Below, one piece after another: positions 1-64,000 of a stretch of DNA of 64,000 nt. Origin of the DNA: Terriglobia bacterium (GTDB lineage Bacteria; Acidobacteriota; Terriglobia; JAJPHL01; JAPKYU01); contig CBDBKE010000003.1 in NCBI GenBank assembly GCA_965206645.1, positions 849,690 to 913,689 of the forward strand, written 5' to 3'. A program made the position numbers and the translations under genes. The first letter of the stretch is position 1; the number at the start of each line of letters is the position of its first letter. The notes below the pieces were generated by a model, which searched no databases, was not told the origin of the DNA, and saw only the letters and a program-made list of their open reading frames with translations.

Positions 1-38
1 GACCTCGGCGCAATCTGTGTCTATGCGTTGAAATCGCC

Positions 39-1247
39 TTGAGCTGGGCTGCCCTGACCCTGTGCGCCGTCGCTGCCGACTGGCCGCAGTTCGGCGGCCC
101 CCACCGAAACTTCACGACGGATTCCAAGGGCTTAGCTTCATCCTGGCCGCCGGAGGGCCCGCGTCGCCTCTGGAGCCGCCAGATGGGGGACGGTTACTCC
201 GGCATCACCGCGGATGACGGCACTCTGTTTACCATGTATCGCAAGGGGAAGCAGGAGGTCGTCATCGCTTTGGACGCCGGGACCGGCAAGACGCTCTGGG
301 AGCACGCCTACGCGGCACCCTTTCTCAGCTCGATGGACATGAAGCACGGTCCCGGCCCTCACTCCACTCCGCTGGTGGCGGGCGGGCGTGTGTTCACGGT
401 GGGAGTCACCGGGAAGTTCTTCGCGCTCGACAAGAAAACCGGAAAGGTGGAATGGTTTCACGATCTCTACCGGGATTTCCGTATCGACCAAAGGAACCGC
501 GGTTTCTCCTGTAGCCCCATTGCTTACCGGGACAAGGTGATCCTGCAAACCGGAGGCGCAGGCAACTCCATCATGGCCTTCCGGCAGACGGACGGCGCCG
601 TGGCCTGGAAGAAGGAGAGCTTCTCCAACTCTGCTTCCTCTCCCGTGCTGATCCACTTCGCAGGCCAGGAACAGTTGGTGGTGTTCATGGCGAAGCAGGT
701 CGTTGGCCTGGACCCCGGCAACGGCGAACTGATTTGGATGATCCCCCACCGAATCAGAAATGGGCTGAACATCAGCATGCCCGTGTGGGGGGAAGGCAAC
801 CTGTTGTTTTGCTCCTCGGCGTATGACGGAGGGAGCCGTCTCATCAAGCTGAGCAAGGTGGCCGGCAGAACTGTGGCCAGCGATATGTGGCACACCAACC
901 AGATGCGTGTGCACATCGGGAGCATTCTGCGGCTGGGCGACTACGTGTACGGTTCCAGTGGCGACTTCGGGCCGGCCTTCATCACCGCCCTCAATGTGCG
1001 CACCGGCAAGATCGCCTGGCGGGATCGCAGCTTTGCCAAGGCCAACCTGGTTTATGCCAATGGGAAACTCATCATCCTGGATGAGGACGGCCGCCTCGCT
1101 CTCGCCACAGTCTCCCCCGAAGGCCTGACGGTTCTCTCCCAGGTGGATTTGCTGCAGAGCAACTGCTGGACAGCCCCCTCTCTGGTCGGCAGGACCCTCT
1201 ACGTGCGCGACAGAAAGAGCATCGTGGCTCTGGACCTGGGGGGCTAG
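39..1247 (+). CDS. PQQ-like (BamB-type) beta-propeller secreted protein; frame is open to the window edge, so the true start may be upstream
   Basis: Signal-like segment then ADWPQFGGP; repeated ALDxxTGKxxW blades; ends LYVRD. Confidence 0.85.
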   Translation: MSWAALTLCAVAADWPQFGGPHRNFTTDSKGLASSWPPEGPRRLWSRQMGDGYSGITADDGTLFTMYRKGKQEVVIALDAGTGKTLWEHAYAAPFLSSMDMKHGPGPHSTPLVAGGRVFTVGVTGKFFALDKKTGKVEWFHDLYRDFRIDQRNRGFSCSPIAYRDKVILQTGGAGNSIMAFRQTDGAVAWKKESFSNSASSPVLIHFAGQEQLVVFMAKQVVGLDPGNGELIWMIPHRIRNGLNISMPVWGEGNLLFCSSAYDGGSRLIKLSKVAGRTVASDMWHTNQMRVHIGSILRLGDYVYGSSGDFGPAFITALNVRTGKIAWRDRSFAKANLVYANGKLIILDEDGRLALATVSPEGLTVLSQVDLLQSNCWTAPSLVGRTLYVRDRKSIVALDLGG

Positions 1248-1282
1248 CCCAGCAACCGGTCGGGGGAGCCAGGGTCGATTGC

Positions 1283-2419
1283 CTACTGGTTAACGGCGGG
1301 GAGGGCCATGTGAGCTTTAAGCTGCCGAATCGTGGCTTCCAGCGGCGAGGGTGCCGGGTCCAGGGCGGCGGCCCGTTTTAGGTAGTTGAGCAAGCCAGTG
1401 CGGGAATTCGTTGGGAGCTCAAGCTTCTTCCCCCGGTGCAAGGCGTAGGCGCGATTCTTCTCAATCAGCAAACAAGCCAGTCGGCCGCCGTAGAATATCG
1501 CCAGGCCTATATCGATCAAGATGACACGACCTCCGAATCGGGGCATGACCGCTCCGGGGGTAGCCGAGTGGGCCACGACGATTCTATCGCAACCGTAGTT
1601 ACTCAACACCGTCTCCAGCTGGGACTCCAGGGCCCCCTCATCTCTTCCCGCTAGCCCCCTGTACCACAGGGGCCCTTCTTCATCCATCACGACTCCACCC
1701 CGAAGCTTGCTCCAATCTCGGAGCTCCTCCCGAACCCGCTCATTGATTCGGCGGATGGAATCGTTTGCGTATTTCGGGCTGATCCCGCCGTGCATGAAAA
1801 TCGTGTCGTTAATCTTAATCACAGTATTGTGACGCCGAACCCACTTTCCGTATTTCCCGTTGGGCCCGAAATGGTAACGGTGCTCGGAATATCCCAGCGG
1901 ATGCCGAGACTCCCACTGTTTGCGGTAAGCTCCATCGAAAGCCGGTAGTCCTTCCGGCGGAGGGGATTCCTTCATCTTCTTAATATGCTGTTTATAGAAG
2001 AGATCGCGCTTCTTTTCCGATTTTTCATCACGAAACGCGGCATACTCCTCAGGCGAAACATAGCGAAGATCGCCGTACATATTCATCGCCTCGTGATTGC
2101 CGATCAAGGCGTGCACATAGCCCCCGGCTTTGCGAGCCTCCCGTTCCAGGCGCATCAACAGGTCCATCACCTTGCGCGACTCCGGTCCCCGATCGAGGAC
2201 GTCGCCGGTCTGTACCAGATGGGTCTTTCCTCCGGTCCATTCCTGCTTCGCGTTGATGAGGCCGGCCGAGTCAAGGAGAGCGACAAACTGCTCATAGTCC
2301 CCATGGACGTCCCCGATCGCCACGATCCTCTCCACTCCCTTCCAGACATCCTGACCGGCCACCGCCCAGTCGGCTGGCAAGGTAAGGAACAAGAGCAGAA
2401 TCAGCGGACGAAATACCAT
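1283..2419 (-). CDS. Secreted calcineurin-like metallophosphoesterase (Shewanella-like phosphatase type)
   Basis: GDVHG, GDVLDRG, GNHE, HGG, IDIG motifs; N-terminal signal peptide. Confidence 0.88.
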   Translation of the reverse strand: MVFRPLILLLFLTLPADWAVAGQDVWKGVERIVAIGDVHGDYEQFVALLDSAGLINAKQEWTGGKTHLVQTGDVLDRGPESRKVMDLLMRLEREARKAGGYVHALIGNHEAMNMYGDLRYVSPEEYAAFRDEKSEKKRDLFYKQHIKKMKESPPPEGLPAFDGAYRKQWESRHPLGYSEHRYHFGPNGKYGKWVRRHNTVIKINDTIFMHGGISPKYANDSIRRINERVREELRDWSKLRGGVVMDEEGPLWYRGLAGRDEGALESQLETVLSNYGCDRIVVAHSATPGAVMPRFGGRVILIDIGLAIFYGGRLACLLIEKNRAYALHRGKKLELPTNSRTGLLNYLKRAAALDPAPSPLEATIRQLKAHMALPAVNQ

Positions 2420-2707
2420 GGTTCACTCTCCAAAAGCGTATGTACCGGAATTTCCATTTTGAGCTTCCTCTTCACCCGAAAAGCTATGCCTCGTACCCTG
2501 TCGTGTCAACCGCAAACAGCTCTGGCCTCTTTGAGGTGGTAGTGCGGCACATTTTGGCTGTTCTTCGGAGTCGCTGTGCGGGTTTCGCCTGCCCAGCCTG
2601 CCGCGCCGCTGATACTTATCCGGCCCGACCACTTCTGAGCACCTGAAATTAGGGGATTGCTAACCTAAGTAGCCAAGCTCACATTAAATAGTAATGGGAA
2701 GAAGGGT

Positions 2708-2851
2708 TTACCGGCGGGGCTTCTCTTTGGTGAAGCCAGCGCCGCTCACCACTGCCTTGACCAGCTTTTCTGGAGTTGTGGTGGAAAGCACTCGCAGGTT
2801 GTCTCTGTATTGCTTTGATCTCGTCTTGCGGCCAGTTTTCTTGTCGCTCAT
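2708..2851 (-). CDS. Small basic hypothetical protein (about 47 aa from MSDKK)
   Basis: ATG with GAGGAG upstream; TPEKLVKAVV resembles small ORFs I associate with IS1595-type elements (recollection only). Confidence 0.35.
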   Translation of the reverse strand: MSDKKTGRKTRSKQYRDNLRVLSTTTPEKLVKAVVSGAGFTKEKPRR

Positions 2852-3007
2852 GGGGTTGCTCTCTCCTCTTTGGTCATGCCCTGTGTCCTCCCCCGCTGAC
2901 ATACAGTAACTACACTACCGTATTTCCGCTTGACATGCAACGCCACGTAGCGTTAGCCTTTTCTTGCCAAACATCACAGGTGCCGCCCCATCGTCGTGAG
3001 GTAGGAT

Positions 3008-3775
3008 TTGAATCTGGCGGCACGGAGGCCTATGCAGGACCTAGAGGGGAAGGAACGGCTCGACGTTCCGACGCACGAGCGTGCGTTTGAACTCGTTGAC
3101 AGGCTCGACAACGTGTCCTTCTTTAAAGTTGGCTTAGAGCTGCTTTTGGCCGGAGATGTGCTCGGGTTCATTAAAAAGCTCCAAGAGCGACGTTCTGTTC
3201 ATGGTGGTGTGTTTGTCGATCTGAAGCTCTCTGGAGACATCGGTAACACAATCAATAGGGTCGTTAAGGGATGCGTGGCCCTAAATGTAAAGTTCCTCAC
3301 ATTGGTGGAGACGAACCCACTGGCCATCACGCTCTCGACACTGAAGACGATTGGGATGACGCGAGGTTCAGCTAGGACCCCTCTGGTGCTAATGGTCCCG
3401 CTTCTGTCGAGCCTTGATACGGATGACCTCGCACAGATCGGAATAGTGAAGGATCCAAAGGATTACATCGTCGAGCGTGGGAGGGCCATGCTGTCGCACG
3501 GGTGCGACGGGTTGATCGTGTCTGGTCAAGCCATACGAACCTGTCGAGAAACTTTTCCGGACATCGACATTGTCAGTCCGGGAATACGGCCAAGATGGGC
3601 AACGTCGGACGACCACAAGCGATTCACAACCCCGTCTGAAGCAATACAAATGGGTGCCGATTACCTCGTTGTAGGACGCCCGATCAGGGAAGACAGGGAT
3701 CCTCGACGGGCTGCTCAGCGCATCATTGACGAGATCGATGAAGCGCTTCAACCGGCGTCCCCACGTCTTCAGTAG
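3008..3775 (+). CDS. pyrF: Orotidine-5'-phosphate decarboxylase-like protein, atypical
   Basis: FKVG, VDLKLSGDIGNT, SPGIRP, GADYLVVGRPI; catalytic motif has one extra residue and the N-terminal IVAL strand is missing. Confidence 0.75.
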   Translation: MNLAARRPMQDLEGKERLDVPTHERAFELVDRLDNVSFFKVGLELLLAGDVLGFIKKLQERRSVHGGVFVDLKLSGDIGNTINRVVKGCVALNVKFLTLVETNPLAITLSTLKTIGMTRGSARTPLVLMVPLLSSLDTDDLAQIGIVKDPKDYIVERGRAMLSHGCDGLIVSGQAIRTCRETFPDIDIVSPGIRPRWATSDDHKRFTTPSEAIQMGADYLVVGRPIREDRDPRRAAQRIIDEIDEALQPASPRLQ

Positions 3776-4027
3776 CACTTCGGTCCCTTGCAGCGTCTCG
3801 GAATCAGTGTTCTCGACTACCACTTGCGCGAACCTGATTAGATGTTCGATCCTTAGGGTTTATCAGGTAGGATTTATAATCCCCAAGCTAAGCGCAGGGC
3901 CTCATACTCCTCTTTTTCCTGCGGATCAGCAATTTCATCCAGGTAGGATTGCACTGGGCACACTCCTGTGATAGCTTTGGATTGAGCCCAGTGCTTCTCT
4001 GGAGCCGACTGCCATCGGCTCCTTGTA

Positions 4028-4953
4028 TTATCCCACCAAATCCTGATACCGCAACCGCTTCCCGTCCATGCCCTTGGCGATGTTCGCCATCTGGTCAATG
4101 GTGTCCAGCTCGCGGACGTTGTGGCGGACTCGCCCACGTAGCGACCCAGATGCTTAACGCTCATCTTGTGGAAGGTTCCGTGGTAGCCCCGCTTGAGTAG
4201 TGACCAGAATGACTCGACTCCGTTCGTGTGAGCCATGCCGTTCACAAACTGGCCCGTGCTGTGCTTGACGGTGGTGTGATTCGGCAGTCCCCGATAGGAG
4301 ATATGCTCATCGGTGTAGATGTCAGCGCCAGGCTCCGTGTTGCCGAGAATGAAGTCTTGCAGAGTTTCCATGCCTGTGTCGCTCACCACTTCGGCATTCA
4401 CCTTCCCCGTCGCCCGGTCCTTGACGCCAGCCACAATCGCCTTGCCGATAGGACCGCGACCGGCATCCAATTTCTTTTTGCCGTGCTTGTTTCGTTCCTT
4501 GCCGCCGATAAAGGTTTCATCCACTTCGACCGGGCCAGCGAACAACTCCCCCTTGTCCTCGAACGCTTTCCGCAGGCGGTGCGCCATATACCAAGCCGAT
4601 TTCTGCGATATTCCCAGATCACGATGCAGCTTCATGCTGGAGGTACCCTTGAGGCCCGTCGTGAACAGGTAAATGGAGATGATCCATGCCTGATAGCTGA
4701 TATTGGACCTTTGCATGACCGTGCCCGTCTTCGCGCTGAAGTGCTTGCGGCAACCTCGGCAGCGGTAAGGCATGGTGGGATGGTTGACCTTCGAGGTGCT
4801 TACCGATCCGCAGAGCGGGCAGCAGATTCCATTCGGCCAGCGTTGCTGCTCGAACCACACCTCGGCAGCCTGATCGTCCGGGAACATGCGGAAAAGCCTT
4901 GCGAGCGTGATGCCCTCCCTATAACTTTTACCGGGCGCTTTGCGTTTCTTCAT
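4028..4953 (-). pseudogene. IS1595-family transposase, frameshifted near 4130
   Basis: CPLCG..CRGC zinc finger, VEVDETFIGG, YTDE, HTNGVESFWS; the normal tail HNVRELDTIDQM..RLRYQDLVG* is in another frame and ends at 4028. Confidence 0.85.
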
Positions 4954-4982
4954 AATGGAACAATAGTAGCCAACTGGGAAGC

Positions 4983-6232
4983 TGACCTGACCGGCACTTT
5001 TTGTACCAAGTGGAAAGAGAGAGAATCCACTTGAGGAGGAAGTGAGGTCATGCCGACAAGGAGTTACAAGCCGGAGCAGATTGTAGCGGTGCTACGGCAG
5101 ATAGAAGTGCAGATGGGGAACGGGAAGACTGCGCCCCAAGCCTGCAAAGAAGCTGGAATCCACACCCAAACCTACTGCCGGTGGCGGAAGGAATACGGCG
5201 GGCTGAAGGTGGTGCAGGCAAAACGGCTAAAGGAGTTGGAGAAGGAAAACACGCGGCTGAAGCGGTTGGTAGCGGAGCTTTCTCTGGAGAAGCAGGTGCT
5301 GCGGGATGTGGCACAGGGAAACTTCTGAGCCCTGAGCGGCGGCGTTGTGCGGTGGAGCGTGCGTGGGAGCAACACGGGTTGTCGGAACGGCATGCCTGCC
5401 GGCTGCTGGGGCAATGGCGAGGGACACAACGATACGAGCCGATTCATCGGGTGGACGAGGATGCTCTGACCCGAGCGATCATTGCCCTGGGAGCGAACTA
5501 CGGGCGATATGGCTACCGGAGGATCACAGCGTTGCTGCGGAGTGCGGGCTGGGAAGTGGGCAAGGACCGGGTGCAGCGGATTTGGCGGCGGGAAGGGCTG
5601 AAAGTGCCGCAAAAACAAAGGCCGCGAGGACGGCTGTGGCTGAACGACGGTTCCTGTGTACGACTGAGGCCGGAGCGACCGAACCACGTGTGGAGCTACG
5701 ACTTCATGAGTGCCAGAACGCACGAGGGGAGAACGCTGCGGCTGCTGACCTTGCTGGATGAGTACACGCGGGAATGCCTGGCGATCCGGGTGGAGCGGAG
5801 GATGGGCAGCCAACAAATCATTGAGGCGTTGTCGGACGTGATGTTGTGGCGAGGGATACCGGAACAGATTCGATCCGACAATGGTCCCGAGTTCATCGCC
5901 AAACAACTGCGCCAGTGGTTGGCAAATCTAGGGACCGGGACACTGCACATCGAACCGGGCAGTCCCTGGGAGAACGGGTACTGCAAGAGTTTCAATGGGA
6001 AGCTGCGGGACGAATGCCTGAATGGAGAGATCTTCTACTCGTTGAAGGAGGCACAGGTGGTGATTGAACAGTGGAGGGTGCAATACAACACGGTGCGGCC
6101 GCACTCGGCGCTCGGCTATAGGCCCCCGGCGCCGGGGGCCTATAGCCCTCCCCTGCCACTGAAACCAGTTTCACAGCCCCAGGCTGCGATGTAAACTCTC
6201 ACTACGGTTGGTACAAAAAATCGGTCTGGTCA
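4983..6232 (+). mobile_element. IS3-family element (IS407-like), copy 1: orfA 5050-5328, orfB to 6194
   Basis: TIRs TGACCTGACCGGCACTTTTTGTACCAA / TGACCAGACCGATTTTTTGTACCAA; GGGAAAC frameshift site; the D-x35-E glutamate is Lys here (YCKSF), so probably inactive. Confidence 0.95.
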
Positions 6233-6287
6233 CCCATTGCCGCCTGACTCCGGATCACCAAACTTTGAAAACTCGAACGAACTGTCG

Positions 6288-6914
6288 ATGAACGAAAAGA
6301 TTGCCTGGTCTGGGGCTGTCACTTCGGTCCAACCTCGAATTCGCCTGACCCGTTCTTTCGATGAACGGAGCCACACTTATCTGGGTTACCTGTTGCGGAT
6401 TGAGGGAACAGTCGGCGGAGTTTCTGCTGAATTTCGAGTCGGTATTGGCTTCGGAACCCACGCCAAACACCAATTCCGAATGGGTGACCGCGTCGAGGGG
6501 CTGGGGCATCGAGTTGCGGATCCGCGACTCGAAACCGCCGACATCTATGGAGTCAGCAAACTGAAACTGATCCGGCGTGGAGAAGAGCAGGCCTTAGCGG
6601 CACCATGGCATGGAGTGCCTCCTCCGTTGCCCGCCTATCGCGAGCGCGGGCATCGGCGCCTGGCGGTAACGACCTACGATTCCAAATGTAATAGCTGTAT
6701 CTGGGGCTGTGCCATGGCTGTGGAAATGATCATCGACCAATGGAACCCCGACCGACGGCGCTACAGGACGGAAACCTTCTGTTACGGACCTCTGTCCTGT
6801 TCCAGCTACAAGCCCGGTCCCACCCGAAAGGTTCCCGGTCGCCACGGCATGACCTATGAAGAGGAAGACTGGGTCGACCAGGACGCCACCGCGCATCGCG
6901 GTCCGAATGAATAG
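6288..6914 (+). CDS. Hypothetical protein with Cys-rich C-terminal domain
   Basis: Clean ORF with protein-like composition; CNSCIWGC and FCYGPLSC. Confidence 0.65.
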   Translation: MNEKIAWSGAVTSVQPRIRLTRSFDERSHTYLGYLLRIEGTVGGVSAEFRVGIGFGTHAKHQFRMGDRVEGLGHRVADPRLETADIYGVSKLKLIRRGEEQALAAPWHGVPPPLPAYRERGHRRLAVTTYDSKCNSCIWGCAMAVEMIIDQWNPDRRRYRTETFCYGPLSCSSYKPGPTRKVPGRHGMTYEEEDWVDQDATAHRGPNE

Positions 6915-7040
6915 CAGCGATCCGGCTGATCAAGGACGCGCTTCCGTTTCTCCAGAAGGTCCTCTTTGAGGGCGTTATTAGTAATTCGCCAGCGACAGGC
7001 AAACAGGTCGATTTTTGATGCGCCATGGAAATAGGGTTTG

Positions 7041-7069
7041 TTGAGGATGAAGGAGTTAGGAGTTAGAAT
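7041..7069 (+). promoter_or_regulatory. Sigma70-like promoter for tRNA-Arg
   Basis: TTGAGG-N17-TAGAAT ending 8 nt before the tRNA. Confidence 0.55.
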
Positions 7070-7077
7070 GCACGTAT

Positions 7078-7153
7078 GCGCCCGTAGCTCAGAGGATAGA
7101 GCATCTGCCTTCTAAGCAGAGGGTCGCAGGTTCGAGTCCTGCCGGGCGCGCCA
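7078..7153 (+). tRNA. tRNA-Arg (TCT)
   Basis: Acceptor GCGCCCG/CGGGCGC, anticodon stem TCTGC/GCAGA with loop CTTCTAA, GGTTCGAGTCC, encoded CCA. Confidence 0.97.
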
Positions 7154-7309
7154 TCCTTTTCAACCGGTTAGAGGGGACCAGTTCCCACGGTCTGCCCGCT
7201 TGTCCACACAGATGTCCACACGAGTCCGGTAGATGCGGTGTTTTGTGCCGGTCTCCGATGTTTAGTGGCCGTTCGCAATTGCACACAATCCCCCGGCCGG
7301 CGCGAGATC

Positions 7310-7432
7310 ATGCGACGTTTCGCTGGCATCTACGCGCTCTATCGCCGAAAACGTCTCTACTACATCGGCCTGACTACGAACCTCCTAGGCCGAATCAAAT
7401 GGCATCTCCGAGACCGGCACGCGCGGAAGTGG
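7310..7432 (+). pseudogene. GIY-YIG nuclease fragment
   Basis: GIYALY..LYYIGLTTNLLGRIKWH. Confidence 0.55.
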
Positions 7433-7480
7433 GGTCTGCGCATTGCCGATCAAGCCGATCAAGGACCGCGTGGGACGACG

Positions 7481-7645
7481 ATGGCAAGGTTGAGTATCGC
7501 GATCGCCTCCTTGGTTCTGGCGTCCTCGGCCGCAACCTGGATGGTGACTGAGCCTGACGCAACGGAGATCGTCAGGCTCTCCGACCTAGCCATCCGAGGC
7601 AAAACGCTGCAGGGAAAGTCCTCCATGACGGTTCGTACTCCCGAC
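7481..7645 (+). pseudogene. N-terminal fragment of an outer-membrane lipoprotein-sorting (LolA-like) protein
   Basis: Signal peptide then PDATEIVRLSDLAIRG..SMTVRTPD; runs head-on into the next fragment. Confidence 0.4.
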
Positions 7646-7829
7646 CGTCGGAGCGCACCAGGCAGGGCCCGGAGGACTCGTTGAAGGCGAGGCCAAACTG
7701 CGCGCCCGGCACGGTGGTGATCATCACCTCGTAGAGGTCCCCTACCGTCTTGATAAAGTGGGATTGCCCAATCACCACGTTGGCCCCTTCGGGAATTTCG
7801 ATGCCGACAGCGTGCAGATTTACAGCCAT
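7640..7829 (-). pseudogene. Adenosine-specific kinase family, N-terminal fragment
   Basis: GGAGG RBS; NVVIGQSHFIKTV..FGLAFNESSGPCLVRSDG; truncated. Confidence 0.7.
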
Positions 7830-8052
7830 CCTTTCCTCCAGAAAAACAGCAGCATCGCCAGGTGTCAAGGGCGGAGTAAAACTAGACCACTCCGGCGGAG
7901 AGAAAGTAGACCAGTTCAGGGGTGGTGGAAGCTTTGATTTGAGAGGGAGTTGCGGGGGCGGTTGGAGCGGAGGCCTGCGACGCCCGCAGGGCGGCGCGGT
8001 TAGGCCGGAGTGGAAGCCGCTCTCGCAACTCGTCGCCCAGTATTGGGTGAGA

Positions 8053-8817
8053 TCAGGCGCGAGGCTTTCCGGAACGCCTTCGTTTGCTGTCCTTGAGCCG
8101 GCAACTTTCCCCGTTCATCTCCAGGATGTGGACATGGTGGGTGAGACGATCCAGCAGGGCTCCGGTCAGCCGCTCCGATCCGAAGGCCTCCGTCCATTCG
8201 TTGAACGGCAGGTTGCTGGTCACCACGGTGGCGCTGCGTTCGTAGCGCCGGCTGAAGACCTCAAACAGCAACTCCGCCCCAGTCTTGGATAGCGGCACGA
8301 AACCCAGCTCGTCAATGATCAACAGCTCGAAACTGGAGAGCATCTTCTGGAACCGCATCAGGCGCCGCTCGTCCTTGGCCTCGATCAGCTCATGCGCCAG
8401 GGAGGCCGCCGTAGTGAACCGGACCCGGAACCCTTTCTGACAGGCGGCCAGTCCCAGCGCCAACGCAATGTGGGTTTTTCCCGTGCCCGAGTTCCCTAAA
8501 GCCAGGATGTTCTCCTTGCGTTCGATGAACTCGCCTCGGGCCAGCTCGAGCACCAAGGCCTTATTCAGCGACGGAAGGGCCAGGAAATCGAAACTGTCGA
8601 GGCTCTTCACCACGTCGAACCTGGCTTGGTGAATGCGCCGCTCGGTGGCGCGCCGTTCCCGGTCCAGCAGCTCCAGCTCCGTCAACCGCAGCAGGTAGCG
8701 CGGGAAGTCCACGCCCTCGGCAGCGCACTGCTGCGCCACCTTGTCGTACTCACGCAAAAAGGTGGGTAATTGCAGGGCCTTCAGATGGTGTTCCAGCAAC
8801 ACCTGGGGCGTGTCCAT
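8053..8817 (-). CDS. istB: IS21 helper ATPase IstB
   Basis: GNSGTGKT, LLIIDELG, TSNLPF..W, LDRLTHH. Confidence 0.93.
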   Translation of the reverse strand: MDTPQVLLEHHLKALQLPTFLREYDKVAQQCAAEGVDFPRYLLRLTELELLDRERRATERRIHQARFDVVKSLDSFDFLALPSLNKALVLELARGEFIERKENILALGNSGTGKTHIALALGLAACQKGFRVRFTTAASLAHELIEAKDERRLMRFQKMLSSFELLIIDELGFVPLSKTGAELLFEVFSRRYERSATVVTSNLPFNEWTEAFGSERLTGALLDRLTHHVHILEMNGESCRLKDSKRRRSGKPRA

Positions 8818-9785
8818 CAGCAGACTCCTTCCCGGAGCAGGGTCAGATAGTCGGCGGCGGCTGTGGTGGCCACCTGCGTCGCCGGCAGGTGCGGATAGTG
8901 CTCCAGGTCCAGCCGCGCCGGCCGCTGCTCGATCCGGCCCAGCAGCAGATGCTTGACCGCGTCAGACCAGATCGCCCCCAGCCGCAAGGCGTCCTCGACG
9001 GCCAGCGACACTTCCGTCCAACGGAACGTCTCCAGCCGTCGCAGGACCTGCACATACTCCCGCTTGCCCTTCTTGCCTAACCGCGCCTCCATCAGCCGCC
9101 GCAGTTGCGCGAAGCCTTCCGGCAACTCCCAGCCGGCCAGGGGGGCGGCCTGGTTCAACGCGTTCGGCTTCTGCTCCAGCAGCGCCAGATAGTGCAACGG
9201 ATCGAAGATCATCTCTTCCCGTTCCTAGCTCCGGACATGGCGTGCGATCACTTCGCTCGCTGCACAGATCACCACTTCCTCGACGAATCCCTTCACCAGC
9301 ACCTCCCGGTGCCCCCAAGCCACCGGCACCGAATAGTCGTTGGATCGATACCGCACCAGCGACAGTGACGTCACCCGTGTGGTCCGTTTGTCGCAGGCCT
9401 CATAGGGCGTCGCCGGCAGGGGCAGCAGCCTCTGTTGATCCTTCGCGAACCGCTCGCCGATCGTCTCTTGATGTCCTCGCAGACGCCGCTCTCGCCGCCG
9501 GGTGCACTGTTCCCGCAGCTTCGCGTGCAACTCCTCCCAGCTGGCACACCGCGGCACCGGCACCAGGAAGTTCCGCCGCACGTAACCCACTAGTCCTTCC
9601 ACTTTCCCTTTGTCATTGCCCTTGCCCGGTCGTCCGAACTTCTCCGCAAACAGGTAGTGACTCTGCAGTTCGGAGAACGCCCGCGTCTTGTTCCGTGTTC
9701 CGTCACCCAGGATCTGCCTCACCGCCAGCTTGGTGTTGTCGTACAGGATCGTGCGAGGCACTCCGCCGAAGTAGCCGAACGCCTG
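8817..9785 (-). pseudogene. istA: IS21 transposase IstA, truncated and with an internal TAG near 9226
   Basis: ILYDN, KGKVEGLVGYVRRN, YSVP; two in-frame ORF pieces. Confidence 0.88.
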
Positions 9786-12404
9786 TGACCAGACCGATTT
9801 TTTGTACCAACCGTAGTGAGAGTTTACATCGCAGCCTGGGGCTGTGAAACTGGTTTCAGTGGCAGGGGAGGGCTATAGAGTCTGTGTGAAAACCGCTCTT
9901 GCGAGTCACGTATAATGCGCCTTAAGGGGGCGCGATGAAATTCTTGACCTACAACCCGGAGCAAGCGTATCTGCTACCGCCCAGCGTGCGGGAGGTGCTG
10001 GGAGAAGATCACATCTGTTTTTTTGTGCACCAAGTCGTGGAGCGGCTGGAACTGAGTGCGTTTGAGCAGGGCTACGTGGAAGAAGGCCGCCCGGCCTATC
10101 ATCCGGCGCTGTTGCTGAAGGTGTGGCTGTATGCCTACGCGCTGGGCGTGACCTCGGCCCGCCGTCTGGAACAGCGGGTGCGGGAGGACCTGGCGTTCCG
10201 TTATCTGGCGGCCGGAGCGGGGCCGGACTTTTGGACGCTGAACCAGTTTCGGACGCGGCACGCCCGTGCCCTGAACGATCTGTTCACACAGGTGGTGGAG
10301 TTGGCGCGGTCGCTGGGGATGGGGCGGCTGGGACACGTGGCCATGGACTCGACGCGGGTGGCGGCCAACGCCTCGCAGGACCGGGTGGAGACGGTGGCCA
10401 AGTTGAGGGCAGAGCGAGCCAAAATTCGGCGGCAGATTCGTCGCTTGCAGAAACAATGTGACACGCAGTCCTGCGAGGAAGCGGCTGGCCAGCAACTGAG
10501 CGGCAAGCAGATGGCAGCGCTGGAGAAGCGGCTGGAAGAAATCCCGCGATGCCTGGAGCGGTTGCGCAAAAGCGGGCTGAAGCGGCGTTCGGAAACCGAT
10601 CCCGACAGCCGGTTTTTGCCGACCGCAAGGGATTCACGCTGGGTTACACGGCGGAGGTGGCGGTCAGCGAAGATCATCTGATTGTCGAGCAGCACGTGGG
10701 GCAAAACGCCACCGACAACGCGACGCTGGTCCCTCTGGTGGAGGCGGTCGAGCGGCACTGCCGGGAACGCCCGCGAAGGTCAGCGCCGACAGCGGCTTCT
10801 TTTGTGGAGACCATCGTGGAAGCCCAGCGTGGCCGACGTCTATGTGCCCGACTCGAACTTGGCGCGGGAACTGAACCGAGGCCAACGCGCGCCCGGAGCA
10901 CCTGCTGTACGGCATCCGGAACATCGGCGAATGCGACGCAAGCTGCGCGACCCGGCCGGCCGGGCGGTTTATCAGCGGCGCAAGGCGATCGTGGAACCAG
11001 TGATCGGGGTTTTGAAAGAACAGCGTGGAATGCGGCAGTTCCGGCGGCGGGGCCTGGAGAAGGTCGCGGTGGAGTTCGCGCTGGCCGCAACGGCCTTCAA
11101 CCTCACCCGCCTGTGGCGCAACAAACCGAAGCTAAATCAGGAAGGCTAGTTCAGCAGACTCCCGGACCGGCGACTCGGCGAAGATCGAAACACCAGAATT
11201 CTGGAGCGAATCATGAGATTTCCAGCCAGCTAAACCGAGGGCTATAGGCCCCCGGCGCCGGGGGCCTATAGGCGAGCGCCGAGTGCGGCCGCACCGTGTT
11301 GTATTGCACCCTCCACTGTTCAATCACCACCTGTGCCTCCTTCAACGAGTAGAAGATCTCTCCATTCAGGCATTCGTCCCGCAGCTTCCCATTGAAACTC
11401 TCGCAGTACCCGTTCTCCCAGGGACTGCCCGGTTCGATGTACAGTGTCCCGGTCCCTAGATTTGCCAACCACTGGCGCAGTTGTTTGGCGATGAACTCGG
11501 GACCATTGTCGGATCGAATCTGTTCCGGTATCCCTCGCCACAACATCACGTCCGACAACGCCTCAATGATTTGTTGGCTGCCCATCCTCCGCTCCACCCG
11601 GATCGCCAGGCATTCCCGCGTGTACTCATCCAGCAAGGTCAGCAGCCGCAGCGTTCTCCCCTCGTGCGTTCTGGCACTCATGAAGTCGTAGCTCCACACG
11701 TGGTTCGGTCGCTCCGGCCTCAGTCGTACACAGGAACCGTCGTTCAGCCACAGCCGTCCTCGCGGCCTTTGTTTTTGCGGCACTTTCAGCCCTTCCCGCC
11801 GCCAAATCCGCTGCACCCGGTCCTTGCCCACTTCCCAGCCCGCACTCCGCAGCAACGCTGTGATCCTCCGGTAGCCATATCGCCCGCACTTCGCTCCCAG
11901 GGCAATGATCGCTCGGGTCAGAGCATCCTCGTCCACCCGATGAATCGGCTCGTATCGTTGTGTCCCTCGCCATTGCCCTAGCAGCCGGCAGGCATGCCGT
12001 TCCGACAACCCGTGTTGCTCCCACGCACGCTCCACCGCACAACGCCGCCGCTCAGGGCTCAGAAGTTTCCCTGTGCCACATCCCGCAGCACCTGCTTCTC
12101 CAGAGAAAGCTTCGCTACCAACCGCTTCAGCCGCGTGTTTTCCTTCTCCAACTCCTTTAGCCGTTTTGCCTGCACCACCTTCAGCCCGCCGTATTCCTTC
12201 CGCCACCGGTAGTAGGTTTGGGTGTGGATTCCAGCTTCTTTGCAGGCTTGGGGCGCAGTCTTCCCGTTCCCCATCTGCACTTCTATCTGCCGTAGCACCG
12301 CTACAATCTGCTCCGGCTTGTAACTCCTTGTCGGCATGACCTCACTTCCTCCTCAAGTGGATTCTCTCTCTTTCCACTTGGTACAAAAAGTGCCGGTCAG
12401 GTCA
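9786..12404 (-). mobile_element. IS3-family element copy 2 (inverted relative to copy 1), interrupted near its right end by IS1182
   Basis: Near-identical to 4983-6232; TIRs at 12404 and 9786; orfA 12059-12337; retains YCESF. Confidence 0.95.
9878..11236 (+). mobile_element. IS1182-family element, transposase frameshifted (9935-11149)
   Basis: YHPALLLKVWLYAY, PDFWTL, MDSTRVAANAS, RKAIVEPVIG..FRRRGL; flanked by direct repeat GAGGGCTATAG (9868-9878, 11237-11247); exact ends uncertain. Confidence 0.88.
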
Positions 12405-12821
12405 GCGAAGCCTTTAGTTTCGACGATTAGCGAGCACTTAGAAGTGATCTTGTGGAAGCTCCTTGTGAATCCCGCAATGTCTATTTTGCCTCCAGCAACT
12501 GGAAATTCAACTTTGAGCTTCCGCTCAGCCCATCCCAACGAAAGCAAAAGAGGAAGCACAAGAAACGAGCACGTTTCATGCTCACAGACTTCGGCCCAGT
12601 CACAGTAGTTGTAGTAGTAGTCAGCCAGGAGTCTGATTCGTCGGAACGTATTCGTTAGCTCCTCCGCAGCATCCGGGCGTAGCCCCTCCGCGGCAAAATG
12701 TGGCAGGTGATGCTCATTCTGGTCGGCTTGGTGGCGAGCATCTGCCGGGCCGAATATGTTCCCCTGACTTGGCCAGAACTCGTCCTGGATCTGATCGCCT
12801 TTCACGATCCGACTTTGCATG
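12405..12821 (-). pseudogene. PD-(D/E)XK restriction-endonuclease-like fragment (HsdR N-terminal type), cut by IS3 and IS6
   Basis: EHETCSFLVLPLLLSLGW..VEFPV..KIDIA..LIVETK. Confidence 0.6.
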
Positions 12822-13772
12822 GGCTTTGTCAAGTTAAGGCAGAATCAGGTAGTGGGCTACTTTGAATCCGCAGGAGCTGTCGTAGCGGCGGCCTTTAGGC
12901 CGCCATGGGTCTTGGCAGTCTGAAGCCTGCCGCTACGCCAACAACCCGTGGCAGCCTGAAGCGTCCAAAAGGATCAAAGTAGCCCACTACCCAGAATCAG
13001 GCACAATTGGCGGATGAAATCACAATATCGAGGGCATCGCTTTCCAGCTGAAACTATCAGTCACGCCGTCTGGCTGTACCATCGGTTCACGATGAGCTTT
13101 CGCGACGTCGAAGACCTGCTTGCTGAGCGAGGCAGCATCGTTTCTTACGAGGCAATTCGATATTGGTGTCTGAAGTTCGGGCCGGCCTATGCTCGCAATC
13201 TGCGGAGGAAGCAGGGGCGACTCGGCGACATCTGGCATGTAGATGAGCTCTTCATCAAAATCCGAGGTTAGCACTTCTATCTGTGGCGAGCTGTCGATCA
13301 GGATGGAGACGTAATCGATATTCTGGTTACCAAATGTAGAGATCGTCGAGCCGCTACGCGCTTCTTTCGTAAGATGTTGCAATATCAGAAACGACCACCC
13401 TGGCAACTGATCACCGACAAGCTGCGCAGTTATAGGGCAGCGCATCGAGAGGTCTTTCCTGGCTGTCGTTCATCGCACCGGTCGATACGAGAACAACAGG
13501 GCTGAAGCCTCGCATCAGCCAACGCGTCAGCAAGAACGCCGGATGAGACGGTTCAAATCAATAGAACATACACAACGTTTTCTCTCAGTCCACGGCCCCA
13601 TTCAGAACTTGTTCCGAGTCGGTCGTCATCATCTGAAAGCGCACCATCATCGACTCCTCCGCACCCGGGCTTTTTCCGATTGGAAAGAGATGACGTGCGC
13701 CTGTTGAGTAATTGCAAAACTCCATTCGTTTTCGGGAGAATCTTGCCTCGGCTCCGTTAACTTGACAAAGCC
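12822..13772 (+). mobile_element. IS6-family element copy A, inactive transposase, carries a MITE
   Basis: Perfect 16-bp TIR GGCTTTGTCAAGTTAA; WHVDE motif; TAG at 13269-13271 and a frameshift near 13460. Confidence 0.95.
12848..12991. mobile_element. 144-bp MITE with IS1-like ends
   Basis: 18-bp perfect TIR GGTAGTGGGCTACTTTGA; 8-bp TSD CAGAATCA; absent from IS6 copy B (empty site). Confidence 0.92.
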
Positions 13773-13886
13773 CTCTACGAAGCTCTTGACTTGCCCGGCC
13801 AGCCGCTTCTGCTCCTGTGCGTATTGCCCGGCCGGTTTGCCTAATTCGTCCGTCAATTGCTGCTCTAGCTGGGTCATAGATCTTCT

Positions 13887-16163
13887 TCAGCCGCGCTTCC
13901 ACGCTGGCGATCTGCGCGGTTTTATCTGTGACCTGCCGGGTGTAATCGTCGCGCTCGCGGCGATCCGCCCGCTGGCCGGATCGCCGAGCCATTCGTCCAG
14001 CTTCGACCACCGCCGCCCCGAGACGTTACGCACTGCGATGGCCACCGCCTTTTTTTGGCCGACCAGCACAACCAGCCGTCTACCGCGCGTCACGCCGGTG
14101 TAGAGCAGATTCCGCTGGAGCATGGCGTAGTGCTGAGTCAGCACGGGGATGACGACGGCGGGATACTCTGAGCCCTGGCTCTTGTGAATAGTTACGGCGT
14201 ATGCGGGAACCAGCGTATCAAGCTCGCCGAAGCCATAAGCGACGGCGCGCCCGTCGAAACTCGCGTTCAGCTCCCCGGCATTGGGATCGACATCTTCGAT
14301 ATAGCCGATGTCGCCGTTATAAACTTCTTTGTCGTAATCGTTTTCGATCTGCATCACCTTGTCTCCAGGCGCAAAGGTCCAACCGAAGCGTTCGACCTTG
14401 CACTCGCCGGCGGGATTGAGGGCGGCCTGCAGCTCAATGTTGAGCGAGCGGGTGCCGGCGCCGCCACGGTTCATCGGGCACAGCACCTGGATGTCGCGGA
14501 CGGGATCGAGCCCGAAGCGCTTCGGGATGCGCGTCTTCACCAATTCGATGATCTGCAGGACCGCGGTTTCCAGATCGTCTGCCTGTACGAAGTAGAAGTC
14601 GCTGTCGCCCTTAGGTTTTGAAAGATCTGGAATGGAGCCCCGATTGATCCTGTGTGCGCTGGTGACGATCCGGCTCAGCGCCGCCTGACGGAAAACCTCG
14701 GTCAGCCGCACGACGGGGACCGTGCCGGAGGAAATGATGTCGGCAAGCACCTGGCCCGGACCGACTGAGGGGAGTTGGTCGATGTCGCCGACAATCAGCA
14801 ACGCGGCACCGTCGGGGACTGCCTTCAGCAAGGCCTGCATCAGCATGATGTCCACCATCGAGGTCTCGTCGACTACCAGCAGGCCGCAGTCAAGAGGGTT
14901 GTCGGCGTTGCGCTTGAACCCGCCGGCCCTGGGATCGACTTCGAGCAGCCGGTGGATCGTCCTGGCCTCGAACCCGCTGGCCTCGGTTATCCGTTTGGCG
15001 GCGCGGCCGGTTGGCGCGCAGAGCAGAAGGTTCACGCCCTTGGCGGCCAGGATGCGCAGAATGGCGTTGACGATGGTTGTCTTGCCCACGCCCGGCCCTC
15101 CGGTGATGACCAATGCCTTGGAGATCAGAGCCAGGCGAACCGCATCGGCCTGGCTTGCCGCCAGCGACAGGCCGGTCTTCCGCTCGACCCAGGGTATCGC
15201 CTTGCCGGCATCGATATCCGGCCAGGGGAGCTTGCCATCCGCAATCCGTAGAAACCGTTCGGCAATCGCCCGTTCGGCCCGGTACAGACCGCCGAGGAAA
15301 ATACAGGGGGTGTCGGCAACCGTGTCCGCAACGATCGTCCCTTCGCCCAATTCGAGATCCAGTGCGCTCTGAACCAACTCATTTGAGACTTCCAGCAATT
15401 CGACGGCGTGCGGCACAAGCTCTTCGGCGGGCAGGCCGCAATGACCGTCGTCCATCGCCTCGGTGAGCGCATAGGAGATCCCCGCGCGAACCCGGATCAT
15501 GGCGGCCTTCCCGATGCCGAGCTTCATGGCGATCGCGTCGGCGGTCTTGAACCCGATGCCCCGAATGTCCCGTGCAAGGCGGTACGGGTTCTCGGTCATG
15601 ACCTGAACGGCATCCGCGCCGTAGGTCTTGTAGATCCGCACCGCGGTCGCCGTGCCAACGCCATGACTGTGCAGAAAAACCATGATCTCGCGAACGATCT
15701 TCTGTTCCGCCCAGGCGTCAGTGATCCGCCCGGCGCGTACGCGCCCGATTCCGGTTACCTCGCACAGCCGTTCCGGCTCCGCCTCGATGATATCGAACAC
15801 TTTTACACCGAACGTCTTGATCATCTTCCCGGCGTAGACCGGCCCGATGCCGCGGATCATGCCGGAGCCGAGGTATTTCTCGATGCCGTCGATCGACGAC
15901 GGTGCCGAGGTGCGTATAAAACGCGCCTTGAATTGCTGACCATGGGTACGGTCGTTAACCCATTCCCCCGATGCCGAAATCCACTCCCCCGCCGAGACGA
16001 TGGCGGCGTGGCCGACGACCGTCACAAAATCGTGATGGCCCCGGACCTTGGTGCGTAGGACACAAAATCCGTTATCGGCATTGTGGAACGTCACCCGCTC
16101 GACAAGGCCGGCCAGGACTTCTCGAGCCGACGATTCCGGTTGTCGCTTGACTGTGGTTGTCAC
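13887..16163 (-). CDS. recD2: ATP-dependent RecD2-like SF1B DNA helicase
   Basis: N-terminal OB and HhH (IRGIG, GIGFKTAD); GGPGVGKT, VDETSM, GDIDQL, TIHKSQGSE, LYTGVTR. Confidence 0.93.
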   Translation of the reverse strand: MTTTVKRQPESSAREVLAGLVERVTFHNADNGFCVLRTKVRGHHDFVTVVGHAAIVSAGEWISASGEWVNDRTHGQQFKARFIRTSAPSSIDGIEKYLGSGMIRGIGPVYAGKMIKTFGVKVFDIIEAEPERLCEVTGIGRVRAGRITDAWAEQKIVREIMVFLHSHGVGTATAVRIYKTYGADAVQVMTENPYRLARDIRGIGFKTADAIAMKLGIGKAAMIRVRAGISYALTEAMDDGHCGLPAEELVPHAVELLEVSNELVQSALDLELGEGTIVADTVADTPCIFLGGLYRAERAIAERFLRIADGKLPWPDIDAGKAIPWVERKTGLSLAASQADAVRLALISKALVITGGPGVGKTTIVNAILRILAAKGVNLLLCAPTGRAAKRITEASGFEARTIHRLLEVDPRAGGFKRNADNPLDCGLLVVDETSMVDIMLMQALLKAVPDGAALLIVGDIDQLPSVGPGQVLADIISSGTVPVVRLTEVFRQAALSRIVTSAHRINRGSIPDLSKPKGDSDFYFVQADDLETAVLQIIELVKTRIPKRFGLDPVRDIQVLCPMNRGGAGTRSLNIELQAALNPAGECKVERFGWTFAPGDKVMQIENDYDKEVYNGDIGYIEDVDPNAGELNASFDGRAVAYGFGELDTLVPAYAVTIHKSQGSEYPAVVIPVLTQHYAMLQRNLLYTGVTRGRRLVVLVGQKKAVAIAVRNVSGRRWSKLDEWLGDPASGRIAASATITPGRSQIKPRRSPAWKRG

Positions 16164-16931
16164 GACGTACTGATCGCGGTGGCGGTCAACAATTTCTTAC
16201 TGACATCGAATTGCCGCGCCCGCTCCGCCCTCGCCGCCGGTCTTTCGGAGGCTGACTCGTCGCCTTCCATAGTGGCCAGAGTGGTTTCATGGCGAAAGCG
16301 CTCGATGCACGCGAGGTGTGTCCGTATCTCCTGCGGCGTAAACATGCGCTTCACCCCGAAAACAAACCGGGGTAGTGCGCGCAGCGCACCGCAAGTTCCT
16401 ACCAGTGAATATAACTGGAGTCTATGACGCATTGCTCAAGCTATGCAACCCGTTTGGAACCTCAATCCTCGACGTGTGGAGAACCGGCAACGCCATCCCT
16501 CATGAGGTGCCAGCCGAGTCGAGGCTGGAACGGCATTGGGCGCCGCCGCTTGGCGCGGTGCTGGGGTGCGCACCCGCGCTGGTGGGCGAGTTGCTGTTCT
16601 AGGAAGCTGTCGGATTTGCCGCGCAAGCGGCAAGGCGTCGCTTGAGCTGAGGTGAAACGCAGCATCTATGGAAGCAGCGCGGTTTTGATGCTGGTAGTAC
16701 TACCCAACGGGAATCGCCTCAGCAGCGGCTTTAGCCTTTTCCTTAGCGCGCTCCAATCTCGCGTAGTACCTCGTAAACCTTACTCACGATAAGGATCGGA
16801 GAGCGGCGGGGATCGGCCCCGCCGCTCTCTGATGTCTGCGGCACGCTGGGACTCGCCCTCCGGCTCTTCTTCCTGCGGAAGCTCGAGGATTCGCGGCCGA
16901 GTGCGGCCCAGATTGCTGCAAAAATATCCTT

Positions 16932-17530
16932 CTAGTCGCACCAACTTCGTTGGATACGCGCACTCGGTGGCTTTTCCGTCCGGTCCTTAAATCTGTCCTT
17001 GAAGATGCATAGCATGTCCTCAATCTCGTGCGGTTCTAAGGCCCTCAACGCAGGAGGAAGGACGGACCTGCTCAAGGTCTTCGCTTTCTGGTCGAAACCG
17101 AGTGCACGAGCGCCGACTCGCGTTCCTGCATGCAGGTAGACCTTGGTTGGAAATAGCCCAAGCTTTGCGCCTCTCCGGAGAGATGTATCGTAGACGTAAA
17201 GTTCGCCAACACCGAATACGTCCTCCAGCGCCGTTTCAGCGAGTTGGACAACTTATCGAAGCTTTCCGCCTTCCTGAGTTGACGTTTATGCGCCAAAAGG
17301 ACGTCCAATGCCTGCTCCAGAGTCTTTCTCTTGAGTCGACGTTGATGCGAATATCGCTTGCCTCGACTGTTGATTGCGAGTGCCGCGTGATCTATCGCCC
17401 TTTGGAGACTCGGTTGTGCCTCGAACCACTGCAACTCAGCCTGGGCGCGGGGACGGATGTTTCTGGCGTATGTGCGACCGGCCGATGTCAATTTCAAGAG
17501 AAAGGCCTCCGGTGAAGTCTCTGTTCTCAT
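16932..17530 (-). pseudogene. Hypothetical HhH-like protein, frameshifted near 17250
   Basis: Second frame reads VFGVGELYVYDTSLR..VYLHAGTRVGARALG..EIEDMLCIFKD to TAG at 16932. Confidence 0.55.
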
Positions 17531-17886
17531 CAAAGAGCAAGACAGGGGCGAAAGGAGGGTCTCCGATAAGATTCCGAGGCATCAGAATAGCTCCCGGAGC
17601 GGAACGCCGAGAGCCGCTAGAGCTGCCGAGTCACAAGCACCCCTCTCTTTCGTGTACGGATAGGATAATCCTTGGGATGCGTAACTAAGAGAGAGAATAT
17701 GGCGAACAGAAAACACTACTTATCAAGTGTGTGCTCAAGGGCTCGCTTGATGCGAGGGATTAAGCGTCGGAGCTGAGTCCCACTAGATACGTTGGAAGCG
17801 CGCCATCCAGGACTTTCCTTGAAACTAACGTGAAGATGCTTTTTCGTAGGCTGATACCAACAAAGTTTTGCGTCACCCGATAATAG

Positions 17887-18802
17887 CCCGCATTTCTATT
17901 TTGAAAACGCAGCGGCAACCTTCAGCTAACCTCCAACGTCAATATCGATACTGGTTGCAGCATCAATCGGAGCGTTCGGAGGCGTAAACCCAATGGGTGA
18001 GAGCGGAAAACAGGGATTTCAGCTGTCGTTCAACCGATTTCTGCGAGTCGGGTTTCAGGGATCACGGGTGACTTCCAATGGTGGACTGATTCTGGTCCGG
18101 GAGTTGGATGAGCGTCCGGGATTCAGCGAACTCATTGACGAGCACCTGACCGATTCGCGGGCAAACAATGCTCGGTTTTCTTTCGCGGACTTGCTGCGGC
18201 AGTCGGTCTACAGTCGCCTAGCTGGATACGAGGATGTAAATGATGCCGAGCGGCTGTCGCAAGACCCGACCTTTCAGCTGATTGGTTCAGAGAAGACTTG
18301 GGAACGAGGCGCGGCGCTGACCTCCAGGTTGCAAACTTTCGAGACGGAGATGCTGGCGAAGGTGGAGAACTTCGTCGGGTTAGCCCGGATCAACCGGGAA
18401 CTGATCGGAAAGGTCGAAGCCTTCCAGTGGCACTACCGAGCGGTGCTGGATATGGACTCAACCGAGATTCCGGTCTACGGGGAGCAGGAACAGAGCGCCT
18501 ACAACGGACACTTCGAGTCGGTCTGCTATCACCCGCTGCTTTTGTTCAATCGAGACGGCGACTGTCTGGCGGGCCAGCTCCGTCCCGGCAACGTGCACAG
18601 TGCCGAGGGTTGGGATGAGCTGCTGCTGCCCGAGATTGAGCGCCAACAGGCCGAAGGGAAACACGTGACGTTCCGGGTCAAGAGGGCCTGAACAGACGGG
18701 GAAGGAAGTCGAGCGTGACAGGGACGCCAGAATACCGCTGCGCAAGCAACTCCAAATTCGTGTACACTGCCCGTTCCCGGAGGGCCAAAACGGAAATCTC
18801 CG
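17887..18802 (+). mobile_element. IS1380-family element with internal deletion
   Basis: TSNGGLILVRE, GYEDVND, LDMDST, YHPL, LRPGN; ends CCCGCATTTCTATTTTG and CAAAACGGAAATCTCCG. Confidence 0.82.
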
Positions 18803-18805
18803 TCT

Positions 18806-21800
18806 ATGTTTCATATAATCAGATTCTTGGCTTTTTGGAACTGGCGTTTTCTTATCCCTTTCTCCTACGTTCGGTGCCCGGTACGCCAACTGAGAACCGT
18901 CCTGGGGCTTCTGCTGGCCAGTGGCGCTCTGGTGCAGGCTCAGACCAACACTGGCAACATCCGCGGCTATGTGTACGACGAAACACGAGCGGTTGTTCCG
19001 GGCACAACCGTAACGGTAGTTGATCAGAGCCGTGGTGTGAGGCGGCAGACACGCACGTCGGCTCTCGGTGAATATTTCTTCAGTCATCTCGATCCGGGCC
19101 TTCACACGTTGCGTTTCGAGGTAGAGAACTTTGCCTCGTATCTCCTCGAGGATTTCGAGGTGCGTATCGGAGAGACGGAGTCATTTTCCCCCCGGCTTGC
19201 ACTGGCCGCAGCCGAGGAGCATATCGTTATCTCGGCAGAATCATCCCAGCCAGCTCTTGAGCCCGACAGAACGCAGCAGTCCGACCGTATCGATTTCGTC
19301 AGCATCCAGAATCTTCCCATCAACCGCCGGGACTACCTGGACTTGGCTCTGCTGACTCCGGGAGTAGTGGACACAAACTACATTGCAGACGACCGGGATT
19401 TCCGCATCGCCCCTACGCCGCAGTCCGGACTGGGCATCGGCGGCACGAACGGGCGCGGCAACACATTCATGCTGGACGGCTTGACCAATGTCTACAACTC
19501 TGGCAGCGTGCGCTCCTCGATCAGCCAGGAAGCGGTGCGCGAGTTTCAGATTAACCGCAATTCGTTTTCATCGGAACTAGGCGGGGCGCCAGGCGGAGCG
19601 ATCAACATCGTCACCAAGGGAGGTACGAACAAGCTGCATGGATCCCTTTTCGGGGTACTCCGCAACCGCCGCTTCCAGGCCCGCAACTTCTTCGACCCAA
19701 GGAAGTCCGCGTACACGCGCGCACAGAGCGGCGTGTCCATTGGCGGTCCCATCTCGCGTAACAAGACGTTCTTCTACAGCGCTTACGAGCGCCTCGACCG
19801 TCACGAATCGGCGTTCGTTCCACTGCTTCAGGACAGATCATTTTTGTATCGGTTGACGCCTTCGCAGCAGGCCTTGGTGAATGCGCTCGGCTCCGGGGCG
19901 GCTCCGCCCCAGCTTCTCCCGTTGGTCAAAGAGCTTTCGGCGGCGCTGGTTCCGGGCAATTACCCCCACGTGGTCTCTCTGTTCGAGAACAACAGCGGTG
20001 TGTTCCCGTTCTCGGAACAACGCCAGCAATTCCTATCGCGCATCGACCACACGGTGCGAGATGGGCACAACCTCTTCCTGCGGGGGAACTGGATGGGCCA
20101 GGATAACGAGAATACATCCTTCGGTTCGCTGGTTGGTTATACCCGCGGGCGGATCGGTAAAATCAACGATTTCTCGATTGCATTGGGCGATACTCTGGTG
20201 ATTGGTCCGCGGTGGGTCAGCGAGACCCGGTTGGGCCTCGCGTATCACGACGCCGGGTCATACCCGACCGACCCGTACGGTCCGTCGATCGACATCAACG
20301 GCTTTGGTTTTTTCGGACGGGACTTCATTCTACCGGGCCGTGTGGTGGAACGCGCGTGGCAACTGCGACAGAACTTCACGCGCGTCTCCGGTCGACATAT
20401 CTTCAAGTTTGGTGCGGACATCAACCCCCTACGCGACAGCGCGCAGGTGGAAACGTTCTTCAGTGGACGATTCATCTTCGGAGAGGCCGTACCTCTTGCG
20501 AATCTGATTGACAGTGCTGCTGGCGCCGGCACTTCGCAATTTCTCAAGGCTACACTGTCCGGAGCCGGTGCTCCCGAACTCGCAGCAGCGGTCGGTGAAC
20601 CCGTCTCTGCCTTGCAGTCCTATGCGTTAGGCCTGCCGATCATCTATCAGCAGGGATTCGGCAACCCCAACTGGGCTGGCTGGGCGAATCGCTACAGCTT
20701 CTTTGCTGAGGACTCGTGGCGCTTGGCGCAGAACTTCTTGCTCACCCTCGGCGGGCGTCATGAATTCGAGATGAAGACGGGGTTCCCGCGCGACAACAAC
20801 AACTTTGCACCAAGAGCAGGATTTGCCTGGAGTCCGGATACCAAGACGGTCGTTCGGGGCGGTTACGGAATCTTCTATTCGCGGATCGACAGCCAGGTCG
20901 TGTACGTCAACGACCTGCTCGGAGAGAAGCAGCAGATTTACCAGGTTTTCGTGCCCCTGACTGGACTGCCGGGAATCAACAGCGCTCTGACCGGCCAGCC
21001 GCTCACGTCCGCGGAAATCTATCAGACAGCATTGGCCAGGGGGATCCTCGGCAAACGGCAGATCACTCCCGAGGACCTTAAGATTCATGGCATTGATCCT
21101 GGCCCCGGGCTACCTCTGCGCGTGCAGTTCCGGGTGGCCCGGGATACCGTAAACCCCTACTCCCAGCAGGGTAGTTTCGAGATCCAAAGAGAGGTTGCCG
21201 GCTATGCGCTCTCTGCGGGGTACAACTTCAACCGTGGCCTCCATCTAATCCGCCCGCTCGACGTCAACGCCTATCGCGCCGGGACGAATGACCAAGGAAG
21301 GCCGATTGTGGGTTTTCATAATCCGTTACTCCTGCAGGACAACGTCTACGGCAGCTGGGGTAATTCCTACTATCACGCCTTGATCCTCCAGCTGAAGAAG
21401 CGCTTCTCCCAGGGTTTCATGATTTCCGCTCATCACACGTGGAGCAAGGCGATCGACGAGAACACGGATTACAACTCGTCGTTCGAGCCCCACTTGCAGT
21501 GGATTGCCAAGAATGAACGCGCCCTGTCTTCCTACCACCGCGGACATCGCTTCGTTGCGCACACTGTGGTGAATTCCCCTTGGAAGAAGGACAAGGGCAG
21601 CGGGTTCCTCCACAACTTACTCAGTGACTTCACGCTTTCCGGGATCGTGATCGCGCGCTCGTTTGCCCCGTTCAACCTCAATGCGGGCTACGACAACATT
21701 GGCGACCGCCACACTGACACCCACCGCCCATGGGGTATGGGCCGCAACACCGGAATCGGGCCCAACTTCTTCACTCTCGACATCCGCCTGATGCGCCAGT

Positions 21801-22021
21801 TCCCGCTCGGCTTGGACAAGAACATCCAGGTCGTTGCCGAGGCGTTCAACCTACTCAATCGCACCAATTTCAGGCATGTCAACAGCACCGTTGGAAAGCT
21901 ACGCCTCGAGGAACTTCCGACCTTGCTGAAGGGACGCCGGGGGCCTGTGACGGAGCCGTTCTCGTTCACTTCGGCATTCGATCCGAGGCAGTTCCAGTTT
22001 TCGCTGCGTTTCAATTTCTGA
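18806..22021 (+). CDS. TonB-dependent receptor with carboxypeptidase-regulatory N-domain (Oar-like)
   Basis: GNIRGYVYDE..VPG, LPINRRDY, TKGGTN, FAPRAGFAW, C-terminal PRQFQFSLRFNF. Confidence 0.92.
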   Translation: MFHIIRFLAFWNWRFLIPFSYVRCPVRQLRTVLGLLLASGALVQAQTNTGNIRGYVYDETRAVVPGTTVTVVDQSRGVRRQTRTSALGEYFFSHLDPGLHTLRFEVENFASYLLEDFEVRIGETESFSPRLALAAAEEHIVISAESSQPALEPDRTQQSDRIDFVSIQNLPINRRDYLDLALLTPGVVDTNYIADDRDFRIAPTPQSGLGIGGTNGRGNTFMLDGLTNVYNSGSVRSSISQEAVREFQINRNSFSSELGGAPGGAINIVTKGGTNKLHGSLFGVLRNRRFQARNFFDPRKSAYTRAQSGVSIGGPISRNKTFFYSAYERLDRHESAFVPLLQDRSFLYRLTPSQQALVNALGSGAAPPQLLPLVKELSAALVPGNYPHVVSLFENNSGVFPFSEQRQQFLSRIDHTVRDGHNLFLRGNWMGQDNENTSFGSLVGYTRGRIGKINDFSIALGDTLVIGPRWVSETRLGLAYHDAGSYPTDPYGPSIDINGFGFFGRDFILPGRVVERAWQLRQNFTRVSGRHIFKFGADINPLRDSAQVETFFSGRFIFGEAVPLANLIDSAAGAGTSQFLKATLSGAGAPELAAAVGEPVSALQSYALGLPIIYQQGFGNPNWAGWANRYSFFAEDSWRLAQNFLLTLGGRHEFEMKTGFPRDNNNFAPRAGFAWSPDTKTVVRGGYGIFYSRIDSQVVYVNDLLGEKQQIYQVFVPLTGLPGINSALTGQPLTSAEIYQTALARGILGKRQITPEDLKIHGIDPGPGLPLRVQFRVARDTVNPYSQQGSFEIQREVAGYALSAGYNFNRGLHLIRPLDVNAYRAGTNDQGRPIVGFHNPLLLQDNVYGSWGNSYYHALILQLKKRFSQGFMISAHHTWSKAIDENTDYNSSFEPHLQWIAKNERALSSYHRGHRFVAHTVVNSPWKKDKGSGFLHNLLSDFTLSGIVIARSFAPFNLNAGYDNIGDRHTDTHRPWGMGRNTGIGPNFFTLDIRLMRQFPLGLDKNIQVVAEAFNLLNRTNFRHVNSTVGKLRLEELPTLLKGRRGPVTEPFSFTSAFDPRQFQFSLRFNF

Positions 22022-22079
22022 GTGCAGCGCCGGTCGAAACCAGCTTATTCATTATAGCCCAATAAGTCCTGCCAACTCA

Positions 22080-22295
22080 TGTACTCGTCCAGTAGATTAG
22101 TGACACTTTGCCTCCTTGGAAAGGGATTGGTTTTGGTGAGGAACTCAAGAGGGGTAAGGTAACCGAGAGCTTGGTGAGGGCGCACGGTATTGTAGATGCG
22201 TTCCCAAGCCCGGAGATCGCGATTGAGGGCGGGGAGTTGGAACGAGTCGGGGATAACCTCATAGAACTCCTCGGTATGGGTACGTTGGGCGGGTT
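22080..22295 (-). mobile_element. IS481-like transposase 3' remnant
   Basis: THTEEFYE..YNTVRPHQALGYLTP; TGT terminus at 22080. Confidence 0.7.
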
Positions 22296-23073
22296 TGACG
22301 TGACCGGGGTTTTTTGTACCAGGTGAAATGAGAGAGAATTCACCTGAGAAGGAGCCCCGATCCTGTCGACGAAGAGGTATAAGCCGGAGCAGGTTGTAAA
22401 CCTCCTCCGGCAGATCGAAGTGGAGACTGCCAACGGGAAGACCACGCCGCAAGCCTGCCGGGATGCTCAGCTCACGGTGCAGACGTAGTATCGCTGGCGG
22501 AAGGAGTTTGGCGGGCTGAAGCTAGACCAAGCGAAGCGGCTGAAGGAACTCGAGAAAGAGAACTCTCGGCTCAAGCGGTTGGTGGCCGAGCTTTCCCTGG
22601 AGAAGCAGGTTTTGCGGGATGTGGCGCAGGGAAACTTGTAAGCCCTGAGCGGCGGCGTTGTGCGGTAGAGCGTGCGCGGGAGCAACACGGGTTGTCGGAA
22701 CGGCATGGCTGCCGGCTGCTGGGGCAATGGCGAGGGACACAACGATACGAGCCGAATCCTGTGCTGGACGAAGATGGCCTCACCCGAGCGATCGTTGCCC
22801 TGGCGACGCAGTACGGGCGCTACGGCTACCGGAGGATCGCGGCACTGCTGCGGGGTGCAGGCTGGCCAGTGGGCAAGGATCGGGTGCAGCGGATCTGGCG
22901 GCGGGAGGGGCTGAAAGTGCCGCAAAAGCAAAGACCCCGGGGACGATTGTGGCTGAATGAGGGTTCCTGTGTGCGGCTGCGGCCGGAACGGCCGAATCAT
23001 GTTTGAAGCTATGACTTCGTGAGTGCCAGAACGCATGAGGGGAAAACGTTGCGGTTATTGACGCTGATCGATG
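22296..23073 (+). mobile_element. IS3-family pseudo-element related to copies 1 and 2, truncated
   Basis: Left TIR TGACGTGACCGGGGTTTTTTGTACCA; in-frame stops; GGGAAAC site. Confidence 0.88.
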
Positions 23074-23150
23074 TGAGGTGGCCCCGGAAAATCGGACAGA
23101 CGTTTAAGCCGCGTCGTGTTGTGTACCATCGCTTTTCCGACTCGCTCATG
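23074..23150 (-). mobile_element. IS3-type terminus remnant
   Basis: TGAGGTGGCCCCGG, same 14 nt as at 48823. Confidence 0.5.
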
Positions 23151-23254
23151 TGTCATGGCTTCTGAGGTCGAATGCCCCCGCGCGTTCGGCGGGTGGTGGG
23201 ACGGGCGTGTCGTAGGCGACCAACGGACCGTGGCTCACGTCGTGACGATGCGTG

Positions 23255-23456
23255 TTCCGAGCGGACGAATCACCCGCGCGAGGTGGTCGAGGCTGCGCTC
23301 GCGCACGTGGTCAGTGACCAGGCGGAAGCGGCCTACGCGCGGTCGGACCTGTTCGAGCGCCGCCGCCACCTGATGGACGACTGGGCGTCGGCAATCGAGG
23401 CTACACCTCAAACCCGTTCGCTCGATCAGACGCACTACTCGGCCGCTTCTTCGTAG
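23255..23456 (+). pseudogene. Tyrosine integrase (P4-like) C-terminal fragment
   Basis: EVVEAALAHV..AYARSDLFERRRHLMDDWA. Confidence 0.8.
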
Positions 23457-23502
23457 TCATCCAAGACTGTATCTGACAGGTCTGTAAGGTGAGGCTGTTC
23501 TA

Positions 23503-23781
23503 CTAGTTCCTTGACGAGACGACTGGGTTAACACGGAAGCGAATAACAAAGGGGTCATCCTCCGGATAGAAGATCGGCGAACTCTCCTCGTAGGGTCCGT
23601 CCGAAACCTCCAACAGACCAATCTGCCGAGAGAGCTTCGTCAGGTAACAGACGAAAATATCACCTCGTCTAATGCGACTCGCCGCGTGGCGTTGTCTTCT
23701 TCTGAAGCCAGATACGGTTTGTTCCGACTGCTCAAATGCTGCGTAGGTTTCTGGTGAGAACAAGTTCAGGTAGTAAGCCGT
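23503..23781 (-). pseudogene. EVE-domain protein, truncated; start codon reads ACG
   Basis: AYYLNLFSPETY..GDIFVCYLTKLSR.IGLLEV..PFVIRFRV. Confidence 0.7.
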
Positions 23782-23853
23782 CTATTGCTTAGTGCACGAT
23801 TGTCCCGTTTCGTGAGGTGACCCCTAATCGGTAGCTTGCATCTATCGCGGGGC

Positions 23854-23882
23854 GGGTTGATCCCCGCGTGTGCGGGAGAAAC
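23854..23882 (-). repeat. Solitary type I-E-like CRISPR repeat (no array, no cas genes)
   Basis: GTTTCTCCCGCACACGCGGGGATCAACCC, 29 nt with CCCGC/GCGGG stem. Confidence 0.6.
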
Positions 23883-23988
23883 TTGCAATGAAGGGTGCCG
23901 CCCAGATTGCTGCACAAATATCCTTTAAGCTAAAATAGTTGAGCTTGTCTTCAGCATTCAAACTAAGTTTATTGAAGTTGATCCAGCA

Positions 23989-24576
23989 CTAAAGCTCCGC
24001 ACGGGCGATTTGATGAAGTCGGTCGCAATCTGACCAGCCAATAGTGATTGGTCTCTTGGCTATAAATTTCCTTGGCTGGCTAGAATTCACCGGTTCAGGT
24101 GGTGGGTCTTCGAGCGCGTCGAAGGCTTTGTTTTCATTCTTCCATTGTTTGGCAGTAAGTGGTGTACCGTATCTGCCTGACCACATTAGCACTTGCTTAA
24201 CAAGCAGAAGACGATACTTGTCCTCGCGCGGCAATTCGGGAAGCCCGGCATCTGTCCACAGCTTAGGTAGGTCATGCGTTGCTGGAACGCATTCGGTTGC
24301 AGGATTGGCACCCCTCACTTGGAGTTTGCGAGCGATTACGGCCTTTACAACAAGTTCAAGCGCGATGGCGCTCTCTCTCTGAAATGCTTCGCGCAAAGCA
24401 AGACCGGCATCGCCGCCAGTATAGGCGGACTCACGCACCATCTCGCTAAGCCGCGACTCCTCCATCCCGTGCCATAGCACGAAGGCTGCAAAGTGGGCCT
24501 TTTCGGCGCTCGTGCTCCAGTGTCCATATCGCCGCCACTCGATGACGTCTTGCTCGATACTCCACGGCTTTTTCAT
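23989..24576 (-). CDS. Putative HEPN-fold protein
   Basis: AIALELVVKA..THDLPKLW..GRY pattern typical of HEPN helices. Confidence 0.55.
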   Translation of the reverse strand: MKKPWSIEQDVIEWRRYGHWSTSAEKAHFAAFVLWHGMEESRLSEMVRESAYTGGDAGLALREAFQRESAIALELVVKAVIARKLQVRGANPATECVPATHDLPKLWTDAGLPELPREDKYRLLLVKQVLMWSGRYGTPLTAKQWKNENKAFDALEDPPPEPVNSSQPRKFIAKRPITIGWSDCDRLHQIARAEL

Positions 24577-25059
24577 GCGTCTATTTTGCAACAGCGGGTA
24601 GCCCCGGTGCCGCTTTTCCCTGTCGTGGTTTTGTCCATGTAAAGCGTCAAGACGGCGCCCGAATAAAACGTGTGGCATGGAAAATTGTGCGCGGCCTGTA
24701 TTTCTATCACCACGGGGCCATTCTACTGGATTCTTTCTCCGTAGATTGCACCCTCACTGCTAAGGGCCGGCCGCTCCCTGAGCACATTCGGGCGGTGATT
24801 GGCCTTTTGGAGGATGAAGGACATGGCCAGTATCCCGGTTAAGAGGAGTTTCTCGCAAAGGCGCTGACCACAGCCAAGCTCGTTGACAAAAGCCGCCTGT
24901 TCTGTGTGAGGCGCAGGTAGGCTTTGCCAGGCCAGTTCCGAAATGACCCCTCCGGGGTCAGGGTCTATGTCAGGCGTAATTGCTGTCCCATGCGCTGGCG
25001 ATCCACCCGGGTGGGTCGGATGGAGACAATTCTTCTTCTGCTGCCCTGCTGCTACACGT

Positions 25060-25977
25060 CTATTGTGCCACCCTCCGACATACCCCTTGAAAGTAGGTGA
25101 GAAGTGATATCGCCCTGAAACTATTCTGCTCAGTCGCATAACTGACGGATTCACCGTGCAGTACTTGGTGCCGATTGAGTGCGTCGAACAAAACACCTCT
25201 TTCCTTTTCGTTGGCCCATAATGGGTTATTTGTTCTCGGCTCCCTCGGCTCCAGAAGGTTCAACATCGTTGCAACATATTGGAGTTGGGGATCATTCCTG
25301 AAGTCTCGCATCGTAGATGTCAGCTTGTTCTTCTGGAGGACATTCTTACGAAACTGATCCCGCCAAATCCCATCGGCCTGAGAAAGGAATGCTGGAACTG
25401 ACAGTGTATATTGTCCTGCTCTGTGAGCCTCGAATGCATCATGAAGGATTTGACTGCGAAGGGGATATGACTTGGATAGTTCACTCTCTATTGAATCTAT
25501 CCGCATCCTAAAATGAGAACAAATGGCATCTGTTTTCCCACTACTATCATTCGCCCCTAACGAGTCCGTAAAGAGCTGAAGTTGCTCTATAGGTGTGTCC
25601 GGACTCAAGAACCACCCGTGAGTGCTCAGCGTTTCCAAGCACTCCTGTTGTTGTGTACTCAATTGCTCAAGCCGAACTACGATCGACGTGATCTTCTTTT
25701 TGATCTCTGCCGTTGCCTCCCCGATGGTACTTGTCGGGCCTTGCTGAAGCCACAACACAGTCAGCCGCTGAAGATCTTGAGTGTGTCGATTTAAACATTC
25801 GTCATCTTCTTCCGGACTGGGTCCCGACGCATCAATCGTAAGGTCGTGTCGAGCAGATTTCATCTCTTCAATTTCGCACATATCGGAGAAACCGGAAGGC
25901 ACGCCATCTATCCAGGATTTCCTTTTTGGCCATCGCAGCAAGGTTAGGATAGCTGACCCGGAATTGCCATGCAGCAT
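25060..25977 (-). CDS. Hypothetical protein with C-terminal HEPN-like Rx4H motif (start uncertain)
   Basis: LNRHQVLHG; visibly lower GC than host genes. Confidence 0.55.
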   Translation of the reverse strand: MLHGNSGSAILTLLRWPKRKSWIDGVPSGFSDMCEIEEMKSARHDLTIDASGPSPEEDDECLNRHTQDLQRLTVLWLQQGPTSTIGEATAEIKKKITSIVVRLEQLSTQQQECLETLSTHGWFLSPDTPIEQLQLFTDSLGANDSSGKTDAICSHFRMRIDSIESELSKSYPLRSQILHDAFEAHRAGQYTLSVPAFLSQADGIWRDQFRKNVLQKNKLTSTMRDFRNDPQLQYVATMLNLLEPREPRTNNPLWANEKERGVLFDALNRHQVLHGESVSYATEQNSFRAISLLTYFQGVCRRVAQ

Positions 25978-26136
25978 TTTTCTGTGTTCCTGTCGCGTTC
26001 AACCCTCCGTTCAAACCCGCGCGGGGCGTCAAACACGGTGCGAAGGGCGCGTTTAGGCTGACCCGGGGCCATGCGACGACACCTCTCCGACGTGGCCCCT
26101 CAGCAACTCCTCATTCCGGCCGCTTCGCGAGGCGCT

Positions 26137-26400
26137 TTAGCCATACAGGTCGGGTTGCTGAGCAACCAGGGCGACTCCGGGACACAGCCGGCGGGCCTCG
26201 GCAATGGATGTCCCGGTCCGGATGCCGCTGCGCTTGGCGAGCTCGTTGGCCGCGATCACGCAGCTATGGACCGCATCGGCGAAGGGAATCACTCCGATGG
26301 GACGGTCCTGCAAGCGAGGGTCGGCCTGCTCTTCGCAGGCCGCAAAGAAGCCGTCGGAATCGACGTACAGACGCTCCGGCTGGAGAGGTTTTCGCAGGAG
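26137..26400 (-). pseudogene. Y-family DNA polymerase (DinB/UmuC-like) N-terminal fragment
   Basis: Hand translation, not in the ORF track: RLYVDSDGFFAACEE..RPIGVIP..CVIAANELAKRSGIRTG..EARRLCPG..PDLY. Confidence 0.8.
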
Positions 26401-26531
26401 GGTACTGTCAAGTTGAGCAGAATCCGCCCGTTTTGCGGAAGGATTCTGCTGGATCAGAGACTGAGAATCAATGACTTAGCGGTGGCGGCGGGCGGCGAGA
26501 ATGCCGCCAAACTACTTAACTTGACAGTACC
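26401..26531. mobile_element. 131-bp IS6-derived MITE
   Basis: TIR GGTACTGTCAAGTT at both ends, identical to the IS6 at 33175-33978; no TSD seen. Confidence 0.8.
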
Positions 26532-26873
26532 CCCCGGAGTGCCTCCAGATGACACGCCGAAGCTCACCTCCCTCCTGGCACTTTATTGAATCACCGCCCG
26601 GTTCTCGACAGAATAGAATTTGCTCTGCGTGACTGGGCCAAGGTTTCCAGCAACGTGGAGGCGACTTCCCTAGCCCCTCCTACGGCGAAGATGGTGATCT
26701 CCTCCTGCCCGGCTCCTGACCCAGTGGGACAAGTTCGGCCGGCCAGCACCAGCCGCTGGCGATCATCCCGGCCGGCTGGTTGGCCGGCGGGTTAGGTTGT
26801 TAGTTTGGCAAAGCCCAGGTGTGAAACGCTGCTATTATGGCAGCAGATCGCCCTATCGCGCGAATGTAAGAGC

Positions 26874-27194
26874 ATGCCCGATAAGCCCAAATTCGAGGGA
26901 CCCGACCGGCGTCAGCGGTACCGGGTCACCAACGAGGTCAAGATCCTGGTCAAGGCTGGCAAGTTGTTTTCCCAAGTGGGAAGCGTCAAGAACCTCACCC
27001 GCAATGGAATCTTTTTTGAGGCTTTTGGTGATTACCAGCCGGGCATGGGGATGGAAGTCATGTTTCCCTACGACCCATCAAAGCCCTCGATGGAACGGCC
27101 CATGAGTGCCGAAGTCGTGCGGGTCCAAGAAATCGAAGGCTCAATCAAAAAGGGCGTGGCCATCAAGCTGCTTGGCATTTTCCTGAAACCCTAA
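26874..27194 (+). CDS. Stand-alone PilZ domain protein
   Basis: RRQRYR and NLTRNG c-di-GMP-binding-type motifs; EVVRV..GVAIK. Confidence 0.8.
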   Translation: MPDKPKFEGPDRRQRYRVTNEVKILVKAGKLFSQVGSVKNLTRNGIFFEAFGDYQPGMGMEVMFPYDPSKPSMERPMSAEVVRVQEIEGSIKKGVAIKLLGIFLKP

Positions 27195-27352
27195 ACAAAT
27201 TGCAGGAAAAACTGCGCCCCAGCCCCCAAGTGTCTTTTGTTCCCACGCCCCGCGCAGCAGTTGGTGCAATTTATCGAGTCGCCATTGCTCGGGAGCACTC
27301 ACCTCCGCTGATTCAGGTTTTCACTTCCCTCCGCCGCATTGGCGCCCCGCAC

Positions 27353-27736
27353 TCAAGACCATCGCCGCCAGCGACGTTCTGCTTGCCGCACTTGCTGCTC
27401 GTTCAGGCCGAAGTAATGTCCCACCTCGTGCCAAAGCGTCTCCCGGACGATTTGCCGAAGGTGTCTTTCGTTGCGCGCCAGCCGCTCGATCGGTCCCCGA
27501 TAAATGGAGACCTTGTCGGGCAGTACCAAGCCGTAGCCCGTAGTGCGCTGGGTCAGCGGGACCCCGTGGTAGAGCCCGAGCAGTGTGGAGTCGAGTGGGC
27601 AGTCTGCTCGTTCGAGGTCCTCTGCACTCGGTTCTTCCTCGATCGCGATTGCCACGTTGGCGATGCGGCGGCGGAAGTGCGCCGGGATTTGCAGACAAGC
27701 CTCCTCGACTAGGCGGGCAAACTCCTCCCGCTTGAT
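27353..27736 (-). CDS. Minimal zincin-like metallopeptidase (start uncertain; expected start position reads ATC)
   Basis: LLGLYHGVPL..PDKVSIYRGPI..LWHEVGHYFG. Confidence 0.8.
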   Translation of the reverse strand: MKREEFARLVEEACLQIPAHFRRRIANVAIAIEEEPSAEDLERADCPLDSTLLGLYHGVPLTQRTTGYGLVLPDKVSIYRGPIERLARNERHLRQIVRETLWHEVGHYFGLNEQQVRQAERRWRRWS

Positions 27737-27878
27737 GTGACGCGCACGCTTACCGGCCTGTAGCTTGTGGCTCGTGCCGAATAGCTTATCACGCGGGAAA
27801 ATGCACGCTGGAGCAAGCTCCGCACGGCCGGGCGCGCTTGCCGTTGCATTGTGATACACTGCACAAACAGCCGGCCTC

Positions 27879-29987
27879 ATGCTTAGCCTGGTTGTTCCCA
27901 CATACAACGAACGGCACAACCTGCCGACGCTGCTTGAGCGTCTGCAGTCGGCCCTGGCCGACTGCGGCGAGCCGTTTGAGGTGATCGTCGTGGATGACGA
28001 CAGCCCTGACGGTACGGCCGCCGCAGCTCGCTCCCTTCAGCCAAGATTCCCCTGGCTGCGGGTCCGTGCCCGCAAGCACCAGCGCGACCTATCTACGGCG
28101 GTACTGGCCGGCTGGTTTGAAGGACGCGGCGACATTCTGGGCGTGATTGACGGCGACCTGCAGCACCCGCCGGAGTTGCTGCCCACCTTGCTCCGCCGTT
28201 TGAAAGAAACGGGCGCCGACCTGGTGATTGCCAGCCGCCACGTCCGCGGCGGCGGCGTCAGCCGCTGGAGTCCCCTGCGGCGCCTGATCTCCTGGGGTGC
28301 CACCCTGATGGCCGGTTTTATCCTGCCGGGCACGCTCAGCCGCGTGCGCGACCCGATGTCCGGCTACTTCTTGGTGCGCCGCGCCATCATCGAAGGCGCT
28401 CCGCTGCGTCCGGTGGGGTACAAGATCCTGCTGGAAGTGCTGGCTAAGGGCGAATATCAAGAGGTCGAGGAAATCCCCTACATTTTCCAGGAGCGTCTCC
28501 GCGGCGGCAGCAAGCTGAGTGCGCGCCACGGCTGGCAATACCTGCTGCACCTGACCTCGATCGCCCTGGACACCGGCGAGCTGCGCCGCGTGCTTTCCTA
28601 CGGGGCCGTCGGTTTCTCCGGCGCGATCGTAAACCTGGGCGCACTGGCAGCGCTGGTGCGTCTGGTCGGTCTGCCCGCTTCGGTCGCCCTGCCAGGAGCG
28701 ACGGCACTGGCCATCGTGAACAATTTTGCGCTGAACGACCGCTTTAGCTTTCCTGAGGCGCGCCGCAGAAACCCCGGCCCTGCTGCCACATTCACTCGAT
28801 TCCTGCGGTTCCTTTGGATCGTGCTGGCCGGCGTGCTGCTGAATTTCTCTATCGCCATCGCACTGATTCGCTTTGCACAGGTGCCACTGGAGCTGGCCGT
28901 GTTGTGCGGCATCAGCGCCGCGGCTTGCTGGAATTTCCTGCTGAACTCGCGCGTCACTTGGCGGGCCTGGTGGGATCGCAGCGTGCACCTGCGGCGCTGG
29001 CGAAGCGCCGCCGTGCCACCACCCCCGTCCGACCTGGCCTGCAATCTGTGTGGCGGACGGCAATTTGTGGTGCTGTTCCGCGGGCGCGGCTCCAGGCCGG
29101 TCGGACGCCCGGAGCTGTTCTGTTGCACCAGCATGGACCACGGTGACTACACCAACATTCTGCGCTGCGTCTCCTGCTCACTGGTGGTGCTGGCGCCCTC
29201 CGATCCGGTGCCCGAAGTTGAACAGTTCTACCGCGGCGTGGAAGACCCGCTGTACTTGCGCGAGGAGCGGGGGCGTGTGCGCACCTTCGACCGCTTGACG
29301 GACGAGATCGGAGAGCTGCGCAGCGGCGGGCGCCTGCTCGATGTGGGTTGCTATACGGGCGTCTTCCTGGAGCGGGCCCAGCGGCGGGGCTGGGAGGTCA
29401 CCGGCCTGGAACCCAGCCAATGGGCGGCCGGCGTGGCGCGCAGCCGCGGCCTGAACGTCCTCGAAGGATTGCTGGCGGAAAACAACCTGCCGCCGGAAAG
29501 TTTTGACGTCGTCACCGTATGGGATGCCATCGAGCATTTTGGCGACCCGCGCGCCGAGATCGACCGCCTGGCCCATCTGCTAAAACCCGGCGGGCTGCTG
29601 GCTCTCTCCACCATGGACGTGGAAAGCGGGTTTGCCCGCCTGTTGGGACCGCGCTGGCCCTGGTTCATGCGCATGCACCTGTATTACTTTTCTCCGGACA
29701 CGCTGCGCGCCTTGCTGGCGCAGTGCAACCTGGAAGTGGCCAGGGTGCGGCGCCACCGGCGAATCGTCAGTGCACGCTATCTGTTGGAAAAAGCTGCGGC
29801 ACAGTTTCCGTGGGCGAGCGGAGCTCTGGTCCTGCTGGCCCGGTTGCCCTTGCTGGGGCGAGTTCACCTGCCGGTGAACTTCGGTGACATCATCAACGTC
29901 TGCGCGATTAAGACGACGCAGCCTGTCGCTGTCGATGCAACCCCCGCGGCAGAAACGAGAGAAAATCCGACGACCCACAGACGATGA
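27879..29987 (+). CDS. Fusion: GT2 polyprenol-phosphate glycosyltransferase + GtrA-like membrane domain + class I SAM methyltransferase
   Basis: VVPTYNE, VDDDSPDGT, IDGDLQHPP; TM block with NNFALNDRFSF; CxxC..CxxC; LLDVGCYTG, LLKPGG. Confidence 0.88.
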   Translation: MLSLVVPTYNERHNLPTLLERLQSALADCGEPFEVIVVDDDSPDGTAAAARSLQPRFPWLRVRARKHQRDLSTAVLAGWFEGRGDILGVIDGDLQHPPELLPTLLRRLKETGADLVIASRHVRGGGVSRWSPLRRLISWGATLMAGFILPGTLSRVRDPMSGYFLVRRAIIEGAPLRPVGYKILLEVLAKGEYQEVEEIPYIFQERLRGGSKLSARHGWQYLLHLTSIALDTGELRRVLSYGAVGFSGAIVNLGALAALVRLVGLPASVALPGATALAIVNNFALNDRFSFPEARRRNPGPAATFTRFLRFLWIVLAGVLLNFSIAIALIRFAQVPLELAVLCGISAAACWNFLLNSRVTWRAWWDRSVHLRRWRSAAVPPPPSDLACNLCGGRQFVVLFRGRGSRPVGRPELFCCTSMDHGDYTNILRCVSCSLVVLAPSDPVPEVEQFYRGVEDPLYLREERGRVRTFDRLTDEIGELRSGGRLLDVGCYTGVFLERAQRRGWEVTGLEPSQWAAGVARSRGLNVLEGLLAENNLPPESFDVVTVWDAIEHFGDPRAEIDRLAHLLKPGGLLALSTMDVESGFARLLGPRWPWFMRMHLYYFSPDTLRALLAQCNLEVARVRRHRRIVSARYLLEKAAAQFPWASGALVLLARLPLLGRVHLPVNFGDIINVCAIKTTQPVAVDATPAAETRENPTTHRR

Positions 29988-29993
29988 CAGTAG

Positions 29994-31255
29994 TGACCTG
30001 CCCCCCTTCAATCGGTCCAGTTGATAAGTTAGAGGTTAGGGTACGGACTGGACATGGAAGGGGGGAGGAATGCCGAAGAAGCGATATCCAGCCGAACAGA
30101 TCATCCGACATCTACGAGAGGCGGAAGTGGAGCTGGCCAAGGGCCAGACAACGGGAGGGGTCTGTCGGAAGTTGGGAATTACGGAGCAGACCTATTACCG
30201 ATGGCGGAAGGAGTACGGGAGCTTACGAGTGGATCAGGTGAGGCGTCTGAAGGAACTGGAAGGGGAGAATGGCCGACTGAAGAAGTTGGTAGCAGATCAG
30301 GCGTTGGACCTTGCGATTCTGAAGGAGACATCCTCGGGAAACTTCTGAGCCCGCCCCGACGGCGGCAGGCAGTGAAGCATGTCTGCCAAGCCATGGGGGT
30401 GTCGGAGCGGCGGGCGTGTCGGGTGGTAGGACAGAATCGATCCACGCAACGGCATCGAACCTTGGCGCCACAGGATGAACCGAGCCTGGCAACTCGGACG
30501 CTGCAGTTAGCCGGCGAGTACGGCCGTTATGGCTATCGGCGGATCACGGCGCTGTTGCGCCGGGAGGGGTGGCGGGTGAACCACAAGCGGGTAGAGAGAA
30601 TCTGGCGGCAGGAGGGACTGAAAGTGCCGAAGAAACAGCCCCGCAGAGGCCGGCTGTGGTTGAACGATGGGTCGTGCCTTCGGTTAAGACCGTGCTGGCA
30701 GGATCATGTCTGGGCGTACGATTTTGTGGCAGATCGAACCCACGATGGTCGTCCACTGAAGATCTTGACGGTGGTGGATGAATACACGCGAGAGTGTTTG
30801 GCGATCGACGTAGAACGGCGAGCCGATTCGATGAGTGTTTTGGAACGGCTAGCAGCCTTGTTTGTGGAGCGGGGAGTTCCCGATTACCTTCGCTCGGATA
30901 ATGGGTCCGAGTTCACCGCTCGGTTGGTACGGGACTGGCTGGAACGGGTCGGGGTGAAAACCCTGTTCATCGAGCCTGCGAGCCCCTGGGAAAACGGGTA
31001 TGTGGAATCGTTTAACGGGAAGTTTCGAGACGAGCTTCTGAATGGAGAGATCTTTTACACCTTGCGGGAAGCGAAGGTGTTGATTGAGGGATGGCGGCGG
31101 GAGTATAACAGAGTTCGCCCGCACAGCGCGTTGGGCTACCGGCCGCCAGCCCCGGAAGTGATCCTGCCGTTACCGCCGGGTTCCGCTCCGCTCCACCCGG
31201 CTGCAACGGCGTATGGACTACCATGGAAGGTGGACCAATAACCGGGGGCAGGTCA
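29994..31255 (+). mobile_element. IS3-family element, apparently intact (orfA 30070-30348, orfB to 31241)
   Basis: TIR TGACCTGCCCCC at both ends; GGGAAAC site; WAYD, SDNG, YVESF. Confidence 0.93.
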
Positions 31256-31379
31256 AGGCCGAACTGAACGATTTCTGGCACATTTCTAGCACAGTTTGAG
31301 GCGAACAGGTCGATTTTTGATGCGCCATGGAAGTAGGGTTTGTTGAGAATGAAGGAGTTAGGTGTTAGGAGGCACGTAT

Positions 31380-31421
31380 GGGCGGTTAGCTCAGTTGGTC
31401 AGAGCGCCTGCCTTACAAGCA
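31380..31421 (+). pseudogene. tRNA-Val (TAC) 5' half, att-like remnant
   Basis: GGGCGGTTAGCTCAGTTGGTCAGAGCGCCTGCCTTACAAGCA, then non-tRNA sequence; no T-arm or CCA. Confidence 0.85.
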
Positions 31422-31629
31422 CTGAACTCCTCTCTATTGCGTCTATCTGCTTCTATATTGTTCAATAACTTAGGGACTCTGCTTTTCGCTCAAAGCTAAT
31501 CCCAACCGACTCAGATTCGGGGGTTTTGTCACGGTTTTGTCACGGTCGTAAATCGGTCCTCGCAAGTCCCTTACACAGTTTATTCACACCTCGTCACCAG
31601 GCATTCCTCCCCACGAAATCGTCACCTAC

Positions 31630-32036
31630 ATTCATCACGCCGGGAATCTCGGCGCTTCAGCTCCAGAGACAACTGGGGTTGAGCCGCTACGAGACCTCCT
31701 GGACGATGCTCCAGCGCCTGAGGGCAGCGATGGTTCGACCAAAGCGGGACAGAATATCGGGACCCGTAAAAGTCGACGAGACCTACGTGGGAGGTCGGGC
31801 GAGCTGGCGGTCGGTTACGCAACAGCAAAAAAGTCATTGTAGTTGGGGCAGTTGAGGCCCGAGGTCGGTGATCGGGGCGCATTCGCCTGGCCGCTGTAAA
31901 AGATGTATCGGCAGCGTCACTTGCCACCTTCGTCGAGCAATCCGTGGCGCCTGGAAGCATCGTTCTGACTGATGCTTGGCAAGGCTACGCACCACTCGGA
32001 ATGCGGGGTTACGATCACCGGCCGAAGACGCAGGGG
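31630..32036 (+). pseudogene. IS1595-family transposase fragment
   Basis: GISALQLQRQLG..WTMLQRLR..VDETYVGG, later VLTDAW. Confidence 0.75.
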
Positions 32037-32186
32037 TGACCTGACCGGCACTTTTTGTACCAAGTGGAAAGAGAGAGAATCCACTTGAGGAGGAAGTCAG
32101 GTCATGCCAACCCGGAATTACAAACCAGAGCAGATCGTAACGATCCTACGGCAGATTGAGGTGCAGATGGCGAACGGGAAGACCAG
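32037..32186 (+). mobile_element. IS3 left-end fragment (same TIR as copies 1 and 2)
   Basis: TGACCTGACCGGCACTTTTTGTACCAAGTGG then MPTRNYKPEQ. Confidence 0.85.
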
Positions 32187-32251
32187 CAATCTATCCCGGG
32201 ACGTCCGCTGCCATCATCGGTGCGCTAAAGCGTGGCCGGCATTGCGACCAT

Positions 32252-32545
32252 TCATGGTTCGTCGTGTCTAACCTTTTGCCGCAGGAGTTGGTCCACGTCT
32301 ACCACCTTCCCGCCCCGGCGAACCTCGGGCAACGACTCGCGTCCTTTTGCTTGTTCAAGATCCTCCATATCGAGCCGCTGAAGCTCGCGCTTGAGATGAA
32401 AGGTCTCACGCTCGGCCTTGATCGCCGTCTTCAGCGCAGGCGATTTCGGCGTCAGTTCCCGCCGTAACTTGAAGGCGACCTCGGACAGGCCGACGTGAGC
32501 CTCGGCTACCGTTCTGAGCAGATACTGGCGTTCGTCTTCGGTCAT
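32252..32545 (-). CDS. Hypothetical helical protein
   Basis: MTEDERQYLL.. ORF with protein-like composition. Confidence 0.5.
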   Translation of the reverse strand: MTEDERQYLLRTVAEAHVGLSEVAFKLRRELTPKSPALKTAIKAERETFHLKRELQRLDMEDLEQAKGRESLPEVRRGGKVVDVDQLLRQKVRHDEP

Positions 32546-32686
32546 GTTCGTCAGAATTGTACGAAACTGAGACACTACCACCAATTGACTTGCGGCGCAT
32601 CGACATCCACCCTACTCTAATCTTTCGATCCGGGGCCAACTCCTGGCATGGAGGAGTGAATTGCATACTGAAAACTCCCCGTTCGA

Positions 32687-33148
32687 ATGGGAGGAACTAT
32701 GAGGACCGCTCATTCCAGAGCTTCCGCTTCTTCTCGATGGCGTTACTGGAAGACGCCGGTGCTGTTTGGCATCGGATTCTGTGTCCTGCAACTTCTGGTC
32801 GCCCTAGCCCGATTCGGCTCCATGGATTCTTGGAATCCAGCGGAATTGCTGTTTGCGATTCCGGCCATACTGTCCGGACTGATCCTGTTCTTTCTGGGCG
32901 GCTTGCTGATCGGGTTGCTGGCGCAACGCTTCTTGAGAGGAGTTGTCGGGTCCTGGCGCAGAGGGTTATGGGTCGCCATCGCGGTGGCGACTCCGCTTGC
33001 CGTACTGTTCAGCCTTGTCGGCGGATTGCTCGGCCCCCATATGGTGGTTATAGGTGCCCTCGTTCCGTACCTGCTCCTGGTCGGAATCCCTCTGTTGATC
33101 CGGCAATTCGTGCAGCGTCTCCGCAGTCCGCCTAGACCGGAGGAGTGA
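32687..33148 (+). CDS. Hypothetical membrane protein (about 4 TM)
   Basis: Four hydrophobic segments. Confidence 0.65.
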   Translation: MGGTMRTAHSRASASSRWRYWKTPVLFGIGFCVLQLLVALARFGSMDSWNPAELLFAIPAILSGLILFFLGGLLIGLLAQRFLRGVVGSWRRGLWVAIAVATPLAVLFSLVGGLLGPHMVVIGALVPYLLLVGIPLLIRQFVQRLRSPPRPEE

Positions 33149-33174
33149 TTAGCGCCCGTGCCCGGATTGACGGC

Positions 33175-33978
33175 GGTACTGTCAAGTTCAGTGGGAGCGT
33201 GGCAGACTTGGCCGATGAAACGCGACACGCTGAACTACCATGGATATCGATTCCCACCCGACATTATCAGCCACGCCGTCTGGCTGTATCACCGCTTCGG
33301 TGTGAGCTTTCGCGATGTCGAAGATCTCCTGGCCCAACGCGGCATTACGGTGTCCTACGAAGCGATCCGGCTGTGGTGCCTCACGTTCGGTTCAGTATAC
33401 GCTCGCCGGCTCAAGCGTCGACAGGGCCGGCTGGGCGACATCTGGCACCTGGACGAGGTCTTCGTCACCATCCAGGGACAGCGGCGCTATCTCTGGCGTG
33501 CCGTCGATCAAGATGGTGACGTCATCGATATCCTCGTCCAGTCGCGTCGCGACTGTCGGGCGGCTACACGCTTTTTCCGCAAGCTGTTGAAGGGCCAGGA
33601 GCGTACGCCTGGGCGGTTGGTCACCGACAAGCTGAGCAGCTACAGGGCTGCGCACCGAGCGGTCATGCCGTCCGTCGCCCATCGCACGGACCGATACGAG
33701 AACAATCGCGCCGAAGTCTCCCACCAGCCCACACGGCAACGCGAGCGACAAATGCGCCGGTTCAAATCTCCCGGGCAGGCACAACGATTCTTGTCCGTGC
33801 ATGGACTCGTCCGCAACCTCTTCCGCGTTGGCCGTCACCTGGTGCGAGCGGTGCATCATCGGGAGCTACGAGGACGCTCTTTTCTCATTTGGGATGCAGT
33901 CACGATCGCCGCCTGACTCGAACTGAGATCACGATCCCGAGTACCGGCTCGCTCGACGAACGCTAACTTGACAGTACC
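33175..33978 (+). mobile_element. IS6-family element with intact transposase (33215-33916)
   Basis: TIR GGTACTGTCAAGTT; WHLDE, VTDK, NNRAEVSH. Confidence 0.94.
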
Positions 33979-34255
33979 TCCGCCGGGACGCCTCTAGCCA
34001 CAGTCCATCCTCGCAGAATCTCGGGCACCGGTTGGCTGGTCGGGAGCGCCATGGCCTACCACTCCTCCCCCACCTACTGGTAGAAGCAGTAGCATTTTAT
34101 CGAGTTTGGATCGACGGCGTCAAGATCCCAGTGCGGCACAAGCACTTTATTATTCAAATAGTTATGGACGAAGCCGGACGCCGCTGGACCATATGGGCTA
34201 GCAACGGAACCGCTCCTGGTCCTTGCCGAAGAGTGGTCGACCAGCGTGGAGACGG

Positions 34256-34732
34256 TTACCCACGCCTCAACCATCGAGCCAGCGCCTTGTCCGGATCGGG
34301 CAGTTCCTCGATCGAGGCATACCAACTGGCTTCCCAGCCGGTTTCCGGAAGGCCGGTGAACAACATCAAGTTGAGGGGGTAGCCTTCGCTGTCGGTACAA
34401 CGCCGGAAATCGTCCCGGAACAGGAAGACCGGCTTCTCCCAGGCGATCGCCATGCCCAGCTCCACCATGACGCCCTCGTCGGGGGGACAGCCGTTGACAA
34501 CTGCAAATAACCCATCCGCCTCGCGGACGTCGCGAAGATCGGCCTGACCGATCTGGTACGCCCAAGTCGGACTCGTCTGGTCGATCTGGTTGTTGCGGGC
34601 AAACGGCTCCCACACCTCGGCGCCCATCGATTCCAGTTTCTCCACGAGTTCCTGCAGCGGCCCCTCTCGTTGCTGTGCCGAGAAGCCGTACGGATTGGCC
34701 AGATACAGAGTCTTTTTCGATACCATGCTCAT
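34256..34732 (-). CDS. Nucleoside 2-deoxyribosyltransferase family protein
   Basis: LYLANPY.F, ADGLFA, DEGVMVELGMA..KPV. Confidence 0.88.
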   Translation of the reverse strand: MSMVSKKTLYLANPYGFSAQQREGPLQELVEKLESMGAEVWEPFARNNQIDQTSPTWAYQIGQADLRDVREADGLFAVVNGCPPDEGVMVELGMAIAWEKPVFLFRDDFRRCTDSEGYPLNLMLFTGLPETGWEASWYASIEELPDPDKALARWLRRG

Positions 34733-34857
34733 TCCAGCAAACCTCCGGAAGCGGGCCGACGTAAAGCGCGTCGGGCAATTAAACCATATCCCGCCTCACG
34801 CCGTCCCGTGCTCCCGCACACTCTCCCGTCCTCTAAGAATGTACTCGCAGGCCCTTA

Positions 34858-35951
34858 CTGAGTCCCGCATAATATAAGGTAACCATTTAGAGAGGGCGGA
34901 CGTCTTTTGAATATGGGTTTTCCAAAAGGCGTGAAACGAGACTTTTGCCGCGTTGGAGCGGCGGCGGATCAAGGCGGTGCGGCTGGTGGTCGAAGAGGGT
35001 CTCAGCCAAGACGAAGCGGCGCGGCGAGTCAAAGCGGCGCAACAGAGCGTGAGCGGCTGGGTGCGTCAGTACCGCGAACGCGGCGCAGCCGGTCTGGCGA
35101 AGGCTGGGCGTGCCGGCCGCAAGCCGTTGCTGAGCCAGGTGCAACTCGCGCAACTGGAGACTTTCCTTCTCGAAGGCCCTGGAGCCCACGGCTTCCCGAC
35201 ACCGCTGTGGACCTGTCCCCGGGTGGCGCGGTTGATCCAAGACCGTTTTGACGTGCGCTACCACGAAGGTCACGTTTGGAAACTCCTGCGTGCCCTCAAC
35301 TGGAGCCCGCAACGGCCCGTCGGCAAGGCCCGCGAGCGCAACCAGGAAGCGATCCGCAAGTGGAAACGCACGACTTGGCCCGGCATTAAAAAAAAGCCCG
35401 CGAACAGGGGCGCACGATCGTCTTCCTCAACGAAAGCGGACTAAGCCAGAGGCCGCATCGCTGCCGCGCTTGGGCGCCGCGTGGGCAGACGCCCGTACTG
35501 GAGTTCAACTTCAACTGGGAGAAGCTCTCGGCGGCGGCCGGGATCACGTTTCACAACTTCTACTTCCGGCTCTATCCCGACGCCATCCGCGGTCCCGAAG
35601 TGATCGATTTTCTCAAATCCCTGGTGCGGCACATCCGTCGTCCGCTGCTCGTCGTCTGGGATCGGTTGCCGGCGCACAAAAGCGCGCTGGTGCAAGAGTT
35701 CCTGGGCTACTCGGAAGGCTATATCGAGACCGAGTATCTGCCCGCCTACGCGCCCGAGCTCAACCCGGTTGAATACCTCTGGGGCTACTGGAAGCAGCAC
35801 CAGTTGCCGAACGTCTGTCCGAAGGACTACTGGGACCTCGACGCGCGCGCTCGTCAGGCCTTACGCCGTATGCGCAAGCCACGCCTGATCGCCGCCTTTT
35901 GGAAGCAGTCTTCTTTGTCCCTGGATTAACTGAATATTATGCGAGAGTCAG
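34858..35951 (+). mobile_element. IS630-family element, probably inactive
   Basis: TIRs CTGAGTCCCGCATAATAT / CTGACTCTCGCATAATAT with TA duplication; poly-A slippery site near 35390; YAPELNPVE; first DDE Asp reads Asn; extra frameshift near 34947. Confidence 0.9.
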
Positions 35952-36346
35952 TAAGTATGTACGGGCAACTCCAAAGATGCGAGGCGGGATTTCAAATCGC
36001 TGGAGAAGCGCCGTCTACGTGATGAGATCGCCGCCGACCTCAAGCAGGTTGGACGGGAAATTCAAATGATGCCGCAGGAGGTCATCGGGTGGCACATCTA
36101 AGCCTGCATGACAGAAAGGTGGATACGATCTTCCACCTGCTCGGGAAGACCGCGGACGGAATGACCAAAAGCTTTGGCTGGGGTCTGTCACAAGTTCTAT
36201 CTTTTTTAGACCGCCTTGGCAGTGCACTCGGCACGCCCGACCTGAGCGCTCACAACGCCTTTGTTAAGTTGCAGGAGTATCACAACCTGGAACCAGGATC
36301 ACCGATCTTGAGATCTACCCGCGCGGCTAATCTCCAGGACAGTCCA

Positions 36347-39035
36347 CTAGTTATGACGCGTCCACGTTTCGAAGTTCCACAGCTCCGAATCCCAACCGTT
36401 CATCCGGACACCCTCGATGTCGCTTGAGTGAGCCGACACACTTCCGCGGTGAACCAGAGGGATGATCGAGTAGCTTCCAACAAGCAGGTCGTTGAGCGCA
36501 ATCGCGATCTGGTTACGCTGTTCCCTATCGACCGTGTTCTGCAACTCGGCATAGAGCCGATCGTATTGGTCAGACTGGAAGCGCTGGACGTTTCGACCGA
36601 GGAACGAGTTGGCCGCTCCAGCGATCTGGGCGGTGATCCAGGAGCCCATGTAGCTCTCCGGGTCCACGCCGGTTGAGCTGTCGGCGTACATCTGAACGTC
36701 GGCGTAGAACCTGCCCAGGGTGTCCGGGCTGTCCGGGTCACCGCCGAAGAACACCGATGGATCGATATTCTTCAGTTCGGTCTCGACGCCAAGCTCCGCC
36801 CACCAGACCTTGATGCGTTCCTGGGTGGCCTGCCGCACCGAGTTGTCGAAGTCTGGAAGAGGATCTTCAGCGGAACGCCTTCCCGCTCCCGCACGCCATC
36901 GCCATCAGAATCCACGATCCCGGCATCGTCGAGAATCTCTCTCGCGAGAGAGATGTTCTGGACGAGGCATTCATCGTTGTTGGTCGATGCCTGGGCCGGT
37001 GGAGCCGGCCAGACATTGCACGTCGGCCGGCCGGCGTGCTCACCGTAACCGATCCTGACCAAGGTGTCGCGGTCGATTGCCAGTGAAAGAGCCCGGCCGA
37101 CGACCGGATCGATCAAAAACGGGTGCGGGTTCGTGCCGTCTGCATACTCCGAACGAAACTCGCCCAGACTGGCATCCGGATTGGTTTGGTTGATCATAAG
37201 GCGCTCGACTTCCGTGGCGAAAGCCGAGACAACGGTTCCGCTACCGCCCGCCGCCATCGATGCGAGGATTTCGGGTTCGATCTGGAGGTTCCAGGCATAG
37301 TCGGCCTCGTTGAGCTGAAGAACAGACCTCGCCGCAGCGGCCGCGTCCCCCCCTCCTTTTAGGACAACCTCATTAAAATACGGAAGACCGGATTCGACGC
37401 CGCGGTAGAGAGGATTGAACCCGTAGAGGACGGTGTCATTGGTGCGGAAATCGGCCGCGACGTATGGACCCGTGCCGATGGGCCCGAAGTTCGCATCGGT
37501 GCATTCGACCGCCGCCGCGCCCAGGCAGTCGACGAACTGCGAGGCTTGGAGGATCGGGCTGCTATAGGACACAAACGGGGCATAGGGGAACGACGTCGGT
37601 CCATCGAACGTGATGGTGACGGTTCGCTCATCGACTGCATCGACGGAAGCCACATTCTCAAAGCTCGACGATTGGGCACAGCCACCGTCGGGTGCGGTGC
37701 AGTATCGCCACGTAAAAACAATGTTGTTCGCGGTGAGCGACGTGCCGTCGGACCAGACTACATCCTCCCGGATATTCCAGGTGATCCTGGTCCGGTCGGC
37801 CGAGATGCCGCCGTTCTCGAGGGTCGGGACCCGGGTAGCCAGAACAGCGACTATTTCGCCGTTCGGGTTGTACTCGGCAAGCGGCTCGATGACGAGCGAT
37901 GCCGCCTCGACATCCTTGGTGCCGCTGGAGAGGTACGGGTTAAGGATTGTTGGCGCCTGCCAATAGAGGAGTGTTGCGCGCCTGCACTAAGGGAGTCGCC
38001 ACCTGGTGGGCGTCCCTCACTGCCGTTCCCACCCCCTACCAACCCCGGTCGAACACCCTCGTCCAGATAATAGCCGGCTCCGACCAGGATCGGCAGACCA
38101 TAGGCCAAGACCCTCTTGACGAAAGTCACCTTGCGCTGGGGCATTCCGGTCGAGGGATTGCGCGTCGAGTAGTACAGGAAGGTTTCACCGAACGCGTCGC
38201 CGACACTCACCACATCCCGGCCGCCGAAGGGTCCCTCCGCATAGTCGTTCAACTCGGGAGCAAGTGTGCCATACCCCTGGCTGTAGGGATCGCCGCTGAA
38301 CAGCGCGTTGCCGTACGTATCTATGCCAAACAAGTAGATCGAGCCGTTCCTCCAACGCGGATCGGTCGACAGTGTGATGGTGGCGAAGTACCCTTTCGAT
38401 TCCAGCTCCATGGCGGCGCAGCGGACAAACTCCTGCAACTTTTCGTCGCTTGGGGCGGCCTCCAACAAGGCCGCGTTCACTTCCGTGCTATTGCACGTGC
38501 CAGGCAGGTCGCGGCGGTAGATCCCCGCGCCGATCGCGGCGGGGACCCCGTTCCAGTCGATGCTCTTGATGTAGGAAGCCTTCGGTTCATCCCTGCCCGT
38601 CGCTGGGTTGGTGAAGGAGTAGTAGATCCAGCCCTCGCCGAAGTTGTTCACGAGGCGATACTGTTCTTTGAACCAGTCGTTGCCGAAGACATCGATCAGC
38701 AGTCCCCACGGGGCCCCTTCCCGCGACGGGTCGGGTGGGAAGACGAACGCCCGTGCTGTATCAGTCATGGGTGTCACTTCAACAACGAAGAGATAGGTCG
38801 GGCCGCTTCTCCAACGCTCCTCCTCGTGGAAGGCCCGGCGGGCCTCCTCAAACCCGACCTCCTGGACGAACTCGTAGGCGCATTGAACGAACACCTGAAT
38901 GTCCTCCGCTGTGCGCACAGCGCTGGCGACGATGGAGTTATCCGAACAAGACAGAGGTTCAGCGGCGCTGAAAGTCGGCGCGGCGCACAGCAGGATTAAG
39001 AGAATCAGAAATGGGGGGAGACGATGTTTCATCAT
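36347..39035 (-). pseudogene. Secreted tandem Cache-domain + family 5 ABC solute-binding protein fusion, frameshifts near 37975 and 36845
   Basis: Signal peptide; two repeats of FV.CA..W..G..YLF..Y...NP.TG...K..Y/F..K..G.G.Y; then YWQAPTILNPYL, WSDG, PIGTGPY, ELWN. Confidence 0.78.
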
Positions 39036-39257
39036 TATAACCCAGAGATTACCATGAGCAGATATGTTATCAAGAATGCCGTTTCCTGTCCCGGAACTGC
39101 CCTCTGACAACTCCCAGAAGAACAAAGCTCAGCCACAAAGGGGAGACCCGACGCCCTCGAAGAGAAGCTCACCCGGTCCTCCAGCTCGAAATCGCCTCCG
39201 TCACCAACTCGGCGAAGAGACGCACCCAGGAAATCCGCCTGCGGCCACGATTCCAGC

Positions 39258-40056
39258 GGCTTTGTCAAGTTAAGGCAGAATCAGGCACAATTGGCGGATG
39301 AAATCACAATATCGAGGGCATCGCTTTCCAGCTGAAACTATCAGTCACGCCGTCTGGCTGTACCATCGGTTCACGATGAGCTTTCGCGACGTCGAAGACC
39401 TGCTTGCTGAGCGAGGCAGCATCGTTTCTTACGAGGCAATTCGATATTGGTGTCTGAAGTTCGGGCCGGCCTATGCTCGCAATCTGCGGAGGAAGCAGGG
39501 GCGACTCGGCGACATCTGGCATGTAGATGAGCTCTTCATCAAAATCCGAGGTTAGCACTTCTATCTGTGGCGAGCTGTCGATCAGGATGGAGACGTAATC
39601 GATATTCTGGTTACCAAATGTAGAGATCGTCGAGCCGCTACGCGCTTCTTTCGTAAGATGTTGCAATATCAGAAACGACCACCCTGGCAACTGATCACCG
39701 ACAAGCTGCGCAGTTATAGGGCAGCGCATCGAGAGGTCTTTCCTGGCTGTCGTTCATCGCACCGGTCGATACGAGAACAACAGGGCTGAAGCCTCGCATC
39801 AGCCAACGCGTCAGCAAGAACGCCGGATGAGACGGTTCAAATCAATAGAACATACACAACGTTTTCTCTCAGTCCACGGCCCCATTCAGAACTTGTTCCG
39901 AGTCGGTCGTCATCATCTGAAAGCGCACCATCATCGACTCCTCCGCACCCGGGCTTTTTCCGATTGGAAAGAGATGACGTGCGCCTGTTGAGTAATTGCA
40001 AAACTCCATTCGTTTTCGGGAGAATCTTGCCTCGGCTCCGTTAACTTGACAAAGCC
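39258..40056 (+). mobile_element. IS6-family element copy B, 799 bp, same lesions as copy A
   Basis: TIR GGCTTTGTCAAGTTAA; matches 12822-13772 minus the MITE and its TSD. Confidence 0.95.
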
Positions 40057-41690
40057 GTGCTGAGTTTTTCGAGCAGTCCCGTGCGGCGGGGCGGGCGCTG
40101 TTGGCAGGCCGCGCGCACGGCCGCCTCGTCGGCCGCGATCAGTATCTTCGATCGTGCTCGGGTCACGCCGGTGTACAGCAACTCGGGTCCGGCGAGTTCG
40201 TGGGCCTGGGGGGGCAGTACCAGCAGCACCGACTCGAATTCGCTGCCCTGCGAGCGGTGCACCGTCATTGCCCAGGCCGTGTCATGGCTGGGCAGTGCTG
40301 CCAGCGGCACACTGCGGGGTTCCTGGAGGCTGGGAAACCACGCCATGACCCCGCGCCCATCTTGCCTGTCCAGGAGCACGCCGACGTCGCCGTTGAAGAG
40401 TCCGCTGTGGGGATCGTTGGCCGTCACCAGTACGGGGCGACCATGGGTCCATTCGCCGGCAGGTCGCCCCTCGCGACGCAGCCTCGCCTCGACCCGGGCG
40501 TTGATGCCTTCAACGCCATAGCGGCCCCGCCGCAGCGCGCACAGGATACGCACGCGCGCCACAGCGGCCAAGACCAGTGCCGGTTCCGGTGCCCGGACCA
40601 CCTCTATGATCTGCGGCCAGACGTGGCCCAGGGCATCGTCTATCTGTTCGGACGAGTAGTGGGCCAGTTCTTCTCGATACGCGGCGCTGGTTAGGGTTTC
40701 GACCGCTGCCGTGGCTTCGTACTGGCGAATGGCGGCCGCGAGGCGGCTGATCCCCGGGTGCGACTCGAAGCGATAGTTATGGTCCAGTTCGACGCGGCAC
40801 CTGTGCAGGGCCCCGCCATCAGCCGCGACAATCATGTCAGCCAGCACGCGACCCGGCTGCACGCTCTCCAACTGGCGATGGTCGCCGAGCACGACAAGGC
40901 GGGTGCCGCGTCCCAGGGCGGACAGCAACCGGTCCCACAGGGCCAAGTCCAGCATCGACGCCTCGTCGACGACGACCACGTCAGCGGGTAAAGGGTTGCC
41001 GGCATGGAACCGGCAGCGGTCGGTGCGCGGATTCCAGCCCAGGAGTCGGTGCAGCGTGCGCGCCTGGCCGGCCGCGCGCTCCAGTTGGGGACGGACAGGT
41101 GCCAGCGGTCCGTCGAGCGTCCGGGCGGTCCGGCCGATAGCCTCGCCCAGCCGGGCGGCAGCCTTTCCAGTGGGTGCCGCCAGCGCGACGCGGAGTCCAG
41201 AATCGCGGTTCGCCAGGAGGGCCAGCAGGCGCGCCGCCGTGGTGGTCTTGCCCGTCCCGGGACCGCCGGTCACCAGCGTGAGCATTCGCCGGAGGCCCAG
41301 CTCCGCCGTGCGCCGTTGCGCCGATTGCGGGTCAGGAAAGAGCTGCGCGAGATCGTCAGCCGCCTCAGGGGCCGCACGGCCAGTTGGCGTGCGTGCGCCA
41401 GGACCATCCTCATGGGCCAGCGCTCGCAGTCTGGTGGCCACCCGGGTCTCGGCCTGATCCAGGCGCCAGGACTGTAGCCGCGTGCCGCGTAGGACGAGCG
41501 GGGCCGGACCGTTGCCGTCCGTGCCAGTCGTGACGGCAGGGCTGGATGCCAGCAGTTCGGCTTCTTCGTCGCTGAGCTCGAGCGAGGTATGACCGGCGGC
41601 CCACGCGCTGAAGAAGCGACTGAGTACTGGTGTGGCAGCGTCTGGCAGGCCCCACCGGCGCTTCAACATCTGGATGGCGGCCTGGCTCAT
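40041..41690 (-). CDS. recD: Exodeoxyribonuclease V alpha subunit
   Basis: GGPGTGKT, VDEASM, GDHRQL, FNGDVG, TVHRSQGSE, LYTGVTR; last gene of the recCBD operon. Confidence 0.93.
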   Translation of the reverse strand: MSQAAIQMLKRRWGLPDAATPVLSRFFSAWAAGHTSLELSDEEAELLASSPAVTTGTDGNGPAPLVLRGTRLQSWRLDQAETRVATRLRALAHEDGPGARTPTGRAAPEAADDLAQLFPDPQSAQRRTAELGLRRMLTLVTGGPGTGKTTTAARLLALLANRDSGLRVALAAPTGKAAARLGEAIGRTARTLDGPLAPVRPQLERAAGQARTLHRLLGWNPRTDRCRFHAGNPLPADVVVVDEASMLDLALWDRLLSALGRGTRLVVLGDHRQLESVQPGRVLADMIVAADGGALHRCRVELDHNYRFESHPGISRLAAAIRQYEATAAVETLTSAAYREELAHYSSEQIDDALGHVWPQIIEVVRAPEPALVLAAVARVRILCALRRGRYGVEGINARVEARLRREGRPAGEWTHGRPVLVTANDPHSGLFNGDVGVLLDRQDGRGVMAWFPSLQEPRSVPLAALPSHDTAWAMTVHRSQGSEFESVLLVLPPQAHELAGPELLYTGVTRARSKILIAADEAAVRAACQQRPPRRTGLLEKLSTALSS

Positions 41691-44600
41691 GACGGCACGC
41701 CGCGGTCAGGGATCGCAAAGAGACGGTCGAGTTCGTCTAGCAACGGTTCGGACGGCATGATCTCGAGCACGCCCTGACTCGTCCCTGGACGCACACCACG
41801 TACGAACAGCAGGCTGCCCGACACGGCCGTCCCACCGGAATCGTAGAGCTGCAGGTAGCGGCGCAGCGCCACCAGATATAAATGCAGCTGCAGCAGATAG
41901 TGCTGTCTCGCCGCGCAGCGCCACAGGGCCTGCCGGCTGTAGTCGGCGACACGCGAGCCCAAGTAATTGCTCTTCCAGTCCACGACGCCCCAACGGCCAT
42001 CGGTCCGCACCAGACGGTCGATGTATCCGGTGAGCATGCCCGCCAGCGCTTGGCTTGGCAGGCCGGCCAGATCCTGGGCGTAGTGGCGTTCGTCTGTGGT
42101 ACGGGCGTGACGGGCGAAGATATCTGACAGGGCTTGGCCGGTGATGCCGGCCCGCCCCAGCGGCAGCAGGAACTCCCATTCAGACAGGGTCTTGTTCGAG
42201 GCGGCCGTGTCGAGGCGAGCATCCAGGCCGTCGAGGCGAGTGGTTTTCAGCGCGGCGAGTGTGTGCCGCACTGCATCGGCAGCCTCGGTGGAATAGAGCC
42301 GGTGTCGTCGTAAGCTGCGGTCCACCAATACCGCCGTGTCCTCGTGGAAGTCCCATTGCTCCAGGAGCTGGTGCAGGCAATTGCCGGCGTGGGTTCCGCG
42401 AGCAAAGGTAGCCAGGGGCACGTCAGCGTCCATGGCGTCGGCAACCGCACCGATGGCGCCGGCGTCATCGGGTTCCGCCACTGCGTCTCGATGGTCCCGT
42501 TCGTTATGTCTTCCATGGGCCAGCTGCGAGAAGCTGGTTAAGTGCCACGCATGGAGATCGAGTACAGGGGCGGGACGCGCCTGCATGGCGGTGGCGCCAT
42601 GGCCACGGGTAGTCCGGATCGTCTCAGTGGGCGATGGAGGGGGCAATACGGTCAGCACGTCTGGATACGCCGCGCGCAGGCGGCGTAAGGTGATGCCATG
42701 TTCGCAGGCGGCGGCATCCTTCTTCCGATCGGTCACGTTCTTGTACCAGTCTTCCAGGCTGTCGACCTGTTCGTCGGCCCGCAGCAGCCAGTCGAGGGCG
42801 GTCGGAGGCAGTGTCGCCATTGCGGTGTAGCCCAAGGGGCCGGTGAGCAGCGTCACACGGCGACGGGCGCGGGTCAGCGCCACGTAGGCCAGCCGTACGT
42901 CTTCCCGAAGGCGCTCAGCGGTAGAGGCGCGGTGTTCTGTCTGATTGTCCCGTTGTGTGCCGTCGGCGAGCACCCAGCCGTTGTCGCGGCGGATGAGCAG
43001 ACGGTCGGTGACACGGGCGTCCGATAGCGCCGACCACAGGTAGGGGCAATACACAAAGTCGAATTCCAGCCCCTTGGCCCGGTGTACCGTGACGACTTGT
43101 ACGGCGTCGCCGTCTTCTTCCAGCCGGTGGAGGCGTTCATCCGCCGAGCTGCTTTCCGACATCCGCTCGCCCTCGAACCACTGCAGCAGCTTGATGGGCG
43201 CATGCTGGCCCTCGGCTTCCCGGGCCTGCAACAGTTCGACCAGATGGCTCAAGTCGGTCAGGTGCCGCGCGCCGGTCGGCGCGCGGGCGAGTCGCAGGGT
43301 GGCGCTGGAATCTGCTTCCAGACGAGCCATCAGCGTGGCGATCCCGTGACGATGCCACAGGTCGTTCCATGTCGAGAAAGTATTCAGCCATCGATCGGCG
43401 TCTGCCGTGGTGAGCGCGGCCAGCATGGCCGAGTCGTAGCCGAACAGACGGGTCGCCATCGCGGCGCGTCGCCACCCGGGGTGGGTGGGCGACAGGACCG
43501 CCTTCAGAATCGCCGCGAGGTCGGATGCCGTGTCGCTCTGCATGACGTCCCCGTCGTCGCGGACCACACTCGGCACGCGTCGGGCCCGCAGGGCCTCATG
43601 GACCAGCCTGGCCTCAAGGTTGGTGCGTGTCAGCACGGCCACGTGTGACGGATTGACCCGTGTCGCGCCGGCTCCCATCGTCCGGTCCAGCAGATCCACG
43701 ATAGCCGTGGCGGTGCAGGCGGCCGCGCGCGCGCGACGCGGCTGGGCACGAGTCCAGTCCTCGGTGTCGACGTCGGAGCTCACCCAGGCGACCAGCCGTC
43801 CGTGCCCGTCATCCGGCAAGGGCAGGTCTTCGTCCCGGCGGGCCGCGGTCGCCACAGGGTAGGACAGGTCGGGAGTGGCGAAGGCGTGGGGGCGTCCGAA
43901 CAGAGCATTGAGCGCCGTCACCAGGCCAGGGGCCGACCGATAGGTCGTGGCCAGACTGCTGATGCGTGCGTCATCCGTCGGTCGGGCCGAGAGGTACGCG
44001 TCGAGGTCCCCGCCACGAAAACTGTAAATGGCCTGCTTTGGGTCACCCACCAGGATGAGCCGCCCCGGTTCCCTCCCGCGGTCAAAGATGGCCCTAAAAA
44101 CGTCTAACTGTTGCTGGTCGGTGTCCTGACTCTCGTCAATCAGGCCCACCTTCCACTTCTCCGCCAGCCGCTGGGCGAGCGTCGCGCGGTTGAGCCCCGC
44201 GCACAGCGCACGATGCAGGTGCTGAATCAATCCGTCGTACGTGACGGCGTTGGTGCGGCGCAGGCTGCGTTGATAGCGGTGCCCAGCGGCCTGATTCAGG
44301 TGCGCCAGCCAAGCCCATCCGGTCGCGCCGAGGCTGGCCTCCACCGCTCCGGCTGCGGCCACAATCGGCAACGCGCCCGCCTCGTCCGAGACAGCCCTGC
44401 CCACCGTGCCTCTCCGGCCAAACCAGGATGTCGCACCCGCGAGTCGCGTGGCAACGTGAAAAATATCAGCCGGGGGCTGCTGTGGGTCCAGGGTCTCAAT
44501 CGTCGCGTGCCACGTGTCCAGCTGCGCGATCGAATCTTTACCAGGATTCTGTGCCGACCTATTTAGGCTCACTGCGTTCCGGCCGGCGATCTCCTGCAGT

Positions 44601-45304
44601 CGACGGATGTCGGCGCGGGTCGCCTGCAGGGCTTCGAGCGCCTTCGCCACCCCGTCTCGTGCGTCCTGCAGCGAGAGTGGCTCCGGCTCCATGCGGGTGG
44701 AGGGTCGCCGGGTCAACGAGCGCCAGGCCTTCAGATCGTCCTCGACTGACCAGTTCCCGCAGGCGGCCACCGCGGCCAACAACGAATCGGCACCGAGATC
44801 GGTGCGCCACGTATCTTTGATGGCATCCGACTGCGCATCGCCGGGGTCCGGCAGGACCTCGAACCCGGCAGGCATACCGCACAAGAACCCCTCGGCTCCG
44901 AGCACTTGCTTGCAGAAGGCATGAATGGTCGAGACCGCGAGCTGGTCGCTTTCATCCAGTGCCAGCCGCAGCCGCAGCACGGCCGTGTGGCGCGCAATGT
45001 CGGGGAGAGCCTCAAGACGGTCCAGCAGCAGACGAATGCCCTGCTGGTGCTCGGCGGGCTGGGTGCCGGCATCGGCATGCCCGACGAGGGTCGCCAACTG
45101 GCGGCGGATCTGCTCGCCCATTTCGCGGGCCGCGTCCTCAGTAAACGTGACCAGTAGCAGGTCGCCGATGTCGCTGACCACCCCGTCCACCAGCAGGCGA
45201 GGGACCAGATGCGAGATGGTCCAGGTTTTCCCAGTGCCCGCGCTGGCTTCAATGACCGACAGGCCGGGGGGCACGTCGGTGGTGCGCAGGTCGAAATTAG
45301 CCAC
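41687..45304 (-). CDS. recB: Exodeoxyribonuclease V beta subunit (helicase-nuclease)
   Basis: EASAGTGKT, IDESQDT, GDPKQAIYSFRG, HRAKGLE, YVALTRA, GYID..DWKSN..Y.LQ..LY. Confidence 0.94.
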   Translation of the reverse strand: MANFDLRTTDVPPGLSVIEASAGTGKTWTISHLVPRLLVDGVVSDIGDLLLVTFTEDAAREMGEQIRRQLATLVGHADAGTQPAEHQQGIRLLLDRLEALPDIARHTAVLRLRLALDESDQLAVSTIHAFCKQVLGAEGFLCGMPAGFEVLPDPGDAQSDAIKDTWRTDLGADSLLAAVAACGNWSVEDDLKAWRSLTRRPSTRMEPEPLSLQDARDGVAKALEALQATRADIRRLQEIAGRNAVSLNRSAQNPGKDSIAQLDTWHATIETLDPQQPPADIFHVATRLAGATSWFGRRGTVGRAVSDEAGALPIVAAAGAVEASLGATGWAWLAHLNQAAGHRYQRSLRRTNAVTYDGLIQHLHRALCAGLNRATLAQRLAEKWKVGLIDESQDTDQQQLDVFRAIFDRGREPGRLILVGDPKQAIYSFRGGDLDAYLSARPTDDARISSLATTYRSAPGLVTALNALFGRPHAFATPDLSYPVATAARRDEDLPLPDDGHGRLVAWVSSDVDTEDWTRAQPRRARAAACTATAIVDLLDRTMGAGATRVNPSHVAVLTRTNLEARLVHEALRARRVPSVVRDDGDVMQSDTASDLAAILKAVLSPTHPGWRRAAMATRLFGYDSAMLAALTTADADRWLNTFSTWNDLWHRHGIATLMARLEADSSATLRLARAPTGARHLTDLSHLVELLQAREAEGQHAPIKLLQWFEGERMSESSSADERLHRLEEDGDAVQVVTVHRAKGLEFDFVYCPYLWSALSDARVTDRLLIRRDNGWVLADGTQRDNQTEHRASTAERLREDVRLAYVALTRARRRVTLLTGPLGYTAMATLPPTALDWLLRADEQVDSLEDWYKNVTDRKKDAAACEHGITLRRLRAAYPDVLTVLPPPSPTETIRTTRGHGATAMQARPAPVLDLHAWHLTSFSQLAHGRHNERDHRDAVAEPDDAGAIGAVADAMDADVPLATFARGTHAGNCLHQLLEQWDFHEDTAVLVDRSLRRHRLYSTEAADAVRHTLAALKTTRLDGLDARLDTAASNKTLSEWEFLLPLGRAGITGQALSDIFARHARTTDERHYAQDLAGLPSQALAGMLTGYIDRLVRTDGRWGVVDWKSNYLGSRVADYSRQALWRCAARQHYLLQLHLYLVALRRYLQLYDSGGTAVSGSLLFVRGVRPGTSQGVLEIMPSEPLLDELDRLFAIPDRGVPS

Positions 45305-48300
45305 CGTCGGCCTCGTGCCGCGACGGGGTCGCCATGGTCGCGAACCAAGCCTCCACCGGGCCGAAGACTGCTGCGGCCAAGCGTCGCCACTCGTCGAAGA
45401 TCTCCTCCGCGAAGGGGTCTCGATCGCGCCACGTCAGCCGCGCAGAGGCACTGTCGCCTTCACCCGGCGGGCCCTGGTGCTGCTGGTACCAGGCCTGCAT
45501 GGCTCTGTCGGTCTCGTTGACGCCACGTTGACCCGCGGCGAACACCGCAAAGCTGGTCTTCGGCCCGAATGGCAACGGATACCGCCGTGCGTGTGCACAC
45601 AGGTGCAGCAGATGGTCGAGCGCGGCGCGCGCCTGATCTGAGGCCATGGCCGGCCGCTGGTCCACCCTCGTGCGCTCTCCATTTCTCGACACCACCACGG
45701 TGTCGCCGCGCATGCCGCAGGCGGCGGCGAAGGTCGCGCGGACCCACACATCGAGACGATGATGGGCGGCGGCCTTCAGCTCTGTGGGCCTGACCAGCAC
45801 GTGCAGCCGGCGGTCAGGGGTGACGGCAATGTTGCCGGCCACCGGCGGGCACCCGTCTCGGTACACCAGACGCTGTGGCTGCAGTCGGCCGCCCGCCTCG
45901 TGCAGGGCGCGTCGGGCCAGGGACTCGGCTTCCTGCACCGCCTGTCTGCCCATCGCGGCGCCCAGGATCCCATACGGCAGCAGCCGGTTGGCCGCCAGAC
46001 GTTCCTTCAGAAACGAGGTCCGTCCCTCGAGTACGGCATCAATGACCGCGGTCTGCAGTTGCCACCGGTCCAGGCCCGCTGGGGCGGCCACCGGCTCCCG
46101 ATCCAGAGCAAACGGATCGTCCCAGGATTGTGGGATCTCGACCCCCAGGGACCCCAGCCAGGCCGCCCAGGGATCCTTGAGAATCCGAATCATCTCGTGC
46201 AACTCGAGGTCGGCCGACTGGACCGCTTCGGGCGGCTCGAACACGTTGGCGTGGAACGGTGTGGCCTCTTCCTGCCGCTGCTGGCACGCGCGGGCAACCT
46301 CGAGGCGGCCGGTGTCGAACGAGGCGCGCGCGCCGGTAAAGCAGGCCGCGTTGAATGGTTGCAGCGGGTGGTCTTCGATCAGGTCCCGGTACGTCGTCTC
46401 CCGTACGTCGGTACTGTCGGAGACGGTGGCCGCGGCCACTCGCAGGAATTCATCGACGCAGGCCGAGAGCGGTTCGTCCTTGTTGCTGCGGATATTGCGG
46501 GCTGTGGCCGTCAGGATCACACGGTCGGCGGCCGCCAAGAGCGCGTCCAGAAACAGCTGCCGGTCTTCGCGCACCGGATCTCGGTCGCCACGCTGCGGCG
46601 CCGCGGCCAGCAGGTCCCAGGCAGGCGCTCGGGCTCGGCGTGGAAAGGCGGCATCGTGCAAACCCACCACCGCCAGCACGCGGCAGGGCATGGCACGCAT
46701 CGGCTTGAAGCCGCCCATCGCCATGCCCCCACCGACCCGGGACACCGTGCGAACCTCTTCCTCAACCACCTGGTCTAACCAGTCGGCCACTGTGGCGGCG
46801 TCCACGGCGACATCGCACGCATGGTCCGTTTCAGCGGCGCGGAGCTGCCCGACCAGGTCCACGGCCGCCAGCGAGTCGAACCGATCGTCGCCGGCAGCAA
46901 ACACTTGGTCCAGCGCCTGATCCAGGCGGTCGGCCCACTGGCCGGGGCTGACCTCACGTTGCCAGTCGTCCAGCAGGCACACCAAGCCGTCCAGCCAGTC
47001 GAGTGACGCGCTCATCGCCGCCGGGTCGGTACCCAGGTCGCCCGACACCGGCAAAGCCGGGCGGTGGTGCCCGTCCGAGGCGGTGTCCGCGTCACCCAGC
47101 CACACGCCCGCCAGCAACCGGTCCAACCCCTCGCGCCACGTCCCCGTGCCCTGGTCGCCGGCATCCATCAACCGACGATGGTCCGCGTTGAGCCCCCACG
47201 TAATACCCGCCGCACGCACATGATCGGCGAGCGTGGCCGGGTCAGTACCCAGCGATTCGACGCGTGTGGCGATGGCGGGGAGTGCCAGCAGCGCCAGTCC
47301 CTCGCTCAGGGGCACGCGGCCAGCGGCCACGCGCAGCAGCGTGTGCGTCCCGCACACCAAGGGGTCGCTGCGATCGATCTGCCGCTCCGCGAGCCGCAGC
47401 GGCAACGAGGGGTCACCGTCCCGCAAGATCGCCTCGGCGAGCGGTCCGTAGAGATCCAGCTGGGGAGCGAGAATCAAGACATCGCTTGCCCGCAAATCGG
47501 GGAGGCTCTCGAACGCGTCCAGTAATTCATCCCGCAGCACTTCCACCTCTCGTCGGGCACCGTGGCAGCGATGCACACGCACCGAATGATCCGGTGTGAC
47601 CAGCGGGGAGGTCGTGGCGGCACCCGGCTGCCGCGCCGCGCGAATGTCTGCCTGCAGACGGGCCAGGAGTGTGTCCGACCGGGGTTCGGGGAGTGCGATC
47701 ACGTCGTACTCCTGACCTTCGGTGACGAGTGCCTCCTCGAAACTGCGAAAGCTGTCAACGGCTTGTTTGCCCAGATGGGACAGCAGGGGGTGCCCTTCCC
47801 AGGCGAGGTCCACAGCCTGCCCGGCCCGCATCTGCGTGCGACCGGCGCGAAGGTCGCCGAGGTATTCAGTCGACGGGAGCAGGGCGCGCAGGCAGACCCT
47901 GGTTCTGGTCGCCAGCGCGCGTAACAGTGGCAGCAGGGTCGGGGGCAGAGGCCCGATGGCCAGGACTTCCAGTGACGCCGGCAAGTCACCCTGGCCAGCG
48001 TGGATGCGCGTCACGAGATCACGCAGGCGTACGGCCGGATGGAGGTGGTCGGCCAGCCCGTCAGAGAGACGCCGCCACAGGTCTCGCTGCCAGGCCTCAT
48101 CGCCCTGAGCCGCCTCTGGCAGGGCGTCCCAGGTCTCGCCCCGGTCCCAGCCGGCAATCATCTCCGGTCGAAAATAGAGATACTGGTCGAAGCGGTCGGC
48201 CACGTCGTGGGCTAGCGCTTGCCGCGCCCGAGTGTCCGCGCACGCCGCCCGCAGGCGCGGAGTGTCGCCGTCCTCGACCATGGCCGCCAGCAGTGGTACC

Positions 48301-48581
48301 AGGCGCCACGCCAGGCCCTGCGGGCGCCAGGAGGGATGGACCGGATCCAGACCCACTAGCTGAGCCATGTGCTCGATGAAGGCGCTTGGCAGGAAGAACG
48401 CCACACCCATGGCCACCCCGTGACGCTGGGCCAGCACGACCTTCGTGCGGTCCACCAGGGGCAGCGCCGGCATCAGCACAGGCACCACCACGCCTGCAGC
48501 ACTCCCCGGCCTACCCAGCGAGTCGACCAAGTCGTCGAGGAGCAGGGCCGTGTCAGACGCGTACTTCAGTTCCAGAGCCAT
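45297..48581 (-). CDS. recC: Exodeoxyribonuclease V gamma subunit
   Basis: ADRFDQYLYFRP, CHGARREVEVLRD, GITWG, DRQLFLDAL, HPLQPF. Confidence 0.92.
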   Translation of the reverse strand: MALELKYASDTALLLDDLVDSLGRPGSAAGVVVPVLMPALPLVDRTKVVLAQRHGVAMGVAFFLPSAFIEHMAQLVGLDPVHPSWRPQGLAWRLVPLLAAMVEDGDTPRLRAACADTRARQALAHDVADRFDQYLYFRPEMIAGWDRGETWDALPEAAQGDEAWQRDLWRRLSDGLADHLHPAVRLRDLVTRIHAGQGDLPASLEVLAIGPLPPTLLPLLRALATRTRVCLRALLPSTEYLGDLRAGRTQMRAGQAVDLAWEGHPLLSHLGKQAVDSFRSFEEALVTEGQEYDVIALPEPRSDTLLARLQADIRAARQPGAATTSPLVTPDHSVRVHRCHGARREVEVLRDELLDAFESLPDLRASDVLILAPQLDLYGPLAEAILRDGDPSLPLRLAERQIDRSDPLVCGTHTLLRVAAGRVPLSEGLALLALPAIATRVESLGTDPATLADHVRAAGITWGLNADHRRLMDAGDQGTGTWREGLDRLLAGVWLGDADTASDGHHRPALPVSGDLGTDPAAMSASLDWLDGLVCLLDDWQREVSPGQWADRLDQALDQVFAAGDDRFDSLAAVDLVGQLRAAETDHACDVAVDAATVADWLDQVVEEEVRTVSRVGGGMAMGGFKPMRAMPCRVLAVVGLHDAAFPRRARAPAWDLLAAAPQRGDRDPVREDRQLFLDALLAAADRVILTATARNIRSNKDEPLSACVDEFLRVAAATVSDSTDVRETTYRDLIEDHPLQPFNAACFTGARASFDTGRLEVARACQQRQEEATPFHANVFEPPEAVQSADLELHEMIRILKDPWAAWLGSLGVEIPQSWDDPFALDREPVAAPAGLDRWQLQTAVIDAVLEGRTSFLKERLAANRLLPYGILGAAMGRQAVQEAESLARRALHEAGGRLQPQRLVYRDGCPPVAGNIAVTPDRRLHVLVRPTELKAAAHHRLDVWVRATFAAACGMRGDTVVVSRNGERTRVDQRPAMASDQARAALDHLLHLCAHARRYPLPFGPKTSFAVFAAGQRGVNETDRAMQAWYQQHQGPPGEGDSASARLTWRDRDPFAEEIFDEWRRLAAAVFGPVEAWFATMATPSRHEADGG

Positions 48582-48701
48582 AGCTGGTGTGCTACGTGGG
48601 TGATGGCGAGATGTGAACCCTGAGCAGGGTATTCCCCCCTCAGCGGGGATGCCCCGCCCGCTGTTGAAACTCGGCGGCGGCTCAGTGGCAATTCTACGCG
48701 A

Positions 48702-48822
48702 GGCTTTGTCAAGTTAAGGCAGAATCAGGCACAATTAGCGGATGAAATCACAATATCGAGGGCATCGCTTTCCAGCTGAAATTATCAGTCACGCCGTCTG
48801 GCTGTACCATCGGTTCACGATG
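48702..48822 (+). mobile_element. IS6 copy C, left end only
   Basis: GGCTTTGTCAAGTTAAGGCAGAATCAGG then MKSQYRGHRF; cut at 48823. Confidence 0.9.
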
Positions 48823-49085
48823 TGAGGTGGCCCCGGTCAGTCGGGCAGCTTGGCGGTTTGTTTAAGGTATATTCCGATTGTCACTCATACCGCCAAAATC
48901 TCCTTGGATAGATCTTCCTGTCGCTGTTGCTGCGCCTGTGGGTATGTGGGCAAGGCGCGTAGCGCCTTGTCCATCATACCCACAAGCGGGTCGCCGCGGT
49001 AGGCCTCGGCCGGGGTTTTCCCATCGAGCGCCGAGTGTGGCCTTTCGCACTGGATCGGGAAGTCCGGTCTGGCCAGTCGCGTCAG
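48823..49085 (-). mobile_element. IS3-type right-end remnant with long hairpin
   Basis: TGAGGTGGCCCCGG terminus; reverse strand RPHSALDGKTPAE; hairpin at about 48934-48988. Confidence 0.6.
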
Positions 49086-49086
49086 A

Positions 49087-49941
49087 GTGCGGAAGGACAG
49101 GAATCAAGTCGAACAAATCCGCATCGTGTATACGCCAGTCGTCGATACAATCGTTGACACACCCTGCGGTCAGCTTAAGCTAGTTTTCCGGCATCAACTC
49201 CGAGGTGACCGTATAGTCGAGTCCGGGATTGAGCAGTACTGTGCTCTCGAACTTCAATTTGCTGATCCTGGGTCCGTTGTTGCGGTGTTCGAAGCCCATG
49301 GCGCGCTACAGGCACTGATCGCCATCGGCGTCGCGGCTCCTGCGCAAGTTACCGAAACACGCGTTTTGCAGGCTGCCGGGCGCTGGGTTCAGGTCCACTG
49401 GCACAGCCTCGGCACCAAACACAGCCGCGGTGGGGTGCGGACGATTCATCCATTCAAGATGCTGTTCACGTACGACGCCCTGGGCGGACTCAGCGGCATT
49501 GGCAGATGGCTGACGATGTCGAAGAAGTTCTGGCCTGTGATCGCGGGGCTCACGAGCCGTTGGTATGCGCCGGATCTGTACGGCGAGTTGGTGGCCGCTG
49601 CGGAAGCATTTGAACGGATACGGCTCCAGCAGGGGGAAATCAACTTCAAGAAAGCACTCGAGACGCTGGCTTGCCATGCTGGAGCCCCGTTTCAGTCCGT
49701 GGTGGATGATGTTGGCGCGTGTGCGAAGCGCGTCGTGCGGATACGGAAAGAGCATGTTGTTCATCGGGGATTACATGGTGACCCAGACGGCGAGTCGCTG
49801 TACTGGTTGATAGCTTCTCTCTACATTCTTGTCGTGTTGTGCCTTTTGCGCGAATGCGAGGTGCCGGAGGAAAACCTGCCGAATTCGGAGACTTGCCCGT
49901 GGATTGCAACCGTCGCTCGGAGGTTGGGCGGAGATCGATAG
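49087..49941 (+). pseudogene. ApeA-like HEPN protein, probably 5'-truncated and internally deleted
   Basis: AAAEAFER..RIRKEHVVHRG..LLRECEV; abuts the IS remnant. Confidence 0.45.
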
Positions 49942-50822
49942 CGGGCGATATGCCTGGTAATGCTCGCGGACCACAGCCCTGACCAAGATCAATCAAGCGG
50001 CCAGCCATGCTCGGCCAGAACGGGCAACGCCGGTAACGTGGCCTTCCTGCAAGGATGGATCCAACGGGAGCGACCCTGTGCGAGGGTGGGCATAGTCATG
50101 CACATGCCGATCCTCTGGGATGCCGATCGAGGCAGTCCAAATAGGGGGGTCGCTCCCGCCCGCCCTATTATGCTGTTAACTAATTTATTATATTGTACTT
50201 AATGAAGAATTTCTGGGCGTGATCACGCGTTCGATCACCATTTGCAAACTTGGGCTTGGAATCCTCCCACGCCCCCAATACAAGAGCCACACAGAAACAA
50301 ACCGACCACAAGGGAGGCTGAACGCCCTGAGCTACGAGACTTGATCGAAGTCCCTACATTGGAGTTTGCAAGTGAGATCGGAAGCGGCGGGCAGGATGAC
50401 CCTCGCCGATGCGCGTGTTGCCCTGGCGAGGCTTCCTGCTGAAATGAAGCTTGTGGCCCCATACCGTTCACTTTGGCAAGAATCCATTCTGGAATTTCCT
50501 TCGCACTGCGGTCCATTCGCCGGGGGATAACGGTCCGGTTCCAGGTGCCCCGTCCCGGCTGCTATTCCCCAAGCAGGCTTGCCGCCTACGACCGGAGAAC
50601 GGGTGTGAGGTTGCGCCATTTGCCGCTGGCCTTTGCTGGTTCCGCTTTGTTCCGACGCAAGGCTCGCGCCAGAACGGTCCCCTCGCCTGGCAGGCGTCTG
50701 TCACTCCCTCTTGCCCTTGTCGGCCCTGCCCGTCACTGGCTTCGTCGGCGCTGTTCCTCCCGTGTCAGGGTTTGGCCGTTTCCGCCATTTGCGGGTGAGC
50801 GGAAACGCTCACAAACCCTTCC

Positions 50823-51965
50823 CCCGGATTTCCGTTTTGAAACTCCAAAGCTAACCTTATACTGACCTCCGACGCCAATATTTATGCCGGTTCCAGCGTC
50901 AATACAGCTTCCGGAGGTAGAAACCGAGTGGGTGAGAGGCAAAATCAGCCCTTTCAGTTCTCTTTCAATGCTGCATTGAAGGTCGATTTCCAGGGGTCGC
51001 GGGTTACTTCCGACGGCGGCCTGATCCTCGTGCGCGAATCAGACGAACATTTGGGATTCGGAGAACTCATCAAACAGCACTTGGCCGATCCTCGGAGAAA
51101 GAACACACGGTTGCCCTTTGCTGACCTCCTGCGCCAGTCCGTGTACAGCCGCTTGGCGGGTTACGAAGATATGAATGACGCGGAACGGCTCTCTCAAGAT
51201 CCGACGTTCCGGCTGATCGGTTCAGAAAAGATCTGGGAGCGAGGAGCCGCGTTGACTTCCCGGCTGCAATCGTTCGAGACAGAACTACTGACGCAAGATG
51301 AGAACCTGGCTGGTTTGGCAGCGATCAACCGGGATTTAATCGCCAGGGCGGAAGCTATGGATTCCCCGCAACGGGTGGTGCTGGACATGGACTCGACCGA
51401 GATTCCGGTCTACGGCCAGCAGGAGCAGAGTGCCTACAACGGGCATTTCGAGTCGAGCTGCTATCACCCGTTGTTGCTGTTCAATCGCGAGGGTGACTGT
51501 CTGGCGGCCAAGCTGCGACCGGGCAACGTGCACAGCGCCGAGGACTGGAAAGAACTTCTCCTGCCGGAGATCGAGCGGCAGCAGCAGCTGGGCAAGGAAG
51601 TGGTGTTTCGTGCCGACGCGGCCTTTGCCAAGCCGGAGATTTACGAGGCTCTGGAGGAGCGGGAGGTAAAGTACGCCATCCGCATCCCGGCTAACGACAG
51701 CCTACAGCGGGACATTGAGGAGTTGCTGACTCGGCCGGTGGGGAGACCCAGCAAGAAGCCGTTGGTGGAGTTCAAGGGCTTTCTATACCAAGCGGCCAGT
51801 TGGAAGACAGCCCGCAGGGTGGTGGCCAAGGTGGAGCATCATCCAGGGGAGCTGTTCCCGCGAGTAGGGTTTATCGTTACGAACTTGACTCTGCCAAGTC
51901 GGGCGGTGATGCGGTTTTACAACAAGCGGGGGACAGCGGAGCAGTGGATCAAAGAAGGAAAGCAA
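50823..51965 (+). mobile_element. IS1380-family transposase, 3'-truncated
   Basis: Left end CCCGGATTTCCGTTTTGAAA; LDMDST, RADAAF, FYNKRGTAEQWIKEGK. Confidence 0.9.
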
Positions 51966-52118
51966 GCTAATACCCATCAGAACCCACCGAGCCGCTACGG
52001 TCAATAAGGTAACGTCCCAAGTCGCGAATATGTTTCAAGCCGCCTTCTCGTAGAGCTCGAGCGGTCTTTGCTTCCTCTGCAGCCGTATCATGGAAGTCCC
52101 GTTCTCGGGCTGCCCGAC

Positions 52119-52305
52119 ATGCTCAAAGGCCCCTCCCGCGGCAAGACACTGCAGACCGTCTTCGTGGCGATACTGCTGTCCTCCTTGCTGTGTATCGCCG
52201 CCACTTTCGCCATCGCCTCCCAGCCACCGCGAAGCCCCGGCCATCATGAGGACTCCGAAGGTCGACGGCACGGATTTCTACATATTCCGCAGCTATGAAC
52301 TGGGA
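52119..52305 (+). pseudogene. DUF4331-like secreted protein N-terminal fragment
   Basis: Signal peptide, frameshift, then SHREAP..PKVDGTDFYIFRSYE. Confidence 0.65.
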
Positions 52306-52456
52306 GTTCAGAGACATCAAAGCTGCATCACCCCACTAGCTTCCGACTGGCAGACGCCAGACAGCACCAGGAGGAACGGGGTTGGTTCCTCAGGAATCGG
52401 TTAGTGTTTACCTATGCTGCCACGCAGCCGACTTGGCCGTATAACACCCTACTTGG

Positions 52457-52472
52457 AAACTGACCCACTACC
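52457..52472. mobile_element. Orphan IS1-like TIR
   Basis: AAACTGACCCACTACC, related to the MITE TIR at 12848 and to 61511-61526. Confidence 0.65.
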
Positions 52473-52557
52473 CGACGGGCGGTGCTGTCTGAAATCTGTG
52501 TTGAACCGAAAACAGCGAACGCTTGCTTTTCGGCTTATCCTGTCGTACGGTTGAAGT

Positions 52558-52854
52558 ATGCCAAACCGAACCGAACTTCAGACCCTCAAGAATCTCATCT
52601 CCGAAGTTGATCTGATCCTAGAAACAACTCCCCTACCCCAGAACCGAACTTCCCGGAGCCGGGAACTGCTGAGCGCGGCCCTGGAACTGACTGACGATCT
52701 AATTATCCAAACCAAACTGTTGCCTGCTGCCGTTCTAGGACGCAAGGGCGGCTCCACAACCGCAAAGCGCGGCTCCGAGTACTTCCGCCAGCTTGCGGCC
52801 AAGCGGAAAACGCGGGCTGGAGGTCGGCCCCGCAAGGCAAGACCAAAGACTTGA
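52558..52854 (+). CDS. Small basic protein with LGRKGG (KGG-like) motif
   Basis: AAVLGRKGG..RGSEYFRQLAAK; promoter-like sequence directly upstream. Confidence 0.7.
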   Translation: MPNRTELQTLKNLISEVDLILETTPLPQNRTSRSRELLSAALELTDDLIIQTKLLPAAVLGRKGGSTTAKRGSEYFRQLAAKRKTRAGGRPRKARPKT

Positions 52855-52883
52855 CATTCTGCGTTACGGCATGATATTATCAT
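52851..52883 (+). promoter_or_regulatory. Sigma70-like promoter with overlapping palindrome
   Basis: TTGACA-N18-TATTAT with TG extension; ATGATA-T-TATCAT at 52871-52883. Confidence 0.6.
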
Positions 52884-52938
52884 ACTGATATACAGATCAA
52901 GCTAGACCTACCCGACTGGGATTCCCACGTTCCATCTT

Positions 52939-53604
52939 TTGATGGCGACAGCCAAGTCACTCAAGCCCATCATACCCGCCTTCTGGCGAGCAATGGAGTT
53001 CGCAGTTGCGAAGAACCAAGAATACTTCGAGCAACTTTGCGACAAGGAGAAGCCTGAATCACACATTCGCGAGATGATTGTTCGGCATCAGGCCAAGCGG
53101 TATTTCAAGCGTCTCGATGTCCGGGTCGAAGAAGAACCCGACGACGGATTCAATCTGATAAACCAACCCCTACTTGCCCTCAATCTGCGCCTTGGCCCGG
53201 TAGCGTTGCGAGTCCTAAAGGGGCGGGACGGCGCGGTCCCCGGATGCGGCTATTCCGTTGCGCGAAAGAGATTCTACGGACAGTTCCCGACTCGGCATAT
53301 AGACGCCAACCGTCAAATTCGCGAGACAAAGTTGAACCTACTCATCCTCTGGAATTTTGACAAGGAATTCAATCTGGATCAGTTGCGGTTAGCTTGTCCT
53401 CAAAAGGGCGGCTTCCGAGCCGAAGACGTGGAGTGCTACTGGAATGAGACGCTGCCACACGCCGCCGCGATCCAAGCGGAGCCTTCGGACACCCCAGAAC
53501 CTCTCCACGGCAAGCCTCTCAACGACACGGTCGAGCGCGATTTGGAGGAGCTGCTCCGCGGTCAGGATGAAGACCAGCAAGAAGAGTCTTCCGAGGAAGC
53601 ATGA
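52939..53604 (+). CDS. Hypothetical protein translationally coupled to the HTH-IrrE gene
   Basis: Clean 221-aa ORF, acidic tail, ATGA overlap. Confidence 0.75.
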   Translation: MMATAKSLKPIIPAFWRAMEFAVAKNQEYFEQLCDKEKPESHIREMIVRHQAKRYFKRLDVRVEEEPDDGFNLINQPLLALNLRLGPVALRVLKGRDGAVPGCGYSVARKRFYGQFPTRHIDANRQIRETKLNLLILWNFDKEFNLDQLRLACPQKGGFRAEDVECYWNETLPHAAAIQAEPSDTPEPLHGKPLNDTVERDLEELLRGQDEDQQEESSEEA

Positions 53605-54668
53605 TCGGTTCCAGGATCAAACTAGCTAGAGATGTTCGCGGCATCACGCAGGCCGAGCTAGCCGGGGCCGTTGGTACAACGCAATCGGGCATCGCCTCGA
53701 TGGAATCAGGCATGTATGCGCCTTCCAGTGCCTACTTGAACGCTATTTCTCTGAAGACGGGTTTTGATGCCTCTTTCTTTTTAAAAGGCAAACTGCCGGA
53801 GATGCCCTTCGGGTCGCTTCTCTACAGGTCCACTAAGTCAGTCAAGAAGGCCGCTCGAAGCAGGGCTCATGCCATAGCTCATCTGGGGCTAGACCTGGCA
53901 GAGTCGCTTGGAGGGAAACTGCATAGAATTCGTGTCAATATTCCGAGAATCAACGATGACCCAGAAAGCTGTGCCCAAATCACAAGGTCGGCTCTTGGGT
54001 TGTCGCCGTCGAGTCCGGTCAATGATTTGATTGGAACGCTGGAGAAAAACGGCGTGTTGGTAATCTTGCTTCCCATGCAAGAAAAAGGATTCGACGGGTT
54101 TTCGGCATGGGCGGGAGACGGAGCGCATCGCCGCCCGGTGGTCGCGCTGATGGGCGGAAAGACGAGCTATCGAAGCCGCTTTTCTAGTGGTGAGGAACTT
54201 GGCCATATCGTGATGCACACACCGTTACAGACGAGCGCCAGGAAGGCCGATTTGGAGGCCAGGGCATTTGCGGGCGAGTTTCTGTTACCTGCTGAAGCAA
54301 TGGAATCCGAGATGGAAGAGCCCGTAACCCTCTCTAGTCTTGCAGCAATGAAACCCCGATGGGGAGTGTCGATACGAGCACTAGCCAACACGGCACACCG
54401 CTTGGGAAAACTGACTCAGAACCAGTACAGATACCTAAGTCAGAAGATGAACGCTACCTGGGGCACCTATCGCGAGCCCGGCGATGAGAGAATCGCACAA
54501 GAGAAACCGCGCTTGATGCGTAAGATGGCCGAGATAACGTACGGGGGGGCTATTTATCCGGCGCGGCTCAGCAGAGATTCCGGTGTGCCACAAGGGCTCC
54601 TAAAGCAAATTCTGTGCCTTGATGTGCCGCATCCCACAGGCGCTACAGTCCTGCAATTCAAACGCTGA
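53601..54668 (+). CDS. XRE HTH + ImmA/IrrE metallopeptidase-like regulator
   Basis: IKLARDVRGITQAELA..ESG; RFSSGEELGHIVMH; EARAFAGEFLLP; WGVS. Confidence 0.88.
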   Translation: MIGSRIKLARDVRGITQAELAGAVGTTQSGIASMESGMYAPSSAYLNAISLKTGFDASFFLKGKLPEMPFGSLLYRSTKSVKKAARSRAHAIAHLGLDLAESLGGKLHRIRVNIPRINDDPESCAQITRSALGLSPSSPVNDLIGTLEKNGVLVILLPMQEKGFDGFSAWAGDGAHRRPVVALMGGKTSYRSRFSSGEELGHIVMHTPLQTSARKADLEARAFAGEFLLPAEAMESEMEEPVTLSSLAAMKPRWGVSIRALANTAHRLGKLTQNQYRYLSQKMNATWGTYREPGDERIAQEKPRLMRKMAEITYGGAIYPARLSRDSGVPQGLLKQILCLDVPHPTGATVLQFKR

Positions 54669-54723
54669 TCGAGAGCCCGCCGCTCCTTGCCGATCCTGAC
54701 CCTGGTGGAGGGGTCCAATTACC

Positions 54724-54752
54724 TTTACAACAGAGAGCGCTCGCTGTATAAT
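54724..54752 (+). promoter_or_regulatory. Transposase promoter, likely leaderless
   Basis: TTTACA-N17-TATAAT, 6 nt before ATG 54759. Confidence 0.65.
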
Positions 54753-54758
54753 TGAATC

Positions 54759-55733
54759 ATGAATACGGCAGTAAGATCAACGCCTACAATGAGTTGCCCG
54801 GAGTGTGGCGGTAAATGTCAACGCTTTGGAAAACATCGAAATGGACTTCGCCGTTTTCGTTGCCCGAAGTGCCGCAAGACCTACACCGAACCGCATAAGC
54901 GCACTTTTGGCACGATGTACGTTCCTCAGGACAAGGCTCTGTTGGCTGTGCAACTACTGTTGGAAGGCAACAGCATTCGGAGCACTGAGCGCATCACGGG
55001 GCTGGATCGAAACACCATCATGAAGGTCTTGGTGCTCGCTGGCGAGAAGTGCGAGAAGGTCATGGGACGGCTGATCGTGAATGTGCCGGTCAAGGATGTT
55101 CAGTGCGATGAAATCTGGGGTTTCATCCGTAAGAAGGAAGCCCACAAGACGCCCGAGGAAGTCGCCACTGACGCCACGATCGGAGACGCTTACGCGTTCG
55201 TTGCGATCGAGCGGAACACGAAGCTGATTCTCAACTTTGCGCTGGGCCGTCGGGATCAGGCAACGACGGACGCCTTTATTGAAGGCTTGCGGCTTGCCAC
55301 TGCACCCCGGCAGTTCCAGATCTCTACCGATGGCTTCCGGCCGTACATCACGGCGATTGAGGATGCTCTTGAAGACCGCGTTGACTACGGCATGCTGGTT
55401 AAGCAATACAGCGAGGCTCCGACCGATGAGAAGCGCTATAGCCCGGCCCAGTGTACCGGCTGCAAGCGGAAAAAGATGATCGGCAACCCGGATCGAGAGC
55501 GCATCAGCACGTCCCACGTCGAACGCCAGAATCTCACAATGCGGATGCAGATTCGACGCCTAACGCGGCTCACGAACGCTTTCAGCAAAAAGTGGGAGAA
55601 CCATTGGGCAGCGCTCGCCCTGCATTTCGGATACTACAATTTCTGTCGGATTCACTCATCGATCCGAGTCACCCCGGCCATGGAAGCGGGGATCTCGGAT
55701 CACGTGTGGGACTTGGGAGAGCTGCTGTCGTAA
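54759..55733 (+). CDS. IS1-family transposase, single ORF
   Basis: CPEC..CPKC zinc finger, HTH, VQCDEIW, STDG, STSHVERQN..RRLTR.T.AFSKK. Confidence 0.92.
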   Translation: MNTAVRSTPTMSCPECGGKCQRFGKHRNGLRRFRCPKCRKTYTEPHKRTFGTMYVPQDKALLAVQLLLEGNSIRSTERITGLDRNTIMKVLVLAGEKCEKVMGRLIVNVPVKDVQCDEIWGFIRKKEAHKTPEEVATDATIGDAYAFVAIERNTKLILNFALGRRDQATTDAFIEGLRLATAPRQFQISTDGFRPYITAIEDALEDRVDYGMLVKQYSEAPTDEKRYSPAQCTGCKRKKMIGNPDRERISTSHVERQNLTMRMQIRRLTRLTNAFSKKWENHWAALALHFGYYNFCRIHSSIRVTPAMEAGISDHVWDLGELLS

Positions 55734-55895
55734 AGTTCAACGCAGATTTCAGACAGCACCCGACGGGCGGTGAGCTTTACAAGGGCTTGTAGGTTCCGGT
55801 ACGATAGCGCACTCGGCCAAACGACCCGCGCCGGCTGGGTCAGCCTCGAGTGGGCAAGGCCGGCCGAGACAGCCAGCCACCCAACGCCGAGCGCC

Positions 55896-56705
55896 GTGAT
55901 CAAGACCGAGAACGAGTACCGCCACGACATTTGCGAAATCGGGCGGCTGCTTCATCAGAAGAACTTCGTGGCGGCCACCGACGGCAACGTGAGCGTGCGC
56001 CTGCCCAGCGGTGACATCCTGGCCACACCCACCATGATCAGCAAGGGCATGATGCGCCCCGACGACTTGGTCGTGGTGGACCAGGAAGGAAACAAGTTGT
56101 TGGGACGGCGCAACGTTTCCTCCGAGCTGGCCATGCACCTGTTGATCTACCGCCGGCGGCCTGACGTCCAGGCCGTGGTACACGCCCATCCCGCCACCGC
56201 CACAGGCTATGCGGCCGCCGGGCTTTCGTTGAACAAGGCGTTGATCTCCGAGATTGTGCTGTCGCTGGGATGCGTGCCCCTGGCGCGCTACGGCACACCG
56301 GGAACGCCGGAGCTGACTGACGCGTTGAAAGACTTGGTGCCCAGCTACGACGCCATCCTGATGGCCAATCACGGCGTGGTCACCTACGGCGGGGACCTGC
56401 TGGGCGCTTACTTCAAGATGGAGACCGTGGAGCACTTTGCACGGATATCGCTGGCTACCGAGATGTTAGGACGGCAGGTGCTGCTCACCAGCGCTGAGGT
56501 CGAGAAACTGATGCAGGCCCGCCAGCGCTATTTCGGGCTGGAGTCGGCCCCGTCGGCCGGCCCCAGCTGCCCAGTGGTGTCCGACGCGCCGCCGGATGAG
56601 CTACCTCAGGGAAACCAATCCGGCCATCGGTTCTACGTCACGCGGGAGGAATTGCTGGCCCTGGTGGACGACTTGCTCAAGTCGCGGGCCTTGGCCAGCC
56701 GCTAG
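55896..56705 (+). CDS. Class II aldolase/adducin family protein with putative C-terminal encapsulation peptide
   Basis: DGNVSVR, TPT, SSELAMH, HAHP, NHG; tail TREELLALVDDLLK after a Pro-rich linker. Confidence 0.9.
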   Translation: MIKTENEYRHDICEIGRLLHQKNFVAATDGNVSVRLPSGDILATPTMISKGMMRPDDLVVVDQEGNKLLGRRNVSSELAMHLLIYRRRPDVQAVVHAHPATATGYAAAGLSLNKALISEIVLSLGCVPLARYGTPGTPELTDALKDLVPSYDAILMANHGVVTYGGDLLGAYFKMETVEHFARISLATEMLGRQVLLTSAEVEKLMQARQRYFGLESAPSAGPSCPVVSDAPPDELPQGNQSGHRFYVTREELLALVDDLLKSRALASR

Positions 56706-56753
56706 ACCAGGTGAGGCCGCACGAACCAGGAGGAGCGGAAACAAGGAGGATCT

Positions 56754-57053
56754 ATGGGTGATGCCCTTGGAATGATCGAGACGCGCGGATTGGTGGCGAT
56801 GATCGAGGCCGCCGACGCCATGGTAAAGGCGGCCAAGGTGACGATAGTTGGCTACGAAAAGATCGGTTCCGGCTACGTCACGGTGCTGGTGCGCGGCGAT
56901 GTAGCGGCCGTCAAGTCGGCCACCGACGCCGGCGCAGCCTCCGCCCGGCGCGTCGGCGAATTGCTCAGCGTGCACGTGATCCCGCGCCCGCATCCCAGCC
57001 TGGAAGACGTGCTGCCCATCGGCAAGTCGCAGCCGGCCGCCACCGCCAGGTAG
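56754..57053 (+). CDS. BMC-H hexameric shell protein (EutM/PduA-like)
   Basis: [32 protein letters not shown]. Confidence 0.96.
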
Positions 57054-57059
57054 GCGCGC

Positions 57060-57353
57060 ATGATCCTGGCCCGGATTGTCGGCACCGTCGTGGCCACCCG
57101 CAAGGACCCCCGCCTGGAGGGGAAGAAGCTGCTGGTGGCCAAACCCATTTCCCCTCAGGGCAAGGACGAAGCCGGCTATGTGGTGGCCGTGGACACGGTC
57201 GGCGCCGGATTCCGCGAGACGGTGCTGATCGTCTCCGGCAGCTCGGCCCGCATGGCTAACGGCCTCAAGAACACTCCTGTGGACTCGGCCATTGTCGGCA
57301 TCGTGGATACGGTCGAGATGGACGAAGAGGAAGCGACCGGGAGAAAGCAATGA
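57060..57353 (+). CDS. BMC-P vertex protein (EutN/CcmL family)
   Basis: MILARIVGTVVATRK..AVDTVGAG..GSSAR..DSAIVGIVD. Confidence 0.95.
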   Translation: MILARIVGTVVATRKDPRLEGKKLLVAKPISPQGKDEAGYVVAVDTVGAGFRETVLIVSGSSARMANGLKNTPVDSAIVGIVDTVEMDEEEATGRKQ

Positions 57354-57613
57354 CGCTGGCGCGTGTGGTGGGCCGCGTCTGGGCCACCATGAAGAACGAT
57401 ACCCTGGAAGGCAAGAAGATGCTGGTCGTCCAGCCGGTGGACCCGCACGGCCGCGCGAGCGGCAAGCCGCTGGTGGCCCTGGACGCCGTCGGCGCCGGCG
57501 CCGCCGAACTGGTCTACTTCTGCCGCGGCCGCGAAGCTTCCTTCCCCTGGCTGCCTGCCGAGGTGCCGGTGGAGGCCGCCGTGGTAGGCATTGTGGACGA
57601 GGTTCACACGTGA
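57350..57613 (+). CDS. BMC-P vertex protein
   Basis: ARVVGRVWATMK..ALDAVGAG..VVGIVD. Confidence 0.92.
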   Translation: MTLARVVGRVWATMKNDTLEGKKMLVVQPVDPHGRASGKPLVALDAVGAGAAELVYFCRGREASFPWLPAEVPVEAAVVGIVDEVHT

Positions 57614-57888
57614 TTCTCGCCCGGGTCCTCGGTAATGTGGTTGCCACGCAGAAGCATCCCTCCCACGAAGGACAGAAGATTCTTGTGGTACAGCCGCTCC
57701 AGTTAGACGGCAGCGCCCACGGTGATCCTGCGCTGGCGTTGGACGCGGTGGATGCCGGCGTGGGCGACCGCGTGCTTGTCGTGCAGGAGGGCTGGTCAGC
57801 AGGGGCCAGTGTCGAGCGCCCGCAGTCGCCGGTGGACATGGCCGTGGTTGGCGTCGTGGATGCCGTTGCCTTGGATGAGGGAGCATGA
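57610..57888 (+). CDS. BMC-P vertex protein (GTG start overlapping the previous stop)
   Basis: ILARVLGNVVATQK..ALDAVDAGVGD..DMAVVGVVD. Confidence 0.92.
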   Translation: MILARVLGNVVATQKHPSHEGQKILVVQPLQLDGSAHGDPALALDAVDAGVGDRVLVVQEGWSAGASVERPQSPVDMAVVGVVDAVALDEGA

Positions 57889-57953
57889 AACCAGACCGAG
57901 CCAGCCGAGGCCAGTCCGAGGCCAGTTCGAGCTAGTCCAAGAGATGACGCGCA

Positions 57954-58682
57954 GTGTCAGGTAACGGAACTGCCTCCGACCGGGCCCGCGTGGAAGCCGT
58001 CGTCGCCGAATTGTGCGCGCGCGGCGCCGGGCTGGTTACGCTGGACGCAGACGGCGTGCTGTGGCGCGAGGACGCGGGCAACCGGTTTCTCCTTTGGCAG
58101 ATCGAGAACAGCCGCCTACCGGCCAAGGCGGAGCGCGAAGCCCGCGATGGCTGGGATGCGCACTGCCGCGGCGAGTTGAATGACCTGGCGCTGGCTATCC
58201 TCTGCGCCACTTGCCTGCGGGGATTGCCCGAAGAGCTGGTGGAGGCCGACGCTCGCAACTTCTTCGAGCGCCACATTCGCCACCTGATTGTGCCGGAAAC
58301 CCAGGCCTGGGCCCGCCGCCTGCAGGAAGCCGGCGTCGAGGTGTGGCTGGTGTCGGGCAGCCACCGCTGGATTGTATCCGCCGGAGCCCGCGCGGTCGGC
58401 ATCCCCGAAGACCGCCTGCTGGCGGTGGAAACCATAGTCCGCGACGGGTTGCTCAGCCCCGAGGTTCTGCTCCCGGTGCCCTTCGGCGTGGGCAAAGCCG
58501 AAGCCATTCGCCAGCGGCTCGGCCGCTGCCCCGACCTGGCCGCGGGCAACATGCTTTCCGACCGGTCCATGCTGGAGCTGGCTGAGTTACCCGTGGCCGT
58601 CGAACCTGAACCCGCCCTGGCCGAGTTGGCCGCCGAGCGCGGCTGGCCCGTTGTTCGTTTCCCCGCCTCGAACGAAAACTGA
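57954..58682 (+). CDS. HAD-IB family phosphatase
   Basis: LDADGVLW, VSGS, GKA, AAGNMLSD. Confidence 0.82.
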   Translation: MSGNGTASDRARVEAVVAELCARGAGLVTLDADGVLWREDAGNRFLLWQIENSRLPAKAEREARDGWDAHCRGELNDLALAILCATCLRGLPEELVEADARNFFERHIRHLIVPETQAWARRLQEAGVEVWLVSGSHRWIVSAGARAVGIPEDRLLAVETIVRDGLLSPEVLLPVPFGVGKAEAIRQRLGRCPDLAAGNMLSDRSMLELAELPVAVEPEPALAELAAERGWPVVRFPASNEN

Positions 58683-58721
58683 CCTCTCTTTCCGCGGCGC
58701 AGGAACGCCAGGCAAAAGGGC

Positions 58722-58763
58722 TTGACAGGAGCGAGATAAAAGAGTACTTTGTAATACAAAGTA
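58722..58763 (+). promoter_or_regulatory. Sigma70-like promoter with operator palindrome
   Basis: TTGACA-N17-TACTTT; perfect TACTTTGTA-A-TACAAAGTA at 58745-58763. Confidence 0.75.
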
Positions 58764-58787
58764 TATTACAGAGCAATGGAGGTAGCT

Positions 58788-60017
58788 ATGACCCGGCGCA
58801 TCGCCGCCATCGTTTTCATCTTCGCTTGTACCGCGGTCGCCTGGGCGATTCTGGGCGCCACGATCTTCTCCCGGACCCACGCTTCTCGCTCCGAGCTGCG
58901 CGGCCGGGTGGTTTCCAATTGGGGCGCGCCGCAGCAACAGGCCCCGCCGGCGGCCTCCTATGAACGGGTCCTCTCCAGGAAGGTCGAGCGCGTGGAGCGG
59001 GGCAAAACGGTCCTTCGCACCGAACAGGAGCAAGTGGTGACCCCGCTGGCACTTTTGAGCAGCCGGGTGGACGTGCGATTGGATCTCGAACATCGACGCA
59101 AGGGATTGCTCTGGCACAGCACCTACAAGGTCGTCTTCGCCGGCGCCTATACCTTCCAGAACACCAGTAGCCGGGACGAGCAGGTCACTTTCTCGCTAGA
59201 TTTTCCCGCCGCCCAGGCGATCTACGATGACCTGTCGTTCCTGGGGGACGGTGTTCCGCTAGCGGTGAGGAACCGGAAAGGCGCAGCCAGAGCTACCACC
59301 CGCGTCCCCGCCGGGAAGACGGTGGTGCTTAAGGTGGGCTACCGTTCCCAGGGTCTCGACACCTGGCGGTACAGCTTCGGCGGCGAGGTGGCTCAGGTGC
59401 GTGACTTCCAGCTGAAGATGGCCACCAACTTCAAGGAGATCGATTTCCCGCCGGACACGCTCTCACCCTCGGAGAAGCGCGAAACGGCCGACGGCTGGGA
59501 GCTCACCTGGGCGTACAAGAACCTCGTCTCGGGCCTTCAGATCGGCATGGCGATGCCGGAGAAGCTGCAGCCGGGGCCGCTGGCGGGGCGTATCAGCTTT
59601 TTCACGCCGGTGGCGCTCTTCTTCTTCTTTTTCCTGCTGTTCATCATCACCACCCTGCGGGCCATTGACCTGCATCCGATGAACTACTTCTTTCTGGCGT
59701 GTGCCTTCTTCTCGTTTCACCTGTTCCTGGCTTACCTGGTGGACCACATCTCGATCCACGGGGCATTCGTCATCTGCTCGGCGGTCTCCATTCTTCTGGT
59801 CGTGAGCTACCTGCGCCTGGTAGTGGGGATGCGTTTCGCGGCCGTGGAAGCAGGAACGGCACAGTTGATCTACCTCATCCTGTTCTCCTACGCCTTCTTC
59901 TTCAAGGGCTTTACGGGCCTGGCGATCACCATCGGCTCGATCCTGACCCTGTTCGTGGTGATGCAACTGACGGGGCGCATCCGCTGGGCGGACAAGTTTG
60001 CTCGCAAGCCCGCCTAG
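58788..60017 (+). CDS. CreD-like inner membrane protein
   Basis: N-terminal TM, large extracytoplasmic domain, about 5 C-terminal TMs with LHPMNY..FHL.LAY. Confidence 0.75.
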   Translation: MTRRIAAIVFIFACTAVAWAILGATIFSRTHASRSELRGRVVSNWGAPQQQAPPAASYERVLSRKVERVERGKTVLRTEQEQVVTPLALLSSRVDVRLDLEHRRKGLLWHSTYKVVFAGAYTFQNTSSRDEQVTFSLDFPAAQAIYDDLSFLGDGVPLAVRNRKGAARATTRVPAGKTVVLKVGYRSQGLDTWRYSFGGEVAQVRDFQLKMATNFKEIDFPPDTLSPSEKRETADGWELTWAYKNLVSGLQIGMAMPEKLQPGPLAGRISFFTPVALFFFFFLLFIITTLRAIDLHPMNYFFLACAFFSFHLFLAYLVDHISIHGAFVICSAVSILLVVSYLRLVVGMRFAAVEAGTAQLIYLILFSYAFFFKGFTGLAITIGSILTLFVVMQLTGRIRWADKFARKPA

Positions 60018-60026
60018 GCGGGCTGC

Positions 60027-60422
60027 TCAGGGTCGGAGCGCTTCCAGAACCTTGGCCGTGTCGGTGTACTGGGCAAAGCGCAACAGCCGTCCATCACGGG
60101 CTGTCCACAAATGCGCAAAGGGCGAGGACATAGAATGTCCTGTCTGCTTGTACGTTCCAGAGTAGGTTCCGAATGCCACGACGCGGTTGTCTCGAGCTAT
60201 AAAATCGCCGACTTTGGCTGAAAAGCCCTCCCAGTCGCGACCAAGCGGGAGCAGTAAATTATCGATGACGGCCTGAGGACTGTGCCAGGTTCCGCCGTAG
60301 TAGGGGAACCTCTCAGCCTCGGTCCATTCCAGGTCGGGGTCAAGGACTGCAAAAATGGTCGGTATGTCGCCGGTGCTGAGTGCTGCATAGAACTTCTGGA
60401 CAAGCTTAACTGGAGTGGTCAT
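60027..60422 (-). CDS. SnoaL/NTF2-like protein
   Basis: FYAALSTGDI..WTEAE.FPY.G..FAHLW..QYTDT. Confidence 0.85.
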   Translation of the reverse strand: MTTPVKLVQKFYAALSTGDIPTIFAVLDPDLEWTEAERFPYYGGTWHSPQAVIDNLLLPLGRDWEGFSAKVGDFIARDNRVVAFGTYSGTYKQTGHSMSSPFAHLWTARDGRLLRFAQYTDTAKVLEALRP

Positions 60423-60496
60423 GGCGCGCGCGCTCCTTTAGGCTGAAAGCCCGAGATGCGCCGGGCCGGCATGTGTCGCTGGCCCGGCGCGTGCGA

Positions 60497-61378
60497 TCAG
60501 GCGCTTTTCAGGAGCACGCTCGGTACCGTCGCAAGATGGCCGAGGCCGAGTGCCTTGACTGCGCTCGCCTGAACTGGTTCTGTCGCGTCATTCAGGGTAT
60601 CCGCGCCATAGCTGGCGCCCACTACGGTGCGCGCTGGTCGGTCGCCCTTGGGGGTAACGATCAGCTTGGCGATTGCTTCGGCGATATCGTGAGGGTTCGG
60701 TGCGTCTGGCGCTGACAACATGGTGGTGAAATGCTGGAACATGGCGCCAGGGATCTCCCCCACAGCACCGTACTCCGCCACCCGGGTGCTGTCAGCCGGC
60801 TGAATCGCGCTGGCATACATCTGCGTGGGGTAGGCGCTGGGTTGCACAAGAGCGACGTCGATTCCGAGCTGTGAGACCTCGTAGCGGAAGCTGTCGGTCA
60901 AAGCCTCGACCGCGAACTTGCTCGCACCATAGAGTCCAAAAAAGGGGAAGGTCACGCGCCCGAGGACCGAGCCGATGTTGATGATCAGGCCGTCATTGTG
61001 GCGACGGAGGTGTGGCAGCACCGCACGGGTTACCCGATGTAGGCCGATGACGTTGACGTCGAACAGCGCGGTCGCCTGCTCGGGCGTGAACGCTTCCGAC
61101 ACGCCGGCCGCTGCGACGCCGGCATTGTTAACCAGGACATCGATGCGACCTGCCTTCGCGACAACCGCGGCGACAGCTCGTTCGACCGATTGGGAATCAG
61201 TGACATCGAGCTCGACGACTTCGATGTTCTGGCCTCGGAGTGCGTCCGCGGGGGCACGGTTCTTGGCTTCCGGATCGCGCATCGAGGCAAACACTTTGTG
61301 GCCAGCGCGCGCTAGAGTTTCGGCAGTGTCGCGGCCAAAGCCAGTCGATGCGCCGGTGATAAGGATAGTTTCAGACAT
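60497..61378 (-). CDS. SDR family oxidoreductase
   Basis: TGASTGFG, NNAG, YGASK; GGAGG RBS. Confidence 0.92.
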   Translation of the reverse strand: MSETILITGASTGFGRDTAETLARAGHKVFASMRDPEAKNRAPADALRGQNIEVVELDVTDSQSVERAVAAVVAKAGRIDVLVNNAGVAAAGVSEAFTPEQATALFDVNVIGLHRVTRAVLPHLRRHNDGLIINIGSVLGRVTFPFFGLYGASKFAVEALTDSFRYEVSQLGIDVALVQPSAYPTQMYASAIQPADSTRVAEYGAVGEIPGAMFQHFTTMLSAPDAPNPHDIAEAIAKLIVTPKGDRPARTVVGASYGADTLNDATEPVQASAVKALGLGHLATVPSVLLKSA

Positions 61379-61510
61379 GGTTCCTCCTTCTCTTTTATCA
61401 TTCCTCATCCGAATCATCATCGGATTCACCGCATGAGATGTTGCCTATAGATCGAACGATTCATATATTTTTGAAAAATACGCCACTTGGCCATAAAACG
61501 CCCTTGTAGG

Positions 61511-61526
61511 AAACTGACACACTACC
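61511..61526. mobile_element. Orphan IS1-like TIR
   Basis: AAACTGACACACTACC, one mismatch to 52457-52472. Confidence 0.55.
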
Positions 61527-61639
61527 TGCGGTCCGAGAATTGACCCTTCTTTCCGCCATGAAGTAACATTGTTGGGTTAGGCAGTCGCCGAAATTCCTAC
61601 CTGTGGCGACATGCCTGCTGCAAGGTCTGGCTGAGGGGC

Positions 61640-64000
<2,361 letters not shown>

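What the first reader, a model, noticed from the sequence alone, without database searches (positions are those of the whole stretch)
6997..31421. The same 81-bp promoter module is fused to base +1 of two different tRNA sequences: candidate elements that replace tRNA 5' ends
Seen: 6997-7077 and 31299-31379 align without gaps at 75/81 nt by my count. Both end in GCACGTAT exactly at base -1 of a tRNA: intact tRNA-Arg(TCT) in one case, a tRNA-Val(TAC) 5' half in the other. Before the intact tRNA the module holds TTGAGG-N17-TAGAAT. Before the broken tRNA the -10 reads TAGGAG. Established: most tRNA-targeting integrases carry and restore the 3' part of the gene and use the host promoter. Inference: this is the conserved end of an integrative element family that brings its own promoter plus tRNA 5' half (or inserts precisely at the 5' end) and has retargeted between tRNA isotypes. 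No intact integrase for it is visible in this window.
Basis: partly seen in the sequence, partly recalled or inferred. Interest (0 to 1): 0.8.

Follow-up and report, generated by a model that had tools for sequence, protein, structure and literature searches.

The report
Conjugative element that replaces tRNA 5' halves
The repeated 81-base piece is the tail end of a mobile DNA element from soil Acidobacteria that inserts into the middle of tRNA genes and rebuilds them with its own promoter and front half, a rare but already recorded way for such elements to integrate.

Summary
6997-7077 and 31299-31379 are 75/81 identical and are the only two copies in the 4.4-Mb genome. Each ends at base -1 of a tRNA: the intact tRNA-Arg(TCT), or a tRNA-Val(TAC) 5' half.

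In 4 of 60 other Terriglobia genomes the same sequence abuts a tRNA +1 at all 10 places: Val(TAC), Arg(TCT) or Lys(TTT), intact or as 5' halves. At 9 of those 10 a ~391-aa tyrosine integrase gene lies directly upstream.

In two genomes, direct repeats of tRNA positions 1-39 bound elements of 57 and 51 kb. The 57-kb one carries type IV secretion genes.

The integrase is up to 100% identical across the Val and Arg versions. Only the tRNA 5' cassette differs, and all three tRNAs share one anticodon stem.

In this window both copies are remnants scrambled by insertion sequences. The integrase is cut down to 3 codons plus the stop. The genome's only tRNA-Arg(TCT) is a chimera of an element-derived promoter and 5' half with the host 3' half.

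The kind is known: Zhao & Williams 2002, and 159 of 3919 Islander islands. New here are an Acidobacteriota family, cassette retargeting, and at least 4-6 switches between the 5' and 3' side within one integrase family.

The parts
6233..6996 (+). Unrelated three-copy repeat with a 225-aa ORF (6237-6914, no Pfam match). Its end truncates the element's right end and creates the apparent left edge of the '81-bp module'.
   Evidence: Copies at C2:815644-816407 (98.8%) and C4:2035836-2035994; what follows differs in all three. No Pfam family.
6997..7077 (+). Module copy 1: the truncated right (attR-side) end of a B-type integrative element. It holds the promoter-like TTGAGG-N17-TAGAAT at 7041-7069, whose -10 box ends 8 nt before tRNA +1.
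7078..7153 (+). tRNA-Arg(TCT), the only one in the genome and a chimera. Positions 1-39 (7078-7116) are element-derived; the rest is host.
   Evidence: Its 5' half is identical to that of G054 and G061 (another family) and differs in the D-loop from the native 5' half found in G000 and its congener G001. Its 3' half equals that of G003 (same genus) and differs by one base from G054 and G061.
29993..31258 (+). IS3-family insertion sequence (transposase 30054-31241) that cuts off the element's integrase gene.
   Evidence: 7 full-length copies elsewhere; rve/rve_3/HTH_21 domains.
31256..31267 (+). Last three codons (R-P-N) and the TGA stop of the B-type integrase gene. This is all that is left of it in the window.
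   Evidence: Alignment with the integrase ends in 10 related loci.
31271..31293 (+). Two tandem 11-nt direct repeats (ATTTCTGGCAC, ATTTCTAGCAC), read as arm-type integrase binding sites of the P arm.
   Evidence: Conserved in the related loci (one repeat is deleted in two G033 copies). The same repeat recurs in the element's left end in G054, G017 and G061. Binding is inferred, not shown.
31299..31379 (+). Module copy 2 (the conserved right end as a whole is 31256-31379). The -10 position reads TAGGAG.
31380..31421 (+). Displaced tRNA-Val(TAC) 5' half, raw positions 1-42. It was supplied by a B-type element and then cut off by the next integration.
   Evidence: Identical to positions 1-42 of the intact Val(TAC) on C4.
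31422..31638 (+). Left end ('A-left') of a second element type. It carries two TTTTGTCACGG repeats at 31524-31545, the same repeat that follows the type-1 integrase gene elsewhere in the genome. Only a stub is left: insertion sequences follow, then core genes (recBCD at 40041-48581, uvrA from 61640).
   Evidence: The same ~220-250 nt follows a Val 5' half at C3:689682 and the native Arg 5' half at C3:286056. Repeat positions; right-end repeats; downstream genes.

Best explanation
The module is the outermost ~80 nt of the right end of an integrative, probably conjugative, element family of Acidobacteriota (class Terriglobia). This family uses tRNA genes in the reverse of the usual orientation.

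The element's attP reads: integrase gene, stop codon, two 11-nt arm-type repeats, ~75 nt holding a sigma-70-like promoter, tRNA positions 1 to 39-42, then the element's left end, which carries the same arm repeats.

Recombination happens in the anticodon stem-loop of the chromosomal tRNA gene. The host promoter and 5' half are pushed to the far (attL) side. At attR the gene is rebuilt from the element's promoter and 5' half joined to the host 3' half.

Val(TAC), Arg(TCT) and Lys(TTT) share the anticodon stem and loop frame CTGCC-TTNNAA-GCAG. One integrase can therefore serve all three. Which gene an element enters is set by its 5' cassette, that is by the two anticodon bases in the overlap and by an acceptor/D arm that fits the host 3' half.

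Repeated integrations by related element types into the rebuilt gene leave chains of 'promoter + 5' half' fossils.

In this window both copies are such remnants in an IS-scrambled genome. One is a dead Val 5' half. The other has become the fixed promoter and 5' half of the genome's only tRNA-Arg(TCT).

Shown: the anatomy, the linkage to the integrase, the direct repeats, the chimeric tRNA, and the distribution. Inferred: the exact crossover point, binding to the arm repeats, promoter activity, excision, and transfer.
For: - Position. 12 of 12 occurrences of the 121-nt block, in 5 of 61 genomes, end at -1 of a tRNA: 8 intact genes and 4 5' halves.
- Integrase. An integrase gene lies directly upstream in 9 of 10 occurrences outside this genome: 7 full-length, 2 broken. 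It matches Pfam PF00589.
- Boundaries, G054. attL is host upstream plus Arg 1-39 joined to the left end. attR is the module plus intact tRNA-Arg, 56.8 kb away. The repeat is 100% identical.
- Boundaries, G017. The same structure, ~51 kb.
- Conjugation genes. The G054 element carries VirB4-like, VirB8, VirB9 (CagX), VirB10 (TrbI), VirB11-like and coupling-protein genes just before the integrase.
- Arm repeats. The left and right ends share the same 11-nt repeats.
- One integrase, several targets. The integrase is 100% identical between the Val and Arg versions in G003, and 96-98% identical to the Lys version in G033.
- Chimera test. The 5' half tracks the element: window = G054 = G061. The 3' half tracks the host lineage: G000 = G003; G054 = G061.
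- Native halves. The native Arg 5' half, with a different promoter, sits next to rnhA at C3:286056 and is joined to an element left end. The same is true in G001.
- Promoter. TTGAGG-17-TAGAAT is the only hit in 6900-7300. A TA[GA]AAT box ends 8 or 17-18 nt before +1 in 18 of 21 intact 5'-side loci of the family, against 7 of 38 native upstreams and 0.2% of random 30-mers. These loci are related, so they are not independent.
- Independent samples. Contigs from environmental runs bridge integrase end, module and tRNA-Arg.
Against: - No empty site was found, because the same-genus genome G001 is also occupied. The crossover is therefore placed only by the limits of the repeat.
- No circular attP junction and no excision product was seen.
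- Among 30 of 41 ORFs of the G054 element scanned, no relaxase family matched. 'Conjugative' is therefore incomplete.
- A full -35/-10 consensus score in the integrase-tRNA spacers is not better than shuffles in most loci.
- Transcription from the module is not shown. The RNA-library data are contigs and may include DNA.
- How an Arg or Lys cassette came to be fused exactly at +1 behind the same module is unexplained.
- In the window itself the element cannot be delimited. The left and right ends present belong to different element types and lie next to insertion sequences.
Confidence: 0.88

Rival explanations
1. The module is the ordinary, vertically inherited upstream region (promoter) of a few paralogous tRNA genes in this lineage, with no mobile element involved.
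For: It contains a plausible promoter and always sits in front of tRNAs.
Against: It was found in only 4 of 60 other genomes, scattered over three families of the class and missing from 2 of 3 same-genus genomes. It is always continuous with an integrase gene end. Native 5' halves of the same tRNAs have unrelated upstream DNA. Direct repeats bound 51-57-kb inserts.
Confidence: 0.02
2. The module is a small autonomous promoter cassette (MITE-like) that inserts upstream of tRNA genes independently of the integrase.
For: In this window both copies lack an integrase, and one has a sharp left edge at 6997.
Against: The sharp edge is the end of another repeat. The other copy is cut by an IS3 element and still keeps the integrase stop codon and arm repeats. 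There are no terminal inverted repeats or target duplications. Elsewhere it is never separated from the integrase end, except in one degraded locus (L012).
Confidence: 0.03
3. The element carries a complete tRNA gene as cargo at its end and integrates elsewhere. The 5' halves are decay products of duplicated cargo genes.
For: Mobile elements often carry tRNA genes. Many tRNA fragments lie in these genomes.
Against: The repeat between the two ends is exactly tRNA positions 1-39 and is followed at attL by the element's left end with matching arm repeats. The 3' half varies with the host lineage, not with the element. The rebuilt gene is the genome's only Arg(TCT).
Confidence: 0.04
4. The duplication is an assembly artefact or a recent segmental duplication inside this genome.
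For: The genome is extremely repeat-rich. No listed environmental contig bridges the 6995/6997 junction.
Against: The copies differ at 6 of 81 positions and are joined to different tRNAs. The same arrangement exists in four other genomes and in contigs of independent runs.
Confidence: 0.01

Closest known systems
[quoted passage not shown]
   Same: The integrase lies on the 5' side. The element restores the 5' part of the tRNA gene and the host 5' fragment is displaced upstream. The Islander paper counts 159 such islands among 3919, and 2083 islands with an anticodon-centred attP (passages read). [quoted passage not shown]
   Different: I could not read the 2002 paper; it is not held. I therefore cannot say whether it described a promoter. 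Here the elements form a large Acidobacteriota family with a conserved promoter block, one integrase serving three isoacceptors, and frequent switches of side. My searches found no description of this family.
Ordinary tRNA-integrating islands and ICEs with an anticodon-loop attP that restore the 3' half
   Same: They belong to the same integrase family. 47 of the 80 sampled loci have the usual convergent 3'-side layout. The layout matches: integrase stop, two arm repeats, 60-160 nt, tRNA end. The 3' fragments start at about position 28-36, so both kinds use the anticodon region.
   Different: The half that is carried is the other one, so a promoter must come with it.
SXT/R391 ICEs in the 5' end of prfC, and dusA-specific integrases
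   Same: Integration into the 5' end of a gene, with the element supplying a new 5' end. The SXT/prfC case is recalled and was not checked here. For dusA, only the abstract in a search listing was seen (PMC4482086).
   Different: Those targets are protein-coding genes and the integrases are unrelated. No comparison was run.

Membership tests
Tyrosine recombinase (phage integrase family) | Pfam PF00589 catalytic domain above the curated cut-off | tested here: met
   G054 module-linked integrase: PF00589, E 4.6e-16, 59.5 bits against a cut-off of 27.1.
Tyrosine recombinase (phage integrase family) | Conserved catalytic Arg...Arg...Tyr residues | tested here: inconclusive
   Alignment A3 of 12 family members has invariant R234, R329 and Y361, among other columns. 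I did not map them onto a solved structure.
tDNA-integrated genomic island (Islander criteria) | An intact tDNA plus a cognate fragment in the same orientation, an integrase gene between them, and a 5' fragment lying upstream | tested here: met
   G054: fragment at 1584676-1584714 (+), intact gene at 1641462-1641537 (+), integrase between them. G017: 87266-87302 (-) and 36182-36249 (-).
tDNA-integrated genomic island (Islander criteria) | The same criteria applied to the window itself | tested here: not met
   No integrase remains. The Val 5' half has no intact partner on this contig. The native Arg 5' half lies 570 kb away and is joined to another element type. These are remnants, not an intact island.
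Integrative and conjugative element (ICE) | Type IV secretion genes and a coupling protein | tested here: met
   G054 element: TraG P-loop/VirB4-like, CagX (VirB9), TrbI (VirB10), VirB8, TraG-D_C/TrwB coupling protein, and T2SSE (VirB11-like).
Integrative and conjugative element (ICE) | Relaxase and oriT | tested here: inconclusive
   No relaxase family matched among the 30 of 41 ORFs of at least 150 aa that were scanned. The other 11 were not scanned.
Integrative and conjugative element (ICE) | Excision to a circle, and transfer | not testable with these tools
   Only contigs of public runs were available.
Sigma-70-type promoter | -35 and -10 hexamers with 16-18 nt spacing | tested here: met
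   TTGAGG-17-TAGAAT, 9 of 12, at 7041-7069. This is a consensus match only. Activity and start site were not tested, and the consensus used may not fit Acidobacteriota.

The most novel reading that the evidence does not exclude
In this integrase family the side of the tRNA gene that an element replaces may be a freely exchangeable cassette. The anticodon loop lies about 34 nt from the 5' end and about 40 nt from the 3' end, and the stem arms are inverted repeats. The spacing from arm sites to core is therefore kept whichever half is carried.

Elements could then flip sides, and hop between isoacceptors, by swapping some 40-120 nt behind an unchanged integrase. 5'-side and 3'-side relatives could together replace both halves of an essential tRNA gene.

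Natural pairs of 94%-identical integrases on opposite sides would make it possible to test why 3' ends are normally preferred.
Probability: 0.4. Interest if true: 0.7.

Novelty: new member of a known kind. Interest (0 to 1): 0.5.

Why it matters
The usual explanation for why elements take the 3' end of tRNA genes is that they then need no promoter. This family shows the other solution at scale. It has a portable promoter block placed at a fixed distance from +1, reused in front of three different tRNAs, inside an integrase family that also holds ordinary 3'-side members.

The family offers close natural pairs of 5'-side and 3'-side integrases for experiments on att-site evolution and for integrase engineering.

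It is also a caution for annotation of Acidobacteriota genomes. The sole tRNA-Arg(UCU) here is part mobile DNA. Dozens of tRNA halves with promoters are integration fossils, not genes. Arrays of such fossils mark serial integrations.

Tried and rejected
- Empty site. I looked for an unoccupied rnhA-tRNA-Arg locus in relatives. The same-genus genome G001 is also interrupted, by a third kind of left end. G009 has rnhA and a homologue of window 7654-7769 on one contig but no tRNA-Arg in the parts fetched. Relatives of G054 gave no syntenic empty site either. G062 has an apparently unoccupied tRNA-Arg, but in another context. So no occupied-versus-empty comparison could be made.
- Promoter consensus. 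Scoring against shuffles in 21 5'-side loci gave a best score of at least 9 of 12 in only 2 of 21, and most were no better than shuffles. I kept only the simpler fixed-position -10 box count.
- First tree. It dropped 13 loci through a faulty filter. Of these, 6 were artefacts of the match start, 6 have real in-frame stops and 1 is truncated. I rebuilt with all 80 loci, stops read as X.
- In-frame stops. I considered that they might be programmed. They lie at scattered positions, so I read them as decay.
- RNA evidence. Only Logan contigs were available. They cannot show a start site or prove transcription. No listed contig bridges the 6995/6997 junction.
- Papers. PMC139527 (Zhao & Williams 2002) and PMC100330 (Williams 2002) are not held. 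Finds in PMC8627217 and PMC8371274 gave nothing. No supplements were consulted; supplements of the Islander and TIGER papers might list these islands.
- No structure prediction, complex prediction or large protein search was run. They would not have changed the reading.


Full report
OBSERVATION

The two stretches 6997-7077 and 31299-31379 align without gaps at 75 of 81 positions. In a BLAST of both against the laid 4.41-Mb genome they are each other's only match (92.6%, E 3e-28). ARAGORN finds tRNA-Arg(TCT) at 7078-7153, directly after the first copy. It is the only Arg(TCT) among the genome's 50 tRNA genes. After the second copy, 31380-31421 equals positions 1-42 of the intact tRNA-Val(TAC) on contig C4 and then diverges. 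TTGAGG-N17-TAGAAT at 7041-7069 is the only promoter-like hit in 6900-7300. The second copy reads TAGGAG and scores no hit.

THE 81-BP LENGTH IS AN ACCIDENT

The window lies in an extremely IS-rich genome.

- Just left of copy 1, 6233-6995 is a three-copy repeat. Its other copies (C2:815644-816407 and C4:2035836-2035994) are followed by unrelated DNA. The homology between the two module copies therefore stops at 6997 because something was inserted there.
- Left of copy 2, an IS3-family element (29993-31258; 7 full-length copies elsewhere) ends about 40 nt upstream of the module.
- With those 40 nt included, the 121-nt query (31259-31379) matches over its full length in other genomes.

WHAT FOLLOWS AND PRECEDES THE BLOCK ELSEWHERE

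The 121-mer was found in 5 of 61 genomes searched (own genome included), at 12 places. These are one of three same-genus genomes (G003, 3 places), two genomes of another family (G033, 4 places; G017, 2 places), one of a third family (G054, 1 place), and the window's own two.

At all 12 places the block ends at -1 of a tRNA sequence:

| tRNA | Intact | 5' half only |
|---|---|---|
| Val(TAC) | L002, L004, L012 | the window copy |
| Lys(TTT) | L003 | L011 |
| Arg(TCT) | L005, L007, L008, and the window | L006, L010 |

The three tRNAs share the anticodon stem and loop frame CTGCC-TTNNAA-GCAG.

Upstream, a ~391-aa gene ends (…R-P-N-stop) at the start of the block. tblastn finds it full-length in 7 of the 10 foreign loci, in pieces in 2 (L004, L011) and not at all in 1 (L012). 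It matches the phage-integrase family PF00589. Between its stop codon and the promoter region lie two tandem 11-nt repeats. In the window only the last three codons and the stop survive (31256-31267), with the two repeats at 31271-31293.

WHOLE ELEMENTS

G054 is a single-contig genome, named a Terriglobia MAG.

- The intact tRNA-Arg behind the module is at 1641462-1641537.
- A perfect copy of its positions 1-39 lies 56.8 kb upstream in the same orientation.
- There, unrelated host DNA precedes the fragment. It is followed by a left end that holds the same 11-nt repeat as the right end.
- The last third of the interval carries VirB4-like, VirB9 (CagX), VirB10 (TrbI), VirB8, coupling-protein and VirB11-like genes, then the integrase. 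The rest is cargo and insertion sequences.
- No relaxase family matched among the 30 of 41 ORFs scanned.

G017 has the same structure over about 51 kb.

The layout is therefore: host promoter + tRNA 1-39 | left end … T4SS genes … integrase, repeats, promoter, tRNA 1-39 + host 3' half. The identity between the two ends starts at tRNA +1. It stops at raw position 39-42, depending on the element type. That places the exchange in the anticodon stem-loop, the 'anticodon-centred' site class named in the Islander paper. The exact crossover is inferred.

THIS GENOME: CHAINS OF FOSSILS

Three kinds of right end occur here.

- Type 1 integrases (380 aa) are followed by TTTTGTCACGG repeats, a GTGGTTTAGAAT box and a Val(TAC) 5' part. 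One sits before the intact Val gene on C4. Three more (one truncated) sit before Val 5' parts that are joined to the B-type left end.
- Type 2 integrases (62-67% identical to type 1; TTTTGATAC repeats) sit before the intact tRNA-Val(CAC) and before another Val(TAC) 5' part.
- The B type is the module, found only in the window and without its integrase.

The ~220-250 nt after the window's Val 5' half ('A-left', carrying two TTTTGTCACGG repeats) recur after a Val 5' half at C3:689682. They recur again after an Arg(TCT) 5' half at C3:286056, which sits behind an rnhA-like gene with its own TTAGAAT box.

I read this as serial integration. Each incoming element cuts off the promoter and 5' half that the previous one had supplied. 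Insertion sequences later scattered the chain. Val(TAC) has one intact gene and six 5' fragments in this genome. In the window the A-left stub is followed by insertion sequences and then by core genes, recBCD and uvrA.

THE tRNA-Arg IS A CHIMERA

- Its 5' half is identical to the module-borne Arg 5' half of G054 and G061, which belong to another family. It differs in the D-loop from the native 5' half next to rnhA in G000 and in the same-genus G001.
- Its 3' half is identical to that of G003 (same genus), whose 5' half comes from a different element type. It differs by one base from G054 and G061.

The 5' half follows the element and the 3' half follows the host. Because the integrase and the left end are gone, and the native half lies 570 kb away, this arrangement is now fixed.

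RETARGETING

The module-linked integrases are 84-100% identical whatever the tRNA. In G003 the Val version and an Arg version are 100% identical. In G033 the Lys and Arg versions are 98% identical. The target changes without any change in the enzyme.

Footprints of such changes exist in the other types. In G061 a type-1 right end keeps a 19-nt vestige of the Val 5' end between its promoter and an Arg 5' half. In G003 a type-2 right end keeps a 21-nt Val vestige directly before the intact tRNA-Arg, joined at a short shared GCGCC. How the B module came to be fused exactly at +1 to three tRNAs is not explained.

THE FAMILY AND ITS TWO ORIENTATIONS

Of these, 460 encode a relative and the best 80 were kept. 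All but one ('uncultured Gammaproteobacteria') or two (one titled only 'bacterium') of the 80 record titles name Acidobacteriota groups: Terriglobia, Bryobacterales or Acidiferrales.

| Layout, of the 80 loci | Loci |
|---|---|
| tRNA or 5' half on the integrase strand, 112-162 nt downstream (5' side; Arg-TCT, Val-TAC, Pro-TGG, Arg-CCT) | 22 |
| Usual convergent 3'-side layout | 47 |
| No tRNA match within 420 nt | 11 |

A careful tree was built from 94 rows: the 80 loci plus 14 from this genome and its relatives. Of these, 83 rows are labelled. The orientation label needs 6 changes on the tree (6-7 across bootstrap trees; at least 4 forced by well-supported branches).

The closest pair is L104/L109 (5' side, Pro-TGG) against L106 (3' side, Ala-TGC). 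Their integrases are 93-94% identical and have the same arm repeats. L106 still shows a decayed copy of the promoter box in its spacer.

In this genome and in G003, single tRNA genes are flanked by a 5'-side and a 3'-side integrase of the family at once.

PROMOTER

A TA[GA]AAT box ends 8 nt (B type) or 17-18 nt (type 1-like) before +1 in 18 of 21 intact 5'-side loci. The comparison figures are 7 of 38 native tRNA upstreams, 7 of 50 own tRNAs and 0.2% of random 30-mers. These loci are relatives, so this shows conservation and is not an independent test. Full consensus scores do not beat shuffles. For the B module the predicted leader is only 0-3 nt long. That is an inference.

INDEPENDENT SAMPLES

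Nine public runs hold at least half of the sampled words of 6700-7700. In the four runs I laid, contigs bridge integrase end, module and tRNA-Arg. Two of these contigs come from RNA libraries, which may hold DNA. Loose ends show the canonical arm repeats before 6997, the B-type left end after position 39 of the tRNA, and the type-1 vestige before +1.

WHAT IS KNOWN

- The Islander paper counts 159 islands with a 5' tDNA fragment against 3760 with a 3' fragment (Table 1, passage read).
- I could not read the 2002 paper.
- My searches found no description of this Acidobacteriota family, of one integrase serving several isoacceptors through a 5' cassette, or of repeated side-switching.

VERDICT

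It is a new family within a known, minority kind of integrative element. In this window it is present only as IS-scrambled remnants, one of which has become part of an essential tRNA gene. I put interest at 0.5. The kind is not new. The family does give an unusually clear natural series for asking how att sites change side and target.

Noticed in passing
G000:C4:1118263-1118301 (-), outside the window; intact counterpart in L045 (G061:C2:2000824-2000865): Directly after a katG-like gene end and a short promoter-like stretch lies a 5' half of a second kind of tRNA-Arg(TCT), with anticodon stem CGGCC. It is cut after the anticodon stem and followed by GGCTGGCAGTC repeats. In G061 the same katG-tRNA unit is intact with near-identical upstream DNA, although G061 is in another family.
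   Followed up: partly
window 7201-7221: Two TGTCCACAC repeats lie ~50-70 nt after the 3' end of tRNA-Arg. That is where 3'-side elements of this integrase family carry their arm repeats. No integrase follows (an IS21 copy starts at 7857). This may be the remnant of a 3'-side element.
   Followed up: no
G000:C4:2047512-2050066 and G000:C4:498742-501298 (outside the window); L002: tRNA-Val(TAC) and tRNA-Val(CAC) each have an integrase of this family on both sides: one pointing at the 5' end and one at the 3' end. The two at Val(CAC) are 72% identical and share TTTTGATAC repeats. Both halves of these genes may therefore be element-borne.
   Followed up: partly
window 2444-2651 and 26395-26532: Two short repeats, ~208 nt and ~135 nt, each have dozens of copies at 93-99% identity across all four contigs. 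They look like MITE-type elements.
   Followed up: no
window 4982-6232, 7857-9785, 11211-12206, 22296-23073, 29993-31258, 33175-33978: The IS load is very heavy. An IS3-type element gives well over 100 megablast hits in the genome. There are also IS21, IS1595, IS6/IS240-type and further IS3 copies. This explains why element ends are separated from their partners.
   Followed up: partly
L050, L051, L059, L063, L070, L126: 6 of the 80 sampled integrase genes carry an in-frame stop codon, at different positions. I read these as decaying copies.
   Followed up: yes
window 6997-7144, runs X15 and X16: Contigs from metatranscriptome libraries (676 and 653 nt) run from the integrase gene end through the module into tRNA-Arg. 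If they derive from RNA, the integrase and the tRNA may be co-transcribed. DNA carry-over cannot be excluded.
   Followed up: no
L018 (G001:C10, about 9600) and L010 (G003): A third kind of element left end (…AAGC | G[CT][CT]GTCAC…) follows Arg 5' halves in two same-genus genomes. In G001 a serine-recombinase-like ORF start lies just inside it. I did not characterise this element type.
   Followed up: no
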